Source: Candidatus Marinacidobacterales bacterium (GTDB lineage Bacteria; Acidobacteriota; Vicinamibacteria; Marinacidobacterales; DATDRI01). From it: DNA of 64,000 nucleotides. Both the position numbers and the translations under genes were made by a program. The notes beneath the pieces are model-generated. The model was not told the origin of the DNA, ran no database searches, and saw only the letters and a program-made list of their open reading frames with translations. The stretch covers positions 4,480,001-4,544,000 of the forward strand of contig CBDCNP010000002.1 in NCBI GenBank assembly GCA_965219415.1, read 5' to 3'. Shown here one piece after another: positions 1-64,000 of this stretch (the first letter of the stretch is position 1; the number at the start of each line of letters is the position of its first letter).

Positions 1-523
1 GCCTGTGGGTCGCCGATATCACCTACGTGCCCACGTGGTCGGGCTTCTTGTTCCTCGCCGTCGTGCTGGACGCCTTCAGCCGACGCATCGTCGGATGGGC
101 AATGGCTACCCACCTGCGGACGTCGCTCGTCTTGAGCGCCCTCGACATGGCGCTGTTCCAACGCAAGCCCGGCGACGTCATCCATCACTCGGACCAGGGC
201 ACGCAGTACACGTCACTAGCGTTCGGCCAGCGATGCCGGGAGGCCGGGGTGCGACCGTCGATGGGTTCGGTCGGGGACTGTTACGACAATGCGATGTGCG
301 AGAGCTTCTTCGCGACGCTCGAGTGCGAGCTGATCGAGCGCCGGTCGTTTCGCTACCACGCTGAGGCGCGCATGGCGACCTTCGATTTCATCGAAGGCTG
401 GTACAACCCGCGACGACGACACTCCGCCATCGACTATTGCTCGCCTATCCAATTCGAAAGGAGGTACTATCGCGACGCTTGATCCCTAACTCTTAACCTG
501 TCCACGAAAGCGGGGTCACTTCA
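1..523 (+). mobile_element. IS3-family element, 3' part (OrfB rve C-terminus 27..482 and right end)
   Basis: Motifs 'LDAFSRRIVGW', 'HHSDQGTQY', 'YDNAMCESFF', 'YNPRRRHS'. Right end ...CTGTCCACGAAAGCGGGGTCACTTCA ends in CA at 523. Confidence 0.9.
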
Positions 524-670
524 GTTGGTGAGATGACGCTAAGACTTTACGCTGCGTTAAATTACAGCCAGAATAGCGCTCGCGACCTTCGCCGCGCGCT
601 AAATGGAGCGTAAGCGCTGTTTTTGCAAAGGGATACGTACACATCACCAACAGCAAACAGCGCAAGCACC
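524..670 (+). mobile_element. MITE M1 (IS1-type GGTGCTT ends), 5'-truncated by the IS3 element
   Basis: Matches complete copies at 25389-25554 and 43395-43560; ends ...CGCAAGCACC. Confidence 0.85.
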
Positions 671-671
671 C

Positions 672-707
672 GGCTATTTCAAGAGGGCCGAGTTTTGGCA
701 CAGGACG
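672..707 (+). repeat. Isolated 'Y' transposon end
   Basis: TATTTCAAGAGGGCCGAGTTTTGGCACAGGACG, an end found about 21 times in the window. Confidence 0.85.
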
Positions 708-900
708 GGGTACCGCCGCGCACCTACTTGTCGCGCGTCACATCGCGTCTTGCTGCCGCCGAGCGCCCTCGGGTGTGGTAGGTTCAGCATGGGTATGGTC
801 GTTCTCCCTCTATTCTCCGTCTGTAGCCTCGTTTTCGTTCTCCTTGTTTTGGATAGATTCCAGGTTAAAATGTTGCCAAGTTCGAGCGTTATTTCCCTCT

Positions 901-1695
901 GTGAAAGATAAAGCGCCTCAGCACGCACGGCCGAGCGATGCGACCGAACCCACCGCACCCGAGCCCACCTACGCCGAAAGAGCGCGAACCCTGGTGCACG
1001 TCGGTCGGGTGGGAACCCTGTCGACGCTGTCGCAGAAAGTGGCTGAGTTCCCGTTCGGCTCGGTTGCGCCTTACGGCCTCGATGAGCGCGGTTGCCCGAC
1101 GTTTCTCATTAGCACCATGGCAATGCACACCCAAAACGTGCTCGCGAACGATCGCGCCAGCCTTCTCGTTACCGAAGCCGGCGCAGCCGAGGATCCTCTG
1201 GGCGCGGGACGTGTCACCCTCGTCGGCCACGTGGCGAAAACACCCGAGTCCGCGCTCGCGCACGTACGCCAAGAGTACTTGGTGCGTTACCAAAACGCGT
1301 CTTATTGGGTCGACTTCAAAGACTTCGCTTTTTTCCAAATGGACATCGTCGACGTGTACTTCGTCGGTGGATTCGGGGTCATGGGATGGGTGGGCGCCGA
1401 TGACTATCGTACTGCCGAGCCCGATCCGCTCGCAGATGCTGCGTTTGGCATCATCGAGCACATGAACGAAGATCACGTGGACGCGATGCTGTTGCTCGCG
1501 CGCGCTGTCGCCGGCATCGAAGCTGAAGACGCGAAGATGACTGCCGTCGACCGTCTCGGCTTCCACGTGCGCTTGACCACCGACGACGAGATGAAAGGGA
1601 TACGCGTGCCATTCACGCGCGAGGTGCGTAGCAGGGAGGAAGTCCGAACCGTTATCGTGGAGATGGTACGTCGGGAGGGAGGCGCCGCCGGCTAG
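901..1695 (+). CDS. HugZ-like pyridoxamine 5'-phosphate oxidase family protein with C-terminal DUF2470
   Basis: 'GTLSTLS..FPFGSVAPY', 'HTQNV..RASLLV', 'YFVGGFG..GWV', 'IIEHMNEDH', 'VDRLGF'. GTG at 901 is the likely start (ORF open from 775). Confidence 0.85.
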   Translation: MKDKAPQHARPSDATEPTAPEPTYAERARTLVHVGRVGTLSTLSQKVAEFPFGSVAPYGLDERGCPTFLISTMAMHTQNVLANDRASLLVTEAGAAEDPLGAGRVTLVGHVAKTPESALAHVRQEYLVRYQNASYWVDFKDFAFFQMDIVDVYFVGGFGVMGWVGADDYRTAEPDPLADAAFGIIEHMNEDHVDAMLLLARAVAGIEAEDAKMTAVDRLGFHVRLTTDDEMKGIRVPFTREVRSREEVRTVIVEMVRREGGAAG

Positions 1696-1839
1696 AGCAG
1701 CGTATCAAGGTTGCATACGAGAGCTGATAGTACGGGCATTTTTTCCCGAAGGCTCGACATCAGCTCAGTCGTACTTGACGAGAAAAAGTGATTTCATGAC
1801 CAAGGATGACTACTGCTTCGCCGACTCGATCAACCGACC

Positions 1840-2006
1840 GGTGCTTACTCCGTTTACTGTTGCCGGCTCGTCCATGTCGTCGTGTGAGGACGGCGCTTAT
1901 GCACGGTTTGGCGCAAGCTGAAGTCCAGTGACGTTAAAATCTGATGTAATCTACTGCACTAAAAAGCCTTCCCCGTATGCTAGCAACAGTCAATGACGAA
2001 AGCATC
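1840..2006 (+). mobile_element. MITE M5: degenerate IS1-type ends, interior different from M1
   Basis: Starts GGTGCTTACTCCGTTTACTGTTG, ends CAACAGTCAATGACGAAAGCATC. Interior is repeated in reverse at ~10905-11046. Confidence 0.7.
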
Positions 2007-2303
2007 GCCCAAAGCCTGGGCCGATCGTCCTCAGAGAGCTTGAGACGCTTGCCCCGAAGCCCGGCTCGGAGCACGCGGTTCTCCTCTTGCAGGTGGTCGA
2101 TCACATCCTGCTGCTGGCGGTTGACCCAGCCAGCCAGAACGAGCACTAGGAATTACACGTGGTACGTCATCATGGAGCTGAAAGATAACACCCTCGGGGC
2201 CAGACGATTGTAAAGCCTACGGCCCTTGGCCCGGTCGCAAACACAGACACTAAGCTGCTGATTTATGGTCTATTTCAAAAGGGCCGAGTTTTGGCACAGG
2301 ACG
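2007..2303 (-). mobile_element. Left end ('Y') plus N-terminal fragment of an rve integrase element
   Basis: '[32 protein letters not shown]' matches 38271-38675; the Y end terminates at 2303. Confidence 0.85.
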
Positions 2304-2343
2304 CCGTCGGGAATCGCTCCCGATCCAAGGAAGAGGCGTATCG

Positions 2344-2682
2344 ATGAACATTGAAGTTGTTGAAGAACGAGACAACGACGTCTTGGTACTGTTGCCGGTC
2401 GGCCGGCTCGACAGCACGAACGCACGCGCATTCGAATCCATCGTCATGGATCACATCAGCAAAGGCGAACAGCGCTTGATCGTCGATTTCAGCCGTCTGA
2501 ACTTCATCAGTAGTTTCGGCCTGAGGGTGCTTCTCATCACGGCCAAGAAGCTCAGCGCAACCCAGGGGAAGCTCGTCCTGTGCGACATGCATGAGCACAT
2601 CCATGAAGTTTTCATGATCAGCGGCTTCGATCAGCTCATCCCGATCCAGAACTCCCGTAAGGCTTCCATGAATTTGTTCTGA
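2344..2682 (+). CDS. STAS-domain anti-sigma factor antagonist
   Basis: 'GRLDSTNA', 'IVDFSRLNFISSFGLRVLL', 'EVFMISGF'; upstream AGGAAGAGG. Confidence 0.9.
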   Translation: MNIEVVEERDNDVLVLLPVGRLDSTNARAFESIVMDHISKGEQRLIVDFSRLNFISSFGLRVLLITAKKLSATQGKLVLCDMHEHIHEVFMISGFDQLIPIQNSRKASMNLF

Positions 2683-2710
2683 CCGCACCCCGATCCTTGC
2701 ACAGTGCGGC

Positions 2711-3996
2711 TGTCCATCATCATTATTAATCCGGGACTGGACTCTAGGGCCCGGACCGCCCTCGAGCACATGCTGGAGAGCGTGGTCAGCGCGCGAGGGA
2801 AGGTGCTGAGGACGAACTTCTCGGCGACCAGCCGAGTAACGCGAGCGACCAAGCTGACTCAGGCTGCCTCTCGCCACTCGTATCGATGGTGCAGTCCACC
2901 GACTCGCGGCAGTGCGACTACTTTCGCCGTAGGAGACGGTCGGTGCGTGACCGTTCTCAAGCTCGGTGTGTCCTTGTTCAGCCCCAAGTGGCAACGGTCC
3001 TCATGATAGTAGCTGATGTAAGCTCGCACGAGCCGGATGAGATGACATGCACCGAGAACCACGACGTGCTCAAGGAGCTCGCGACGGCAGCTGCCGACCC
3101 ACCGCTCCGCGGTTCCGTTTTGCCATGGGCTGCGAAACGAAGTGCGAACGGGTTTTGTGCCCGTTGCCTTGATGAACTCGATGACCGCAGCGTTAAAGAT
3201 GAAGTCGCGATCGAAGATGAGATATCTCGGAGCGGTGTCGTAGGGAAACGCCTCGCGTAGTTGCTGAATAACCCAAGCAGACGTCGGGTGGAACGTGGCG
3301 TTGAAGTGAACGATGTGCCGGCGACCGTGCTCGATGACGAAGAAGCCGTACAGCAGCCGGAGCGACGCGGTGGGCACGGTGAACAGATCCATGGCGGCGA
3401 TATCGTCTTTATGGTTGCGCAAGAAAGCCATCCATCGTTTCAGCTGGTCGGGCTCCGCGGGACGCCGCGGCAGGTATCGCGACACCGTGCTCTCGGAGAT
3501 GATGAAACCGAGCTTGGTGAGCTCAGCATGGATGCGTGGCGCCCCCCAGCCGTCTTGCGCCATCGTGCGGACGAGGCGACGAATCTCAGCATCAATCCGA
3601 GGCCGACCGGGATGGCAGCGCTGCGAGATATTTGCCCAGTACCGTCGGAATCGGTCGCGATGCCAACGGGCTACGGTGTCCGCGTGGACGATGAGCAGGC
3701 GGCTCGCCCACACGGGCCACGAACCTCGAAGGGCAACCCAGAAAGCCCGTTCCGTGTCGTCGAGCGGTGGGCGTGGGCGCTCTTTCTTCAGCGCCGTCAC
3801 TTGCTGCCGCAAAGCGACGTTCTCCAACACCAGGTCGGCGCGGCGCCGACACATCGCCCGAATGGCACGGACGCCAAGTGAGACGAGGAAGACAACAACG
3901 TTGAGCATAGCGGCGGAGTTTCGCCGTCTTCGGCCCGGAATTCAAGCGGAGCGTAAGTCCTTGATTTCGTGGGCGGAGCAGTTTTGACGATGCACA
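2711..3996 (-). mobile_element. IS481/IS3-like rve IS, copy 1 (transposase 2859..3908, 349 aa)
   Basis: Ends TGTGCATCGTCAAAACT / TGTCCATCATCATTAT; DDE motifs 'AMDLF', 'IFDRD', 'QNGTAERW'; C-terminus 'GGLHHRYEWREAA'; no TSD. Confidence 0.95.
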
Positions 3997-4745
3997 AGTC
4001 CACGGGCCGCTGGATCCACCCGACCGGCACACGGACCTGTACCGTGGCGCACCGGTTCCCTGCTCGCCCGGGTGCCAGGATACGCTAAAGGGCAAGCCAG
4101 CCCTGACGCTGACCAAGCCCCCGAGTCCCGGAGACGGACTCTCTGATGAAGCTATCCGCAAAAAATTGAGACTTCTGAAGTCGGTCGACGAGGGTGTGGG
4201 ACGGATTCTCAGGACGCTGGCGCAGGAAGGAGTCCTAGACCAAACAGCCGTCATTCTCACGAGCGACAACGGGTTCTTCTTGCGGGAGCACGGTCTGCGT
4301 GACAAGCGCTGGGCATACGAGGAAGCGATCCGCATTCCACTCCTCGTGCGTTACCCTCCGCTCACACGTCCAGGGGCGAGAATCGACCAGATCGTCCTGA
4401 ACGTGGACTTGGCCCCTACGCTGCTTGAACTTGGGGGTGTGCCCGTTCCTGCCGAGGTGCACGGTCGTTCGTTTTTGCCGCTCCTGAAAGGAAAGAAGGA
4501 AGGGTGGAGGGACATGTTCGCGGCCGAGTATTTCAGAGAGAGCCGTTTCCCACGCACCCCTACATGGGAAGCGCTCCGAACGGAGCGCTGGAAATACATT
4601 CGATACCCTGAGTTGGGTATGGAATACGATGAACTCTACAATCTACGGAGCGATCCCTACGAACTCCGGAACGTGGTGAACGATATGAGATTGACAGACC
4701 TGCTGGAAAGACTTCGGAAAAGGCTGACTCGGCTTCTAACATTTC
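3997..4745 (+). pseudogene. Sulfatase C-terminal fragment, 5'-truncated by the IS
   Basis: 'SVDEGVGRIL', 'LTSDNG', 'DKRWAYEEAIRIPL', 'NVDLAPTLL', 'ELYNLRSDPYE' (ORF 4166..4969). Confidence 0.85.
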
Positions 4746-4912
4746 CTCCGCGTGCTGCCTTCGACGATTCAGCCCTCAGCAGCAGCTCACCGGTGCTTCT
4801 GCTATCAAGTGTTGCACTGACGGCTTCGACTACTCTACTCGCTGAAAGTTCTGGCCATGGCCAAGACCGCTGTGAGGCCGTCTCCGGTTGTACTCTCGTG
4901 TCTCGAGTTGGT

Positions 4913-4963
4913 CGTGAGGTCAAAATATTCATGCGGCTTCCCGATGGTAGAAACGTAGCAACC
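4913..4963 (-). repeat. 'V' transposon end (right end of a second rve element)
   Basis: CGTGAGGTCAAAATATTCATGCGGCTTCCCGATGG; reverse strand encodes 'YHREAA*'. Also ends at 16210, 16625, 17778 and 25646. Confidence 0.8.
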
Positions 4964-4974
4964 CCGTGAGGTAT

Positions 4975-5035
4975 CAGCCCTTGTCAGCACCGAACGACTG
5001 AGATACAACGTGGTACTAACCATGGGGTCAGGTCA
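4975..5035 (-). repeat. IS3-like terminal fragment (TGACCTGACCCC end)
   Basis: Reverse complement of part of the repeats at 23692-23796 and 39269-39372. Confidence 0.7.
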
Positions 5036-5052
5036 CCTTTCACGGACAGGAG

Positions 5053-6063
5053 GGTGCTTCCGCCATCAAGTGTTGCTACGCGGCCGCGGGCAGTGGTACA
5101 GGTGCGGAAGAGAGCGGGTTGCGCGCCCCAGTGAGCACGAAAACCTCGATCCGCGACCACAAAGGAATCGTCGTCACCAAGAAGATGTCTCGAAAGGTGA
5201 GCCGTCGCGTGGTCAGACCGGCCTGCATAGCCGGAGTTCGGATCTCACGTCCGAACTTCAGAGCTCCGTGCGGTCGGACGAAGTTGTAATAGCAACGGAG
5301 CAACTCCAGGTGCTCATTGAGCCTCTCCGTCGAGCGAGCGTGAGAAAGTATTCGTCTCGAAAGGTATGCCGAGCTTTGCCGGATGGTCAGATTCAACCGC
5401 TCGATGAACGACGTGTTCAATGTCGAGGAGTCCTCGGAGTTATTGAGCGCGTCTTCAAATCGCCACGCGGCTCCGTGCAGCGCTCTCCGTTCGACCTTGA
5501 TGATGCGATCGTTCCTGCGCGTTTTTAGGACCTGGCCGTAGAGACACGCTGGACCGAAGAAGCGACGGATGACTTTCTGGTAGAATTCGAATCCATCCGT
5601 GACGATCAGGGGAAGACGTCCGAAATTCATCCGTCTCGAAAGGTCGCAAAACAGAGCGTGAGTGTTCCGGTAGCTTCGCCTTCCCGTCACCGTCGATGGC
5701 CAGAGCCGAGACCAGACTTCGATTGTAACGAAGACCCAACTCGGTGTCTTCTTGTTGCCCGCGAACGTGCGAATCTCGTCGGCTTGAAGCTCTTCGGCAG
5801 CGAAGCCAGCGATCCTTCTGTGATTGAATCGACGACACACTTGGGCTGCCTTCTCGAGCCAGCGGGCGACGGTGTTCCAGGCAATCCCTTTGATCCGGGA
5901 AATCGAGGAAATGCTGACACCCTCGACTCTGAGAGCGATGACCCCATCGAAAATAGCTCTTCGATGTTGGAGACGGTAGTAGGGCGTGCCTTTCGTCGAG
6001 GAGAACGTCTTTCCGCACTCGCCGCACCGGTATCGAAGGCGTTTCCCGGACCTCGTCCTGTGC
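5053..6063 (-). mobile_element. IS1-family element copy A (fused InsA/InsB transposase, 5'-truncated)
   Basis: 'RYRCGECGKTFS' zinc ribbon, 'LQADEIRTF', 'IVTDGF', 'NTSFIERLNLTIR'; right end GGTGCTTCCGCCATCAAGTGTTG. Confidence 0.9.
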
Positions 6064-6883
6064 GGTGCTTCCGCCATCAAGTGTTGCTACGCGGCTGCGG
6101 GCAGTGGTACAGGTGCGGAAGAGACCGGGTTGCGCGCCCTACTGAGCACGAAAACCTCGATCCGCGACCACAAAGGAATCGTCATCGCCAAGAAGATGTC
6201 TCGAAAGGTGAGCCGTCGCGTGGTCAGACCAGCCTGCATAGCCGGAGTTCGGATCTCACGTCCGAACTTCAGAGCTCCGTGCGGTCGGACGAAGTTGTAA
6301 TAGCAACGGAGCAACTCCAGGTGCTCATCGAGCCTCTCCGTCGAGCGAGCGTGGGAAAGCGTTCGTCTCGAAAGGTATGCCGAGCTTTGCCGGATGGTCA
6401 GATTCAACCGCTCGATGAACGACGTGTTCAATGTCGAGGAGTCCTCGGAGTTATTGAGCGCGTCTTCGAATCGCCACGCGGCTCCGTGCAGCGCTCTGCG
6501 TTCGACCTTGATGATACGATCGTTCCTGCGCGTCTTGAGGACCTGGCCGTAGAGACACGCTGGACCGAAGAAGCGACGGATGACCTTCTGGTAGAATTCG
6601 AATCCATCCGTGACGATCAAGGGAAGACGCTCGAAATTCATCCGCCTCGAAAGGTCGCGAAACAGAGCGTGAGTGTTCCGGTAGCTTCGCCTTCCCGTCA
6701 CCGTCGATGGCCAGAGCCGAGACCAGACCTCGATCGTAACGAAGACCCAACTCGGCGTCTTCTTGTTGCCCGCGAACGTGCGAATCTCGTCGGCTTGAAG
6801 CTCTTCGGCAGCGAAGCCGGCGATCCTTCTGTGATTGAATCGACGACACACTTGGGCTGCCTTCTCGAGCCAACGGGCGACGG
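6064..6883 (-). mobile_element. IS1-family element copy B, truncated by MITE M2
   Basis: Near-identical tandem copy of A, cut exactly at the CGT of the Y end (6884). Confidence 0.9.
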
Positions 6884-7030
6884 CGTCCTGTGCCAAAACT
6901 CGGCCCTTTTGAAATAGACCACAAATCAGCAGCTTAGACGCCCTTGGAATCCGCGCAGAATCCAGGGTATTTCGCGCCGCAGGGCTGACTTCCGACCCAT
7001 GGGCTGGCGGATGAATAAATAGAAGGCACA
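6884..7030 (-). mobile_element. MITE M2 (147 bp, X end to Y end)
   Basis: CGTCCTGTGCCAAAACTC...GATGAATAAATAGAAGGCACA; copies at 17373, 20794, 23358 and 57226. Confidence 0.9.
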
Positions 7031-7693
7031 CCCGGGTCCTGCGCCTGATGCGGGACGCGCAGCTGCTGGCGCCCCAGCGGCAAGCGGCGCCCGTCGTCGA
7101 GAAGGCGCATACCGGAACCATCGTGACCGAGCGCCCGAATCAGATGTGGGGCATTGACGCCACGGCCACCGTGACGATCGAGGCGGGCCAGGTCACCGTG
7201 TTCGCCGCGGTCGATCATTGCACTGCGGAGTGTGTCGGCATCCATGCGGTCAAACGGGCGACTCGTTTTCAGGCCCTGGATCCGATCCGGCAAGGCGTTA
7301 ACGAGCACTTCGGCGGCTTTCACGCCCATGGCGCGACAGGACTCCAGCTTCGCCACGATCAACGGATCGCAGTTCATGAGAGATGACTTTCAGAACGAAA
7401 TCCGGTTCCTCGGGATCGAGTCCTCGCCCGCCTTTGTCCGTGAACCCGAGGGCAACGGCTGCATCGAACGTCTTTTCAAAACGCTCAAGGAACAATTGCT
7501 CTGGGTTCGCCACTTCCGTTCCATACCGGAACTGTTTCACGCCCTTCAGGAGTTCCGCGCTCTCTACAACCGATCCTGGTTGATCGAGCGCCTTGGATTT
7601 CAATCTCCGGTTCAGGCGCGAGAACGTCTTGCGCTCGAACCGGCTGCTTGATTATAGTGGGCTTATTCTGTCCAAGAAATCAGGGGCGCAACA
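7031..7693 (+). pseudogene. IS3-family transposase 3' fragment, frameshifted near 7360, with right end
   Basis: 'PNQMWGIDAT', 'PEGNGCIERLFKTLKE'; end ...CTGTCCAAGAAATCAGGGGCGCAACA. Confidence 0.85.
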
Positions 7694-7695
7694 GA

Positions 7696-7807
7696 CTTAC
7701 GCTCCATTTAGCGCGCAGCGAAGGTCACCAGCGCTATTTTGGCTGTAATTTAATGCACCGTAAGGGTCTTAGCGCTATCTCACCAACACTTAATTGCGGG
7801 AGCAACC
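7696..7807 (-). mobile_element. Degenerate partial MITE M1
   Basis: CTTACGCTCCATTTAGCGCGC...CAACACTTAATTGCGGGAGCAACC. Confidence 0.75.
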
Positions 7808-7844
7808 TTAGAGTCCGATGGGTTCCGACCGATGTGCCGATTCC

Positions 7845-8534
7845 TTACCGGCGGATCAATTCGTCGAGCCAGTCTCGCAATAGATCGGTCTGAAATTCCT
7901 TGCCGAAGCGACGAAACAACTCCTGGCTGGCACAAATCGCAAGGCTCCTTGGTTCTGCGACCAGCTCGCCGCTCGGTACGTCGAACTTCTTTGAAAACTC
8001 TCGAATGCGAGCCCTTTGCGTATCAATAAAATCGCGCGTGATACTGCTAACGACCAAATCCCTGCCCTTTAGACCTCCAAACGTGATGTCGACATGCATC
8101 CGGTCATCACCCGCGCCGGTATTGGAAAGTCTGGCAGCGAATTCGAAGATCTCCACTAACGTCAAGAGAGTGTCTTCAATTACCAGAAGATCACCGCGGC
8201 GCCAGTTCTTATCCGCTGGCCAGAGATCAGATTGATCTCGCCAGTCGTGACAGATGCCACGCAGGGATAGGAACAGTCCTGACTGGTACAGGCGCCACCA
8301 TTCGAGATGGTGCCTCCACTCGCTCTCCTGTTCCACGAAGTCGATGTCGGGAACAGGATCGGGTGTACTGGGGTCTATATGAGGATAATCCCAGCCACGC
8401 AACAAGACCTTGCACCTTTGAACAATTTGAAACAGTGATGTGATCGGCTGAACCCGATCGACCACGAAGCAACCGGGGTGAATGCTCACCTCGACGTATC
8501 CCGCCGTCTTGATCTTTTGCGTTAGATCACTCAT
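7845..8534 (-). CDS. Hypothetical protein translationally coupled to the AlbA gene (resembles the C-terminal region of longer AlbA proteins)
   Basis: ATG at 8534 overlaps the AlbA stop; 'LRGWDYPH', 'EWWRLYQSGLF'. Confidence 0.75.
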   Translation of the reverse strand: MSDLTQKIKTAGYVEVSIHPGCFVVDRVQPITSLFQIVQRCKVLLRGWDYPHIDPSTPDPVPDIDFVEQESEWRHHLEWWRLYQSGLFLSLRGICHDWRDQSDLWPADKNWRRGDLLVIEDTLLTLVEIFEFAARLSNTGAGDDRMHVDITFGGLKGRDLVVSSITRDFIDTQRARIREFSKKFDVPSGELVAEPRSLAICASQELFRRFGKEFQTDLLRDWLDELIRR

Positions 8535-9156
8535 TGAGGGCCTGAGCCTTCTGAGCTGCGAAGCGCTCAGCATCGGTAGCGAGCGCGGCTCCGGTCGCTT
8601 CGATCCCAGCTCCTCTCACGCGTATCAAGAACTCCCGTACTCCCTTTTCGACCGCTAGATCCAACAACTCTCTGAAATGGACGTAGTCGGCAACTGCCGT
8701 GGTAGCAGGGAGCTGATTGCTTCGGACATAACAGGCGCCCGCGCGCAGGATCTCGGCACCCCCAGGCGCGAGAACTGGTTTTCTACAAAGTACCGGCACG
8801 GTCTCGAATTCGTGGATCGTCAGGATTGCTATTGTTCGACCCTGGCTAGGTCCCGCCGCAATGACCATGACTTCTGTATCGACTCGAACAAACGGATCGG
8901 CGTAGCTAGCAAGAGAAGCCCGAACAGCATCTGCGTTCCGCCAGGTGTCTGCCTGGGCCGGAGTCAACCCTTGTATTTGATGGTTGTCCGAAACACCAAT
9001 GAGCACAAGGCCGCCGTCACGCTTATTCGTCATCCCTAGAACCGCGCGCGCGACTTCAGCTAATTGATGGCGATTCGTTCGAGATCTCGGTCCCTTGAAC
9101 TCCACACCACGCCGTTCACCAATGGCGACAAGCTCGATGAGTTCTTGGTCTGTCAT
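8527..9156 (-). CDS. Schlafen/AlbA_2-domain protein
   Basis: 'GERRGVEFK', 'VLGMTNKRDGGLVLIGVSD', 'YVRSN'. Confidence 0.85.
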   Translation of the reverse strand: MTDQELIELVAIGERRGVEFKGPRSRTNRHQLAEVARAVLGMTNKRDGGLVLIGVSDNHQIQGLTPAQADTWRNADAVRASLASYADPFVRVDTEVMVIAAGPSQGRTIAILTIHEFETVPVLCRKPVLAPGGAEILRAGACYVRSNQLPATTAVADYVHFRELLDLAVEKGVREFLIRVRGAGIEATGAALATDAERFAAQKAQALNE

Positions 9157-9217
9157 CGTTGGGAATATTGCTCTGGCAGATAATATAACCCGAACATTTT
9201 TACTTGCTAAAGTGAAC

Positions 9218-9333
9218 TGAACCGCCCCGGGTTTTCCGGAGACTGTTTTAGTTGAGTCTCGCCATCTCTAGCGAGCCTTCCTGCGACCGATAGTAGTTCA
9301 TCTCGTACTCGACGGGGGAGACATTTCCGATCG
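9218..9333 (-). mobile_element. IS3-family (IS51-group-like) right-end remnant
   Basis: TGAACCGCCCCGGGTTTTCCGGAGAC terminus; reverse strand encodes 'IGNVSPVEYEMNYY'. Confidence 0.8.
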
Positions 9334-10618
9334 TGTCCATCATCATTATCTGTCCGGGACTGGACTCTAGGCCCGGACTGCCCTCGAGCACATGCTGGAG
9401 AGCGTGGTCAGCGCGCGAGGGAAGGTGCTGAGGACGAACTTCTCGGCGACCAGCCGAATAACGCGAGCGACCAAGCTGACTCAGGCTGCCTCTCGCCACT
9501 CGTATCGATGGTGCAATCCACCGACTCGCGGCAGTGCGACTACTTTCGCCGTAGGAGATGGTCGGTGCGTGACCGCTCTCAAGCTCGGTGTGTCCTTGTT
9601 CAGCCCCAAGTGGCAACGGTCCTCGTGATAGTAGCTGATGTAAGCTTGCACGAGCCGGATGAGATGACATGCGCCGAGAACCACGACGTGCTCAAGGAGC
9701 TCGTGACGGCAGCTGCCGACCCACCGCTCCGCAGTTCCGTTTTGCCATGGGCTGCGAAACGAAGTGCGAACGGGTTTTGTGCCCGTTGCTTTGATGAACT
9801 CGATGACCGCAGCGCTAAAGATGAAGTCGCGATCGAAGATGAGATATTTCGGAGCAGTGTCGTAGGGAAACGCCTCACGCAGTTGCTGAATAACCCAAGC
9901 AGACGTCGGGTGGAACGTGGCGTTGAAGTGAACGATGTGCCGACGGCCGTGCTCGATGACGAAGAAGCCATACAGCAACCGGAGCGAAGCAGTGGGCACG
10001 GTGAACAGATCCATGGCGGCGATATCGTCTTTATGGTTGCGCAAGAAAGCCATCCATCGCTTCAGCTGGTCGGGCTCCGCAGGATGCCGCGGTAGGTATC
10101 GCGACACCGTAATCTCGGAGATGATGAAACCGAGCTTGGTGAGCTCAGCATGGATGCGTGGCGCCCCCCAGCCGTCTTGCGCCATCGTGCGGACGAGGCG
10201 GCGAATCTCGGCATCAATCCGAGGCCGACCGGGATGGCGGCGCTGCGACATCTTTGCCCAGTACCGTCGGAATCGGTCGCGATGCCAACGGGCCACGGTG
10301 TCCGCGTGGACGATGAGCAGGCGGCTCGCCCACACGGGCCACGAACCTCGAAGAGCAACCCAGAAAGCCCGTTCCGTGTCTCCGAGCGGTGGGCGTGGGC
10401 GCTCTTTCTTCAGCGCCGCCACTTGCTGCCGCAAAGCGACGTTCTCCAACACCAGGTCGGCGCGGCGCCGACACATCGCCCGAATGGCACGGACACCAAG
10501 TGAGACGAGGAAGACAACAACGTTGAGCATAGCGGCGGAGTTTCGCCGTCTTCGGCCCGGAATTCAAGCGGAGCGTAAGTCCTTGATTTCGTGGGCGGAG
10601 CAGTTTTGACGATGCACA
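9334..10618 (-). mobile_element. rve IS copy 2 (transposase 9481..10530)
   Basis: Same ends and ORF as copy 1; no TSD. Confidence 0.95.
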
Positions 10619-10857
10619 GGTAGAGAATTCCAGTATCTACCTAGAGGAGTTCGCGCGCACCATGGTCGGGCAAGAGGAGCTTCACCAGATGGAGCTCAAG
10701 AAGATGCTCCGCGACTACAGCGAGGCGTCCGGCACCGACTAGCCATCTCCGCATTTCGTCGATGTCCCTGGTTCGAAGCTTTTTCTACGTGTGGGAGAAG
10801 CGGCTCGCGCGGTCGAGGGCTACACACCAACATCTCCATCGACCAACTTGCCGATCG

Positions 10858-10900
10858 CGTCGTGTCCAAAAACACAAACATACTCAAGACCCACGCGCCG
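10858..10900 (+). repeat. 'U' transposon end
   Basis: CGTCGTGTCCAAAAACACAAAC..ACTCAAGACCC; also at 36384 and 49744. Confidence 0.7.
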
Positions 10901-10904
10901 GGGA

Positions 10905-11046
10905 CGCATAAGGGGAAGATTTTGTATTGCAGTAGGTTACATCAGATTCTAATATCACCGGGCTTCAGCTTGCGCCAAGCTGTGCATAAGTGCCGTCCTC
11001 GCACGACGACGTGGACGAGCCCGCAACAGTAAATGGAGCAAGCACC
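10905..11046 (-). mobile_element. Partial MITE M5
   Basis: Reverse complement of ~1840-1980; ends GGAGCAAGCACC. Confidence 0.7.
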
Positions 11047-11304
11047 CCTGGAGTTGCTCCGTTGCTATTACAACTTCGTCCGACCGCACGGAGCTCTGAA
11101 GTTCGGACGTGAGATCCGAACTCCGGCTATGCAGGCCGGTCTCACCACGCGACGGCTCACCTTTCGAGACATCTTCTTGGCGACGACGATTCCTTTGTGG
11201 TCGCGGATCGAGGTTTTCCTGCTCAGTAGGGCGCGCAACCCGGTCTCTTCCGCACCTGTACCACTGCCCGCAGCCGCGTAGCAACACTTGATGGCGGAAG
11301 CACC
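11047..11304 (+). mobile_element. IS1-family 3' fragment with right end
   Basis: 'LELLRCYYNFVRPHGALK...PAAA*' followed by CAACACTTGATGGCGGAAGCACC. Confidence 0.9.
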
Positions 11305-11473
11305 GGTTGTGCTCTGCGAAAAGTCGATCCAGCGTTGATTGCGAGGTTTAGACCTGCTATGGTCGGCTGATTCTGGCTGATCTTCTTTTTTGTGGATCAC
11401 AACCAATCCACGTCGTCCTCAACTGGTTCGAAGAGCTCAAGCGACTCGTCCCCACCAATTAGCCTAAACAAAG

Positions 11474-11803
11474 TCAGCTTGCACATCCTGTAGCTATGTT
11501 GAGGGCCTGGCAAACCGCAGTCATCTTCTCTGGCCCGACGCTGCCGATAAAGCGTTTGAGGCGCGCTTTGTCCACGGTCTGCACGTGATCAAGGTTTATC
11601 GCCGATTCTCTCTTCAAGCCTTCGTCGGTCCCAACGATGACTTCACTGGGGGCTCCATGCATCGTCGAGGTGATTGGGGCGACCATGACGGTCCGCAGCA
11701 TTTCAATAACTTCTTGTCGGGTGAGCACCAAAACCGGGCGTCGTTTGTCCGGCGGCGCGAACGTGAACATCCAAATCTCACCGCGATTCAGTCGAGAGGC
11801 CAT
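11474..11803 (-). CDS. PemK/MazF-family toxin
   Basis: 'RGEIW...PDKRRPVLVLT', 'VAPITST', 'SAINLDHVQTV'. Confidence 0.9.
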   Translation of the reverse strand: MASRLNRGEIWMFTFAPPDKRRPVLVLTRQEVIEMLRTVMVAPITSTMHGAPSEVIVGTDEGLKRESAINLDHVQTVDKARLKRFIGSVGPEKMTAVCQALNIATGCAS

Positions 11804-12021
11804 TCGCCCTGCTCCTCCCAACCCTTGTATTCCTCGCCGAGACCACCTTCCTTGCCATAGGCTTGGCGGTACTGATCTGCGATGGAGCGTCGCCGTCGCC
11901 GCCGGATGTACTCCTTGACGGCACGGCGCAGTACGGCGGACCGTCCCTCACGCGTCACTTCTTCGCTGTTGTCGAGCTCCGCGAGCAACTGCTCGTCGAA
12001 AGTCACCTGTATAGCTTTCAT
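11788..12021 (-). CDS. Ribbon-helix-helix (CopG-like) antitoxin
   Basis: 'MKAIQVTFDEQLLAELD...RSAVLRRAV'; overlaps the toxin start. Confidence 0.85.
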   Translation of the reverse strand: MKAIQVTFDEQLLAELDNSEEVTREGRSAVLRRAVKEYIRRRRRRSIADQYRQAYGKEGGLGEEYKGWEEQGEWPLD

Positions 12022-12081
12022 GTGGGTATTCTATATTGTATATAGATGTTGGTCAATTGCTTGCTGGAAGCAAGCGATACG

Positions 12082-12250
12082 CGTCTGGTCAAAATAATCG
12101 AACGCCCAGCGGGTCAGCAGTTTGCACCTTTCCAAAGGCCGCTTGAATCAGCCATTGCGGTCGGATACGTATTCCAGTTCAGCGGGAAGAATCATCAAAG
12201 CAAGGAGAATCTGCTGCTGTTCCCAGCTAGCGACCAGTTACCTCAGTCCG
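12082..12250 (+). mobile_element. Left part of a non-autonomous T/V element, interrupted at an 8-bp TSD
   Basis: Starts CGTCTGGTCAAAATAATC; 12189-12250 matches 16065-16126; the sequence continues at 25555. Confidence 0.7.
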
Positions 12251-13205
12251 GGTGCTTCCGCCATCAAGTGTTGCTACGCGGCTGCGGGCAGTGGTACAGG
12301 TGCGGAAGAGACCGGGTTGCGCACCCTAGTGAGCCAGAAAACCTCGATCCGCAACCACAAAGGAATCGTCGTCGCCAAGAAGATGTCTCGAAAGGTGAGC
12401 CGTCGCGTGGTCAGACCAGCCTGCATAGCCGGAGTTCGGATCTCACGTCCGAACTTCAGAGCTCCGTGCGGTCGGACGAAGTTGTAATAGCAACGGAGCA
12501 ACTCCAGGTGCTCATCGAGCCTCTCCGTCGAGCGAGCGTGGGAAAGTGTTCGTCTCGAAAGGTATGCCGAGCTTTGCCGGATGATCAGATTCAACCGCTC
12601 GATGAACGACGTGTTCAATGTCGAGGAGTCCTCGGAGTTATTGAGCGCGTCTTCGAATCGCCACGCGGCTCCGTGCAGCGCTCTCCGTTCGACCTTGATG
12701 ATACGATCGTTCCTGCGCGTTTTTAGGACCTGGCCGTAGAGACACGCTGGACCGAAGAAGCGACGGATGACCTTCTGGTAGAATTCGAATCCATCCGTGA
12801 CGATCAAGGGAAGACGCTCGAAATTCATCCGCCTCGAAAGGTCGCGAAACAGAGCGTGAGTGTTCCGGTAGCTTCGCCTTCCCGTCACCGTCGATGGCCA
12901 GAGCCGAGACCAGACCTCGATTGTAACGAAGACCCAACTCGGCGTCTTCTTGTTGCCCGCGAACGTGCGAATCTCGTCGGCTTGAAGCTCTTCGGCAGCG
13001 AAGCCGGCGATCCTTCTGTGATTGAATCGACGACACACTTGGGCTGCCTTCTCAAGCCAGCGGGCGACGGTGTTCCAGGCAATCCCTTTGATCCGGGAAA
13101 TCGCAGCAATGCTGACACCCTCGACTCTGAGAGCGATGACCCCATCGAAAGTAGCTCTTCGATGTTGGAGACGGTAGTAGGGCGTGCCTTTCGTCGAAGA
13201 GAACG
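12251..13205 (-). mobile_element. IS1-family element copy C, 5'-truncated by rve IS copy 3
   Basis: Near-identical to copy A. Confidence 0.9.
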
Positions 13206-14491
13206 TGTGCATCGTCAAAACTGCTCCGCCCACGAAATCAAGGACTTACGCTCCGCTTGAATTCCGGGCCGAAGACGGCGAAACTCCGCCGCTATGCTCA
13301 ACGTTGTTGTCTTCCTCGTCTCACTTGGCGTCCGTGCCATTCGGGCGATGTGTCGGCGCCGCGCCGACCTGGTGTTGGAGAACGTCGCTTTGCGGCAGCA
13401 AGTGACGGCGCTGAAGAAAGAGCGCCCACGCCCACCGCTCGACGACACGGAACGGGTTTTCTGGGTTGCCCTTCGAGGTTCGTGGCCCGTGTGGGCGAGC
13501 CGCCTGCTCATCGTCCACGCGGACACCGTAGCCCGTTGGCATCGCGATCGATTCCGACGGTACTGGGCAAATATCTCGCAGCGCCGCCATCCCGGTCGGC
13601 CTCGGATTGATGCCGAGATTCGTCGCCTCGTCCGCACGATGGCGCAAGACGGCTGGGGGGCGCCACGCATCCATGCTGAGCTCACCAAGCTCGGTTTCAT
13701 CATCTCCGAGATCACGGTGTCGCGATACCTGCCGCGGCGTCCCGCGGAGCCCGACCAGCTGAAACGATGGATGGCTTTCTTGCGCAACCATAAAGACGAT
13801 ATCGCCGCCATGGATCTGTTCACCGTGCCCACCGCGTCGCTCCGGCTGCTGTACGGCTTCTTCGTCATCGAGCACGGTCGCCGGCACATCGTTCACTTCA
13901 ACGCCACGTTCCACCCGACGTCTGCTTGGGTTATTCAGCAACTCCGCGAGGCGTTTCCCTACGACACCGCTCCGAGATATCTCATCTTCGATCGCGACTT
14001 CATCTTTAACACTGCGGTCATCGAGTTCATCAAGGCAACGGGCACAAAACCCGTTCGCACTTCGTTTCGCAGCCCATGGCAAAACGGAACCGCGGAGCGG
14101 TGGGTCGGCAGCTGCCGTCGCGAGCTCCTTGAGCACGTCGTGGTTCTCGGTGCATGTCATCTCATCCGGCTCGTGCGAGCTTACATCAGCTACTATCATG
14201 AGGACCGTTGCCACTTGGGGCTGAACAAGGACACACCGAGCTTGAGGACGGTCACGCACCGACCGTCTCCTACGGCGAAAGTCGTCGCACTGCCGCGAGT
14301 CGGTGGACTGCACCATCGATACGAGTGGCGAGAGGCAGCCTGAGTCAGCTTGGTCGCTCGCGTTACTCGGCTGGTCGCCGAGAAGTTCGTCCTCAGCACC
14401 TTCCCTCGCGCGCTGACCACGCTCTCCAGCATGTGCTCGAGGGCGGTCCGGGCCCTAGAGTCCAGTCCCGGATTAATAATGATGATGGACA
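13206..14491 (+). mobile_element. rve IS copy 3 (transposase 13294..14343)
   Basis: TGTGCATC...GATGGACA; no TSD. Confidence 0.95.
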
Positions 14492-14847
14492 ACTGGTTCT
14501 CGGTGAGCGATGAAGAACAGGAGCGTCGGTTCAAACAGCGCATCAAGGACCCCATGCGCCGCTGGAAGATCAGCGAGATGGACTTGAAATCGCGCGGGAA
14601 ATGGGTCGAGTACTCGATGGCCAAGGACGAGATGTTCAAATACACCGACATCAAGCAAGCGCCCTGGTTCGTCGTGCGTGCGGACGACAAGAAGCGGGCC
14701 CGACTCAATGTAATCGCTCACTTGCTAGATCAGATTCCCTACAATGAGCTCAAGGACCCCAAGATCAAATTGCCGGATCGCCAGGAGAACGTCGGTTACG
14801 TTCGGCCGCCGATCACCGAACAGACTTTTGTTCCCGAAGTGTACTAG
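14492..14847 (+). pseudogene. ppk2: Polyphosphate kinase 2 C-terminal fragment
   Basis: 'WFSVSDEEQERRF..RIKDPMRRWKISEMD', 'APWFVVRADDKKRARLNVI'; 5' part removed at the IS end. Confidence 0.9.
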
Positions 14848-14969
14848 GAAGAAGAGACCATCTTAGAGGAGACCGGATGTCCCAATTGAAAAATTTGCGC
14901 ACTTCCCTTGTTCTCGTAGCCCTGCTTGCCGCCACGCCTTCCTTCGCCGGCGACGGCGAAATCACCGGC

Positions 14970-15135
14970 GGTGCTTGCGCCATTTACTGTTGGTGATGTG
15001 TGCGCATCCCTTTGCAAAAGAGGCGCTTACGCTCCATTTAGCGCGCAGCGAAGGTCACGAGCGCTATTTGGGCTGTAATTTAATGCACCATATAGCCTTA
15101 GCGTCATCTCACCAACACTTGATGGCGGAAGCACC
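14970..15135 (-). mobile_element. MITE M1, complete (166 bp)
   Basis: GGTGCTTGCGCC...GGCGGAAGCACC; truncates a signal-peptide ORF starting at ~14877. Confidence 0.9.
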
Positions 15136-15193
15136 GAAGTTGGCGCAAATAGAGTGCTGGATGATTTCGAGGTTTGGTCAATTCGAATTCCGC

Positions 15194-15248
15194 TGTGCCT
15201 TCTATTCATTCATCCGCGCGCACCGAACTTGATTAGTCTCCGGTCTGC
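15194..15248 (+). repeat. X end / MITE M3 fragment
   Basis: TGTGCCTTCTATTCATTCATCCGCGCGCACCGAACTTG. Confidence 0.8.
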
Positions 15249-15399
15249 TGCCTTGGTGCACAACTCCGATAGAGGCCGAGAGCTCGCTTGGCCCCGACTC
15301 CCATCATCCGATCATCTCGCTATCAGGCATCCCGAGCGCCGTCATGGTGTTGAGAATCTTGCACCCGATCCTTGCCTCACCTCTCTGTGCCGCCAACCC
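15249..15399 (-). mobile_element. IS5-family (IS903-group-like) 3' remnant
   Basis: Reverse strand 'AQRGEARIGCKILNTMTALGMPDSEMIG*'; terminus GCCTTGGTGCACAA. Confidence 0.7.
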
Positions 15400-15471
15400 C
15401 GTCCTGTGCCAAAACTCGGCCCTTTTGAAATAGACCATAAATCAGCAGCTTAGCGACTGGGCCAAGGGCCC
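15400..15471 (-). repeat. Y end
   Basis: CGTCCTGTGCCAAAACTCGGCCCTTTTGAAATAGACC. Confidence 0.85.
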
Positions 15472-15630
15472 TGTGCCTTCTATTTTATTCATCCGCGCGC
15501 CCCGAACTTGATTAGTCTTCGGTCTACCGGCACCATACCTACATGATTTCGTCGTTTGTTCTTACTCTCATCTCTGCCTTCAAGGCTCGTCGCGAGCTGG
15601 TGCCCGCGGATGAATAAAATAGAAGGCACA
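15472..15630. mobile_element. MITE M3 with two X ends (159 bp, 26-bp perfect TIR)
   Basis: TGTGCCTTCTATTTTATTCATCCGCG ... CGCGGATGAATAAAATAGAAGGCACA. Confidence 0.9.
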
Positions 15631-15744
15631 GGTCGGAAGACAGCCCTGCGGCGCGAAATACCCTCGATTCTGAGCGGATTCCAAGGGCGTCTAAGCTGCT
15701 GATTTATGGTCTATTTCAAAAGGGCCGAGTTTTGGCACAGGACG
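15631..15744 (+). mobile_element. Partial MITE M2
   Basis: 3' part of M2 ending in the Y end. Confidence 0.85.
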
Positions 15745-16039
15745 GCATAGAGTCCGTGTCCGCCCCGCCTATCGCGGAGCACCCGTGGCCGAATCACGGC
15801 GGAGGACAACGATGGAGCCTGACCAGAAGCCCGCTGCGCTGGACGGTTCCCCCGCTGATGCTCAGGGTGCCGACCATAATGATGATGAAGGTCACGCAAC
15901 CGATGCACCGATGGGTGCTTCCGCAGTCAAGTGTTGGCGGGCCGCCGCGTAACCTGTTCGCGTGCTAGAATTTTAGCCTGATTTCGAGAGGCGCAGTTCT
16001 TTCGTCGATGCCGGCTGGGCCGAGTTTTGGCACAGGACG

Positions 16040-16210
16040 ACGTCGTTTACTATCACCACGAGAGGAATCATCAAGGCAAGGAGAATCTGCTGCTGTTCCC
16101 AGCCAGCGACCCGTTACCTCAGTCCGAGCGCAAGGTGCGCTCCCGTGAACGGCTTGGCGGGTTGCTACGTTTCTACCATCGGGAAGCCGCATGAGTATTT
16201 TGACCTCACG
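16040..16210 (+). mobile_element. 3' end of an rve integrase gene plus V end, between two Y ends (16039, 16265)
   Basis: 'YHHERNHQGKENLLLFP...RERLGGLLRFYHREAA*' then GTATTTTGACCTCACG. Confidence 0.85.
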
Positions 16211-16307
16211 ACTAAGCTGCTGATTTATGGGCTATTTCAAAAAGGCCGAGTTTTGGCACAGGACGGGCTCAATTCCTTAGAAGTTTGACAAGAGCGGGAG
16301 GGAAAAA

Positions 16308-16484
16308 ATGAGTCGCAAGATGGTTTGTAGCGAGTGCGAGTGCGGGGTCGATATCTGCGACACGCTTTCCGACACCAAGCGGCTGTGCTGCGTCTGTTGG
16401 GCGCTTGAGCAGGAAACCGAGACGCCCTACGAGTCCATGTGCTCGAAGTGCTCCGAGCGCGTGAAAGAATGGAACGGACTATGA
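16308..16484 (+). CDS. Small Cys-rich (putative Zn-binding) protein, 58 aa
   Basis: GGGAGG RBS; MSRKMVCSECEC...CCVC...CSKC; stop overlaps the ATG of the next, truncated ORF. Confidence 0.6.
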   Translation: MSRKMVCSECECGVDICDTLSDTKRLCCVCWALEQETETPYESMCSKCSERVKEWNGL

Positions 16485-16563
16485 GGCTTGAGGTCGAAAA
16501 CCTGATGGGAATCGAGAAGGTTGAGTTCGACCTTCTCCCGGGCCGGGTGGTCGAATTCGTGGG
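16481..16563 (+). pseudogene. N-terminus of a probable SbcC/RecN/AAA-type ATPase, cut by a mini-MITE
   Basis: 'MRLEVENLMGIEKVEFDLLPGRVVEFVG' stops just before the expected Walker A. Confidence 0.5.
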
Positions 16564-16625
16564 CGTCCGGTCAAAATACTCGAACGCCCAGCATCGGGAA
16601 GCCGCATGAGTATTTTGACCTCACG
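16564..16625 (+). mobile_element. 62-bp minimal MITE (T end plus V end)
   Basis: CGTCCGGTCAAAATACTC ... GAGTATTTTGACCTCACG (16/18 inverted match). Confidence 0.8.
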
Positions 16626-16897
16626 GCCACAATCGCCTCGGCAATGGTGACGTTTTGATGCATGGTCACCTCGCCAGGCTCTGCGCCGATGATCCCTCCG
16701 ATGAGGTTGCCGACTTCCACCGGCATGTCCCACCAACCCTCCGCCCACGCGCGAACCCCGCGAGTCGCCCATGTCTCGGAGTACTCCCTCATGCGGTCGT
16801 GGACATCGCGCGGCATGGCACCCAATGAGTTGCTAATCATGTAGACGGTGTTCTTAAGGATGGGAAATTCGGTTCGCCAAGCTACAAGCTCGTCCAT
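16626..16897 (-). pseudogene. Kynureninase/class V aminotransferase N-terminal fragment
   Basis: 'EFPILKNTVYMISNSLGAMP', 'RGVRAW', 'IIGAEPGEV..HQNVT'; cut at the V end. Confidence 0.8.
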
Positions 16898-17230
16898 GCT
16901 CTTGTCCTTAATACAGCGCGTCGGCCCTCACCTCCCCAGAAGCGCGGGATCGTAACAATCATTCGATGTTCTCAGCCAGACGGTCTAACGCCGTCCTGAG
17001 AGTTCAGCAGTTTGGTCTTTCCCCCGAGCGGTGCTGTCGGTTGAGAGGAAGCTGATGTGCTCTGTCAAACTGGTCGAGGCCTGGTTCCTCCGAACCGGGA
17101 AGGGGCAATCGTCCCGAGAGAACGTCGAATCAGAATGCTCTAACACGTCGCGAGTCTTTTCGTCTCTCGTTTCGAGCCGCTTCGTCGAGAAATTGTAACG
17201 GCTTGTGGCGTTGAGGGCAAACGAAAAACG

Positions 17231-17372
17231 GGTCTACGCGGATTCGTGTGGGTTGAAAACTGCATTTCTGGGTAATGGCGGAAGGAAAGCCGCCACGATC
17301 TTCAGCTTGAGATATTCCTCGTCGCGATAGCCGTAGGCGCGTCGTTGCAGAACACGGATTTTGTTGTTGACC
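17231..17372 (-). mobile_element. ISL3-family 3' remnant with right end
   Basis: Reverse strand 'NNKIRVLQRRAYGYRDEEYLKLKI'; terminus GGTCTACGCGGATTCGTGTGGG. Confidence 0.85.
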
Positions 17373-17520
17373 TGTGCCTTCTATTTATTCATCCGTCAGC
17401 CCAATGGGTCGGAAGTCAGCCCTGCGGCGCGAAATACCCTGGATTCTGCGCGGATTCCAAGGGCGTCTAAGCTGCTGATTTGTGGTCTATTTCAAAAGGG
17501 CCGAGTTTTGGCACAGGACG
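17373..17520 (+). mobile_element. MITE M2
   Basis: X to Y, 148 bp; no TSD. Confidence 0.9.
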
Positions 17521-17819
17521 GGATGATTCAGGCGGACGTGAATCGAGACCGTCGGCAGTACGAGGAGACGGATGACGACAGGGACGCGCGATTGATTTCG
17601 TACCTGATTGACGTGCTGTTGCTTGGCAGACACGCGGAATTCCCACATGCTGGTTCGTCCGCTGGAGAATCGGTGATCGCGAACTGGAGTCTGGTTGGCA
17701 GGGCCATGACGGGACGACTTCGACCCGACTGAGATATCGGCTTCAAACGGGAAGCCGCATGAGTATTTTGACCTCACGGGAGGACGGCGAGCTGCTCCCG
17801 AAGAGTGACATTCTCGAGA

Positions 17820-17948
17820 GCTAGCTCGCGACGAACCTTGAAGGCAGAGATGAGAGCGGGAACCAACGACGAAATCATGCCGGCATGGTGCTGGTAGACC
17901 GAAGATCAATCAAGTTCGAAACGCGCGGATGAATAAATAGAAGGCACA
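17820..17948 (-). mobile_element. MITE M3 fragment ending in an X end (a V end lies at 17748-17778)
   Basis: Reverse match to 15472-15600. Confidence 0.8.
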
Positions 17949-18045
17949 GGCGGAAGCTGGAAGGCAATTTCACGTTCCTGCTGATGACTGACAACGCAGC
18001 CTGAGCATTCTACGATCTACAACATCTTGGGCATAACTCCGCAAA

Positions 18046-19452
18046 CTATGGCCTTGCGTTGCGAAGCCTCAGGGACATCTGTCGATACGTCTCACAGTTC
18101 TTGACACAGGCCACAGTCTCTCTTTGCGTAAACCCCATCGCCCTCATAAAGCACGCCTCAAGCAAAAGACGCAGGACCCAATTGTAACGCACTGCGCGCT
18201 CTGACGACTGCGAGTTACCCTCATCGGCCGCTTGTACAGGAAAATGGGTGAAGGCATTGCGAAGCTCCACTATTCTTCCAACCCACTGCTCCGGATCCTC
18301 CACCAATACTTCTAACGTCTCCCTGTGCTCGCAGACCAACTCTCCCAGCCGGTGACGCAGAGAATACTCATTCGCAAACTTGAGCCTGGAGTCGATCGCC
18401 CGGCGTAGCCGGGCTTCCACCGTAGCGGGGATCGCTGCAATCAAGGGCTTGAGAACTTCGGTCTCGAACTTCTCCTTTCCCGTCATATAAAGTCCCTGAT
18501 AGTACCGCCGATGGAGTGCTTCCGCGGCCTGTGTAAGAAACAGGAACTTCTGTTCAACAAAGCCTCTACCGTGGACGCCCTCGAAATACAAAGCCCGCAC
18601 GTAACGCAGATCTTCCGACTGCGACAACCATGCGCCGATCACCCGTGAAACGTCACCTTGAATATCAGCCAAACGAAACAGCCAGAATGATGCTTCCCGC
18701 TCACGTGCCTTGTAGATAGGAACTGCATGATAAGTCCCGTATTCCTGAAAATCTCCATCTTGTGACCGCAACAACGACGTCTCAGTCCTTTCACAACGAC
18801 TCAGGCTGGCTATAGACAGAAAATCGATCCAGGCGTGTATGAGGTCGTCAAACCTCGACAAAGCGCGCGGCTCTTTGGCCTCAACCTCGAAGCGAATTTC
18901 TTCGTGTATAGACAAGTCGTGCCGGGCATGGGAGTATGAACATGTGGGCCTAAGCGACACGCGGAAGCAGCCATCATCATGCACAACATGTGGCGCCTGA
19001 GCAGTGTAATGTACCGCAATGTTCGGAAACTCCACGCTATGATCATCCTTGATGCCCGAGTGTCCCCACCACTCGTTGAGAGACCTTAGCGACACAGAAA
19101 CCGTATCCAACAAAGGATCCTGGTCACAATGAAATCCCTGGATCACCGCGTTGGCGTAGACTTCGACCGAACGTGGTCCGCCTTGTAGGTTGAGGTTCGA
19201 TGACTTGTGGTAGCATCCTATAAGCGTAACCAATTTGGCCTTCGTCGTAACGCCGACAATAGTGGAGTCTTCTGAAATCAGACGCTGTTTTAACCGTGGA
19301 GGTCCCTGGACGACCATCGGTACAGTAAGGCGAAGAGTGCCACCTTCACGGTCATCGAAGCGGAGAGTGCCGCTCCATTTCTGACCCGGGTTTGTTGGAT
19401 CCCACCAATCTCCATCATGCTCAAAAGCCGCGGTCTCCTGTTTTGGGTTCAT
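18046..19452 (-). CDS. ApeA-like HEPN protein (ApeA N-terminal domain plus HEPN), putative anti-phage RNase
   Basis: N-terminal 'GDWW.P......SGTL.F', 'FLFLTQAAEALHR', 'NEYSLR.RL', HEPN R-x4-H 'RNAFTH'. Confidence 0.8.
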   Translation of the reverse strand: MNPKQETAAFEHDGDWWDPTNPGQKWSGTLRFDDREGGTLRLTVPMVVQGPPRLKQRLISEDSTIVGVTTKAKLVTLIGCYHKSSNLNLQGGPRSVEVYANAVIQGFHCDQDPLLDTVSVSLRSLNEWWGHSGIKDDHSVEFPNIAVHYTAQAPHVVHDDGCFRVSLRPTCSYSHARHDLSIHEEIRFEVEAKEPRALSRFDDLIHAWIDFLSIASLSRCERTETSLLRSQDGDFQEYGTYHAVPIYKAREREASFWLFRLADIQGDVSRVIGAWLSQSEDLRYVRALYFEGVHGRGFVEQKFLFLTQAAEALHRRYYQGLYMTGKEKFETEVLKPLIAAIPATVEARLRRAIDSRLKFANEYSLRHRLGELVCEHRETLEVLVEDPEQWVGRIVELRNAFTHFPVQAADEGNSQSSERAVRYNWVLRLLLEACFMRAMGFTQRETVACVKNCETYRQMSLRLRNARP

Positions 19453-19773
19453 CTGAGATTCGCCAAACGCTACGAGCTTCTCAAGATTCGCAGAAAGATC
19501 ATCTCGGGGACGCCTATCCGCCCGCTCTCACACTCCAATTCGCGCGTGTGTCACCGAAGCAGGGGGACCACCTGTCCACGGTCACCAGTTAGATGCTCCG
19601 ACCAACCCAACTATCTTACCGCATCACCAGCTCTCCGACACCGACGGCTTCGCACGACAGCCGCCCGGATCGGCACACCGCTCAGCCGAGTTCGGTAACA
19701 ACCGGCGCTGTCGAATACGACATCGGCCCACGAACTGGTAATATATGGCTAAGCTATTCTCAATTGTGATGTT

Positions 19774-20793
19774 ATGGTTGAGTCAACTTATGTTTCGGAT
19801 CACCCGATCAGGCGTGGAGACGAAGACCGGCTCGATCGCCAACCGTTCGCTGAACGGCTCGCCAAAACTCTCGTAGAGCGACAAGATCTAAGTAGCCTCG
19901 TGGTTGGGATCTACGGGCCTTGGGGCGATGGCAAAACCTCTGTTTTGCACATGATGGAGGAGGTTCTCCAGCAGTCGACCGATGTCGTTATCGTTTGGTT
20001 CAATCCATGGTATTACGAATCTGAACATCAACTGATCGACATTTTTTTCTCCAATCTCGCCGATGCAGTCCAAAAGAAGCTGAAAACCCAGCCCGAAGAA
20101 TTCGGCGAACTATTGAGGACATATAGCTGTTTCCTATCCATTGCGAGCCGCTCTGTCGGCCAAGCGGCAGAACAAATGGGAGAAAAATTGTCGGCAGTCA
20201 CGCTTGAGGATTGCAGGGACCGCATTGCGAAGACTCTGTCAGACCTCGACGGCCGAGTGGTCGTCCTCATCGATGATATCGACAGACTTGAACGACGGGA
20301 AATTCAAGCGGTCTTCAAGCTCGTAAAACTGTCCGCGGGATTCTCAAACATATCCTACGTACTAGCTTTCGACGACAATGTCGTTACGGATTCGCTAGCA
20401 GAGCGATACGGTGGAGGCGACTCTGACGCTGGCCGCGCATTTCTTGAAAAAAATTGTTCACATGCCTTTGCATTTACCACCCGCAGATGAACTGTCACTT
20501 CGTAAAATAACGTTCGAGGGCGTCGATCGGGTTCTGAAGACGGCAGAAATCGATTTGAACGATGAGGAAGTTCAACATTTTGTGAACAATTTCATTCGTG
20601 GAGTACAGTTGCGTCTGACGACACCTCGTCTAGCCAAACGCTATGTGAATGCTTTGACATTCGGCATCCCGATCTTGAAGGGAGAAGTGAATATAGTGGA
20701 TCAAATGCTAGTTGAGGCTGTTAGGATATTTTATCCGAAACTGCACGTCGCTATTCGGACACATCCGGACGTATTTTTGGGCGAGAGGCAGCC
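19774..20793 (+). pseudogene. KAP-family P-loop NTPase, frameshifted (poly-A near 20450) and 3'-truncated by M2
   Basis: 'GIYGPWGDGKTS', 'FNPW', 'IDDIDRL', 'FLEK', 'TPR.AKRYVN'. Confidence 0.85.
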
Positions 20794-20941
20794 TGTGCCT
20801 TCTATTTATTCATCCGCCAGCCCCATGGGTCGGAAGTCAGCCCTGCGGCGCGAAATACCCTGGATTCTGCGCGGATTCCAAGGGCGTCTAGGCTGCTGAT
20901 TTGTGGTCTATTTCTAAAGGGCCGAGTTTTGGCACAGGACG
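20794..20941 (+). mobile_element. MITE M2
   Basis: X to Y, 148 bp. Confidence 0.9.
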
Positions 20942-20989
20942 CGGTGGCCTCCAGGCCGTGGAAAACTTGACAATACCGTTGGGAACAGG

Positions 20990-23281
20990 TCAGGAAGCAG
21001 CATCTTCACGGCGGCCCCGAACGGACCATCCTGTCGTCAGTCCTACGACGAACCAGCCCATTGCCAGCATCCCGGCTGCGAATATCGTGTCTCCGACTAC
21101 ACGCAGCCAACGGAAGGTCTCAAGCAAGGGGGTCTGAAGGAAATCGGCGGATCGTGCGTACCACATGCCGTATTCCACGCTAGCCCAGGTCTGCGCGAGT
21201 CCTACCGGTAGCAGGCTCAGGACAACCATAAGTGCCAGCCCGATGTTCATAGCCCAGAAGGCAAAGGCGAGAACTCCGGTGCGCCATGCCTGACGCATCG
21301 TGAGAACACGAAGGCTCAGAAGCGTCAGCCCGATGCCCAGCATTCCATACACGCCGAACAGCGCTGTGTGCGCGTGAACGGGCGTCGTATTGAGACCTTG
21401 CATGTAGTACAGGGCGATGGGAGGGTTGATCAGAAACCCGAACAGGCCGGCTCCTACCAGATTCCAGAAGGCCACCGCCACGAAGAAATAGATCGGCCAC
21501 TTGTAGTTTCGGACCCACCCGGTGAGATGCGCCATCGCCCAGTTGTCGTAGCCCTCGTAGCCGATCATCACAAGCGGCATGAGCTCAAGGGCACTGAAGG
21601 TCCCGCCGAGAGCGAGGATGACAGGCGTCGTCCCGGTGAAATACAGATGGTGGAACATTCCCAGCACACCGCCTGTCAGATACAGAATAGTGGTGAAGAG
21701 AACCGCCATTGTCGCGGACCGGACTCGCACCAGCCCGAGCCGGGTGAACGCCAACGCGATGACGGTGACCGCGAAGACCTCGAAAAATCCCTCGACCCAG
21801 AGGTGCACAACCCACCAGCGCCAGTACTCAGCAATGGCCAGGTTCGTCTCCCGTCCCCACATCAGACCCGCGCCGTAGAACAGAGCGATCGCGGCAACCG
21901 AAAGCGTGAAGACAAGGAGTAGTTGCCGGTCCACGCCGCGAGCTCTCCGCAGGGCCGGCCAGAGGGCACGGAACATCAGCGTCAGCCACAGAAGCAGGCC
22001 GATAAAGAGCAGGATCTGCCATAATCGGCCGAGGTCGACATACTCGAAACCCTGATGCCCAATCCAGAAGTTCAGAACATCTTCGAGCTGCTGATGGATT
22101 GCGAAGGCCTGACCGGCCATTGAGCCTCCGACCACGAGGATCAGAGCGACAAAAAGGACGTTGACGCCGACGCGCTGAAATTGTGGCTCGTGCCGGGCAA
22201 TGATGGGTGCCAGACATAGACCGGTCGCAAGCCAGGACGTCGCAATCCAGAAGATACCCAGTTGCACGTGCCAGGTGCGAGCCAGTGAATAGGGCACCCA
22301 GTCTGCCAGGGGGATCCCATAGAATGCCGTGCCCTCTACTCCATAGTGGGCGGCGGCCACGCCGGACGCCATCTGTACAAGGAGCAGTCCGCCAACAAGC
22401 CAGAAATACTTGGCCGTCGCTTGCATCGACGGTGTGGGCTGGATACCAATCAGCGGATCTTCCGGCACCGCCGCGTGTGCGCTGGCCCATGCGCCCCGGG
22501 TTGCTGCATAGAACCAGGCCAGCGCACCGATCCCGCCCAAAAGCAGGACGAAACTGCCGACCGACACCACGACGATCAGGCCAGTCGGCCGGTTCCCAAT
22601 AAGCTCTTCCGGCGGCCAGTTGTTCGTGTACGTAATGTCGCGGCCGGGTCGGTTGGTCCCGCAGGCCCATGTCGCCCAGAAAACGAAAGCCGTGAGATTG
22701 CTCCGGCGCGTGTCGCCCTGTACGGTGTCGGTCGTCATCGCATAGCTCTCGCGAAGCGTATCCAGCTCGGGGTCACTGCCAAAGAGGCCCGTATAGTGGC
22801 GTTGAACCGTGCGGATGGCCTCCGCCCGAAGTGTCGACACCTCAATTGTCTGCGTAGTGGGATCGTACGTGTTGGTTCTGAACTCAGTCTCCAGTCGTGC
22901 CCGAAGCGCAGCCTGCCGTTCCCGGTCCAGTTCCTCATAAGCCTGATCGAATTCGCGCGTCGCCCACTCGTTCAGAATCCATGTGGCCTCACGATGGAGC
23001 CAGTCGGCCGTCCAGTCGGGTGCCGTGTAGGCGCCATGGCCCCAGATCGAACCCAGCTCCTGCCCTCCTATCGATCTCCAGACGTCCTGACCGGCTAGAA
23101 TCTGCTCACCCGTGAAGAGCAACTGCCCGTCGGTTGCAACAATCCGGTCGGGTATCGGAGGCGCCTCCTGGTAAATCTCACCTCCGTAGTAAAGCAAGGC
23201 TCCGAAAGAGCCGGCAACGACGATGGCCAGGACAAGCCACAGCTGACGGAGGTGCAGGTCTGCCAAGCGTTCATCCGACAT
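20990..23281 (-). CDS. norB: Quinol-dependent nitric oxide reductase (qNOR)
   Basis: 763 aa; 'GSIWGHGAY.APDWTADWLHRE', 'RWWVVHLWVEGFFEVF', 'HHLYF', 'TTPVHAHTALFGVYG'. Confidence 0.95.
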   Translation of the reverse strand: MSDERLADLHLRQLWLVLAIVVAGSFGALLYYGGEIYQEAPPIPDRIVATDGQLLFTGEQILAGQDVWRSIGGQELGSIWGHGAYTAPDWTADWLHREATWILNEWATREFDQAYEELDRERQAALRARLETEFRTNTYDPTTQTIEVSTLRAEAIRTVQRHYTGLFGSDPELDTLRESYAMTTDTVQGDTRRSNLTAFVFWATWACGTNRPGRDITYTNNWPPEELIGNRPTGLIVVVSVGSFVLLLGGIGALAWFYAATRGAWASAHAAVPEDPLIGIQPTPSMQATAKYFWLVGGLLLVQMASGVAAAHYGVEGTAFYGIPLADWVPYSLARTWHVQLGIFWIATSWLATGLCLAPIIARHEPQFQRVGVNVLFVALILVVGGSMAGQAFAIHQQLEDVLNFWIGHQGFEYVDLGRLWQILLFIGLLLWLTLMFRALWPALRRARGVDRQLLLVFTLSVAAIALFYGAGLMWGRETNLAIAEYWRWWVVHLWVEGFFEVFAVTVIALAFTRLGLVRVRSATMAVLFTTILYLTGGVLGMFHHLYFTGTTPVILALGGTFSALELMPLVMIGYEGYDNWAMAHLTGWVRNYKWPIYFFVAVAFWNLVGAGLFGFLINPPIALYYMQGLNTTPVHAHTALFGVYGMLGIGLTLLSLRVLTMRQAWRTGVLAFAFWAMNIGLALMVVLSLLPVGLAQTWASVEYGMWYARSADFLQTPLLETFRWLRVVGDTIFAAGMLAMGWFVVGLTTGWSVRGRREDAAS

Positions 23282-23326
23282 CAGGCACTCCTTACAATCA
23301 GAAGGTTAAGCAACATAATATGACAG

Positions 23327-23357
23327 GTGCTTCCGCAATTAAGTGTTGGCGGCCAGC
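23327..23357 (+). repeat. Isolated IS1-type end
   Basis: GGTGCTTCCGCAATTAAGTGTTGG. Confidence 0.75.
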
Positions 23358-23504
23358 TGTGCCTTCTATTTATTCATCCGCCAGCCCATGGGTCGGAAGT
23401 CAGCCCTGCGGCGCGAAATACCCTGGATTCTGCGCGGATTCCAAGGGCGTCTAAGCTGCTGATTTGTGGTTTATTTCAAAAGGGCCGAGTTTTGGCACAG
23501 GACG
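23358..23504 (+). mobile_element. MITE M2
   Basis: X to Y, 147 bp. Confidence 0.9.
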
Positions 23505-23645
23505 GGTACGAGTTGCTCCAACACCCTGGCCGCCAGCGGAGTTCCCTGGCCGATCGGTAGCCGCGCATACTCGTCCACCAACTGCCGAACCGCCTCGGCA
23601 TGCTTGAAGTTGTTCAAGTCAGCTTCGAGGACCTCGAGATTCATC
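23505..23645 (-). pseudogene. Probable GNAT acetyltransferase N-terminal fragment
   Basis: 'MNLEVLEADLNNFKHAEAVRQLVDEYARLPIGQGTPL', cut at the Y end. Confidence 0.55.
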
Positions 23646-23691
23646 GTTTTTTTGAAGTCCTTACCCTTGGGGCGGGACTTATCATGGCAGG

Positions 23692-23796
23692 ATGACCTGA
23701 CCCCACGGTTAGTACCACGTTGTATCTCAGTCATTCGGTGCTGACAAGGGCTGGTTGAAGCCGGCGTGGCAAAGCCGGTTTCAACCAAATCGTTTC
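23692..23796 (+). repeat. ~105-bp IS3-like end fragment with hairpin
   Basis: TGACCTGACCCC terminus; stem GGTTGAAGCCGGC/GCCGGTTTCAACC; copy at 39269-39372. Confidence 0.7.
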
Positions 23797-23992
23797 AAGT
23801 TTTGTGTCTGTCTTTCCCCTGAAATGGGATGTTGTTAGGTCTGGTCGCCACCCTTGCCTATGGCGCCGTGGGGCGCTTCTTAGTTTATGGAAGGGACAGC
23901 CGAGTTTTGGCACAGGACGGGGGCGGAAGGCAAAGGCAGAGGACCCGAAGCTCAAGGAACTCGAGCGTGAGAATGCGCGCCTGAAGCCGTCG

Positions 23993-24395
23993 TCTCGCTC
24001 GGGTGGAAACGAGACGGATGAAGCTGACTGACAAAGCCATCTTGAGGATGGTGAGCGAGTCACCGGGCCGTAACACAAGTGAACCCATAGGTGGCCCCGA
24101 CAAAAAAATAGACCCCAGAGGCCGAGTTTTCTCGTGTCGGACAAAGGCAACAGGATGTGTCGCCAGACTATCTGATGAGGCACATCCCTCTGGCGGGGTG
24201 GTAGGGACAGCACGGTGACAAGGACATGCCAAGCAACTGGAGAAGCCGTCCTCGTCCCGTCGAGAAATCGACGGAGCAAGGTAGACCGCATAACCGGAGG
24301 CCCCGGGAAAACGGTCGAAGACGAGACGGTGGCGGCTGGGTCCGTAGTAGCGTTGAAACGGGGCAACGCCCGTGGAGCAAAGGGGCCCTGCTGCA
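23993..24395 (+). ncRNA. Group II intron 5' fragment (domains I-III); no RT ORF or DV/DVI
   Basis: 'AAGCAACTGGAGAAGCC' and DII/DIII-like 'GGGTCCGTAGTAGCGTTGAAACGGGGCAACGCCCGTGGAGCAAAGGGGCCCTGCTG'; cut by an X end at 24403-24440. Confidence 0.7.
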
Positions 24396-24566
24396 CACAA
24401 CTCAAGTTCGGTGCGCGCGGATGAATAAATAGAAGGCACAACCCTCTTGATGGTGTTGCGTCCGAGTTCATGTCCGAGGCTCTTGACTGCGCCCCGCAGG
24501 CGCGTATATCCCCACGTCGGGTTCTCCCGTTCGGACACGACGGCAAAGCAGGTATAATCAAAGTTT

Positions 24567-25229
24567 GTGAAGCGGACTTTCCCCACAATCCTGCTTTGCT
24601 CTTTTGTCGCGGCCTGTGCCAGCCGCGGACCGTCGGCGACGACACCCTCCGGCACGCCAGCCCCGGCTCCGCTTCGCGGAACCACTTTCGAGGGCCTTGC
24701 TTCCTGGTACGGGCTGGAAGAAGAAGGTCGGGCCACCGCGAGCGGAGAGCCGATGGACCCTGAACGGTTCACTGCAGCCCATCGGACCTTTCCCTTCGGC
24801 ACCGTGTTGCGGGTCACCGACCCCGATAACGGGCGCAGCGTGGTGGTGGTGGTCAACGACCGGGGCCCTTTTATCGACGGACGGGTCCTGGATCTTTCCT
24901 ACGGCGCGGCGAAGGCGATCGACATGGTCCAAAAGGGCGTAGCGCCGGTCCAGATTGAAGTCATCCAAGTAGATCAAAGTCGTCTGGCCACCCGTTGGAG
25001 AGTCCAGCTCGGCTCGTTCCGCGACGAGTCGGCCGCCAAAGAGCTCGCCGATGAGATCAAGCGGGAAGGACATCGTCCGGTCGAGATCTCTGGATTCCGG
25101 GCGAGCGGTCGGCTCTACTATCGTGTTTGGGTCGGAGAATTCGTTTATCGGGCGGATGCCGAAGATCTAGCTCGTGAGTTTCGCCGGGAAGGGCGTGAAA
25201 CAGTTGTGATGCAAACCCCCTTTCGGTGA
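24567..25229 (+). CDS. rlpA: RlpA-family septal ring lytic transglycosylase lipoprotein with SPOR domain
   Basis: Lipobox 'VAAC', 'GLASWYG', 'TAAHRTFPFGT', 'VNDRGPF', SPOR 'VQLGSF'. Confidence 0.9.
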   Translation: MKRTFPTILLCSFVAACASRGPSATTPSGTPAPAPLRGTTFEGLASWYGLEEEGRATASGEPMDPERFTAAHRTFPFGTVLRVTDPDNGRSVVVVVNDRGPFIDGRVLDLSYGAAKAIDMVQKGVAPVQIEVIQVDQSRLATRWRVQLGSFRDESAAKELADEIKREGHRPVEISGFRASGRLYYRVWVGEFVYRADAEDLAREFRREGRETVVMQTPFR

Positions 25230-25388
25230 CGCCCGCTAGATCCCGACTTGTCCCTTCCATCAACTTGAGCTGCATGAGATTGGCGAACTGCCTGCAACCA
25301 GGATGCTTTGGTCGTCTTCATGTAGGACGTTTTGAGAGCCGGCGTCGGCTCTACTCAGGGGTAGAGGTGTAAGCTGGTGCGAAGTCCC

Positions 25389-25554
25389 GGTGCTTCCGCC
25401 ATTAAGTGTTGGTGAGATGACGCTAAGACTTTACGCTGCATTAAATTACAGCCAAAATGGCGCTCGCGACCTTCGCCGCGCGCTAAATGGAGCGTAAGCG
25501 CTTTTTTTGCAAAGGGATACGTACACATCACCAACAGCAAACAGTGCAAGCACC
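25389..25554 (+). mobile_element. MITE M1, complete (166 bp)
   Basis: GGTGCTTCCGCC...GCAAGCACC. Confidence 0.9.
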
Positions 25555-25646
25555 TCAGTCCGAGCGCAAGGTGCGCTCCCGTGAACGGCTTGGCGGGTTG
25601 CTACGTTTCTACCATCGGGAAGCCGCATGCGTATTTTGACCTCACG
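25555..25646 (+). mobile_element. Right part of the T/V element (V end)
   Basis: Begins with the duplicated TCAGTCCG; matches 16119-16210. Confidence 0.8.
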
Positions 25647-26423
25647 GGTAGCCGTCGATACGACGTAGCTTGATCTGACCGGAAGCTACGAGTCCGAAAA
25701 GCAAAGCGCCGGCGGACTCCTCGGTGGTGAACGACGCCTGGGTCTTGGTCCGGCGGCGAAACTCGCGGTTCAAGTTTTCCAAGGCGTTGGTTGTACGGAT
25801 CGACTTCCACATTGCACGCGGGAACTCGTAGAACGTGAGGAGGTGGCCACCTGCCTCCTGATCAGCGACGGCCACAAGGGGCTGACGAAAGCGCTGGAGA
25901 AGTGGCCGGGGTGCCGGTGGCAGCGATGTACCGAGCACAAGCGCGCCAACTTGCTCCAACATTGCCCGGCGCACGCACGCCGTGAGCTCCGGCGTGACTA
26001 CAACCGGATCGTCTACGCCAAGAACGGGTTCGATGCTCGCAAAGCCTATGACGAGCTCGTCGCCAAGTGGACGCCTCTCGCGCCGGCCGTCGTCCGAAGC
26101 CTAGAGGAGGCCGGCAATCAGCTGCTGACCTTCTACGAATTCCCTCGTGCCATGTGGAAATCGATTCGAACGACCAATGCTCTGGAGAATCTCAACCGCG
26201 AGTTTCGACGCCGGACGAAAACCCAAGCGTCGTTCTCCAGCGAGGAGTCTGCGGTCGCTTTGCTGTTTGGGCTTATCGCCTCTGGCCAGATTCAACTACG
26301 ACGCATCGACGGCTACCAACGTCTGAGCGAGGTTCTCGAACACGCGGAGGTTGCCGCCTGATATGATACTCTGATGACGGAGTGGAGGGCGCCGTTCTTT
26401 TTCCACGGACCTCGGGACACATC
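25647..26423. mobile_element. Two back-to-back IS256-family transposase 3' fragments
   Basis: 'IRTTNALENLNREFRRRTK' on both strands (25647-25856 minus; 25843-26361 plus); 'ISDGHKGL', 'QRCTEH'; right end ...TTCCACGGACCTCGGGACACATCC. Confidence 0.85.
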
Positions 26424-26571
26424 CGATCCTCATGTTTCCGGAGATTGAAGGGACCGAGTCGTTCTGGAAGGCTCACACGCCTCCGAACCTCCTTGAGCGA
26501 ATCGGGGTCTAGGGTTTGAACAAATACAGGAAAATGATATGTGTCGAATACGGGATTATGCATTTCACTAA

Positions 26572-27081
26572 ATGCGCCCACAGTGGCAGGCTCCGGGGGT
26601 GGTTAAGGCCAAATTCGCTTGGAACTCGCTGTTCATCGCCGGAGATATTTTCGCGGTCGTGCGTTGGATTTTCAAGGACGGGCTCACAGTGAACATCCAG
26701 CTTGGGTACCCAGAATACGCAGCTATTCTTGCGTTTTGCACCTCGATGCTTATCTTGACCAATTGGAAATGGATAAATAGGCTGAGGCCGTCGGTACAAT
26801 TTTCTGGGTTGCATCCAGAGATTGTAAGGTGTCGAGACGAAGCGGCAAAGCTAATGCAGCTCAAATCCTTCGAGCCAGAAAAGTTCGCGTTGATCCTGGA
26901 GTTACAGTACGAATTTGAGCGATTGGAAATTCCAACGCCCATGAAAGATTTGAGGGGATTGAAGACACCTGTCCAGTTTGCAGCTTGGAAAGATGCCCTG
27001 TTTGTGTTTTTTCAAAAAATGGTACCCCTCGCAAAGCATCGTGAATTGAAGAAGGCTCGTGCGTATTGGAAATCAGCCTAG
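26572..27081 (+). CDS. Hypothetical membrane protein (low GC)
   Basis: 169-aa ORF with two hydrophobic N-terminal segments. Confidence 0.55.
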   Translation: MRPQWQAPGVVKAKFAWNSLFIAGDIFAVVRWIFKDGLTVNIQLGYPEYAAILAFCTSMLILTNWKWINRLRPSVQFSGLHPEIVRCRDEAAKLMQLKSFEPEKFALILELQYEFERLEIPTPMKDLRGLKTPVQFAAWKDALFVFFQKMVPLAKHRELKKARAYWKSA

Positions 27082-27158
27082 ATGGGCATTTGACTAAATC
27101 CTAGGCCTCGCCCTATAGTCCCACCTGCCAAACAACTGCGGTAGGTCCATCCCATCGG

Positions 27159-28438
27159 TGTGCATCGTCAAAACTGCTCCGCCCACGAAATCGAGGACTT
27201 ACGCTCCGCTTGAATTCCGGGCCGAAGACGGCGAAACTCCGCCGCTATGCTCAACGTTGTTGTCTTCCTCGTCTCACTTGGCGTCCGTGCCATTCGGGCG
27301 ATGTGTCGGCGCCGCGCCGACCTGGTGTTGGAGAACGTCGCTTTGCGGCAGCAAGTGACGGAAGAAAGAGCGCCCACGCGCACCGCTCGAAGACACGGAA
27401 CGGGCTTTCTGGGTTGCCCTTCGAGGTTCGTGGCCCGTGTGGGCGAGCCGCCTGCTCACCGTCCACGCGGACACCGTGGCCCGTTGGCATCGCGACCGAT
27501 TCCGACGGTACTGGGCAAAGATCTCGCAGCGCCGCCATCCCGGTCGACCTCGGATTGATGCCGAGATTCGTCGCCTCGTCCGCACGATGGCGCAAGACGG
27601 CTGGGGGGCGCCACGCATCCATGCTGAGCTCACCAAGCTCGGTTTCATCATCTCCGAGAGCACGGTGTCGCGATACCTGCCGCGGCGTCCCGCGGAGCCC
27701 GACCAGCTGAAGCGATGGATGGCTTTCTTGCGCAACCATAAAGATGATATCGCCGCCATGGATCTGTTCACCGTGCCCACCGCGTCGCTCAGGCTGCTGT
27801 ACGGCATCTTCGTCATCGAACACGGTCGTCGGCACATCGTTCACTTCAACGCCACGTTCCACCCGACGTCTGCTTGGGTTATTCAGCAACTGCGTGAGGC
27901 GTTTCCCTACGACACCGCTCCGAGATATCTCATCTTCGATCGCGACTTCATCTTTAACGCTGCGGTCATCGAGTTCATCAAGGCAACGGGCACAAAACCC
28001 GTTCGCACTTCGTTTCGCAGCCCATGGCAAAACGGAACCGCGGAGCGGTGGGTCGGCAGCTGCCGTCGCGAGCTCCTTGAGCACGTCGTGGTTCTCGGCG
28101 CATGTCATCTCATCCGGCTCGTGCAAGCTTACATCAGCTACTATCATGAGGACCGTTGCCACTTGGGGCTGAACAAGGACACACCGAGCTTGAGAGCGGT
28201 CACGCACCGACCGTCTCCTACGGTGAAAGTAGTCGCACTGCCGCGAGTCGGTGGACTGCACCATCGATACGAGTGGCGAGAGGCAGCCTGAGTCAGCTTG
28301 GTCGCTCGCGTTACTCGGCTGGTCGCCGAGAAGTTCGTCCTCAGCACCTTCCCTCGCGCGCTGACCACGCTCTCCAGCATGGACTCGAGGGCTGTCCTGG
28401 CCTGGAGTCCAGTCCCGGACTAATAATGATGATGGACA
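27159..28438 (+). mobile_element. rve IS copy 4, frameshifted by a small deletion near 27360
   Basis: Ends intact; ORF split into 27247..27558 and 27437..28291. Confidence 0.93.
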
Positions 28439-28459
28439 GGATCCACGAGTGATACGGAG

Positions 28460-30289
28460 ATGCCAACAAAACACGCAATTCTCGCCGAGCTGACAGCGAA
28501 CGAGCTGCGCGCCAGCATCGACTTCTATGAGCTGGCGGTTGCGGATCGCCGCGTCAAGCCGCAACTCGTTGATACGCTTGCCCGCTCGCGGAAGGCGCGG
28601 CTCTATGAGATTCTGCAAGACCTCTCTAGAGAGCGCCTGAAGGAGCTGTGTCGAACGTTCGACCTCGATGATTCCGGCAGGAAAAAGGAGGATCTCGTAG
28701 CCCGTCTTATCCGACCGGCCGCTGCGTCGAAGAACAACACCGGGAACGTGCCCGCGCCAACCCGTTCCGTGGCAGAGGCGCCAGAACCGCGGAGTGAAGA
28801 GCTGAGCGTCGCGCAGCTCGAGCAGTATCTCTGGTCCGCCGCCGACATCCTGCGCGGCTCCATCGACAGCAGCGACTACAAAACCTACATCTTCGGTCTG
28901 CTCTTTCTGAAACGGCTATCGGACCGCTTCGAGGAGGAAGCGGAGAAGCTCATCGCTAAGGGTTTCTCCGAGACGGTGGCATGGAGGGACCCGGACGAGC
29001 ACGAGTTCTTCGTACCGGACCGGGCGCGGTGGGGCACGATCCAAAAACGGGCGACCAACATCGGGGAGACGCTGAACAAGGCGTGTGTCGCGCTAGAGGA
29101 ACAGAACGGCGGACTGGAAGGGGTGCTTGCCGGCATCGACTACAACGACGAACACAAGCTCGGCGACACCCGGAACCGCGACACCGTGCTCGTACGTCTG
29201 GTGCAGCACTTCTCCCAAATTTCCCTCCGCAACGACCGCATGGCCGAGCCCGATCTTCTCGGTCGCGCCTACGAGTATCTGATCGAGCAGTTCGCCGACG
29301 ACGCGGGCAAGAAAGGCGGCGAGTTCTACACGCCGCGGATGGTGGTTAAGCTCATCGTCGCGCTGCTGGCGCCCACCGAACGGATGCGTATCTGCGACCC
29401 GACGGCCGGTTCCGGCGGCATGTTGATCGAGTGCGCCCATTACATCGAGCACAAAGGTGGCAACCCGCGCGACCTGACGCTGCACGGCCAGGAGAAGAAT
29501 CTGAGCACCTGGGCCATTTGCAAGATGAACATGCTGCTACACGGGCTGCCGGACGCCCGAATCGAGAAGGGCGACACGATTCGGGACCCGAAGCTCGTGG
29601 ATGAAGGAGAGCTTCTGCTGTATGACCGGGTGATCGCCAATCCGCCGTTCAGCCTCGACGAGTGGGGCCGCGACGTGGCCGAGAACGACGGCTACGGGCG
29701 GTTCCGGTTCGGCGTGCCGCCGAAGACGAAGGGTGATCTGGCGTTTGTCCAGCACATGGTGGCTGTGCTGAACACTTCGGGCCGACTCGGCGTCGTGATG
29801 CCGCACGGCGTTCTGTTCCGCGGCAGTGCGGAGGGGAAGATCCGCCAGGGCTTGCTGGAGGAGGATCTCTTCGAGGCAGTCATCGGCTTGGCCCCGAACC
29901 TCTTCTACGGCACCGGCATCCCGGCGTCCATCCTGGTGCTGAATCGGGACAAGCCGGCGACAAGGAAGGGCAAGGCGCTGTTCATCGACGCGTCCGGCGA
30001 GTTCGAAGAGGGGAGCAACCAGAACCGCCTGCAGGACCAGGACATCGAGCACATCTCCAAAACGTTCCATGCGTACGCCGACGTAGAAAAATATGCGCGG
30101 GTCGTGCCGCTTGCCGAGATCGAACAAAACGACTGGAACCTTAACATCAGCCGCTACGTGGACACTTCAGAAGAAGAGGAGCGAATCGATGTGGCAGAGG
30201 CCGTGCGGAAGGTGAGGGAGCTAGAACGGGAGCGCGCGGCGGCCGAGACGACGATGAACCGATACCTGGCGGAGTTGGGATATGAGTAA
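28460..30289 (+). CDS. hsdM: Type I R-M methyltransferase
   Basis: 'LWSAADILRG', 'GEFYTP', 'DPTAGSGG', 'ANPPF', 'PHGVLFRG'. Confidence 0.97.
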   Translation: MPTKHAILAELTANELRASIDFYELAVADRRVKPQLVDTLARSRKARLYEILQDLSRERLKELCRTFDLDDSGRKKEDLVARLIRPAAASKNNTGNVPAPTRSVAEAPEPRSEELSVAQLEQYLWSAADILRGSIDSSDYKTYIFGLLFLKRLSDRFEEEAEKLIAKGFSETVAWRDPDEHEFFVPDRARWGTIQKRATNIGETLNKACVALEEQNGGLEGVLAGIDYNDEHKLGDTRNRDTVLVRLVQHFSQISLRNDRMAEPDLLGRAYEYLIEQFADDAGKKGGEFYTPRMVVKLIVALLAPTERMRICDPTAGSGGMLIECAHYIEHKGGNPRDLTLHGQEKNLSTWAICKMNMLLHGLPDARIEKGDTIRDPKLVDEGELLLYDRVIANPPFSLDEWGRDVAENDGYGRFRFGVPPKTKGDLAFVQHMVAVLNTSGRLGVVMPHGVLFRGSAEGKIRQGLLEEDLFEAVIGLAPNLFYGTGIPASILVLNRDKPATRKGKALFIDASGEFEEGSNQNRLQDQDIEHISKTFHAYADVEKYARVVPLAEIEQNDWNLNISRYVDTSEEEERIDVAEAVRKVRELERERAAAETTMNRYLAELGYE

Positions 30290-31562
30290 TACGAAAACTG
30301 CACCTCCTGGTTGGTGGTCCTCTGCCATCGGTGACATTTGCATTTTCAGCCGCGGCGTTTCCTGGAAGAAATCACAGGAGCGTCGTTCTCCCACGGTCGG
30401 TGCCGTTCCCGTGCTGCGTATTCCGAATGTCCAACGGACCCTTGAGTTGACAAATTTGATGTACATCGATGGCTTGACAAGGGCCCAGCAAACTAAGGCG
30501 CGAGTGAAAGAGGGGTGGACGCTTCTGGTAGGTTCCAATGGCAACCCAAAGCGCGTCGGGAATTGCGTATTCGTAGCTGAGCCACGGGATTTTCTTTTTG
30601 CGAGCTTCCTTATCGGTGCTAAGCCGAACGACCCGGATCGGGTGGATAGCGAGTTCCTCTATAGGTTGCTCAGCTCAGGGTCGGTACAAAATGACATTTG
30701 GCAGAGTGTCCAGGGTTCAACGGGACTTTGCAATATAGACCTGAACATGTTGAAAGCTCTGCATGTTCCGATACCCCCTCTCCCCGAGCAGCGCAAGATT
30801 GCCGCCATCCTGTCGTCGGTGGACGATGTCATCGAGAAGACCCAAGCGGTCATCGACCAGGTGCAGGTCGTCAAGCGCGGCCTGATGCAGGAGCTGCTAA
30901 CTAGGGGCCTGCCAGGACGGCACACGCGGTTCAAGCAAACGGAGATTGGACGGATACCGGAAGAGTGGGAGGTAGTCGAGTTGGCTTCAGTCGCCTCCGT
31001 TGAAAGAGGCAAGTTTGCGCACCGACCGAGAAACGACCCCCAATTCTATGGTGGACAGTACCCGTTCATTCAGACGGGAGATGTAGTAGCCTGTGATGGT
31101 CTTATAAGCAAATATAGCCAAACCCTCAACGAGGATGGGCTCGCAATCAGTAGACTATTTCCTAGCGGTACCATTGTCGTCACGATTGCGGCAAACATTG
31201 GCTCAACTGGCATTACAGTCTTTGATGTTGCCTTTCCCGACAGTCTTGTCGGTGTCCAGGCAGGCCCACGAGTCGATACGCGTTTTCTTGAACTCGTTCT
31301 TCGAAACCGCAAGCGTGAACTGGACAAATTCGCGCCTGAGAGTGCGCAAAAGAACATAAATCTGAACACTTTGAAACCACTCAAGATCCCGTTACCCGCC
31401 ATGTTGGAGCAAACAAAGATAGCCGAGAGTGTGTGGTCCATCATCATGCGCCTGAAGAAGGAAAGCGATCACTATGATGGCCTCACGCGAATCAAGTCCG
31501 CTCTCATGTCTGTCCTCCTCACCGGTGAGATCCGCGTCACCCCTGATCCTGAGGTTGCATGA
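30282..31562 (+). CDS. hsdS: Type I R-M specificity subunit
   Basis: Two TRDs; 'PPLPEQRKIAAILS', 'KRGLMQELLT', 'ALMSVLLTG'. Confidence 0.95.
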   Translation: MSNTKTAPPGWWSSAIGDICIFSRGVSWKKSQERRSPTVGAVPVLRIPNVQRTLELTNLMYIDGLTRAQQTKARVKEGWTLLVGSNGNPKRVGNCVFVAEPRDFLFASFLIGAKPNDPDRVDSEFLYRLLSSGSVQNDIWQSVQGSTGLCNIDLNMLKALHVPIPPLPEQRKIAAILSSVDDVIEKTQAVIDQVQVVKRGLMQELLTRGLPGRHTRFKQTEIGRIPEEWEVVELASVASVERGKFAHRPRNDPQFYGGQYPFIQTGDVVACDGLISKYSQTLNEDGLAISRLFPSGTIVVTIAANIGSTGITVFDVAFPDSLVGVQAGPRVDTRFLELVLRNRKRELDKFAPESAQKNINLNTLKPLKIPLPAMLEQTKIAESVWSIIMRLKKESDHYDGLTRIKSALMSVLLTGEIRVTPDPEVA

Positions 31563-34500
31563 GTCCGAAGACGACGGGATGGGACGAGCTGCACTTGGCA
31601 GAGAATCCCGCAGTCGAGCTAATCGGTTCCCTCGGCTACACCTACGTTCCACCGGAAGACCTTGAAAGCGAACGCCAGAATTTCAAGGAAACTATTCTGA
31701 CTGGACGCCTCGCGGAAGCTCTTAAGCAACTGAATCCTTGGCTCTCCGAGACCAACGTCACCAAGGCGGTGAAGTCGGTGACGCACATCGCTGCAGCCAG
31801 TCTCGCGGAGGCGAACGAGAAGGTCTACACGTCGCTCACCTACGGCATCGCGCTGGAGCAGGACCGGGGTGACGGACGGAAGAGCCACACGGTCCGGTTC
31901 TTCGACTTCGATCGGCCTGACCGCAACGAATGGATCGTTACCCGACAGTACAAGGTGCTCGGGTCGAAGAAGCACATCGTTCCGGATGTCGTGGTGTTCG
32001 CCAACGGCCTACCGCTCGTCGTCATCGAATGCAAGAGCCCCACCATCGGCGATGCTTGGAAGGCGAAGGCGATCCAGCAGCTCCACCGGTACCAGGAGGC
32101 TGGCACGCAGTGGAAGGACCAGGGGGCGCCGAAGCTCTTCGAGGCGGCGCAAATTCTCGTCGGAACCTGTGGCGAACGGGCCGTCTACGGAACGGTCGGC
32201 ACGCCGGAGCGGTTCTTCCTGAAATGGAAGGAGCCGTACCCTCTAAGCGTAAAGCAACTCGGTGAGCGGCTCGGGCGCAAGCCAACGCCGCAGGACGTCT
32301 TGCTGTATGGATTACTCGAGCCGCGCAATCTGCTCGACATCGTGCGGAACTTCGTCGTGTTCGAGGTCGAAGGCGGCCGGAGCGTCCGCAAACTGACACG
32401 CTATAAGCAGTTCATCGCCGTGAACGAGGCCATGGGCCGGATTCGTACGGCTCGGAAGCCTAGCGAGCGCGGCGGTATCGTTTGGCACACACAGGGTTCG
32501 GGCAAGAGCCTGACGATGCTATGGCTTGCACTCAAGCTCCGGCGCGACGCTGCCCAGCAGCAGCCTACCATTGTGATCGTCACCGACCGCACCAAGCTCG
32601 ATCGGCAGATTGCGGGCGTGTTCACTGCGTGCGGTTTCCCGAATCCCGAGCAGGCAAACAGCGTCCGCGATCTGCGGCGAATCCTGGAACATCCGACCGG
32701 CAGGACGGTGATGACCACGATCCAGAAGTTCCAGGAGATCACCGACACCGACCAGCGGGGGGCGGTCCACCCGACACTGTCCGAGGCCACCAACATCTTC
32801 GTCATGGTGGACGAAGCCCACCGCACGCAGTACAGGAGCCTGGCGGCGAACATGCGGCAGGCACTGCCAAATGCGTGCTTTCTCGGCTTCACCGGCACGC
32901 CAATCGACAAGAAGGATCGCAGTACGCTGCAGACATTCGGTCTTTACATCGATACCTACACGATCGAGCAGGCGGTCCAGGACGGGGCGACGGTGCCCAT
33001 CTTCTATGAGAGCCGGCTTCCCGAGCTGCAGATCATCGGGCAAACCATCGATCAGGTGTTCGACCGCGTCTTCGCCGACTACACCGAGGACGAACGGGCC
33101 GTTATCAAACAGCGGTTTGCTACTGAGCAGGCTATCGCGGGCGCGCCGCGTCGCATCGAGACGATTTGTCTGGACCTGATTGACCATTTCACCAGGTTCA
33201 TCGCCCCGAACCGTTTCAAGGCTCAGGTGGTGACCACGAGCCGCCACGCCGCAGTTACTTACAAGGAGACCCTGGACCGGCTGAACGGTCCTGAATCGGC
33301 CCTGATCGTGTCGTCGAGCAACAACGACGAGGAACGGCTTGCGCGGTGGCATCTGGGCAAGGAGCAACAAGACCGGCTCATCGAACGGTTCAAAGACCGG
33401 AACGACCCGCTGTCCATTCTGGTGGTTTGCGACATGCTGCTGACCGGTTTCGACGCGCCGGTCGAGCAGGTCATGTACCTCGATGCGCCGCTCAGGGAGC
33501 ACACGCTGCTACAAGCCATCGCCCGGGTGAACCGGCCGCTCGGGGAGGAGAAGACCTACGGTCTGGTTGTGGACTACTGGGGCGTGTCGGCGAAGCTACA
33601 GGACGCTCTCGCTGTCTTCTCGACCACGCACATTCAGGAGGCACTCACGCCGAAGACGGACGAGTTGCCGCGGCTTCAGAGCCGACACGCGGCCGCGATG
33701 AAGTTCTTCCGAATGGTCAAAGACACGAACGACCTGGAAGCCTGTGTGCGCGTGCTGGAGCCGAAGGATGTCCGTGCGGAGTTCGACCTTGTGTTCCGCC
33801 GCTTCAGCCAGTCGATGGATATGTTGCTGCCGGACCAGCGTGCCCTCGCGTATAACACCGACCTGCGCTGGCTGGGAAAGATTCGTGGAACCGCGCGCGC
33901 CCGCTACCGGGATGACCGGCTCGACCTGTCGGGCTGTGGCGAGAAAGTGCGGAAGCTGATTGCCGACGCCGTGGCTGCGGAGGGCATCCAGATCTTGGTC
34001 AAGGAGGTCCAGCTTTTCTCGCCGGAGTTTGAAGAGAAGGTTGATGCGCTCAAGACCGACGAGGCGAAGGCGAGCGAGATGGAGCACGCCATCCGTCACG
34101 AGATTAATGTCCGCGTGGAAGAGAACCCGGCCTTCTATCAGTCGCTGCGCGAGCGGCTGGAAGAGATCATTGAGCAGCAGCGGCTGGAATGGCTCGATGC
34201 CGCCAAGCAGCTGTCGCTCCTGAATAGCTTGCGCGAAGAACTGAAGGGCGAGCAGGCTCGGGCACAGGACATGGGGCTCGACGGGCGTGGCTTTGCCATC
34301 TACGGGCTGCTGGAGCGGCAACGTCCGATGGCGGAAGGGGGAGATTCCACTTCGTACAACGCCGCCAACCGCGACCTGGCATCGCTCATCGATGAGGCAG
34401 TGACACCCTTCACGGAGCTGGTCGACTGGTGGCAGAAGGATGACCTGCAGCGGCAGATGCGTAGCAAGATCAAGCGTCAGCTTCGTGCAAGCGGGATCTC

Positions 34501-34567
34501 CGCCGAAGCAGTGGAATCGCTGGCGGCGGAAATTGTGGACTTGGCCAAGGTGAGAACCGGCAGATGA
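31559..34567 (+). CDS. hsdR: Type I R-M restriction subunit
   Basis: 'PDVV..NGLPLVVIECK', 'HTQGSGKS', 'DEAHR', 'GFTGTP', 'LQAIARVNR'. Confidence 0.97.
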   Translation: MSPKTTGWDELHLAENPAVELIGSLGYTYVPPEDLESERQNFKETILTGRLAEALKQLNPWLSETNVTKAVKSVTHIAAASLAEANEKVYTSLTYGIALEQDRGDGRKSHTVRFFDFDRPDRNEWIVTRQYKVLGSKKHIVPDVVVFANGLPLVVIECKSPTIGDAWKAKAIQQLHRYQEAGTQWKDQGAPKLFEAAQILVGTCGERAVYGTVGTPERFFLKWKEPYPLSVKQLGERLGRKPTPQDVLLYGLLEPRNLLDIVRNFVVFEVEGGRSVRKLTRYKQFIAVNEAMGRIRTARKPSERGGIVWHTQGSGKSLTMLWLALKLRRDAAQQQPTIVIVTDRTKLDRQIAGVFTACGFPNPEQANSVRDLRRILEHPTGRTVMTTIQKFQEITDTDQRGAVHPTLSEATNIFVMVDEAHRTQYRSLAANMRQALPNACFLGFTGTPIDKKDRSTLQTFGLYIDTYTIEQAVQDGATVPIFYESRLPELQIIGQTIDQVFDRVFADYTEDERAVIKQRFATEQAIAGAPRRIETICLDLIDHFTRFIAPNRFKAQVVTTSRHAAVTYKETLDRLNGPESALIVSSSNNDEERLARWHLGKEQQDRLIERFKDRNDPLSILVVCDMLLTGFDAPVEQVMYLDAPLREHTLLQAIARVNRPLGEEKTYGLVVDYWGVSAKLQDALAVFSTTHIQEALTPKTDELPRLQSRHAAAMKFFRMVKDTNDLEACVRVLEPKDVRAEFDLVFRRFSQSMDMLLPDQRALAYNTDLRWLGKIRGTARARYRDDRLDLSGCGEKVRKLIADAVAAEGIQILVKEVQLFSPEFEEKVDALKTDEAKASEMEHAIRHEINVRVEENPAFYQSLRERLEEIIEQQRLEWLDAAKQLSLLNSLREELKGEQARAQDMGLDGRGFAIYGLLERQRPMAEGGDSTSYNAANRDLASLIDEAVTPFTELVDWWQKDDLQRQMRSKIKRQLRASGISAEAVESLAAEIVDLAKVRTGR

Positions 34568-35292
34568 CAGCCCCGGAGACCTCTGCCATCGTCTGGGGAA
34601 GCAGGCGAGTGTCCTACACTATCCGCCGCAGCGCCCGTCGGAAGAAGACGGTGGCCGTGACGGTAGAGCCCACCGGGAGTGTCTTGGTGATCGCTCCGGA
34701 ACGCCTCGCCACCGACCGACTCGACGCAATTGTGACCCGCAAGGCGGAATGGATCGTGCGGAGGCTCCGGCGTGCCGGGGACCACACCCCGCCCGCTTCG
34801 CCGCGCGAGTTCGTCAGCGGGGAGAGTGTCCTGTACCTGGGGCGGCACTACCGCTTGAAGGTCGATCCGCGCGCGACCGGTGAGGCAAAGCTGCGCGGCG
34901 GATGGCTGCACGTACCCGAGCTGGGGGAAACGCATCAGACCGCCCATGTGCGAGCCGCTTTGGTGTCGTGGTTCCGCCGTCAGGCCGCCGAACGGCTCCC
35001 GGAACGGGTGGAGGCATGGCGCTCGAAGGTGGGTGCTCCAATGCCCCGGGTCATCGTCGCGGACCAACAGAAACGCTGGGGAAGCTGCAACCACCGTGGC
35101 ACGATTCGGCTGAACTGGCGCATCATCCAGGCCCCGATGCGGCTCATCGACTACGTCGTCGTCCACGAGATGGTGCATCTCCTGCACCGCGGCCACGGCC
35201 GTGACTACTGGCAGGCCGTAGGACGGGTTATGCCGGACTACGAGCGGCGCCGAGAGGAACTGCGGCAGTGCGGACCCGGGTTGGCGTGGTAG
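34564..35292 (+). CDS. M48/YgjP (DUF45) zinc metallopeptidase family protein
   Basis: 'RWGSC', 'YVVVHEMVH'; translationally coupled to hsdR. Confidence 0.9.
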   Translation: MTAPETSAIVWGSRRVSYTIRRSARRKKTVAVTVEPTGSVLVIAPERLATDRLDAIVTRKAEWIVRRLRRAGDHTPPASPREFVSGESVLYLGRHYRLKVDPRATGEAKLRGGWLHVPELGETHQTAHVRAALVSWFRRQAAERLPERVEAWRSKVGAPMPRVIVADQQKRWGSCNHRGTIRLNWRIIQAPMRLIDYVVVHEMVHLLHRGHGRDYWQAVGRVMPDYERRREELRQCGPGLAW

Positions 35293-36528
35293 GTATAACA
35301 GCGGCTTCCTGCTGCTCCAGCGTGGTCATTAGCAAGCGTAACATTTGGGCCGAACGGGCCTGAGCCGACGGTTTCGGAAAATCTTGCAATTTGGACAGAA
35401 GGACTGATTTCCCAAGAAAGGCCGATCAACAACGGGCCGAAGAGCGACGATGGACGGGATGCTCTCAAGCCTTGCCGGATCCTGGTTGATACAATCTCCG
35501 AGGCATCCGAGGCAAGTGAGGGTATCAATGAAGCCCAGGCACACCTGGACCAGAAAGTGCTAGCCCGCTACGCCACGGTAGCCCCGGCCTCGATTCTGGG
35601 CCTCGCGGGAGGCCTCTTTTCCGCTGCCGCACGGCCCCCGGTCAGCGCCCGCTCCCCCCTTTGGCGCAAACGTGGCACTCGAAAATCGCGATTAGAGACG
35701 AATGCCGAAAATGAGGCCAGTTCAGCCCTTCTAGCGCGTCTCTGGTGACACCTATCTCTGCAAAACCCCGCGCCAACCGCGCGGAAAATCCCACCTGTCT
35801 CTGCAGTGCCACAATTGGCCAGACTGGGTGGCGGATGGTGCAGTTCGGAGCTATCCGGTCTCGGTAATAAGGTGTATTGCGAGTTTTGCAAGTCTAATGT
35901 GGCCCTTTCGCCGCGCGTGTGGTGGGGCAATGTAGCGAAAACTCAGAGAAGCCCTGGTGCCTACGTCGTTCTATCCTCTTGTACTACAGTGATTTAAAGC
36001 CATCCGTCACGTGCTGGTCCCCGCACGCCTCATCGACGGGGGGGCGTTCGAGTTTATTTGCGAATTGACATTAAATCCGATTTTCTAGACGGCAATCTCA
36101 ACCTCCTTGACGCCTGTAAGAGGGCCGTGTCGTAAACTCTCCGACGGAGGCTACACTCGTAAGTCATTGTAGTGAAAAGCTCTTACGCCTCATCGATGGA
36201 CGCGTCGTCGACGGGAACTCCTTTCCGACTATCGCAGTCGTAAGGCTCAAGTGGGGGCAAGTGGAGCTATTCGGCTCTTGGCAGCAAACAAGCAGTAACG
36301 GTGCAAAACAGGTCATAAAAATGCAATTGGAGGGCATTTCGGGGCTGAATCGAGCGTTAATCGCTCAGCTAATGGGAAAACGCCGTCGTGTCCAAAAACA
36401 CAAACGAACTCAAGACCCGCACGCCGCCGATGTCATCATTAGTGAGGGGGGCGATGCCGTTCGCCGACTGATGGAGATCAAGAGCGAGCGTGGCCGCGGC
36501 CGCAGGTTGGCTTACAACGTGACCTGCC

Positions 36529-38143
36529 TCACAGCGTTGCGACGAGGGCACGCTGCTCCTCCCAATCGTCGGGAAGCGGATGATGGAGGAGGTAGCTCGA
36601 GGTCAGCCCAACGGGCTGACGGCCTTCGACAATGGCACGGACGATGTCGGGAGCCAGGAATGCATAACGGATTGCCTTGCGCACGCGGTCCGTTGGGATG
36701 GCGTCTTCGGTGGCAATCTGCTCATAGGTTTTGCCTGCTTTGATTCGGTCGAGCCAGGAGAAGGCGTTGGCGATATTGCGCAGGAGTGTGCGGTCGACGG
36801 ATTTCGTGGGGTTGCCCAGAACGAGCTTGGTCTCGACGCCGCGTCGACGCAAGCGGAACGGTGCGTGGATGCGGAGTGCATCCTCGCGAATGCGGTCGGG
36901 TCCCATAGACAGGCAATCAGCGAACGAATTGTGGTCGAGCAGGATGGACACAGAGCCTGGGCTGATATCGACCCGCCGGATGAAACGGAGCAGGCTGGCT
37001 GCCGAGGCACTATCATCATTACTACCGGAACACAGCCCGTCTAAAAAGCGACGCACCGAGGCGAGCTCTTGCATCGTCGGAGTGTGGATCAACGAGGCCG
37101 AGAAGGTCGTGGCATCCACATGCTGTCGGATGAGATGCACGACGGTCTGTTCCAGCATCGGGGCGGGCAGTCGCCAGCCGGAGAGGTCCTTTTGGCCACT
37201 GTGCTGGATGAGGCGCCGGGAGACGTAGTAGCGGAGCCGTTGCCCGTTTTTCTTTTTGGTGTGGCTCGGCGTCAGCCGGTCCCCGGTCTCATCGAAGAGC
37301 TTGCCTGCCAGTGGGGAACGGGTTGCACGGCCCTTCGTCGTGCGTCTCCTTGGTTTGGCAGCCCCTGCCTGCAGCTGCGTTTGGACCGCGTCCCAGAGCT
37401 CCGGAGCAATGATCGATGGATGCTGGCCCTCGTAGACACGCCTCTGGTGCCGGATGCGGCCGGCGTAGAGAGGATTGGTCAGCAGGCAGTGGAGGTGTCC
37501 GCGACGGAACGGCAGCCCGCCCGTTAGGGTTCCATCCGCGGCGAAGCGTCGCTTGGTGCGCAGTCCCAGACGGTCCGCGTCGGCCTTCACCTGCCGGAGC
37601 GTTCCGTGCTGCCGGTACAGCGCATAGAGAGTCCGGACCGTTTCGGCCTCAGCCTCGTTGATGCGCAGCGTGCGCTCGTCCTTCTCATAGCCGAGCGGTA
37701 CGCGGCCGCCCATCCATAGTCCCTTGCGCTTGGAGGCAGCGACCTTATCGCGGATCCGCTCGGCCGTGACCTCGCGTTCGAATTGTGCGAAGGACAGCAG
37801 CATATGCAGCGTCAGTCGTCCCATGCTGGTCGCGGTGTTGAAGGACTGGGTCACCGAGACGAAAACCGCGCCGGCCGCCTCCAGCTGTTCGACGAGCTTC
37901 GCAAAGTCGGAGAGGGAACGGGTCAGCCGGTCGACCTTGTAGACCACCACCTGCTCGACGAGACCGGCATCGATGTCGGCGAGCAAGCGCTGCAGGCCCG
38001 GACGCTCCAGGGTTCCTCCCGAGAGCCCCGCGTCCTCGTAGACAGTTGGCAGCAGCACCCAGTCCTCCGCCTTGTGGCTCGCGACATATGCGGCGCAGGC
38101 CTCCCGCTGTGCATCGAGGGAGTTGAAATCCTGTTCGAGACCC
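36529..38143 (-). pseudogene. Large serine recombinase, N-terminus (catalytic Ser region) removed at a Y end
   Basis: 'NSLDAQREAC', 'SGGTLERPGL', 'YKVDRLTRS', 'AQFEREVT.ERIRDK'. Confidence 0.88.
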
Positions 38144-38675
38144 CGTCCTGTGCCAAAACTCGGCCCTTTTGAAATAGGCCATAAATCAGCAGCTTAGTGT
38201 CTGTGTTTGCGACTGGGCCAAGGCCGTAGGCTTTACAATCGTCTGGCCCGAGGGTGTTATCTTCAGCTCCATGATGACCTACCACCACGTGCAATTCCTA
38301 CTGCTCGTTGTGGCTGGCTGGGTCAACCGCCAGCAGCAGGATGTGATCGACTACCTGCAAGAGGAGAACCGTGTGCTCCGAGCCGGGCTTCGGGGCAAGC
38401 GTCTCAAGCTCTCTGACGACGACCGGCGCAGGCTCGCCGTCAAGGCCCAGGCTTTGGGCCGCGAGGCGCTGGCCCAGATTGCGTCGGTTGCCACACCCGC
38501 TACGCTTCTGCGCTGGTACCGCTGCCTCATCGCAGCTAAGTACGATGGCAGCAAGAACCGGAGCCCAGGCCGACCTCCGACGGCGAAGGATATCCGTGAG
38601 CTCATTGTACGCGTGGCGCGAGAGAACCCGACGTGGGGATATACGCGCCTGCGGGGCGCACTCAAGAACCTCGGA
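38144..38675 (+). mobile_element. Y left end plus N-terminal part of its rve integrase
   Basis: '[23 protein letters not shown]...[18 protein letters not shown]'. Confidence 0.85.
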
Positions 38676-38889
38676 TGTGTGCCGGTGATTCGCTTTGTGA
38701 TGGTGGTGAGGGACGGGTAGGTTTTGCCGTCGAACCGATAGCCGTTGTCGAGTACCTCGACCTGATAGGTCCTGCCATTCCACTCACGGACAAGATGGGT
38801 GCCGGGAGAAACGGACCCTGCGGGAGCTGGGTATTCTGGTGTTCCGTTCACCATGGCGGCCAGAGCGCGTCGGGTTGCGGCCGAATGCC
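38676..38889 (-). pseudogene. DUF2924 fragment (usual upstream partner of this recombinase type)
   Basis: 'PGTHLVREWNG.TYQV.V...GY.FDG..Y.SL...ITGT'. Confidence 0.8.
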
Positions 38890-39166
38890 TGTGCCTTCTA
38901 TTTATTCATCCGCGCGCCCCGAACTTGATCGGTCTCCGGTCTCCCGGGACCATGTCTGCATGATCTCGTCGTTTGTTCGCGCTCGGCTGTGCCTTCTATT
39001 TATTCATCCGCGCCGACCCGAACCTGATCGGTCTCCGATCTGCCGGGACTATGCCTGCATGATTTCGTCGTTTGTTCGCGCTCGGCCCTGGGCACGGCCG
39101 CAAACACAGACTCTAAGTTGCTGATTTATGGGCTATTTCAAAAGGGCTGAGTTTTGGCACAGGACG
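38890..39166 (+). mobile_element. Partial plus complete MITE M4 in tandem (X to Y, 179 bp, 38988-39166)
   Basis: Second unit restarts with TGTGCCTTC at 38988; same as 46394-46571 reversed. Confidence 0.85.
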
Positions 39167-39268
39167 CGGTCGCACGGGTTGTCGGCCAGGAACTCCATCG
39201 CAATGGACGGCACGCACTGGCCGATCTGCGTATTCGCGTTGCCATCCGCGACGAGCGCCACGCGGGCC

Positions 39269-39372
39269 TGACCTGACCCCACGGTTGGTACCACGTTGTA
39301 TCTCAGTTATTCGGTGCTGACAAGAGCTGGTTGAAGCCGGCGTAGCGGAGCCGGTTTCAACCAAATCGTTTC
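39269..39372 (+). repeat. IS3-like end fragment with hairpin, copy 2
   Basis: Matches 23692-23796. Confidence 0.7.
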
Positions 39373-39396
39373 CGGGGACGTTAGAATGGCTTCGTT

Positions 39397-40155
39397 ATGT
39401 CGAAGCTGTACTTTCGGACTCTATGGGCCGGCGTCGCGTCGCCCTTTGCGGCAGCGGGTCTTGGTCTGTTCGTCTATCGGAGCCTGACGCGTGCGAGCAC
39501 CGACAGGGACGCCGACTTCGTCTTCCGTCTCTCCATAGTCGCGATCGCGATGGCCTTGCCGGGCGTCATCACTCTCGTCCTCGCGCTCGCCGACCACCGC
39601 AAAGGAGCCTTCTCAACAGTGAGCAAGGTGGGCCTGATGCTCGGCATTCTGTCGCTCGGTCTCGTGTTCCTTCCGATTCGAGGCGTCGTCGAGCGCGCTA
39701 CGCAGGCGCGGAACCTAGCGCTCAGTGACGTCGAGGCGCCGCCTTTCTCGACGGCGGATATCCACGGCAACACGCATCGTCTCGACGAGCATGGAGGAAA
39801 GGTCGTGCTCGTAAACGTTTGGGCGACCTGGTGCCCGCCGTGCCGCAAGGAAATGCCGGACCTCGACAAGCTCTATCAGGAACGCAAGAAACAGGGATTC
39901 ATGGTCTTCGGCCTCTCCATAGAGGACCTCGAAACGCAGCTCGACTTCGAAGAAAACGTCCTGTCGGTGAGCTACCCCCTCCTGACGATCGAGGGGGACG
40001 TCCCCGAGATTTATCAGACGACGGCGCGATACCCCGCCAACTACCTAATCGATCGCGAAGGACGGCTGCAACCCGCTCCGAGCACGGAGCAGCCTTTCGA
40101 GAATCTCGTCGTCGCCGTCGACGCGCTCCTGAAGCAGCAGATCAATCGTCGGTAG
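39397..40155 (+). CDS. Membrane-anchored TlpA-family thiol-disulfide oxidoreductase
   Basis: 'VNVWATWCPPCRKEMP'; three N-terminal TM segments. Confidence 0.9.
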   Translation: MSKLYFRTLWAGVASPFAAAGLGLFVYRSLTRASTDRDADFVFRLSIVAIAMALPGVITLVLALADHRKGAFSTVSKVGLMLGILSLGLVFLPIRGVVERATQARNLALSDVEAPPFSTADIHGNTHRLDEHGGKVVLVNVWATWCPPCRKEMPDLDKLYQERKKQGFMVFGLSIEDLETQLDFEENVLSVSYPLLTIEGDVPEIYQTTARYPANYLIDREGRLQPAPSTEQPFENLVVAVDALLKQQINRR

Positions 40156-40162
40156 CGACGGC

Positions 40163-40307
40163 GGTGCTTGCGCTGTTTGCTGTTGGTGATGTGTACGTAT
40201 CCCTTTGCAAAAAAAGCGCTTACGCTTCATTTAGCGCGCGGCGAAGGTCGTGAGCGCTATTTGGGCTGTAATTTAATGCAGCGTAAAGTCTTAGCGTCAT
40301 CTCACCA
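40163..40307 (-). mobile_element. MITE M1 truncated by rve IS copy 5
   Basis: Starts GGTGCTTGCGCTGTTTG. Confidence 0.85.
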
Positions 40308-41592
40308 TGTGCATCGTCAAAACTGCTCCGCCCACGAAATCAAGGACTTACGCTCCGCTTGAATTCCGGGCCGAAGACGGCGAAACTCCGCCGCTATGCT
40401 CGACGTTGTTGTTTTCCTCGTCTCACTTGGCGTCCGTGCCATTCGGGCGATGTGTCGGCGCCGCGCCGACCTGGTGTTGGAGAACGTCGCTTTGCGGCAG
40501 CAAGTGACGGCGCTGAAGAAAGAGCGCCCACGCCCACCGCTCGAAGACACGGAACGGGCTTTCTGGGTTGCTCTTCGAGGTTCGTGGCCCGTGTGGGCGA
40601 GCCGCCTGCTCATCGTCCACGCGGACACCGTAGCCCGTTGGCATCGCGACCGATTCCGACGGTACTGGGCAAAGATCTCGCAGCGCCGCCATCCCGGTCG
40701 GCCTCGGATTGATGCCGAGATTCGCCGCCTCGTCCGCACGATGGCGCAAGACGGCTGGGGGGCGCCACGCATCCATGCTGAGCTCACCAAGCTCGGTTTC
40801 ATCATCTCCGAGAGCACGGTGTCGCGATACTTGCCGCAGCGTCCCGCGGAGCCCGACCAGCTGAAGCGATGGATGGCTTTCTTGCGCAACCATAAAGACG
40901 ATATCGCCGCCATGGATCTGTTCACCGTGCCCACCGCTTCGCTCCGGCTGCTGTACGGCTTCTTCGTCATCGAGCACGGTCGCCGGCACATCGTTCACTT
41001 CAACGCCACGTTCCACCCGACGTCTGCTTGGGTTATTCAGCAACTACGCGAGGCGTTTCCCTACGACACCGCTCCGAGATATCTCATCTTCGATCGCGAC
41101 TTCATCTTTAACGCTGCGGTCATCGAGTTCATCAAGGCAACGGGCACAAAACCCGTTCGCACTTCGTTTCGCAGCCCATGGCAAAACGGAACTGCGGAGC
41201 GGTGGGTCGGCAGCTGCCGTCGCGAGCTCCTTGAGCACGTCGTGGTTCTCGGCGCATGTCATCTCATCCGGCTCGTGCGAGCTTACATCAGCTACTATCA
41301 CGAGGACCGTTGCCACTTGGGGCTGAACAAGGACACACCGAGCTTGAGAGCGGTCACGCACCGACCGTCTCCTACGGCGAAAGTCGTCGCACTGCCGCGA
41401 GTCGGTGGATTGCACCATCGATACGAGTGGCGAGAGGCAGCCTGAGTCAGCTTGGTCGCTCGCGTTATTCGGCTGGTCGCCGAGAAGTTCGTCCTCAGCA
41501 CCTTCCCTCGCGCGCTGACCACGCTCTCCAGCATGTGCTCGAGGGCAGTCCGGGCCTAGAGTCCAGTCCCGGACAGATGATGATGATGGACA
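40308..41592 (+). mobile_element. rve IS copy 5 (transposase 40396..41445)
   Basis: Ends intact; no TSD. Confidence 0.95.
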
Positions 41593-41645
41593 GCATCTGG
41601 TTCTCCGGTTTCGGACTCCGCACGCACATGAACGACGGAGGGCTC

Positions 41646-42065
41646 TTAGGCTGGGTTATCAATGATGGATATTCCTAGGAGTTCGGCGCGTTCGATGATA
41701 CGGACTCCCGCCTCTTGTCGTTCGGCGAGCGTCCGGAACTCAACGGACAGCCCACGGAGAACTCCGCCCTTGATGTTCACAAGTGCAGCGTCGCCCTCGC
41801 GTGTTCGCAATATCTCCGCTTCCATCAAAAGCGCCTTGGAACTGTTGCGCAATGTCAAACCCGCACCTGTTCGGGCCACGGGTCGAGCGGGGTTATGCTG
41901 GATCGTCAACAAGATATCGGTGCTGTCAATATCGAAAGCATGAAGCTCAAACTTCTCCTCGCCCCAAGGCAACACGGCGACGACGCCATAGGCCAAAACA
42001 ACTCCTGAGATGCGGCGCCCGTCTTCTGCCCGTAGTTCGGTCGCAAACCGCTGCTCAGATTTCAT
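41646..42065 (-). pseudogene. HK97-type phage prohead protease, probably with a premature stop
   Basis: 'QHNPARPVART', 'LRGLSVEF', 'ELLGISIIDNPA*' where PAY is expected. Confidence 0.75.
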
Positions 42066-42099
42066 CTGGACATCCAGCGCGCTCCAGCCCAACATCGTT

Positions 42100-42270
42100 C
42101 CGGACAACAAGCGCAAGCCTCTCGTCGCGAGCATCTTCGTGGCGCTCAATGTAATCAGCCACTTCCCAATCCAGCGCCTGCATCAGCATTCGATGGGTAC
42201 CTTCCCGAGACAGCTCGTCCAACTCCTCGCTCACCACCGTGGCTCTTTCTTTCTGGGGAGGTTCCATCCG
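42100..42270 (-). pseudogene. IS256-like transposase N-terminal remnant
   Basis: 'LDELSREGTHRMLMQALDWEVADYIERH...VVRN'. Confidence 0.6.
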
Positions 42271-42289
42271 CGCCGCAAGCCGTTCGACC

Positions 42290-43153
42290 CTAGCGAAGGA
42301 GCCCATTCAGAAGCGCCGCGAGCCGGTACCCGGCGAGCGCCATCTGCCGATCGGCGACCTCTTGGGCTTCGTCCTGATACTGCTTCGGCGGCCGCGCATC
42401 TCGAACAAGATACGACGGGTACAAGCGCGTCCTTGCAAGCTTGGCGCCGGCTTTGGACCAGTCGGTGAATCCTTGAACGCTCATCTCGCTCGCGAGCGTT
42501 GCGCGTGAATGAAGCGTTGTGATCTCGCCCGCGATCCGGTCGACCCATGCCGGATAGCCTTCGCTGTGGTGCTTGCGACGGGCGCGCATCTGTATCGAGT
42601 CCCAAAACGCGTGTAAGTTCCCCCAGGACTCCGGGTCGTCGAGCGCGAAATCGTTCCCTCCGCGATCGCCGTGCGGTTCGGCGTTGGTGACCCGCGCGCT
42701 CGAGTGGAGCGGTTGATGAACGTCACCGACGAGGTGGAGCAACCACGCGAGCTCGACAGCGTCGGGGACGGTGCCCGCGAGCGCCTCGAGTCGTTCGAGG
42801 AGTTCACCGTTCAGCCCCATCTCCGGTAGCGGCGTACCGTCTTCTCGCCAGAAATGATTGACGTAGTGCCACGTCGGGTGATCGTATTTTTCTTTGCGCA
42901 CCGGCCACGCCTCATCGCGCACGACGTCGGGCCAGTACCCGCTGCGGACGAAGAGCTCTCGCGGGCCGAACCCCGATAGCGCGAGGCCGGCGTCTCTCGG
43001 CGCAGCGCGAAGAATCTCGACTGCCCGCTCGCGCGTGGGCTCGCTCATGTGCTCCCACGCGATAGCATCCACAACGAGATGTCCCACGCGATCCCACGCC
43101 GAGGCCGACGACGCACAACAAATAGCGAAGAAAACGACCTTCGAAACTCTCAT
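42290..43153 (-). CDS. S1/P1 nuclease (secreted)
   Basis: Signal peptide then 'AWDRVGH', 'WPD', 'WHYVN', 'HLVGDVHQPLH', 'DRGGN', 'LHAFWD'. Confidence 0.9.
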   Translation of the reverse strand: MRVSKVVFFAICCASSASAWDRVGHLVVDAIAWEHMSEPTRERAVEILRAAPRDAGLALSGFGPRELFVRSGYWPDVVRDEAWPVRKEKYDHPTWHYVNHFWREDGTPLPEMGLNGELLERLEALAGTVPDAVELAWLLHLVGDVHQPLHSSARVTNAEPHGDRGGNDFALDDPESWGNLHAFWDSIQMRARRKHHSEGYPAWVDRIAGEITTLHSRATLASEMSVQGFTDWSKAGAKLARTRLYPSYLVRDARPPKQYQDEAQEVADRQMALAGYRLAALLNGLLR

Positions 43154-43394
43154 TAAGCGCGTGATAATAGCATGAGCCATGGCCGGTGGGTCCTGGGGCT
43201 GGTAGGGTAGCCCGCTGCGCCGGACGGTTCCCCTGCTGATGCTCAGCGTGCCGACCAATAATAATGATGATGAAGGACACGCAATCGCTCCACCGATGTG
43301 TGCTTCCGCAGTCAAGTGTTGGTGGCCTCCGCGTAATCTGGGTAAACTGCACCAAATGACGGACTCTCACCCCGAATTGTCCTCGCGATATTAC

Positions 43395-43560
43395 GGTGCT
43401 TCCGCCATCAAGTGTTGGTTAAATGACGCTAAGACGTTACGGTGCATTAAGTTACAGCCAAAATAGCGCTCGTGACCTTCGCTGCGCGCTAAATGGAGCG
43501 TAAGCGCTTCTTTTGCAAAGGGATGCGTACACATCACCAACAGCAAACAGCGCAAGCACC
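43395..43560 (+). mobile_element. MITE M1, complete (166 bp), followed by a 10-bp Y tip
   Basis: GGTGCTTCCGCC...CGCAAGCACC|GCACAGGACG. Confidence 0.9.
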
Positions 43561-43668
43561 GCACAGGACGGCGTCGTCAGGGCCTGTGACTTGTGATGAT
43601 GACTAATTTAAATTATGTCTATGTAGTAGAAAACTATTACTGTAAATAACTTACAGAATTGTATATAT

Positions 43669-43783
43669 AAAGGCAACAGGATGTGTCGCCAGACTATCTG
43701 ATGAGGCACATCCCTCTGGCGGGGTGGTAGGGACAGCACGATGACAAGGACATGCCAAGCAACTGGAGAAGCCGTCCTCGTCC
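43669..43783 (+). repeat. Second fragment of the same group II intron
   Basis: Near-identical to ~24143-24258. Confidence 0.75.
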
Positions 43784-43855
43784 CTCGGATTCCAAGGGCG
43801 TCTAAGCTGCTGATTTGTGGTCTATTTCAAAAGGGCCGAGTTTTGGCACAGGACG

Positions 43856-44080
43856 GGATGACGCGGGCGTATCGGTCATCGAATACACCCTTCAATCCGG
43901 CACCAGCCACGAAACCTGGCAGCGCAAACAGCGAGCGGATCGACTGGGAATTTTTCACTCGGTTAGCCTATCCTAAAAATGGACCACTTTTCAGCACCTG
44001 ATGAAGTACTGGATACCTTTTCCACACAATGAGTTACACTGTTTTCCGTCAGGACTTACCCACACGAATCCGCGTAGACC
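43856..44080 (-). mobile_element. ISL3-family left-end remnant, cut by a partial M2 (43785-43855)
   Basis: CCCACACGAATCCGCGTAGACC is the inverted copy of the terminus at 17231. Confidence 0.7.
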
Positions 44081-44193
44081 CCTTATTACTAACGACTTAT
44101 TCTTGTGGACCCTTAATTTCTGTCTTAGATTCTTGTTTGGTAGTCCTGCCGGTATCCTTAGATCGTTCAACTTATTAAAAAGGGGGACGTACC

Positions 44194-45288
44194 GTGGACT
44201 CGGATCCGAAACAGTCTCTCTCGGCTTCAGACCCAACTGGCTCGTGGGGCGCGCACCCAGAGCTCAAAGCCGCTAGCGCGGTCGCGCCCTTTGCCGAATC
44301 CTCTCCTGCGCCAGTGGTGCATCCGGTCGTTGCGGCGACAGCGCGCAAGAAGGCGCAGCCTAGCAAAGGCCGTATCATTGCGGTTGGCGGCGGCAAAGGC
44401 GGCGTTGGCAAGAGCCTCATTACGAGCAGCGTCGGGATCTCTCTTGCACGGCACGGCAAGAAAGTGGTGGTTATCGATGCCGACCTCGGCGGAGCGAATC
44501 TCCATACTTGCTTGGGCTTGTCCACACCGTCGCTCACGCTGAGCGATTTCATCAGTCGGCGCGTCGAGTCGATTGACGACGTGATTCTCGAGACTGGCGT
44601 CAAGAACCTCGGACTCATCAGCGGCGCACACGACCATCTCGCCGCGTCGAATCTGAAATATGGTCAGAAAACCCGACTCTTGTCCTGTATCGCTGCCGTG
44701 GACGCCGATTTCGTCTTGCTCGACATCGGTGCTGGGATCTCGTTCAACATCGTCGACTTCTTTCTCATTGCGGAGCAAGGGCTCCTCGTCGCGATCCCCG
44801 AGCCGAGCTCGATCGAGAACGCCTACCGCTTCCTAAAAATGAGTTTTTACCGTCATCTGTGGCGCGCTTTGAAGTCGAGCCCGGTGCGCAAAGTAGTTGA
44901 GCAAGCGATGGACCAAAAGAATCGCGACGGCATCCGCACGCCCATCGATCTTCTCGACGCTGTGGAGCGTCGCGACAGTGCTACCGGACGCTATCTCAAG
45001 GAGCAAGCCTTCTCGTTTCGGCCGCGGCTTCTGATCAATCAGGTCCGCTACCCCGAGGACGAGGGTCTCGGCGCGTCGATGGCCAGCGTCTGCCGTCGCC
45101 ATCTCGGAATCGCTATCGACGCCATCGGCTCGGTGCGCTTCGACGAGAGCGTTTGGAAGGCGAACCGCAAACGCAGACCTTTCATGCTCGACTTTCCCGA
45201 ATCCGCAGCAGGAAGCTCCCTTGAGCGTGTGGCACAGGCTTTGATGTTCGGGCCACCCACTTTAGCGCGCACGGAGAGACGAAGTTGA
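44194..45288 (+). CDS. MinD/FlhG(FleN)-family P-loop ATPase
   Basis: 'GGGKGGVGKS', 'IDADLGGANLH', 'LDIGAG', 'PEPSSIENAY'. Confidence 0.9.
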   Translation: MDSDPKQSLSASDPTGSWGAHPELKAASAVAPFAESSPAPVVHPVVAATARKKAQPSKGRIIAVGGGKGGVGKSLITSSVGISLARHGKKVVVIDADLGGANLHTCLGLSTPSLTLSDFISRRVESIDDVILETGVKNLGLISGAHDHLAASNLKYGQKTRLLSCIAAVDADFVLLDIGAGISFNIVDFFLIAEQGLLVAIPEPSSIENAYRFLKMSFYRHLWRALKSSPVRKVVEQAMDQKNRDGIRTPIDLLDAVERRDSATGRYLKEQAFSFRPRLLINQVRYPEDEGLGASMASVCRRHLGIAIDAIGSVRFDESVWKANRKRRPFMLDFPESAAGSSLERVAQALMFGPPTLARTERRS

Positions 45289-45980
45289 TGCTAAGACGGC
45301 TCAGCGAGCAAGACCATTATCAAGTTCTCGAGGTTTCGTACGACGCGAGCTCCGAAGAGATCCAGTCGGCCTTCGAGACGGCCCGCGACATCTACTCTCA
45401 CGAAGCGCTCGTTTCCAGCTCGATTCTGTCGGACCGCGAGCGCCGTCGCACGTTCCACCGGATCTCGGAGGCGTATCAGATGCTCATTGCTGAAGAAAGC
45501 CGCCGTCTCTACGATAAGAGGCTCGGGGTTCCGGAACCGGTCGTGCGCCGGGAGCAAGGGTCGAGGTTCGCCACCGCCGACAACGTCGAGGCGACGTCCA
45601 CGAATGGCGACGTCGCTCCGTCCGAGGCCCACGCTGAGCGGGAGCACGTCTCCGCCGACGATGTCGAGACGCCCGAGAAAGCGGCGGGCTCGGAGAGTTC
45701 CGTGCGCGAGTGCCCGCTACAACTCGAGACGTCCGCAGAAGCGACTGGAGCGTTTCTTAAGGCGGCGCGACAGGCGATGGGACTCGAGTTGGCAACCATC
45801 TCTAAAGAAACGAAAATCGGCTGCTCCATGCTCGAATATATCGAGAACGAGAGACTCGATCGCCTCCCGGCCGCGGTCTATTTGCGCAATTTCACCAGGC
45901 AATTTGCCCGTTGTCTCGGGCTCGACGAAGATCAGGTTTCGACGACCTACTTGGAGCGCATCCACCGCCTCCAAAGCTAA
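45285..45980 (+). CDS. DnaJ-like N-terminal domain plus RodZ-like HTH protein
   Basis: 'DHYQVLEVSYDASSEEI..A', 'ISEAYQML...RRLYD', 'GAFLKAARQ..G..L..IS.ETKI', 'LPAAVYLRNF'. Confidence 0.8.
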   Translation: MMLRRLSEQDHYQVLEVSYDASSEEIQSAFETARDIYSHEALVSSSILSDRERRRTFHRISEAYQMLIAEESRRLYDKRLGVPEPVVRREQGSRFATADNVEATSTNGDVAPSEAHAEREHVSADDVETPEKAAGSESSVRECPLQLETSAEATGAFLKAARQAMGLELATISKETKIGCSMLEYIENERLDRLPAAVYLRNFTRQFARCLGLDEDQVSTTYLERIHRLQS

Positions 45981-46040
45981 CGCCCGATCCCGCGCTCACA
46001 AGCTGCTATAGTTAGGAGCTTTGGACGGGAGGTCTCTCTT

Positions 46041-46125
46041 TTGCCCACGCTCTCCGTGGTGATCCCTTGCTACAACGAGACGCTTACGATCGAGACGATC
46101 GTCGACGCGGTTTCGAAGAGTGAGA
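46041..46125 (+). pseudogene. Glycosyltransferase family 2 N-terminal fragment
   Basis: 'PTLSVVIPCYNE..TI'; followed by a degenerate rve C-terminus (~46140-46317). Confidence 0.65.
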
Positions 46126-46393
46126 TCGAGGATCTCGAGACGCGCGCGCCAAGCCGTCGCCGAACTCATCCATCATTATCATAGAGAGCGCAAACATCAA
46201 GGACTTGGGAACGCGTTGATCGCAGCCGAAGAATGCGTCGGCAGTCCTCACGGTAACGTGCCGATGTTGTACGCGATGGGGCGGCTTGCTCATTTATTCC
46301 ACCGCGCCGCCGCATAGGAGTTCGGGCGCGCCAAGCTGGACGGAACGGATGCTCCGGAGGAGAGTTCTGCTCGGGCTCGCCTATCGAAGACCC

Positions 46394-46571
46394 CGTCCTG
46401 TGCCAAAACTCGGCCCTTTTGAAATAGAGCATCAATCAGCAGCTTAGTGTCTGTGTTTGCGGCCGTGCCAAGGGCCGAGCGCGAACAAACGACGAAATCA
46501 TGCAGGCATGGTCCCGGCAGACCGGAGACCAATCAAGTTTGGGGCGCGCGGATGAATAAATAGAAGGCACA
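46394..46571 (-). mobile_element. MITE M4 (178 bp)
   Basis: Y and X ends; followed by an IS1 right-end remnant at 46572-46655. Confidence 0.88.
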
Positions 46572-46727
46572 ACTCAGTTGGGCGCGCAACTCGGTCTCTT
46601 CCGCACCTGTCCCACTGCCCGCAGCCGCGTAGCAACACTTGATGGCGGAAGCACCGGAGCGACAATCAGAAGATCGTGTAGATGAACGGCGCCTCGGTCA
46701 GTTTCGTCGAGGTCATGAGCGCTGTGA

Positions 46728-48023
46728 TCACCGCCAGTTGAGATTGGTGTCGTTTGAAAAAGGTTTCTTGCCCCACGCTGGATCTTGGCCGGGACACGTA
46801 GTCGGGGGTTCGAGGCCATCAAACTCCCATTGGTTCGGCGGCGGTCCGGCTGCACCAATAGCAAAACACCAGCCCGTCACTGTCCGGCGCCAGGCATACC
46901 AGGATTGGCTGTCTTCGGAGACACGAAGTGTGATGCCTGATTCTTCGGGCAGGCCACTGCGCGTGAGATCCTTGCCGATGATCTGCAGGAGGTCATCGCG
47001 GTATCGCCCACCGCGGTTGCCGTACCAGCCCATTTGATACATGTGCAGTTTCGACAAAGCGTCGATCGTCTCCTTAAACTCGCGGCGGTCGAGGCGTCGC
47101 CCCCGTTCATCTGTGTCGTCCGAGCCGGCATAGCGGCGCAGACGTTCCTGTTCATCTGCTACCGCGCGTACCGCTTCTCTCTGTTGTCTTTTGAAGTTGC
47201 CTATGATCTGACGAGCTGCCGTGAAAGTGGAGGCCGCGGAAAGCTCTCTGACCCAATATGCGTGAAATCTGGATAGGTCGCGGATACGAACGTGGAACGA
47301 AATGAGCAGTGCTGCACGGGCGCGCCAGCGGGCACGGCCATCTTCGTTGAAGGAGTTGATACGGCGGAACGCTGAATCGTAGGAGAGATAGAGGCTAATG
47401 CCATAGATGAACGGTAAGAGGCCGATCGTCAACCAAACCGGCAGGCCGAACTTCAGCAAGAGCGCACGCGCGTCAATCTGGCCCCAGCCGAGATACCCCC
47501 GTCGCGCTGTGTAGATAAGCAAGGCACAGCCGACCACCGTGAGCAACGCCTCGCAGAATATCTTTGAGCGCCGGTGTTCCGGCTTGAAGCTACCGACGGT
47601 TGCGCAGAGCGTCAGGATTAAGACTACAGGCTGTAGCGCGAGTTCCACCGGCAGGCTCATCACATACAGGTTGACGAAGAACCCAACAAACACAACGACG
47701 CCGACCGTGTCGAGCATCGTCCGTCTGAAGAAACGCGGGTCAGTGGCTGCCTGCGTGCAGTTAAAGAAAAGAACAGCTGCCGAGCCAACCGTCCACGGAA
47801 CCGTATCTTTGGCAAAGGCTGCGTTCCAGAGCGACAGATGGGTGCCGACCCATAACTCAAGGCCAATCCATGCGAACATCGCCAAGAGTGGGATGATGAT
47901 GACGGGCTGTAAGAACAGCTTGAGGACGCCGCAGAGGCCCGATCTCTGCTTCGGTTGGAACAGCAGCCAAAGCGTAGCGACGCCTAACCAGAGAAGGACC
48001 GCGATCTCACGGTTGTTGAGCAT
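46728..48023 (-). CDS. Multi-pass membrane hypothetical protein with soluble C-terminal domain
   Basis: 431-aa ORF with about 7 hydrophobic segments in the N-terminal half. Confidence 0.7.
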   Translation of the reverse strand: MLNNREIAVLLWLGVATLWLLFQPKQRSGLCGVLKLFLQPVIIIPLLAMFAWIGLELWVGTHLSLWNAAFAKDTVPWTVGSAAVLFFNCTQAATDPRFFRRTMLDTVGVVVFVGFFVNLYVMSLPVELALQPVVLILTLCATVGSFKPEHRRSKIFCEALLTVVGCALLIYTARRGYLGWGQIDARALLLKFGLPVWLTIGLLPFIYGISLYLSYDSAFRRINSFNEDGRARWRARAALLISFHVRIRDLSRFHAYWVRELSAASTFTAARQIIGNFKRQQREAVRAVADEQERLRRYAGSDDTDERGRRLDRREFKETIDALSKLHMYQMGWYGNRGGRYRDDLLQIIGKDLTRSGLPEESGITLRVSEDSQSWYAWRRTVTGWCFAIGAAGPPPNQWEFDGLEPPTTCPGQDPAWGKKPFSNDTNLNWR

Positions 48024-48174
48024 TGGAGAAACACCGCCGCTGTTCTGATTGCGTCTGGACCGCGCTCGAGAACTCGGGAGCTATAATCGGTGAGCGCTCT
48101 TCCTCCCGGCTTCGCTGGCAGCGATGCAGACGGTTGTCCTCTATGAAGTTTCAATTTTCTCTTAAGCGGGGGCC

Positions 48175-48600
48175 TTATCCTCCATCGCTACCCTCCCCGC
48201 TATCCAGCAGGCCGAGGCTGTAGCCCAACCGGTAGTTTTGCCCCGTCTCGGACGACCCGAAGCCGACCCGCGGTGTTCCGACGAAGCGGTGTCCGACCAG
48301 CCATCCCGTAACCGAGGTCTGCGAGGACGCCCGCCGGATGCTTGGCTGCTGCGGGCTGTCAGCCCGGTCATCGTCTCCCGGCCCCACAGCGCCCCCTGTG
48401 GCTTGCCCGCCCCACGAAGGCGCCACCCCCGTGCCGTAAAGCTCAGCGGCGTCGAGGGTGTCGGGTCGAAGCCCGACACGCCCCGGTCCCGGAAGCCTTC
48501 GGCCTCGTGCACTAGCAGCATCCGCACCCGCACGTCCGCTGACAGGCCCAGCGAAGGGTCCGACACTACCAGACCGCTGCCGAGCCCTCGGTGCGCTCGA
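48175..48600 (-). pseudogene. Frameshifted autotransporter-like beta-barrel C-terminal remnant
   Basis: Pieces in several frames: 'GLSADVRVRMLLVHEAEGFRDRG', 'PTPSTPL', 'APSWGGQATGG', 'LWGRETM', 'FVGTPRVGF', 'YRLGYSL'. Confidence 0.6.
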
Positions 48601-48689
48601 CCGGCGTAGCGTGGAAACAGTTTCAGGAACACGCTTCGATATTCACTCTCGACTAGGTGGTCATCTGCATGGTGACGACCCGCCCGCCC

Positions 48690-48948
48690 AAGACGATTGT
48701 AAAGCCCACGGCCCTTGGCCCGGTCGCAAACACAGACACTAAGTTGCTGATTTATGGCCTATTTCAAAAGGGCCGAGTTTTGGCACAAGACGGGGTTGCG
48801 CGCCCTACTGAGCAGGAAAACTTCGATCCGCAACCACAAAGGAATCGTCGTCGCCAAGAAGATGTCTCGAAAGGTGAGCCGTCGCGTGGTCAGACTGGCC
48901 TGCATAGCCGGCGTTCGGATCTCACGTCCGAACTTCAGAGCTCCGTGC
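48690..48948. mobile_element. Y end (to 48792) joined to an internal IS1 fragment
   Basis: GGCACAAGACG|GGGTTGCGCGCCCTACTG matches the IS1 3' region. Confidence 0.8.
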
Positions 48949-49921
48949 GCTCTGGTCTTCAGGAGACTTGGCGTCGCCGCCTCGATGGTGCTGTCAGGTA
49001 GTCCGTCACAGGTCACCTTCGTCCGGTTCGCCCGAAAGCTCATTCAACCAAGTGCAGTCATGCTCGCGGCAGTGCTCGTTCACGCATCCGTTCAGTCCGA
49101 TCAGTTCCTTGCAGCGAATGCAAAAGGCGTACTCGGGCAGCCGCCCGGCTGTCGCGCACGCGGCAGGGCCGGCTTCGATTCCACACGAGCGGTAGTACGC
49201 CCATACTTCGGCTGTTGTCTTCGCCTTCCCGTGTTGTCCTCTCTGTGACTGCATCCACTTGTCTACTTTCGCCGGATGCCCAAAGCACTCCACCGTCATC
49301 ACGCGTGGCCCGGTCGGCCGCACCTGGGTTCCCGCGATCTCGACGTTTTCGACTGCGCGATCGGGCGTAGTCACTTCGACGAGGCTGTAGCTGGGCGGGA
49401 AGCCTCTCGTTTCGAAGTGCCGCCACGCCGGCGTTCGCACGGGTCCCATCACTCCGGGCAATACGATCCGGTGTGAGCCCTTCTGTGTTCTTCGCTGGCT
49501 CACCCCGTCCGCGTTCTCGGGGCCTTGGAGCAGTGTGTCCTTGGCCGCTGCCCGCAGTACCGCCTCGAGGTTCCTCGCTCGCTCGATGCCGTCGGCGTTC
49601 AAGTAGGAGTCGCGGCATGCCTCAAGGTACTCGCTTCGCTCCGGCAACTCGTGGAGCAGTTCGCTGCAACGCCGTGCTGCTGTGCCGGTCGCTACCACCT
49701 TCACCTTGTCACCTCCGCGGGATGCTCTGTACGATATTACACGCGTCGTGTCCAAAAAAATACAAACGAACTCTAAGACCCGCGCGCCAGGCCGTCGCCG
49801 AATTCATCTATCATTTTCATGGAGAGCGCAACCACCAAGGGCTGATTCTGGAATCTGACTCTCAAAGTCGGCTGCAACTCGGAACACCAAGCGAACACAA
49901 TTAGGACGATCCTTTTCACTC

Positions 49922-50266
49922 TTAGTCATCTGATTGGCTCCTTGCGTCAATGGTGTATGCCTGAACGGCTCTTCGGATTGCTTCGCACTCAGCGTCACTC
50001 TCCACCGTGTGTCCTGCTAATCCTGTCCTTATGGTTCCGTCTGATGTTTCAAACACCCGCTGGACCGTTGTGGTAAGGATCACCGAACAGCCCGAACCGT
50101 CATCTTGCTCCCCGACCAAAATCAGGTGCTCAATGTTGGCTACGAAGTTTCCCCACCGTACGAACTTCGGTTCAAAGGATGCTGCGGCCAGCAGTGCTCC
50201 CACCGTGAGCACGATCGCGGCTACTATGGTCCCACCCGCTTGAATTAGTGCATCAGCTTTTGGCAC
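49922..50266 (-). CDS. Hypothetical protein with N-terminal TM segment
   Basis: 114-aa ORF, hydrophobic N-terminus. Confidence 0.45.
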   Translation of the reverse strand: MPKADALIQAGGTIVAAIVLTVGALLAAASFEPKFVRWGNFVANIEHLILVGEQDDGSGCSVILTTTVQRVFETSDGTIRTGLAGHTVESDAECEAIRRAVQAYTIDARSQSDD

Positions 50267-50332
50267 GCTGGCAGTATACCACCGGGTTGTGGTGATGACG
50301 TTAACCCCTGCTCGTTGAAGGAGGCACTGCTA

Positions 50333-50575
50333 ATGACCATTCTGCATCCCACGTTCCCAGGTAACGGTGACTTTCATCCTGATCGAGTCAGCGCCTTCAA
50401 GCGTTCGGAGCTTGGAGGGGTAATCGTCCTTCTGGATGATGGCCGAGAACCGGAGTGGCTGATCCCCGATGCGCAGTGGGACGAGTTCTGCCGCGATACG
50501 CTCGCGTGTATCAACAGGCGGGAGCTTGAGCGCCGTGATCTGGAAGGTGGTCCCGTCATCGAACCGAAATCGTAG
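50333..50575 (+). CDS. Small hypothetical protein
   Basis: AAGGAGG RBS before the ATG at 50333. Confidence 0.5.
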   Translation: MTILHPTFPGNGDFHPDRVSAFKRSELGGVIVLLDDGREPEWLIPDAQWDEFCRDTLACINRRELERRDLEGGPVIEPKS

Positions 50576-50758
50576 CGTGTGAAGAGTACCGCTCTGCTTG
50601 GTCATAGGCATCTGTCTCCCTAGGTAGGATTGTATGTAAGGTCGGAGAAGTTCCGTGGTACGGTTTGGTACGAGCGACTCAAAGCGATGCACAACGCCGG
50701 CCGGCGAAAACGACGGCAACATCGAAACCAGAGAGAGGCTCGTACGGAACGGCAACCC

Positions 50759-50839
50759 CGTCCTGTGCCAAAACTCGGCCCTTTTGAAATAGACCATAAA
50801 TCAGCAGCTTAGTGTCTGTGTTAGTTTTGGCACAGGACG
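50759..50839. mobile_element. 81-bp mini-MITE with two Y ends (17-bp perfect TIR)
   Basis: CGTCCTGTGCCAAAACT ... AGTTTTGGCACAGGACG. Confidence 0.85.
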
Positions 50840-50847
50840 GGGTCAAT

Positions 50848-51099
50848 ATGTTTAGGTTGGAAATAGTGAACCTGTACCAAATGCTTGAGAAGCACGGGAT
50901 GACAATTCCGAAGATCGAACCTGATGAGAGCTTCTATACGGATGACACCCTTTACAATTTTCATCTGTCTACCCTCCAAGAACTTAGCAGGCTTATACGA
51001 TACGGAAACTTTAACCTCGAAAAATGGAATGATGAGATCGTAGAACGAGAGAGGAGACGCGAAGAGACGGCCGCGTTAGGAAGATCGTGGAACGAATAA
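50848..51099 (+). CDS. Hypothetical low-GC protein or 3' fragment starting just after a Y end
   Basis: 'MFRLEIVNLYQMLEKHG...'. Confidence 0.45.
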   Translation: MFRLEIVNLYQMLEKHGMTIPKIEPDESFYTDDTLYNFHLSTLQELSRLIRYGNFNLEKWNDEIVERERRREETAALGRSWNE

Positions 51100-51313
51100 A
51101 ACGACGTTATTGATGAACATGCTACACTTCCTATTGCTAGATGGTTTCTCACAAGTCGGCCCTGACGTTGGGCCACTCGCTGAATATAAAACCTTCAATG
51201 GGGAGAGGAAATAGGCGAAAAATCTGCACTATGACTCGTGTAGAACCTGCCTGGCGACTGACCCGACGACCACTTCCGGGGCATCGGGAATCTCAAGGGA
51301 GAACAAAATCGCC

Positions 51314-51931
51314 ATGCGAAGTTTTGCGGTGTTTCTGATGGTGCTGTGCCTCGCCGCCTTTGCCGAAGGTCAGGAGATGAGCAAAGCGGACGCGGGCTCA
51401 GCCCTCTTTAACGTGGACGGAAGATCGGTCGGCTCTAACAAGGACTCCTCGTTGCGCAGGGAATGGGTCGCCGTCCATGACGAAAACCTGCCACTGATGT
51501 TCGTAGGAACGCCCGGCGTAGAAAGGGCAAAAGGCAATGCTGCTTACAGCGCCAGAACGCACTTGACCCCGAGATCAAATCAGACTGTAACGGCAGTCGA
51601 GATTAACTTTGTGCTACTCGACTTGTTCGGCGAATGCATTACGACGCTCTCCGCTACGAGAGCCATTGACATCGCCGCAGGTGAGAAGAAGACGTTCAAT
51701 TTTAAATGGAACGTCTACGGAGAGGAATACAAGGCCGTCATCGCCTCATGGCGAACCGAAAACAAGACAAATTTTATGTCCAAAAGATTTTTTCCGTCCA
51801 AAAGATTCTTGACGTCGATCGCCTTCATCGCCAAAGTACGAACCACTGACGGGCAGGTTCATTTAGCCAACATCGACACCGCGAAAGTGGTGACGCAGTT
51901 TATTGAGGAAGGACGACGAACTGATGAATGA
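51314..51931 (+). CDS. Secreted hypothetical protein
   Basis: GGGAG RBS; signal peptide 'MRSFAVFLMVLCLAAFA'. Confidence 0.7.
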   Translation: MRSFAVFLMVLCLAAFAEGQEMSKADAGSALFNVDGRSVGSNKDSSLRREWVAVHDENLPLMFVGTPGVERAKGNAAYSARTHLTPRSNQTVTAVEINFVLLDLFGECITTLSATRAIDIAAGEKKTFNFKWNVYGEEYKAVIASWRTENKTNFMSKRFFPSKRFLTSIAFIAKVRTTDGQVHLANIDTAKVVTQFIEEGRRTDE

Positions 51932-52212
51932 CGAGACACACAAGACAAGGAATGACCGATGCCGAACCAGCAGAGGATGTCTTCGGCAAACAACTGAAAG
52001 AGGGGCTCGATCGGATTATCGAAGAGAACGATAAAAAGGAGAGAGCGTGAATAAATATACAATTTTTGCATAAGTTGCGGAGGTACTCGTCTGGTCAATA
52101 AACTCAAACGCGCTCCCGTAGGCCAGTTTGAGAGGGCTTGGCCTCGGTCTGTTAGACCGGTTGAATCACAGGTCGTGGTCAGGTACTTACTCTAGTTCTC
52201 CGGGGAGACACA

Positions 52213-53280
52213 ATGGACTGGAAGACAATGCTGGCGTACATCACGGGATCGGTCGACCGAGAACTGCTCCTGCGCAACGAGTACCTCGTTACCGAGAATC
52301 GTATTCTTCGAGATCAGCTGCAAGGCCGTTTGCGCCTGACCGATGGTGAGCGGAGAACCTTGGCGGAGATCGGAAAACAGCTCGGCAAGCGCGCGCTCGA
52401 AGAGGTAGCGAGTATCGTCAGGCCCGATACGATTTTCGGGTGGCACCGCAAGCTCATCGCCAGGAAGTTCGACGGTTCCAAGAACCGGACGTATCCGGGG
52501 CGACCACGAATCGACGAAAAGATCGAACAGCTGATTATCCGCTTCGCGAGAGAGAACCGATCGTGGGGCTATGATCGCATTGCCGGGGCCATGGCGAACC
52601 TCGGGTATCGAGCGAGCGACCAAACCGTCGGCAACATACTGAAGCGCCACAGTATACCGCCCGCGCCGGAGCGAGAAAAGACAACGACGTGGAACGAGTT
52701 CATCCGCTCGCACATGGACGTCCTTGCGGCAACGGATTTCTTCACCGCGGAGGTGTGGACGAAGTCCGGGCTGGTCACCTACTACGTTTTATTCTTCATA
52801 CACCTGGCTACGCGACGCGTTCATATTGCCGGTATCACACCCTATCCAGACGAAAGGTGGATGACCCAAGTGGTCCGGAATGTGACCATGGCGGATGTCG
52901 GCTTTCTTTGCTCGACCCGCTACTTGATCCACGATCGCGACTCGAAATTCTGCGCGTCGTTTCAGCGGACACTCGAAGAGGTGGGTATCAAGACCGTCAA
53001 ACTGCCTGCGAGAAGCCCGAATTTGAACTCCTTCGCGGAGCGCTGGGTGAAGTCTGTGAAGGAAGAATGTCTATCGAAGCTGATCTTGTTCGGCGAGCCA
53101 GCATTCAGACGGTGTCTGGCTTCCTATCTCGCTCATTATCATGGAGAGAGGAACCATCAAGGCAAGGAAAACGTCATTCTCTTTCCGTCTGTAGAAAGCA
53201 GCGGCCCCCGCGAAGGGCCAATCCTTTGTCGGGAAAGGCTCGGTGGGCTGCTGAGATACTACCACCGAGAGGCGGCATGA
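52213..53280 (+). CDS. rve integrase/transposase (355 aa)
   Basis: 'ATDFF', 'IHDRDSKF', 'PNLNSFAERWV', 'RERLGGLLRYYHREAA'. Confidence 0.93.
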   Translation: MDWKTMLAYITGSVDRELLLRNEYLVTENRILRDQLQGRLRLTDGERRTLAEIGKQLGKRALEEVASIVRPDTIFGWHRKLIARKFDGSKNRTYPGRPRIDEKIEQLIIRFARENRSWGYDRIAGAMANLGYRASDQTVGNILKRHSIPPAPEREKTTTWNEFIRSHMDVLAATDFFTAEVWTKSGLVTYYVLFFIHLATRRVHIAGITPYPDERWMTQVVRNVTMADVGFLCSTRYLIHDRDSKFCASFQRTLEEVGIKTVKLPARSPNLNSFAERWVKSVKEECLSKLILFGEPAFRRCLASYLAHYHGERNHQGKENVILFPSVESSGPREGPILCRERLGGLLRYYHREAA

Positions 53281-53738
53281 AAACTGGAGCCACGGCCGGC
53301 GAGAAGGAAATTCAGACCACCGGGTTCTTTGTCTTCGGCGCCCTCACTTTGATCGTGGCACTCCTTAAGCTGGCCGTTTTCAGCGACTGGTCGTGGTGGC
53401 GAGTATCACTACCCATCTTGATCTTTGTCGGCTTCAATATCGCTTACATAGTCACGGGCTTTGGCTATCTGTCCTTTGCTGAGGCCAGGGAAAGACCCTC
53501 CCGGGACGAAGTCAACCCACTCGGTCAGCATCACGGCCCGCTCTACTGGAGCTCGATGCTCTTCTTCGCGGCGTTTGCCGATAATCTGGTCCGATACCTG
53601 GAAGGCACCGAGGACTCATTCTGGTTTTGGGGTCTGTCTGGGCGCCTTGAAGCGGTGTTCATTTTCGGCAGTCTCAGTATCGTCGGCCTATTCCTGTATT
53701 GGTCGGCGATCACACGTAGCCTTGTTGAGCCGGAGTAA
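53277..53738 (+). CDS. Passenger 4-TM membrane protein
   Basis: ATGA overlap with the transposase stop; 'DWSWWRVSLP'; four hydrophobic segments. Confidence 0.7.
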   Translation: MKTGATAGEKEIQTTGFFVFGALTLIVALLKLAVFSDWSWWRVSLPILIFVGFNIAYIVTGFGYLSFAEARERPSRDEVNPLGQHHGPLYWSSMLFFAAFADNLVRYLEGTEDSFWFWGLSGRLEAVFIFGSLSIVGLFLYWSAITRSLVEPE

Positions 53739-54203
53739 TTCGTGTAACACGGCCGTGTCAACCCGTATTCGGGTCGTGCCACGCGATCGAAGTGACGGAC
53801 GAATTTCTTGACCAAACGGGAAAAAAAGAGTGGAAGGCTCAGTGGATTTCGAACCGGCAGAGAGACCTTTATTGGTCGGCGAGTACCTTGTGTTGACCAT
53901 GGAAGATGGTCGCACGTTCAGCTTTTTACTGCCGCACTCCGGATATAATAGCATTGAGCCGTGCGGCGGTATCGAGTAGAGGCGATCCTGTGTCTGTCAG
54001 ATGGAAGACCGGAAAAGAGGCGTCCACAACCAGGGCTTTGGCATGCGCTATCGGCCAAGCGATATCGTCGTCAATCGCCACATCGAGCTGAGATTCCTCC
54101 AACAGGCCAAGGGTCCGGCATACGAAACGCCTTTCGATTGTCGGGTCATTTTGAATGATCTCTGTCACAGCACCGATATCGAAGCCCCATCCCTCGGTTT
54201 CCC

Positions 54204-55220
54204 TGTGCATCGTCAAAACTGCTCCGCCCACGAAATCAAGGACTTACGCTCCGCTTGAATTCCGGGCCGAAGACGGCGAAACTCCGCCGCTATGCTCGAC
54301 GTTGTTGTCTTCCTCGTCTCACTTGGCGTCCGTGTCATTCGGGCGATGTGTCGGCGCCGCGCCGACCTGGTGTTGGAGAACGTCGCTTTGCGGCAGCAAG
54401 TGACGGCGCTGAAGAAAGAGCGCCCACGCCCACCGCTCGACGACACGGAACGGGCTTTCTGGGTTGCTCTTCGAGGTTCGTGGCCCGTGTGGGCGAGCCG
54501 CCTGCTCATCGTCCACGCGGACACCGTGGCCCGTTGGCATCGCGACCGATTCCGACGGTACTGGGCAAATATCTCGCAGCGCCGCCATTCCGGTCGGCCT
54601 CGGATTGATGCTGAGATTCGCCGCCTCGTCCGCACGATGGCGCAAGACGGCTGGGGGGCGCCACGCATCCATGCTGAGCTCACCAAGCTCGGTTTCATCA
54701 TCTCCGAGATTACGGTGTCGCGATACCTGCCGCGGCATCCCGCGGAGCCCGACCAGCTGAAGCGATGGATGGCTTTCTTGCGCAACCATAAAGACGATAT
54801 CGCCGCCATGGATCTGTTCACCGTGCCCACCGCTTCGCTCCGGCTGCTGTACGGCTTCTTCGTCATCGAGCACGGCCGTCGGCACATCGTTCACTTCAAC
54901 GCCACGTTCCACCCGACGTCTGCTTGGGTTATTCGGCAACTGCGTGAGGCGTTTCCCTACGACACCGCTCCGAAATATCTCATCTTCGATCGCGACTTCA
55001 TCTTTAACGCTGCGGTCATCGAGTTCATCAAAGCAACGGGCACAAAACCCATTCGCACTTCGTTTCGCAGCCCATGGCAAAACGGAACTGCGGAGCGGTG
55101 GGTCGGCAGCTGCCGTCGCGAGCTCCTTGAGCATGTCGTGGTTCTCGGCGCATGGTCATCTCATCCGGCTCGTGCGAGCTTACATCAGCTACTATCACGA
55201 GGACCGTTGCCACTTGGGGC
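54204..55220 (+). mobile_element. rve IS copy 6, frameshifted near 55154 and 3'-truncated
   Basis: Left end intact; identity stops at ...CACTTGGGGC. Confidence 0.9.
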
Positions 55221-55259
55221 ATGACGAGCATACCTACGCGGGCGTTGTGCGAGTATGAA

Positions 55260-56726
55260 ATGGATAAAAAAAAGACGCTCCGAGGAACCGCACTCCTAGT
55301 TGCGGTCACATGCGGTCTCCTGGCATGGTTTCTAGCGTGTGCCAATCCGCCTTGGACCCAGGATGAAGCGGCCCTCGACATCTGCCTGAATAGCGAGCGC
55401 GAGCCTGTCGTACGAATCGAGGCCTGCCGCACCGCTGCCGAGCAGGGGGTCGCCTCAGCGCAGTTCAACCTCGGGTTCATGTATTCCAAAGGCGAGGACG
55501 TGCCGCAAGACGATGGCGAGGCAGTGAAGTGGTATCGGTTGGCCGCCGAGCAGGGATATGTCCCAGCACAGTTCGAGCTCGGGATCATGTATGGTAAAGG
55601 CAACGGTGTGCTGCGAGACGTCGGCGAGGCAGTCAAGTGGGTCCAGCTGGCCGCCGAGCAGGGATACGCCTCAGCGCAGCGCGCCCTCGGCGACCTGTAT
55701 CGCACCGACGAAGGCGTGCCCGACGGCATGCCGCAGGACTACGCCGAGGCAGTGAAGTGGTACCGGCTAGCTGCCGAGCAGGGATACGCCTCAGCGCAGG
55801 CCGACCTTGGCTTCATGTATTCCAACGGCGAGGGTGTGCCGCAAGACTATGCCGAGGCAGTGAAGTGGTTCCGGCTGGCCGCCGACCAGGGAGACGTCTG
55901 GGCGCAGCTCAACCTCGGCCTCATGCATGAGTACGGTCGGGGCGTGCCGCAAGACTACGGTGAAGCAGTGAAGTGGTTCCGGCTGGCCGCCGACCAGGGA
56001 GACGTCTGGGCGCAGTTCAGCCTCGGCAACATGTATCGCGCCGGCGAGGGTGTGCCGCAAGACTATGCCGAGGCAGCGAAGTGGTACCGGTTGGCCGCCG
56101 ACCAGGGACACGCCTCAGCGCAGAACAACCTCGGCTTCATGTATTCCAACGGCGAGGGTGTGCCGCAAGACTATGCCGAGGCAGTGAAGTGGTTCCGGCT
56201 GGCCGCCGAGCAGGGATACGCCTCAGCGCAGGCCGACCTTGGCTTCATGTATTCCAACGGCGAGGGTGTGCCGCAAGACTATGCCGAGGCAGTGAAGTGG
56301 TTCCGGCTGGCCGCCGACCAGGGACACGCCCCAGCGCAGAACAACCTCGGCATCATGTATTCCAACGGCGAGGGTGTGCCGCAAAACTACATCCAAGCCC
56401 ATATGTGGCTCAACCTTGCAGGGGCTAGAGGAGATGAAGATTCGAGAAAAGCTCGCGATCTTGTGAAGGATAAGATGACCCCTGAGCAGATCGCCGAGGC
56501 CCAGCGTCTCGCCAGCGTATGGAAGCCGGGAATGGTGATCGATGCGCCGGCCCAGATGTCTGAGCTGCCATCAGACGGCGACGCGCTACAGCAATGGGAC
56601 GACGACGGTAATGGACGGATTACCTGTGCGGAAGCGCGGCGGCACGGCCTTGCCCCTGTGCACCGAGGGCACCCCGCCTATTCCTACATGCGCGACCCCG
56701 ACAACGACGGCATCGTATGTAAATAG
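55260..56726 (+). CDS. Exported Sel1-repeat protein with C-terminal Excalibur-like Ca-binding domain
   Basis: About 9 'AVKWxRLAAxQG..AQ.NLG.MY..G.GVPQD' repeats (108-bp DNA units); 'WDDDGNGRITCAEAR...MRDPDNDGIVC'. Confidence 0.9.
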   Translation: MDKKKTLRGTALLVAVTCGLLAWFLACANPPWTQDEAALDICLNSEREPVVRIEACRTAAEQGVASAQFNLGFMYSKGEDVPQDDGEAVKWYRLAAEQGYVPAQFELGIMYGKGNGVLRDVGEAVKWVQLAAEQGYASAQRALGDLYRTDEGVPDGMPQDYAEAVKWYRLAAEQGYASAQADLGFMYSNGEGVPQDYAEAVKWFRLAADQGDVWAQLNLGLMHEYGRGVPQDYGEAVKWFRLAADQGDVWAQFSLGNMYRAGEGVPQDYAEAAKWYRLAADQGHASAQNNLGFMYSNGEGVPQDYAEAVKWFRLAAEQGYASAQADLGFMYSNGEGVPQDYAEAVKWFRLAADQGHAPAQNNLGIMYSNGEGVPQNYIQAHMWLNLAGARGDEDSRKARDLVKDKMTPEQIAEAQRLASVWKPGMVIDAPAQMSELPSDGDALQQWDDDGNGRITCAEARRHGLAPVHRGHPAYSYMRDPDNDGIVCK

Positions 56727-57113
56727 TCGTGCGCTTCAGCCATTCGATAAATAGCGCGGCCATGGCGGCGCTCCCTCGACCTCCGGGATAGACCGGACTC
56801 TACCGCTGATGCTAGCGTGGCCGCTTACGCCGATTCATGCGCCAATGCCATCACCTCCGTATCGGTCGACCCGACGAGACGCCACCGGCGTCTTATGAAC
56901 GTGGAGAGGCTCGCTCTTGCGACTGTTTTCGAATATCCGGCCTATTGTTCTGGACGCCAGGGCTAAGCCCAAGCGGTCGTGGAGATCCTCCCCTATTCGA
57001 ACGAGGTGACATCTATGCTCTGGGAGGGTGACGTTGCGGCGGTCGGCGCTTGCCTTTGCCCGCAGCCTTTGCGGCCAGCGGGGCCTGCAGGCGCTCGTAC
57101 AAAGCAAAGAGGT

Positions 57114-57373
57114 TGTGCCTTCTATTTATTCATCTGCCAGCCCATGGGTCGGAAGTCAGCCCTGCGGCGCGAAATACCCTGGATTTTGCGCGGATTCCAA
57201 GGGCGTCTAAGCTGCTGATTTGTGGTGTGCCTTCTATTTATTCATCCGCCAGCCCCATGGGTCGGAAGTCAGCCCTGCGGCGCGAAATACCCTGGATTCT
57301 GCGCGGATTCCAAGGGCGTCTAAGCTGCTGATTTGTGGTCTATTTCTAAAGGGCCGAGTTTTGGCACAGGACG
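57114..57373 (+). mobile_element. Partial plus complete MITE M2 in tandem (second unit 57226-57373)
   Basis: Second TGTGCCTTC interrupts the first copy at 57226. Confidence 0.9.
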
Positions 57374-57399
57374 CGCAACCGACCTCGCATCGCCCAACA

Positions 57400-57578
57400 G
57401 GGACTGCAACCTGCTGACCCGCCGGGCCTTTGAGTATTTTGACCAGACGACCAGCTCGCGACGAGCCTTGAAGACAGAGATGAGAGCGCGAACAAATGAC
57501 GAAATCATGTAGGCATGGTGCCGGTAGACCGAAGACTAATCAAGTTCGGGGCGCGCGGATGAATACATAGAAGGCACA
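57400..57578 (-). mobile_element. T end (to 57449) plus MITE M3 fragment ending in an X end
   Basis: GAGTATTTTGACCAGACG; ...GAATACATAGAAGGCACA. Confidence 0.8.
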
Positions 57579-57667
57579 ATCGTAGCGAAAGTCACTTACG
57601 GCTGAGGAAGATGACCAGCTGAGTTTTTGCACCATAAGCGTTGAGCAAGGGAACGCCTCGGCGCAGT

Positions 57668-60100
57668 TCAACAGATCCGGCTAGTTGGAATATCGTAGCG
57701 GGTGCAGATGTCCACAATCCGGCCTAGCATTGCCGCCGCTCGGTTACAATGACCTTGCGATTCAAGCCATTGCCCGTATCGTCGCAAGGTGAGGAGTAAC
57801 TCTGGGTGTTCGGATCCGAACACCTCCTCGCGATTGCGCAATGCTTTCGCAAAGAATTCTCCCGCTTGACCGTTTTGTCCTCTACGCGCGAGTACGGTTG
57901 CCATCGTGACATAGCTGCGTCCGATCTTTTCCGGGTTGCCGATTTCCTCGCGTAATCGAAGGCCTTCGTCGCATAGTCGAAGAGCGGTGTCGAGATTGCC
58001 TAAGCCCAGCCAGAGTTCGGCCATGTTGTTGAGTATGGTTGCATAGAAGAAATCCTGGCGTTCCCTCGATCTTTGCTCGGCAGCAAGCGCCTGCTCCAGC
58101 AGAGGCTGTGCTTCCGAAAATCTTCCGGAGCGCACATACGTGATGCCAAGATTGTTCAGGGCTAGCGACAAATCCTCATCGTCGCGACTCACAGTGCGCT
58201 GCATAATTTCGAGAGACCGTCTGAGCAAGGGCTCCGCACTCGTGAAATCGAAACGATCGGTGTACACAAGTGCCAAGTTATTGAGGCAAGTAGCAACATC
58301 AGGATCATCAGATCCTAAGTCTCGCTCTCGGAGCGCCACAGATTGGAGATGGATTCGCTCAGATTCGAGAAAGTCACCTCTCATTCTGAGATAGCAGGCG
58401 ACGCCGTTCAGTACGTTTCCGGCATCAGCAACCCCGAAACCAAATTCCGTGGTCAGCGCTGCGGCAGCGATGCCATGTGCGAGCAATCGCTCGCATCGAT
58501 GCCACGTATCATAGCTTCCTGAAGGAAATATTTTGTTCAGAGCGCGTGTTGCGCGTAGCGCCCATTGCCGCCGGGAATCATCACCGAGAGAGCCTCTCAC
58601 AACGGCTTGCACGAGACGGTGAGTGGTGTAAGTCAGCGATGCCACATCACGACGAATCAGAGAGTACCTGGTTAGCGGCTCGAACAATTTGTCACGAACA
58701 ACGGGATCATCCGCCGCTTCGGCAGCGAGCGCGGCGATGTGTTCACCCAACTCGGAGCCACCATCGATGAATATTTCGATGGGAATACTCTCGGGTGCCA
58801 AAAACGCGCTGACACGAAGCACCTCGGCTGCTGCCTGGTTCTCCGTGCCTATCTGCGCAAAGTTCATTGCCCATGTTGTTTCGACTGAAGCTGGATAATC
58901 CCCAGCAACCGGACCCGCCTCATTTAGTAGTTGGAGGTGCCGCTTTCTAAAGCTAGTCAAGTAATCCTTGAAGGACGTGTCGTGTGCAGTTACGAACGCT
59001 GCTGCCTGTTCGAGGGCCAGAGGTAGATATCCAAGTTCCTCGGCCAGTGCGGACGCTGCGTCTCTCTCGTCATTCACAGCGCTGCGCCCTGTTCGTGTGA
59101 AAAGGAAATCGACCGCATCGTCTGCCGGCATCTCAATCACATCCAAGGGCTTCGCAACGCCTACAGAATCGAGCACATGGGCGCGCGATGTTAGAAGTAT
59201 GTGCCCTTGAGGTGCGACGGGCAGAAATGGCTTGATCAATTGCGGCTGATCCGCGTTATCAAAGATAAGCAGCCAGCGAGAATTTCTGTCACACCATTGC
59301 TTTACGGCTTCAACGGTACGATTGTGATCAGGGTCGTCATTATCCACCAACCCGAGGGCTACACCAATGTCCACAAGACTTGTCTTGGTTGTGATTTCAG
59401 TATCGGCTGAAACCCACAAAATCGCTCGATACTGGTCGCGATACCGGTAAGCGTACTCGATAGCCGTCTGGGTCTTGCCGATTCCACCCATACCGCTTAG
59501 GGCTTGAGTCAACGCTGCGCGTCCCGATCTTGCGAGGCATGTACGAAGCGATGCAAGCGTTTCCTCGCGGCCGGTGAAGAATGGATTCTTGGCATATGGC
59601 ACGTTCCACACAATTAAGGTTGGATAGAAACTGGGATCCCGCGACGGCCCATCTCGTGTGCATGACTGATTTGCACGACTGCGGAGTCGCCGGAGAATTA
59701 AGTCAGCTACGTCATGCGGTGCACGGTCACCGATCATCACATACCCATCAGTGGAAAGCATCCCGGGGATCGGCGCGTCATCGAAGCGGAAGGGCATAAT
59801 ACGTTCCCCTTCCAATTGAAACAGGATATCGCGGATCTGCCGCCATTCGAGATGACACCAATTCTTCCGCTGGTAATCGGCGCAAAGAAAAGGTACCAGG
59901 AGATCAGTATGCTCACGGTAGAGCGTTCCAAGATACAGGTCGAGATCTGGCCTGGCGAGTTCTGCCGCCAGATATTCGTCGTAGAGTATGTTTTCGCGGC
60001 CGAGTTCCGCCTCAAGAGTATCAGCTACCCTCCGAACGTAGTCACGCTTTTCTCCGGAGAACGACAAGCCAACACGAAATCTTCGGTGAGTTTCTGCCAT
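57668..60100 (-). CDS. TIR / NB-ARC (STAND NTPase) / TPR protein, bacterial NLR-like
   Basis: TIR 'VGLSFSGE.R..V...WCHLEW'; Walker A 'GMGGIGKT'; Walker B 'LLIFDNA'; 'LLTSR', 'LPLAL'; TPR 'HP/DP.VA..LNNLA'. Confidence 0.92.
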   Translation of the reverse strand: MAETHRRFRVGLSFSGEKRDYVRRVADTLEAELGRENILYDEYLAAELARPDLDLYLGTLYREHTDLLVPFLCADYQRKNWCHLEWRQIRDILFQLEGERIMPFRFDDAPIPGMLSTDGYVMIGDRAPHDVADLILRRLRSRANQSCTRDGPSRDPSFYPTLIVWNVPYAKNPFFTGREETLASLRTCLARSGRAALTQALSGMGGIGKTQTAIEYAYRYRDQYRAILWVSADTEITTKTSLVDIGVALGLVDNDDPDHNRTVEAVKQWCDRNSRWLLIFDNADQPQLIKPFLPVAPQGHILLTSRAHVLDSVGVAKPLDVIEMPADDAVDFLFTRTGRSAVNDERDAASALAEELGYLPLALEQAAAFVTAHDTSFKDYLTSFRKRHLQLLNEAGPVAGDYPASVETTWAMNFAQIGTENQAAAEVLRVSAFLAPESIPIEIFIDGGSELGEHIAALAAEAADDPVVRDKLFEPLTRYSLIRRDVASLTYTTHRLVQAVVRGSLGDDSRRQWALRATRALNKIFPSGSYDTWHRCERLLAHGIAAAALTTEFGFGVADAGNVLNGVACYLRMRGDFLESERIHLQSVALRERDLGSDDPDVATCLNNLALVYTDRFDFTSAEPLLRRSLEIMQRTVSRDDEDLSLALNNLGITYVRSGRFSEAQPLLEQALAAEQRSRERQDFFYATILNNMAELWLGLGNLDTALRLCDEGLRLREEIGNPEKIGRSYVTMATVLARRGQNGQAGEFFAKALRNREEVFGSEHPELLLTLRRYGQWLESQGHCNRAAAMLGRIVDICTRYDIPTSRIC

Positions 60101-60153
60101 AGATTTCACGCAATCAATTCTGCAACTTTGAATTGTACACGGTCAAGTTTACG

Positions 60154-60275
60154 GGTGCTTCCGCCATTAAGTGTTGGTGAGATGACGCTAAGACTTTACG
60201 GTGCATTAAGTTACAGCCAAAATAGCGCTCACAACCTTCGACGCACGCTAAATGGAGCGTAAGCACTTTCTTGGT
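60154..60275 (+). mobile_element. MITE M1 truncated by rve IS copy 7
   Basis: Starts GGTGCTTCCGCCATTAAG. Confidence 0.85.
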
Positions 60276-61560
60276 TGTCCATCATCATTATTTGTCCGGG
60301 ACTGGACTCTAGGCCCGGACTGCCCTTGAGCACATGCTGGAGAGCGTGGTCAGCGCGCGAGGGAAGGTGCTGAGGACGAACTTCTCGGCGACCAGCCGAG
60401 TAACGCGAGCGACCAAGCTGACTCAGGCTGCCTCTCGCCACTCGTATCGATGGTGCAATCCACCGACTCGCGGCAGTGCGACGACTTTCGCCGTAGGAGA
60501 CGGTCGGTGCGTGACCGCTCTCAAGCTCGGTGTGTCCTTGTTCAGCCCCAAGTGGCAACGGTCCTCGTGATAGTAGCTGATGTAAGCTCGCACGAGCCGG
60601 ATGAGATGACATGCGCCGAGAACCACGACGTGCTCAATGAGCTCGCGACGGCAGCTGCCGACCCACCGCTCCGCAGTTCCGTTTTGCCATGGGCTGCGAA
60701 ACGAAGTGCGAACGGGTTTTGTGCCCGTTGCCTTGATGAACTCGATGACCGCAGCGCTAAAGATGAAGTCGCGATCGAAGATGAGATATTTCGGAGCGGT
60801 GTCGTAGGGAAACGCCTCGCGTAGTTGCTGAATAACCCAAGCAGACGTCGGGTGGAACGTGGCGTTGAAGTGAACGATGTGCCGGCGACCGTGCTCGATG
60901 ACGAAGAAGCCGTACAGCAGCCGGAGCGACGCGGTGGGCACGGTGAACAGATCCATGGCGGCGATATCGTCTTTATGGTTGCGCAAGAAAGCCATCCATC
61001 GTTTCAGCTGGTCGGGCTCCGCGGGACGCTGCGGCAGGTATCGCGACACCGTGATCTCGGAGATGATGAAACCGAGCTTGGTGAGCTCAGCATGGATGCG
61101 TGGCGCCCCCCAGCCGTCTTGCGCCATCGTGCGGACGAGGCGACGAATCTCGGCATCAATCCGAGGCCGACCGGGATGGCGGCGCTGCGAGATATTTGCC
61201 CAGTACCGTCGGAATCGGTCGCGATGCCAACGGGCTACGGTGTCCGCGTGGACGATGAGCAGGCGGCTCGCCCACACGGGCCACGAACCTCGAAGGGCAA
61301 CCCAGAAAGCCCGTTCCGTGTCGTCGAGCGGTGGGCGTGGGCGCTCTTTCTTCAGCGCCGTCACTTGCTGCCGCAAAGCGACGTTCTCCAACACCAGGTC
61401 GGCGCGGCGCCGACACATCGCCCGAATGGCACGGACGCCAAGTGAGACGAGGAAGACAACAACGTTGAGCATAGCGGCGGAGTTTCGCCGTCTTCGGCCC
61501 GGAATTCAAGCGGAGCGTAAGTCCTTGATTTCGTGGGCGGAGCAGTTTTGACGATGCACA
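60276..61560 (-). mobile_element. rve IS copy 7 (transposase 60423..61472)
   Basis: Ends intact; no TSD. Confidence 0.95.
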
Positions 61561-61561
61561 A

Positions 61562-62491
61562 CCATCGGTTCCATCCCGGACCGCGGACGACATCCACGAC
61601 CGGGCGCTCGGGGCCTTCCTCGGTCTGGCGGTGGGCGACGCGGTCGGCACGACGCTCGAATTCTGCTCCCGCGATACGCAGCCGCGTCTAGAAGACATGG
61701 TCGGTGGCGGCCCGTTCGACCTGTCGGCCGGCGCTTGGACCGACGACACGGCCATGGCGCTGGCCCTCGCCGACAGCCTAGCGGAATCCAAGACGCTCGA
61801 CTGCCGGGACCTTATGGACCGTTTCGTGAAGTGGTGGCGAGATGGAGACTACTCGTGCACCGGACACTGCTTCGACATCGGAAACACGACCCAAGAAGCA
61901 CTCACCCGGTACCTGCAGACGTGTGATCCGGTCGCGGGTTCGACCGATCCCTGGAGCGCAGGCAACGGCTCGCTGATGCGGCTCGCCCCCGTTGCGCTCC
62001 GGTTCGGGCCCGACCGGCCGCGCCTGATCGCAGCAGCCGCCGACCAGTCCCGGACGACCCACGGCGCCGAGGAAGCAGTGGACGCCTGCCGGGCGTTCGG
62101 CGCACTTCTGGCAGACGCCATCGCCGGGTCACCGTTCTCGGACGTTCTAGCTCCGAGACGATTCACGGGAGCGGCGGCAATCGCTCAGGTCATAGCCGGC
62201 AGCTGGCGAGGACGGACACGGGATACGATCCGCTCCAGCGGGTACGTCGTTCACACGCTCGAAGCCGCCATCTGGTCAGTCGCCCGCACCGGAGACTTCC
62301 GCGGCGCGGTGCTGCTCGCGGCCAACCTGGCCGACGACGCCGATACGGTAGCAGCAGTGACGGGGCAGCTCGCCGGCGCCCTCTACGGCCTGAACGCCAT
62401 CCCCGACCACTGGCGGGAACGCGTTGCTTGGAAGGATCGACTCCTGGCAGCGGCGCGGCGGTTGCTTTCGGAACCCCTTGCCGACCGGTAG
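61562..62491 (+). CDS. ADP-ribosylglycohydrolase (DraG/Tri1-like); native start probably removed by the IS
   Basis: 'DRALGAFLGLAVGDAVG', 'WTDDT', 'AGNGSLMR', 'DADT.AAVTGQLAGA'. Confidence 0.88.
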   Translation, partial: PSVPSRTADDIHDRALGAFLGLAVGDAVGTTLEFCSRDTQPRLEDMVGGGPFDLSAGAWTDDTAMALALADSLAESKTLDCRDLMDRFVKWWRDGDYSCTGHCFDIGNTTQEALTRYLQTCDPVAGSTDPWSAGNGSLMRLAPVALRFGPDRPRLIAAAADQSRTTHGAEEAVDACRAFGALLADAIAGSPFSDVLAPRRFTGAAAIAQVIAGSWRGRTRDTIRSSGYVVHTLEAAIWSVARTGDFRGAVLLAANLADDADTVAAVTGQLAGALYGLNAIPDHWRERVAWKDRLLAAARRLLSEPLADR

Positions 62492-62600
62492 AAGTTGGGT
62501 GGGTAGCCGAAGCACGGCTCCTGACCCGGTCGCAAACACAGACACTAAGCTGCTGATATTATGGCCTGTTTCAAAAGGCCGAGTTTTGGCACAGGACGAC

Positions 62601-63260
62601 ATGGCGAAGACCGCAACGCAACGGCCAAAAGCAAAGAACAAACCGTACACGTCCAGTCGGGCAATGGTGATTTTCGGCAAAACGATTTCACGCGCACGCA
62701 CGTTCGAAGTCTTGTATGAAACAACAGTCAAGAGTCGTTCGGTTTCGCATCCCGGCGACCTCATCCGAGCGACGGTCACATTTTCCGTCGCTGCTATGGA
62801 CGCGTACTTTACCGACAGGTTCTGTGAGAGCTTGGTACCCTTTCTAAAGAATCGAAGAGCCGGAAAAAACCTCATTCATCTAGTCCGTGAAGCCGGAGTT
62901 GACACCGAGCAAGTTCTCATACTCCTCACGATGAAGAGGCCATATCGTCGGATCCACACGTTAGTTAGCGCCTATCTCGAGCGGCGAACGACTCAGCGAC
63001 TCGACGCAATTGACGAACTCTTTCTTTGCTTCGGCCTTCCCGAATTCACGAAGCGCGTCGAGGGTAGTATGGGCAAGAAAACGGCGTTGGCCCGTGTGGA
63101 GAAACTCGTCGAGCGACGCCATCAGATTGTGCATGACGGCGACATGAATGAGCATGGAAAAGTGCGGCCTATAACTAAAGCAACATTTAGCCAGCTCGAC
63201 ACGTTGGAGGAGTTCGTCACGGCTGCGGACAAATTGCTCTATCAAGCGCTAACCTTCTAA
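62601..63260 (+). CDS. HEPN-domain protein
   Basis: R-x4-H 'RHQIVH'; 'DLIRA.V.FSVAAMDAYF'; ATG 2 nt after a Y end (62520-62598). Confidence 0.75.
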   Translation: MAKTATQRPKAKNKPYTSSRAMVIFGKTISRARTFEVLYETTVKSRSVSHPGDLIRATVTFSVAAMDAYFTDRFCESLVPFLKNRRAGKNLIHLVREAGVDTEQVLILLTMKRPYRRIHTLVSAYLERRTTQRLDAIDELFLCFGLPEFTKRVEGSMGKKTALARVEKLVERRHQIVHDGDMNEHGKVRPITKATFSQLDTLEEFVTAADKLLYQALTF

Positions 63261-63343
63261 AACTTCGACTCGGACAAGGAATTCCGAGCATGATTGACGG
63301 GTTCGGAGCCAGAGTCCGCGCATGCTCTTACGCAGCGCCGCAT

Positions 63344-63509
63344 GGTGCTTGCGCTGTTTGCTGTTGGTAATGTGAACGTATCCCTTTGCAAAAAAGCGCT
63401 TACGCTCCATTTAGCGCGCGGCGAAGGTCGTGAGCGCTATTTTGGCTGTAATTTTAATGCAGCGTAAAGTCTTAGCGTCATCTCACCAACACTTAATAGC
63501 GGAAGCACC
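63344..63509 (-). mobile_element. MITE M1, complete (166 bp)
   Basis: GGTGCTTGCGCTG...GCGGAAGCACC. Confidence 0.9.
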
Positions 63510-63928
63510 GCCCATGGCAAAACGGAACTGCGGAGCGGTGGGTCGGCAGCTGCCGTCGCGAGCTCCTTGAGCACGTCGTGGTTCTCGGCGCATGTCATCT
63601 CATCCGGCTCGTGCGAGCTTACATCAGCTACTATCACGAGGACCGTTGCCACTTGGGGCTGAACAAGGACACACCGAGCTTGAGAGCGGTCACGCACCGA
63701 CCGTCTCCTACGGCGAAAGTCGTCGCACTGCCGCGAGTCGGTGGATTGCACCATCGATACGAGTGGCGAGAGGCAGCCTGAGTCAGCTTGGTCGCTCGCG
63801 TTACTCGGCTGGTCGCCGAGAAGTTCGTCCTCAGCACCTTCCCTCGCGCGCTGACCACGCTCTCCAGCATGGGCTCGAGGGCAGTCCGGGCCTAGAGTCC
63901 AGTCCCGGACAAATAATGATGATGGACA
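63510..63928 (+). mobile_element. rve IS copy 8, 3' fragment with right end
   Basis: '...HRYEWREAA*'; ends GATGATGGACA. Confidence 0.92.
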
Positions 63929-64000
63929 GGTGGAATCATCACGAAAGCAGAAACAGAAGAGAGAGGCGTTGACACGTTTGCGTTCGGGGAACAGCGGGGG

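Follow-up and report, generated by a model that had tools for sequence, protein, structure and literature searches.

A patchwork of genes joined at transposon tips in a sponge-associated Marinacidobacterales genome is best read as a record of rearrangement-prone transposition

The 64,000-nucleotide stretch of DNA analysed here, referred to as the window, comes from the genome of a sponge-associated Candidatus Marinacidobacterales (Acidobacteriota) bacterium, which at ~8 Mb is not reduced. The region is a patchwork of genes and gene fragments joined precisely at the termini of a small number of transposon families, confirming the end-bounded mosaic described in the initial annotation. The pattern is real and family-specific and is neither an assembly artefact nor special to the window; the same mosaic extends over the repeat-rich islands on contig C3 (about 2.5-5.7 Mb), also occurs on C2, and is not particular to positions 524-63928. 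The window is typical of a plasticity zone that spans several megabases and is packed with IS elements and MITEs; 57% of the window's 20-mers are repeats in the genome, ~432 kb of which consists of duplicates at identities of at least 98.5%. A dedicated cassette platform is not shown, and the best reading, which we hold with modest confidence, is rearrangement-coupled, TSD-less transposition with end-adjacent deletion in a shared mobilome. The interpretation given in the initial annotation, namely portable ends building a cassette-like array, is thus partly supported.

Two groups of DDE elements own the repeated ends, as evidenced by NCBIfam and Pfam transposase matches and by termini common to IS and MITEs: (i) an IS481-like group with ISY (1428 nt) and Y-MITEs, IS-A (1286 nt), X elements and a hybrid X/Y unit, and (ii) an IS1-like group with IS-B and the 166-nt MITE-G, which has IS-B termini. 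The repeated ends are far above chance: against an initial estimate of about 21 Y and 15 X ends, our counts were 20 Y (18-mer, up to 2 mismatches; 0.00 expected from shuffles) and 13 X. The other termini in the window were 16 G ('GGTGCTT', up to 4 mismatches) and 15 IS-A (7 left and 8 right; up to 2 mismatches, as for X), while the V, T and U ends reported earlier were not identified in the window. BLAST alignment ends cluster sharply at the Y, X, G and IS-A termini, and full copies genome-wide number 48 for IS-A, 148 for MITE-G, 70 for the XY unit and 73 for Y pairs. The target-site logo at Y ends (566 ends, genome-wide) reads AYCC at positions -4 to -1 (A 66%, C/T 85%, C 87%, C 77%), and at IS-A and X ends, also genome-wide, position -2 is C or G in 93-98%, giving the signature nSY. 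These data support the view that the ends are transposase-made joints, each with its own target-site signature. Every junction falls exactly on an element terminus, and the DNA adjoining it bears the target-site signature of the family concerned. Use of the ends in trans, as had been proposed, is supported by the 70-copy hybrid unit, which pairs an X end with a Y end, and by MITE-G on IS-B termini. Recombination between element copies was also proposed and is supported: the IS-A copies (n=48) are mosaic, with 28.7% of site pairs incompatible (PHI test, p=0.011).

The features of the window are as follows, with strand where one is assigned.

1..523, +, right part of an IS3-family element of 1258 nt (36 full copies); rve/rve_3, NF033516 at 187 bits above cut-off
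524..670, MITE-G (IS1-like MITE), part right of the IS3 insertion
671..707, +, stub of a Y right end with its terminus at 707
775..1695, +, unique gene, CREG beta-barrel and DUF2470 (HugZ/HutZ-like)
2013..2303, +, ISY right-hand portion, Y terminus at 2303
2304..2709, low-copy module cut by a Y end on the left and IS-A on the right; paralogues continue past both
2710..3996, -, IS-A copy, 1287 nt, 349-aa rve_3 transposase (IS481/IS3-like), without TSD
3997..4969, +, sulfatase C-terminal fragment, truncated by the IS-A terminus; the C3:4166971 copy continues upstream
5053..6886, -, IS-B (IS1-like), two copies (5053-6056, 6064-6886), each truncated by a Y-type terminus and separated by a 7-nt Y stub
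6884..7030, -, XY hybrid unit, X terminus 7030, Y terminus 6884
7696..7807, truncated MITE-G
8527..9156, -, unique gene with Schlafen AlbA_2 domain
9334..10618, -, IS-A copy without TSD
11047..11304, IS-B right-end fragment
11447..12081, -, MazF-toxin module (mazF 11474-11821), 2 genome copies
12251..13206, -, IS-B copy cut short by the left terminus of IS-A
13206..14491, +, IS-A reference copy, without TSD
14492..14969, +, ppk2 3' fragment, truncated duplicate of the C3:3.14 Mb core gene
14970..15135, MITE-G adjoining the ppk2 segment
15400..15744, Y-MITE that has both Y termini and contains a nested X-MITE
17373..17520, +, XY hybrid unit, reference copy
18046..19452, -, ApeA-like HEPN defence gene (PADLOC PDC-S58)
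19774..20899, +, KAP P-loop NTPase split in two overlapping ORFs
20794..20941, +, XY hybrid unit, 49 nt from the norB stop codon
20990..23281, -, intact norB (NorB cytochrome c-like and COX1); 99-100% identical in G002 and G018, partly in G014
23326..23504, +, G-type TIR stub (23326-23357) abutting an XY unit (23358-23504)
23961..24078, +, Group II intron D1-D4 fragment
24567..25229, +, intact rlpA (DPBB_1 and SPOR); second copy at C3:4.27 Mb, paralogue on C1
25389..25554, full-length MITE-G, reference copy
25859..26424, +, IS256-family transposase fragment (about 36 copies)
27159..28438, +, IS-A copy directly upstream of hsdM
28460..35292, +, Type I restriction-modification hsdM, hsdS, hsdR and a YgjP-like metallopeptidase
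35505..38889, -, serine-recombinase element (about 12 copies); 97 nt including the recombinase 5' end replaced by the ISY left 532 nt (38144-38675)
38890..39166, +, X-MITE pieces, then a Y right end (terminus 39166)
39397..40155, +, TlpA/ResA-like thiol-disulfide oxidoreductase
40163..40307, MITE-G truncated by the IS-A terminus; 52 nt more are missing from the paralogous copy
40308..41593, +, IS-A copy; left terminus is the boundary of the 99.2% and 100% blocks in the 10.6-kb duplication
41646..45980, phage-/plasmid-like remnants (prohead protease fragment, S1/P1 nuclease, ParA-like and DnaJ-HTH genes), with MITE-G at 43395-43560 and a Y end at 43855
46394..48792, 2.4-kb unit between inverted Y termini; unique 431-aa ORF (46728-48023) without family match
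50759..50839, mini-Y element, 81 nt, two Y termini
52088..53818, +, 1.7-kb IS481-like element, 4 full copies, 99.5-100% identical, without TSD
54204..55220, +, IS-A truncated on the right side
55152..56726, +, Sel1-repeat protein with Excalibur domain (108-nt tandem repeats)
57114..57373, +, partial XY unit, then a full XY unit whose X terminus lies inside the partial one
57668..60109, -, TIR - NB-ARC - TPR (STAND) gene
60154..61560, -, truncated MITE-G (60154-60272) abutting an IS-A copy (60276-61560)
61561..63260, +, ADP-ribosyl hydrolase with 5' end cut by the IS-A terminus, Y-end piece (62513-62598), RiboL-PSP HEPN gene
63344..63928, -, MITE-G (63344-63509) abutting the IS-A right 419 nt

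Much of the gene content listed initially was recovered with Pfam, NCBIfam or PADLOC (norB, rlpA, TlpA-like, ApeA, TIR-NB-ARC-TPR, HEPN and hsdMSR, with fragments of ppk2, sulfatase and serine recombinase), but the reported STAS, kynureninase and GNAT genes were not among the roughly 70 ORFs scanned.

The absence of TSDs, also claimed at the outset, held up. TSD matches of at least 3 nt, observed versus re-paired flanks, were 4 vs 2.9 for IS-A, 1 vs 3.1 for MITE-G, 3 vs 3.3 for the XY unit and 0 vs 1.3 for Y pairs, i.e. at chance level in all four. A TSD of IS1 length was absent in 148/148 MITE-G copies, 7 of which share 2 nt and 1 of which shares 5 nt, numbers that do not exceed chance. It had been said that the DNA on either side of an element almost never belongs to the same gene, and indeed flanks were contiguous elsewhere in 0/173 informative copies genome-wide, an informative copy being one with both flanks in repeated DNA (MITE-G 0/71, IS-A 0/23, Y pairs 0/40, XY 0/32, X pairs 0/7); the test scored 8/8 synthetic controls. 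Two families in the same assembly served as internal controls. The IS256 family showed an 8-bp TSD in 19/24 copies and contiguous flanks in 4/4, and the IS3 family, with many copies nested inside Y ends and MITE-G, a 3-4-bp TSD in 27/36 copies and contiguous flanks in 14/21. Since these families are classical in the same assembly, the TSD-less mosaic is real and family-specific rather than an artefact. The IS3 and IS256 copies are younger (mostly at least 99.4% identity) than those of IS-A (about 97-99%) and MITE-G (87-98%), and old scrambling followed by recent quiet could mimic the family difference; bearing on this question of age is the young 1.7-kb IS481-like element, which has only 4 copies and no TSD in 4/4. 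Within the window, the exception to the TSD-less pattern is the IS3-family element at 1-523, a classical nested insertion in MITE-G with a 4-bp TSD.

At 11/11 breakpoints the missing half of the cut gene was found only in intact copies and never beside an element end. The cut genes are truncated duplicates, the other half being kept nowhere as a separate piece. Paralogous copies continue past the module boundaries of the window; the breakpoints are therefore private truncations and the segments are not the discrete cassettes initially envisaged. Capture fared no better in the one event resolved between recent duplicates: the sole structural difference between the two copies of a 10.6-kb duplication is a 52-nt deletion directly beside an IS-A terminus, with a new flank, AGC, that fits the IS-A target signature. 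This is the only end-adjacent deletion caught directly. A search for donor loci, suggested at the outset, succeeded for ppk2, whose intact core gene lies at C3:3.14 Mb. The island received a copy of the ppk2 core segment (2304 nt, 1 mismatch), flanked by a G-TIR stub and a MITE-G; the window copy was later cut by IS-A, and the IS-A|ppk2 joint arose after a duplication that is still 99.4% identical. In the assembled sequence we found no module recurring elsewhere with an identical pair of ends, no bounded cassette re-inserted elsewhere and no circular end-to-end intermediate.

Window modules are 98-100% identical in four other Marinacidobacterales genomes (G001, G002, G014 and G018), at scattered places and in different neighbourhoods, which bears out the expectation of rearranged surroundings; core flanks within the genus, by comparison, show about 85% identity, and the sharing spans genomes placed in different GTDB families. 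The outcome named initially as contrary, a genome-wide TSD-less pattern of plain decay with no cassette mobility, was found in part: the pattern is genome-wide for these families, but cassette-like sharing between genomes exists.

On balance we lean towards the array being a by-product of aberrant transposition and decay and not of a dedicated capture system. The Y, X, IS-A and G families would mostly make one-sided joints rather than clean insertions, probably through (i) transposase-driven deletion of DNA adjoining an end, (ii) TSD-less transposition coupled to duplication or breakage, and (iii) recombination between element copies. The intact genes hugged by ends (norB, rlpA, ApeA, hsdMSR) may be what selection shields from deletion, and the raw material would be mobile DNA swapped very recently among co-resident related species. 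Deletion alone does not suffice; adjacent deletion cannot raise copy number, yet the families have 48 to more than 500 ends, so that a TSD-less copy-making step has to be assumed.

A different possibility, which we consider rather doubtful, is that ends carried in many MITE copies and used in trans actively move bounded gene segments, by translocatable-unit-like or one-ended replication-coupled transposition, into a cassette-like array shared among genomes. TSD-less internal copies are also the look of IS26 translocatable-unit arrays (PMC4196232). The ppk2 segment, copied rather than moved and now between G-type ends, and the hybrid XY unit with its mismatched ends fit active capture or mobilisation just as well as our reading. 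The ppk2|MITE-G junction recurs in G002 and G018, norB adjoins a Y end in G000, G002 and G018 with differing outer neighbours, neighbouring window modules lie megabases apart in G018, and the 2.4-kb unit holds a unique ORF between inverted Y termini. Against this stand the boundaries, which are private and overrun by paralogues, the lack of any module that recurs at another site with an identical pair of ends, the bounding of segments by ends of different families in both orientations, the lack of an IS6-family transposase among those scanned, and the one event resolved between recent duplicates, which was a deletion.

Ordinary TSD insertions later inverted or deleted solely by RecA-type recombination between copies, with no unusual transposase chemistry, would account for the strong recombination signal in the 48 IS-A copies, for target signatures kept per end while flank pairing was lost, and for the greater age of the affected families relative to the IS3/IS256 controls. 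We nevertheless judge this improbable: inversions would leave the complementary half beside another copy, seen at 0/11 breakpoints; MITE-G, only 166 nt long and 87-98% alike, has neither IS1-length TSDs nor contiguous flanks; the IS-A|ppk2 joint is younger than the 99.4%-identical duplication; the 52-nt loss lies at the terminus and not within the element; and the young IS481-like element is TSD-less. That contigs were wrongly threaded through shared repeats is very improbable indeed. The assembly is MAG-like with 8.45% marker contamination, the repeats are present in several related genomes from samples of the same kind, and public short-read contigs break at repeats and cannot bridge them. 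But two other IS families in the same regions have near-perfect TSDs and contiguous flanks, the mosaic grain of 0.1-3 kb would be far below the length of the long reads we assume, particular junctions turn up again in genomes that were assembled independently (Y|norB flank in G002; ppk2|MITE-G in G002 and G018), and unique segments of 2859 nt and 2296 nt showed 0 differences in independent runs.

Host-associated genomes with IS expansion carry hundreds of IS copies in islands, with fragments, duplications and deletions at IS copies, and the same concentration was observed here. The present genome differs in being unreduced at 8 Mb, in having several dominant MITE families, in the almost complete absence of simple insertions for particular families, and in modules 98-100% identical across GTDB families. 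PMC8692435 covers the expansion of IS elements and the deletions they mediate in host-restricted bacteria and in symbiosis islands. TSD-less IS movements with adjacent deletions, and an IS481 element with a duplication, appear in Ngan et al. (mBio 2024, PMC11708052). There flanks lack a TSD since movement came with deletion or duplication, as would be the case here on our reading, and that study includes an IS481-family element at a duplication junction and stepwise deletions beside a retained IS end. The TSD-less events in that study are a minority (14/83 evolution-line events and two single cases), whereas here they involve essentially all copies of four or five families and hundreds of ends including MITEs, but not IS3/IS256. 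IS26 translocatable units and pseudo-compound transposon arrays, as portrayed in PMC4196232, PMC4676283 and PMC4894685, similarly consist of segments split by TSD-less element copies and common to several replicons, one element copy plus adjacent DNA forming the unit. Unlike those, the joints here come from IS481-like, IS1-like and MITE ends, which lie in both orientations, the transposases scanned included none of the IS6 family, and the segments are mostly truncated at private positions, with no same-two-ends unit occurring twice. Integron cassette arrays share the series of short, tightly bounded genes with repeated sequence between; here the ORFs scanned included no tyrosine integrase, the repeats are termini of transposons and lie in either orientation, the segments include gene fragments, and the pattern spans megabases. 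The region is best read as recording unusually rearrangement-prone transposition rather than a proven gene-capture machine.

The repeated ends at which segments of the window meet could be assigned to a small number of insertion sequences and their non-autonomous derivatives. The commonest end in the window, Y, stops sharply on its outer side after ...GGCACAGGACG and constitutes the terminal inverted repeat of ISY, an element of 1428 nt that encodes a 381-aa rve_3-type transposase; it also bounds shorter derivatives of ~317 nt, 81 nt and other lengths. The remaining units that recur in the analysis are as follows.

Table. Elements carrying the repeated termini
Y-MITE, ~317 nt, 14 adjacent end pairs
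MITE-G, 166 nt, 148 full copies
XY hybrid unit, 148 nt, an X end at one side and a Y end at the other, 70 full copies
IS-A, 1286 nt, encoding a 349-aa transposase

The window also has a related element of 1.7 kb. Against the IS481 model NF033577 the transposases of ISY, IS-A and the 1.7-kb element scored 97.2, 80.1 and 91.7 bits, respectively, none reaching the cut-off of 224. This model was the best match for ISY and the 1.7-kb element, and for IS-A the IS3 model NF033516 was slightly ahead at 83.1 bits, its cut-off of 160 also being missed. Pfam identified rve_3 plus HTH_32/HTH_21 in these IS481-like transposases. By NCBIfam comparison, well under the curated cut-offs, the three elements are placed nearest to IS481 and IS3. 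IS-A and X start with TGTG and finish with CA, as do the TG...CA termini of the IS481 type, and the Y end carries, five bases inside its tip, the TGTGCC that is found in X ends (TGTGCC...). IS-B was best matched by NF033558 (IS1) at 77.9 bits versus a cut-off of 100, so that the family score was missed, and it has the termini GGTGCTTCCGCC... in common with MITE-G; the G ends are those of MITE-G and of this putatively IS1-like, sub-cut-off element. MITE-G, the Y-MITE and the XY unit are short, non-coding and present in many copies, as MITEs are, and terminal inverted repeats are held in common with an autonomous IS in the pairs MITE-G/IS-B and Y-MITE/ISY (the Y termini).

The assembly amounts to 8.05 Mb in three contigs (C1–C3) with ~59% G+C and a marker contamination of 8.45%; the window corresponds to C3:4480001-4544000. 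It contains 20 Y ends against 0.00 expected by chance and, when mismatches are permitted, 13 X, 16 G, seven IS-A left and eight IS-A right termini, and alignment ends accumulate at the Y, X, G and IS-A termini. Single-copy 20-mers make up 42.7% of those in the window; a further 26.4% are found 2–4 times and 30.9% at least five times in the genome. The exact Y 18-mer was found 447 times genome-wide (C1, 0; C2, 27; C3, 420), almost all copies being clustered in patches between ~2.5 and 5.7 Mb of C3. The high density of ends noted in the initial annotation therefore stands, with 18 Y copies in the 64-kb bin of the window, but it is not specific to the window, as 24 of 89 bins hold at least 10. 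C1 (2.07 Mb) is nearly free of the Y, IS-A and G families and has 10 copies of an IS256-family and five of an IS3-family element; the replicon range of the Y/IS-A/G set hence differs from that of the IS256/IS3 set between C1 on the one hand and C3 and C2 on the other. Close relatives of one window transposase were found almost exclusively in Candidatus Marinacidobacterales metagenome-assembled genomes, and the public runs containing parts of the window include sponge metagenomes. Scans of the window for tRNA genes and Rfam families returned no tRNA, and thus no sign of a tRNA-anchored island edge there; the sole match was a D1–D4 fragment of a group II intron (23961-24078; 53 bits, just above the gathering score), which directly follows a Y terminus in a segment present 3–4 times in the genome.

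Several further features of the window were recorded. The MazF module (11447-12081; two copies) starts with CGTCC and finishes with ACG, like a degenerate Y-type end pair, and may be a small cargo-carrying derivative. The KAP P-loop NTPase gene (19774-20899) is split by a frameshift into two overlapping ORFs, unrelated to element ends. A 524-aa protein has an Excalibur domain at its C terminus and Sel1 repeats encoded by eight tandem units of 108 nt, with one spacing of 120 nt, at 55385-56452; eukaryote-like repeat proteins of this kind are typical of host-associated bacteria. A unique 431-aa ORF lies between inverted Y termini together with pieces of X-MITE (46394-48792), and it had no match in Pfam, NCBIfam or PADLOC.

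Insertions of IS481 elements each generate a short target site duplication (TSD; length range as in ISfinder), and the TSD of the IS1 family is 8–9 bp. Against the expectation from re-paired flanks, TSD matches of at least 3 nt were at chance level: 4/48 for IS-A (2.9 expected), 1/148 for MITE-G (3.1 expected), 3/70 for the XY unit (3.3 expected) and 0/73 for Y pairs (1.3 expected), a 2-bp CG duplication being indistinguishable from the Y terminus itself. The TSDs that flank MITEs were accordingly lacking at this level from MITE-G, XY and Y pairs, the short TSD of IS481 from ISY, IS-A and the 1.7-kb element, and the 8–9-bp TSD of IS1 from MITE-G. The 1.7-kb element is young, and all four of its copies lacked a TSD, four being a small sample. 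In other Marinacidobacterales genomes, 47 full copies of ISY gave no matching base in 38 cases, 1 nt in six, 2 nt in two and 3 nt in one. The initial annotation had reported that TSDs are absent, which agrees with the re-paired flanks; the retention of TSDs outside the island, on which it had proposed a comparison, did not materialize, as the chance level holds genome-wide and for ISY in these other genomes as well.

Copies having both flanks in repeated DNA, to which the test of flank contiguity is confined, were informative as to whether the two flanks adjoin each other elsewhere in the genome. No such case was observed for MITE-G (0/71), IS-A (0/23), Y pairs (0/40), X pairs (0/7) or XY units (0/32), which confirms the earlier remark that the DNA on the two sides of an element almost never belongs together. 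Synthetic controls were recovered in 8/8 cases of exact contiguity and in 8/8 with a 9-nt overlap. This two-flank adjacency test with controls was used in place of a joined-flank search, in which five of 148 MITE-G copies had given apparent empty sites that were rejected because every match was one-sided. Relatives showed no empty site for either of two copies, ISY at C3:657803 and a Y-MITE at C3:2523362; each has one flank that is 100% identical to a distant place in one of two other genomes of the order (G001 or G018).

By contrast, two other families in the same assembly behaved classically. The IS256-family element (224.6 bits, above the cut-off; 24 full copies) showed an 8-bp TSD in 19 copies, and all four informative copies had contiguous flanks with an 8-nt overlap, the empty site of one being visible in a paralogous duplicate. 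The IS3-family element, whose right part forms window positions 1-523, is present in 36 full copies, 27 with TSDs of 3–4 bp, and 14 of 21 informative copies had contiguous flanks; its copies, including that of the window, are often nested within Y ends or MITE-G. These controls indicate that the assembly is faithful at this scale and that it is the IS481-like and IS1-like families, specifically, that lack the footprint. Both controls are younger (mostly at least 99.4% identity) than IS-A and MITE-G, so that age is still a confounder.

The sequences abutting the ends bear on how the joints were formed. The flank of Y ends (n = 566) reads A in 66%, C or T in 85%, C in 87% and C in 77%, and at IS-A and X ends the second-last flanking base is C or G in 93–98%; the preferred sites are thus AYCC/GGRT for Y and nSY for IS-A and X. 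Since each end keeps its own target signature, the joints are transposase-made rather than random breaks. The proposal that the ends act as portable joints used in trans is right descriptively, as is also seen in the hybrid XY unit (n = 70). The two flanks of Y ends are inverted versions of each other, commonly ACCC (left) and GGGT (right), in other genomes too, which is consistent with a palindromic target and either no stagger or one of 2 bp (CG). A palindromic repeat as dedicated Y target was considered and dropped, no abundant empty palindrome being present. TG...CA ends (IS-A, X and others) often abut the outermost 21 nt of the Y end, as at window 16039 and 23919, and the other IS481-like elements may favour GGC within the Y terminus as a target.

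The cut genes are truncated duplicates, whose paralogous copies extend beyond the window breakpoints. For each of the 11 breakpoints, the lost half was present only in intact copies and never beside an element end; replicative inversion is thus disfavoured as the main route, none of the 11 complementary halves having been found. The initial annotation had proposed a search for the donor loci of such fragments, and that of the ppk2 fragment (14492-14969) was traced to an intact gene at 3.14 Mb, in a stretch of C3 poor in repeats. In the island, a copy of 2,304 nt that differs at one position is flanked by a G-type terminal stub and MITE-G, and the window copy is a further derivative, cut by IS-A. 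A serine-recombinase element (~12 copies) carries the left 532 nt of ISY in place of 97 nt. Within a 10.6-kb duplication, the sole structural difference between the copies is the loss of 52 nt exactly at the IS-A left terminus; rightward from this terminus 5,833 nt are 100% identical, and leftward 4,711 nt are 99.2% identical. The identical block is window 40308-46140 against C3:4935576-4941408. The shift in divergence coincides exactly with the terminus, as though conversion or copying had begun there. IS-A copies are mutually mosaic, 28.7% of informative site pairs failing the four-gamete test (PHI p = 0.011).

The arrangement was compared with three known kinds of array or composite element. 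An IS26-type array, which the window resembles in that internal copies lack TSDs, needs an IS6-family transposase, and no examined transposase of these families matched NF033587 (the IS256 control gave a faint, sub-threshold match only). Segments of such an array would also lie between complete, directly oriented copies of a single IS, whereas those of the window are bounded by ends from four families, which point either way and of which many are solo or truncated. An integron would have an IntI tyrosine integrase beside the array and attC sites between its cassettes; no phage-integrase-type match was obtained with Pfam among ~70 window ORFs of at least 90 aa, and the repeats between genes were identified as transposon termini. 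In a composite transposon, a segment would recur at several sites with its pair of bounding elements unchanged and with an outer TSD; here paralogous module copies have different bounding ends or none, and only larger segmental duplications keep both ends in common. The suggested cassette-building platform is not supported by these data: cuts at module boundaries are private, no bounded unit was encountered twice with the same ends, and the single event caught in the act, the 52-nt loss at IS-A, is a deletion.

Comparison with relatives pointed to exchange. The norB gene with short flanks is 99–100% identical in G002, of the same genus, and in G018, of a different GTDB family, and in part in G014, and over window 20972-23342 the identity is 99.5–100%. 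The three genomes compared in full each have a Y end near the norB stop codon, with differing outer neighbours. The joint between ppk2 and MITE-G also occurs in G002 and G018. Modules adjacent in the window are on separate contigs in G002 and megabases apart in G018, and one ISY copy elsewhere on C3 has one flank at 85% identity to G001 (ordinary core divergence) and the other at 100% to a distant part of that genome. Such identities amid differing neighbourhoods mark the island DNA as a recently shared pool. Public contigs, being short-read-derived, end at repeats, and none bridges any junction by 31 nt on both sides. In one public run (X9) depth was ~10 over the ApeA/KAP segment and ~60–100 over norB (~6–10-fold), which is to be read only as norB being in more genomes of the community and suggests carriage by several members.

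Known routes to an IS without a TSD are recombination between copies, adjacent deletion, and movement coupled to deletion or duplication, the last including a published IS481 case (PMC11708052). Our best reading is that all three are active and that transposase-linked routes dominate for these families. Under erosion by deletion, selection would halt the process at intact genes hugged by ends. That the families multiply without clean insertions keeps a duplicative, rearrangement-coupled transposition pathway in play as our boldest reading. On this reading, which we put forward tentatively and consider rather unlikely, the IS481-like and IS1-like transposases of this lineage, with the MITEs that depend on them, would transpose chiefly in a TSD-less, rearrangement-coupled mode. 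Strand transfer that is one-ended and replication-coupled, or else insertion into breaks, would be the candidate mechanism, and both would copy or delete end-adjacent DNA. The portable ends, numbering hundreds, would then serve as general joints at which genes of the host and of foreign origin are duplicated, truncated and reshuffled, and the pieces would pass among co-resident symbiont species. Our literature searches found nothing on these elements in sponge symbionts, nothing relevant on IS481 elements without TSDs, and no description of this TSD-less pattern for Acidobacteria.

IS copies without TSDs are commonly treated as occasional scars. Here, the footprint is gone from all informative copies of whole families, numbering hundreds, alongside two IS families that behave by the book. 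If true, the TSD-less pathway would represent, in nature and on the scale of a genome, what Ngan et al. (2024; PMC11708052) reported as rare events in the laboratory. If decay alone is responsible, these families offer a clean, quantified case of IS-driven erosion without genome shrinkage. If transposase chemistry, rather than age, is the cause, they would constitute a natural system for duplication- and deletion-coupled transposition, and would show MITE ends helping to build and exchange defence and accessory islands among sponge symbionts.
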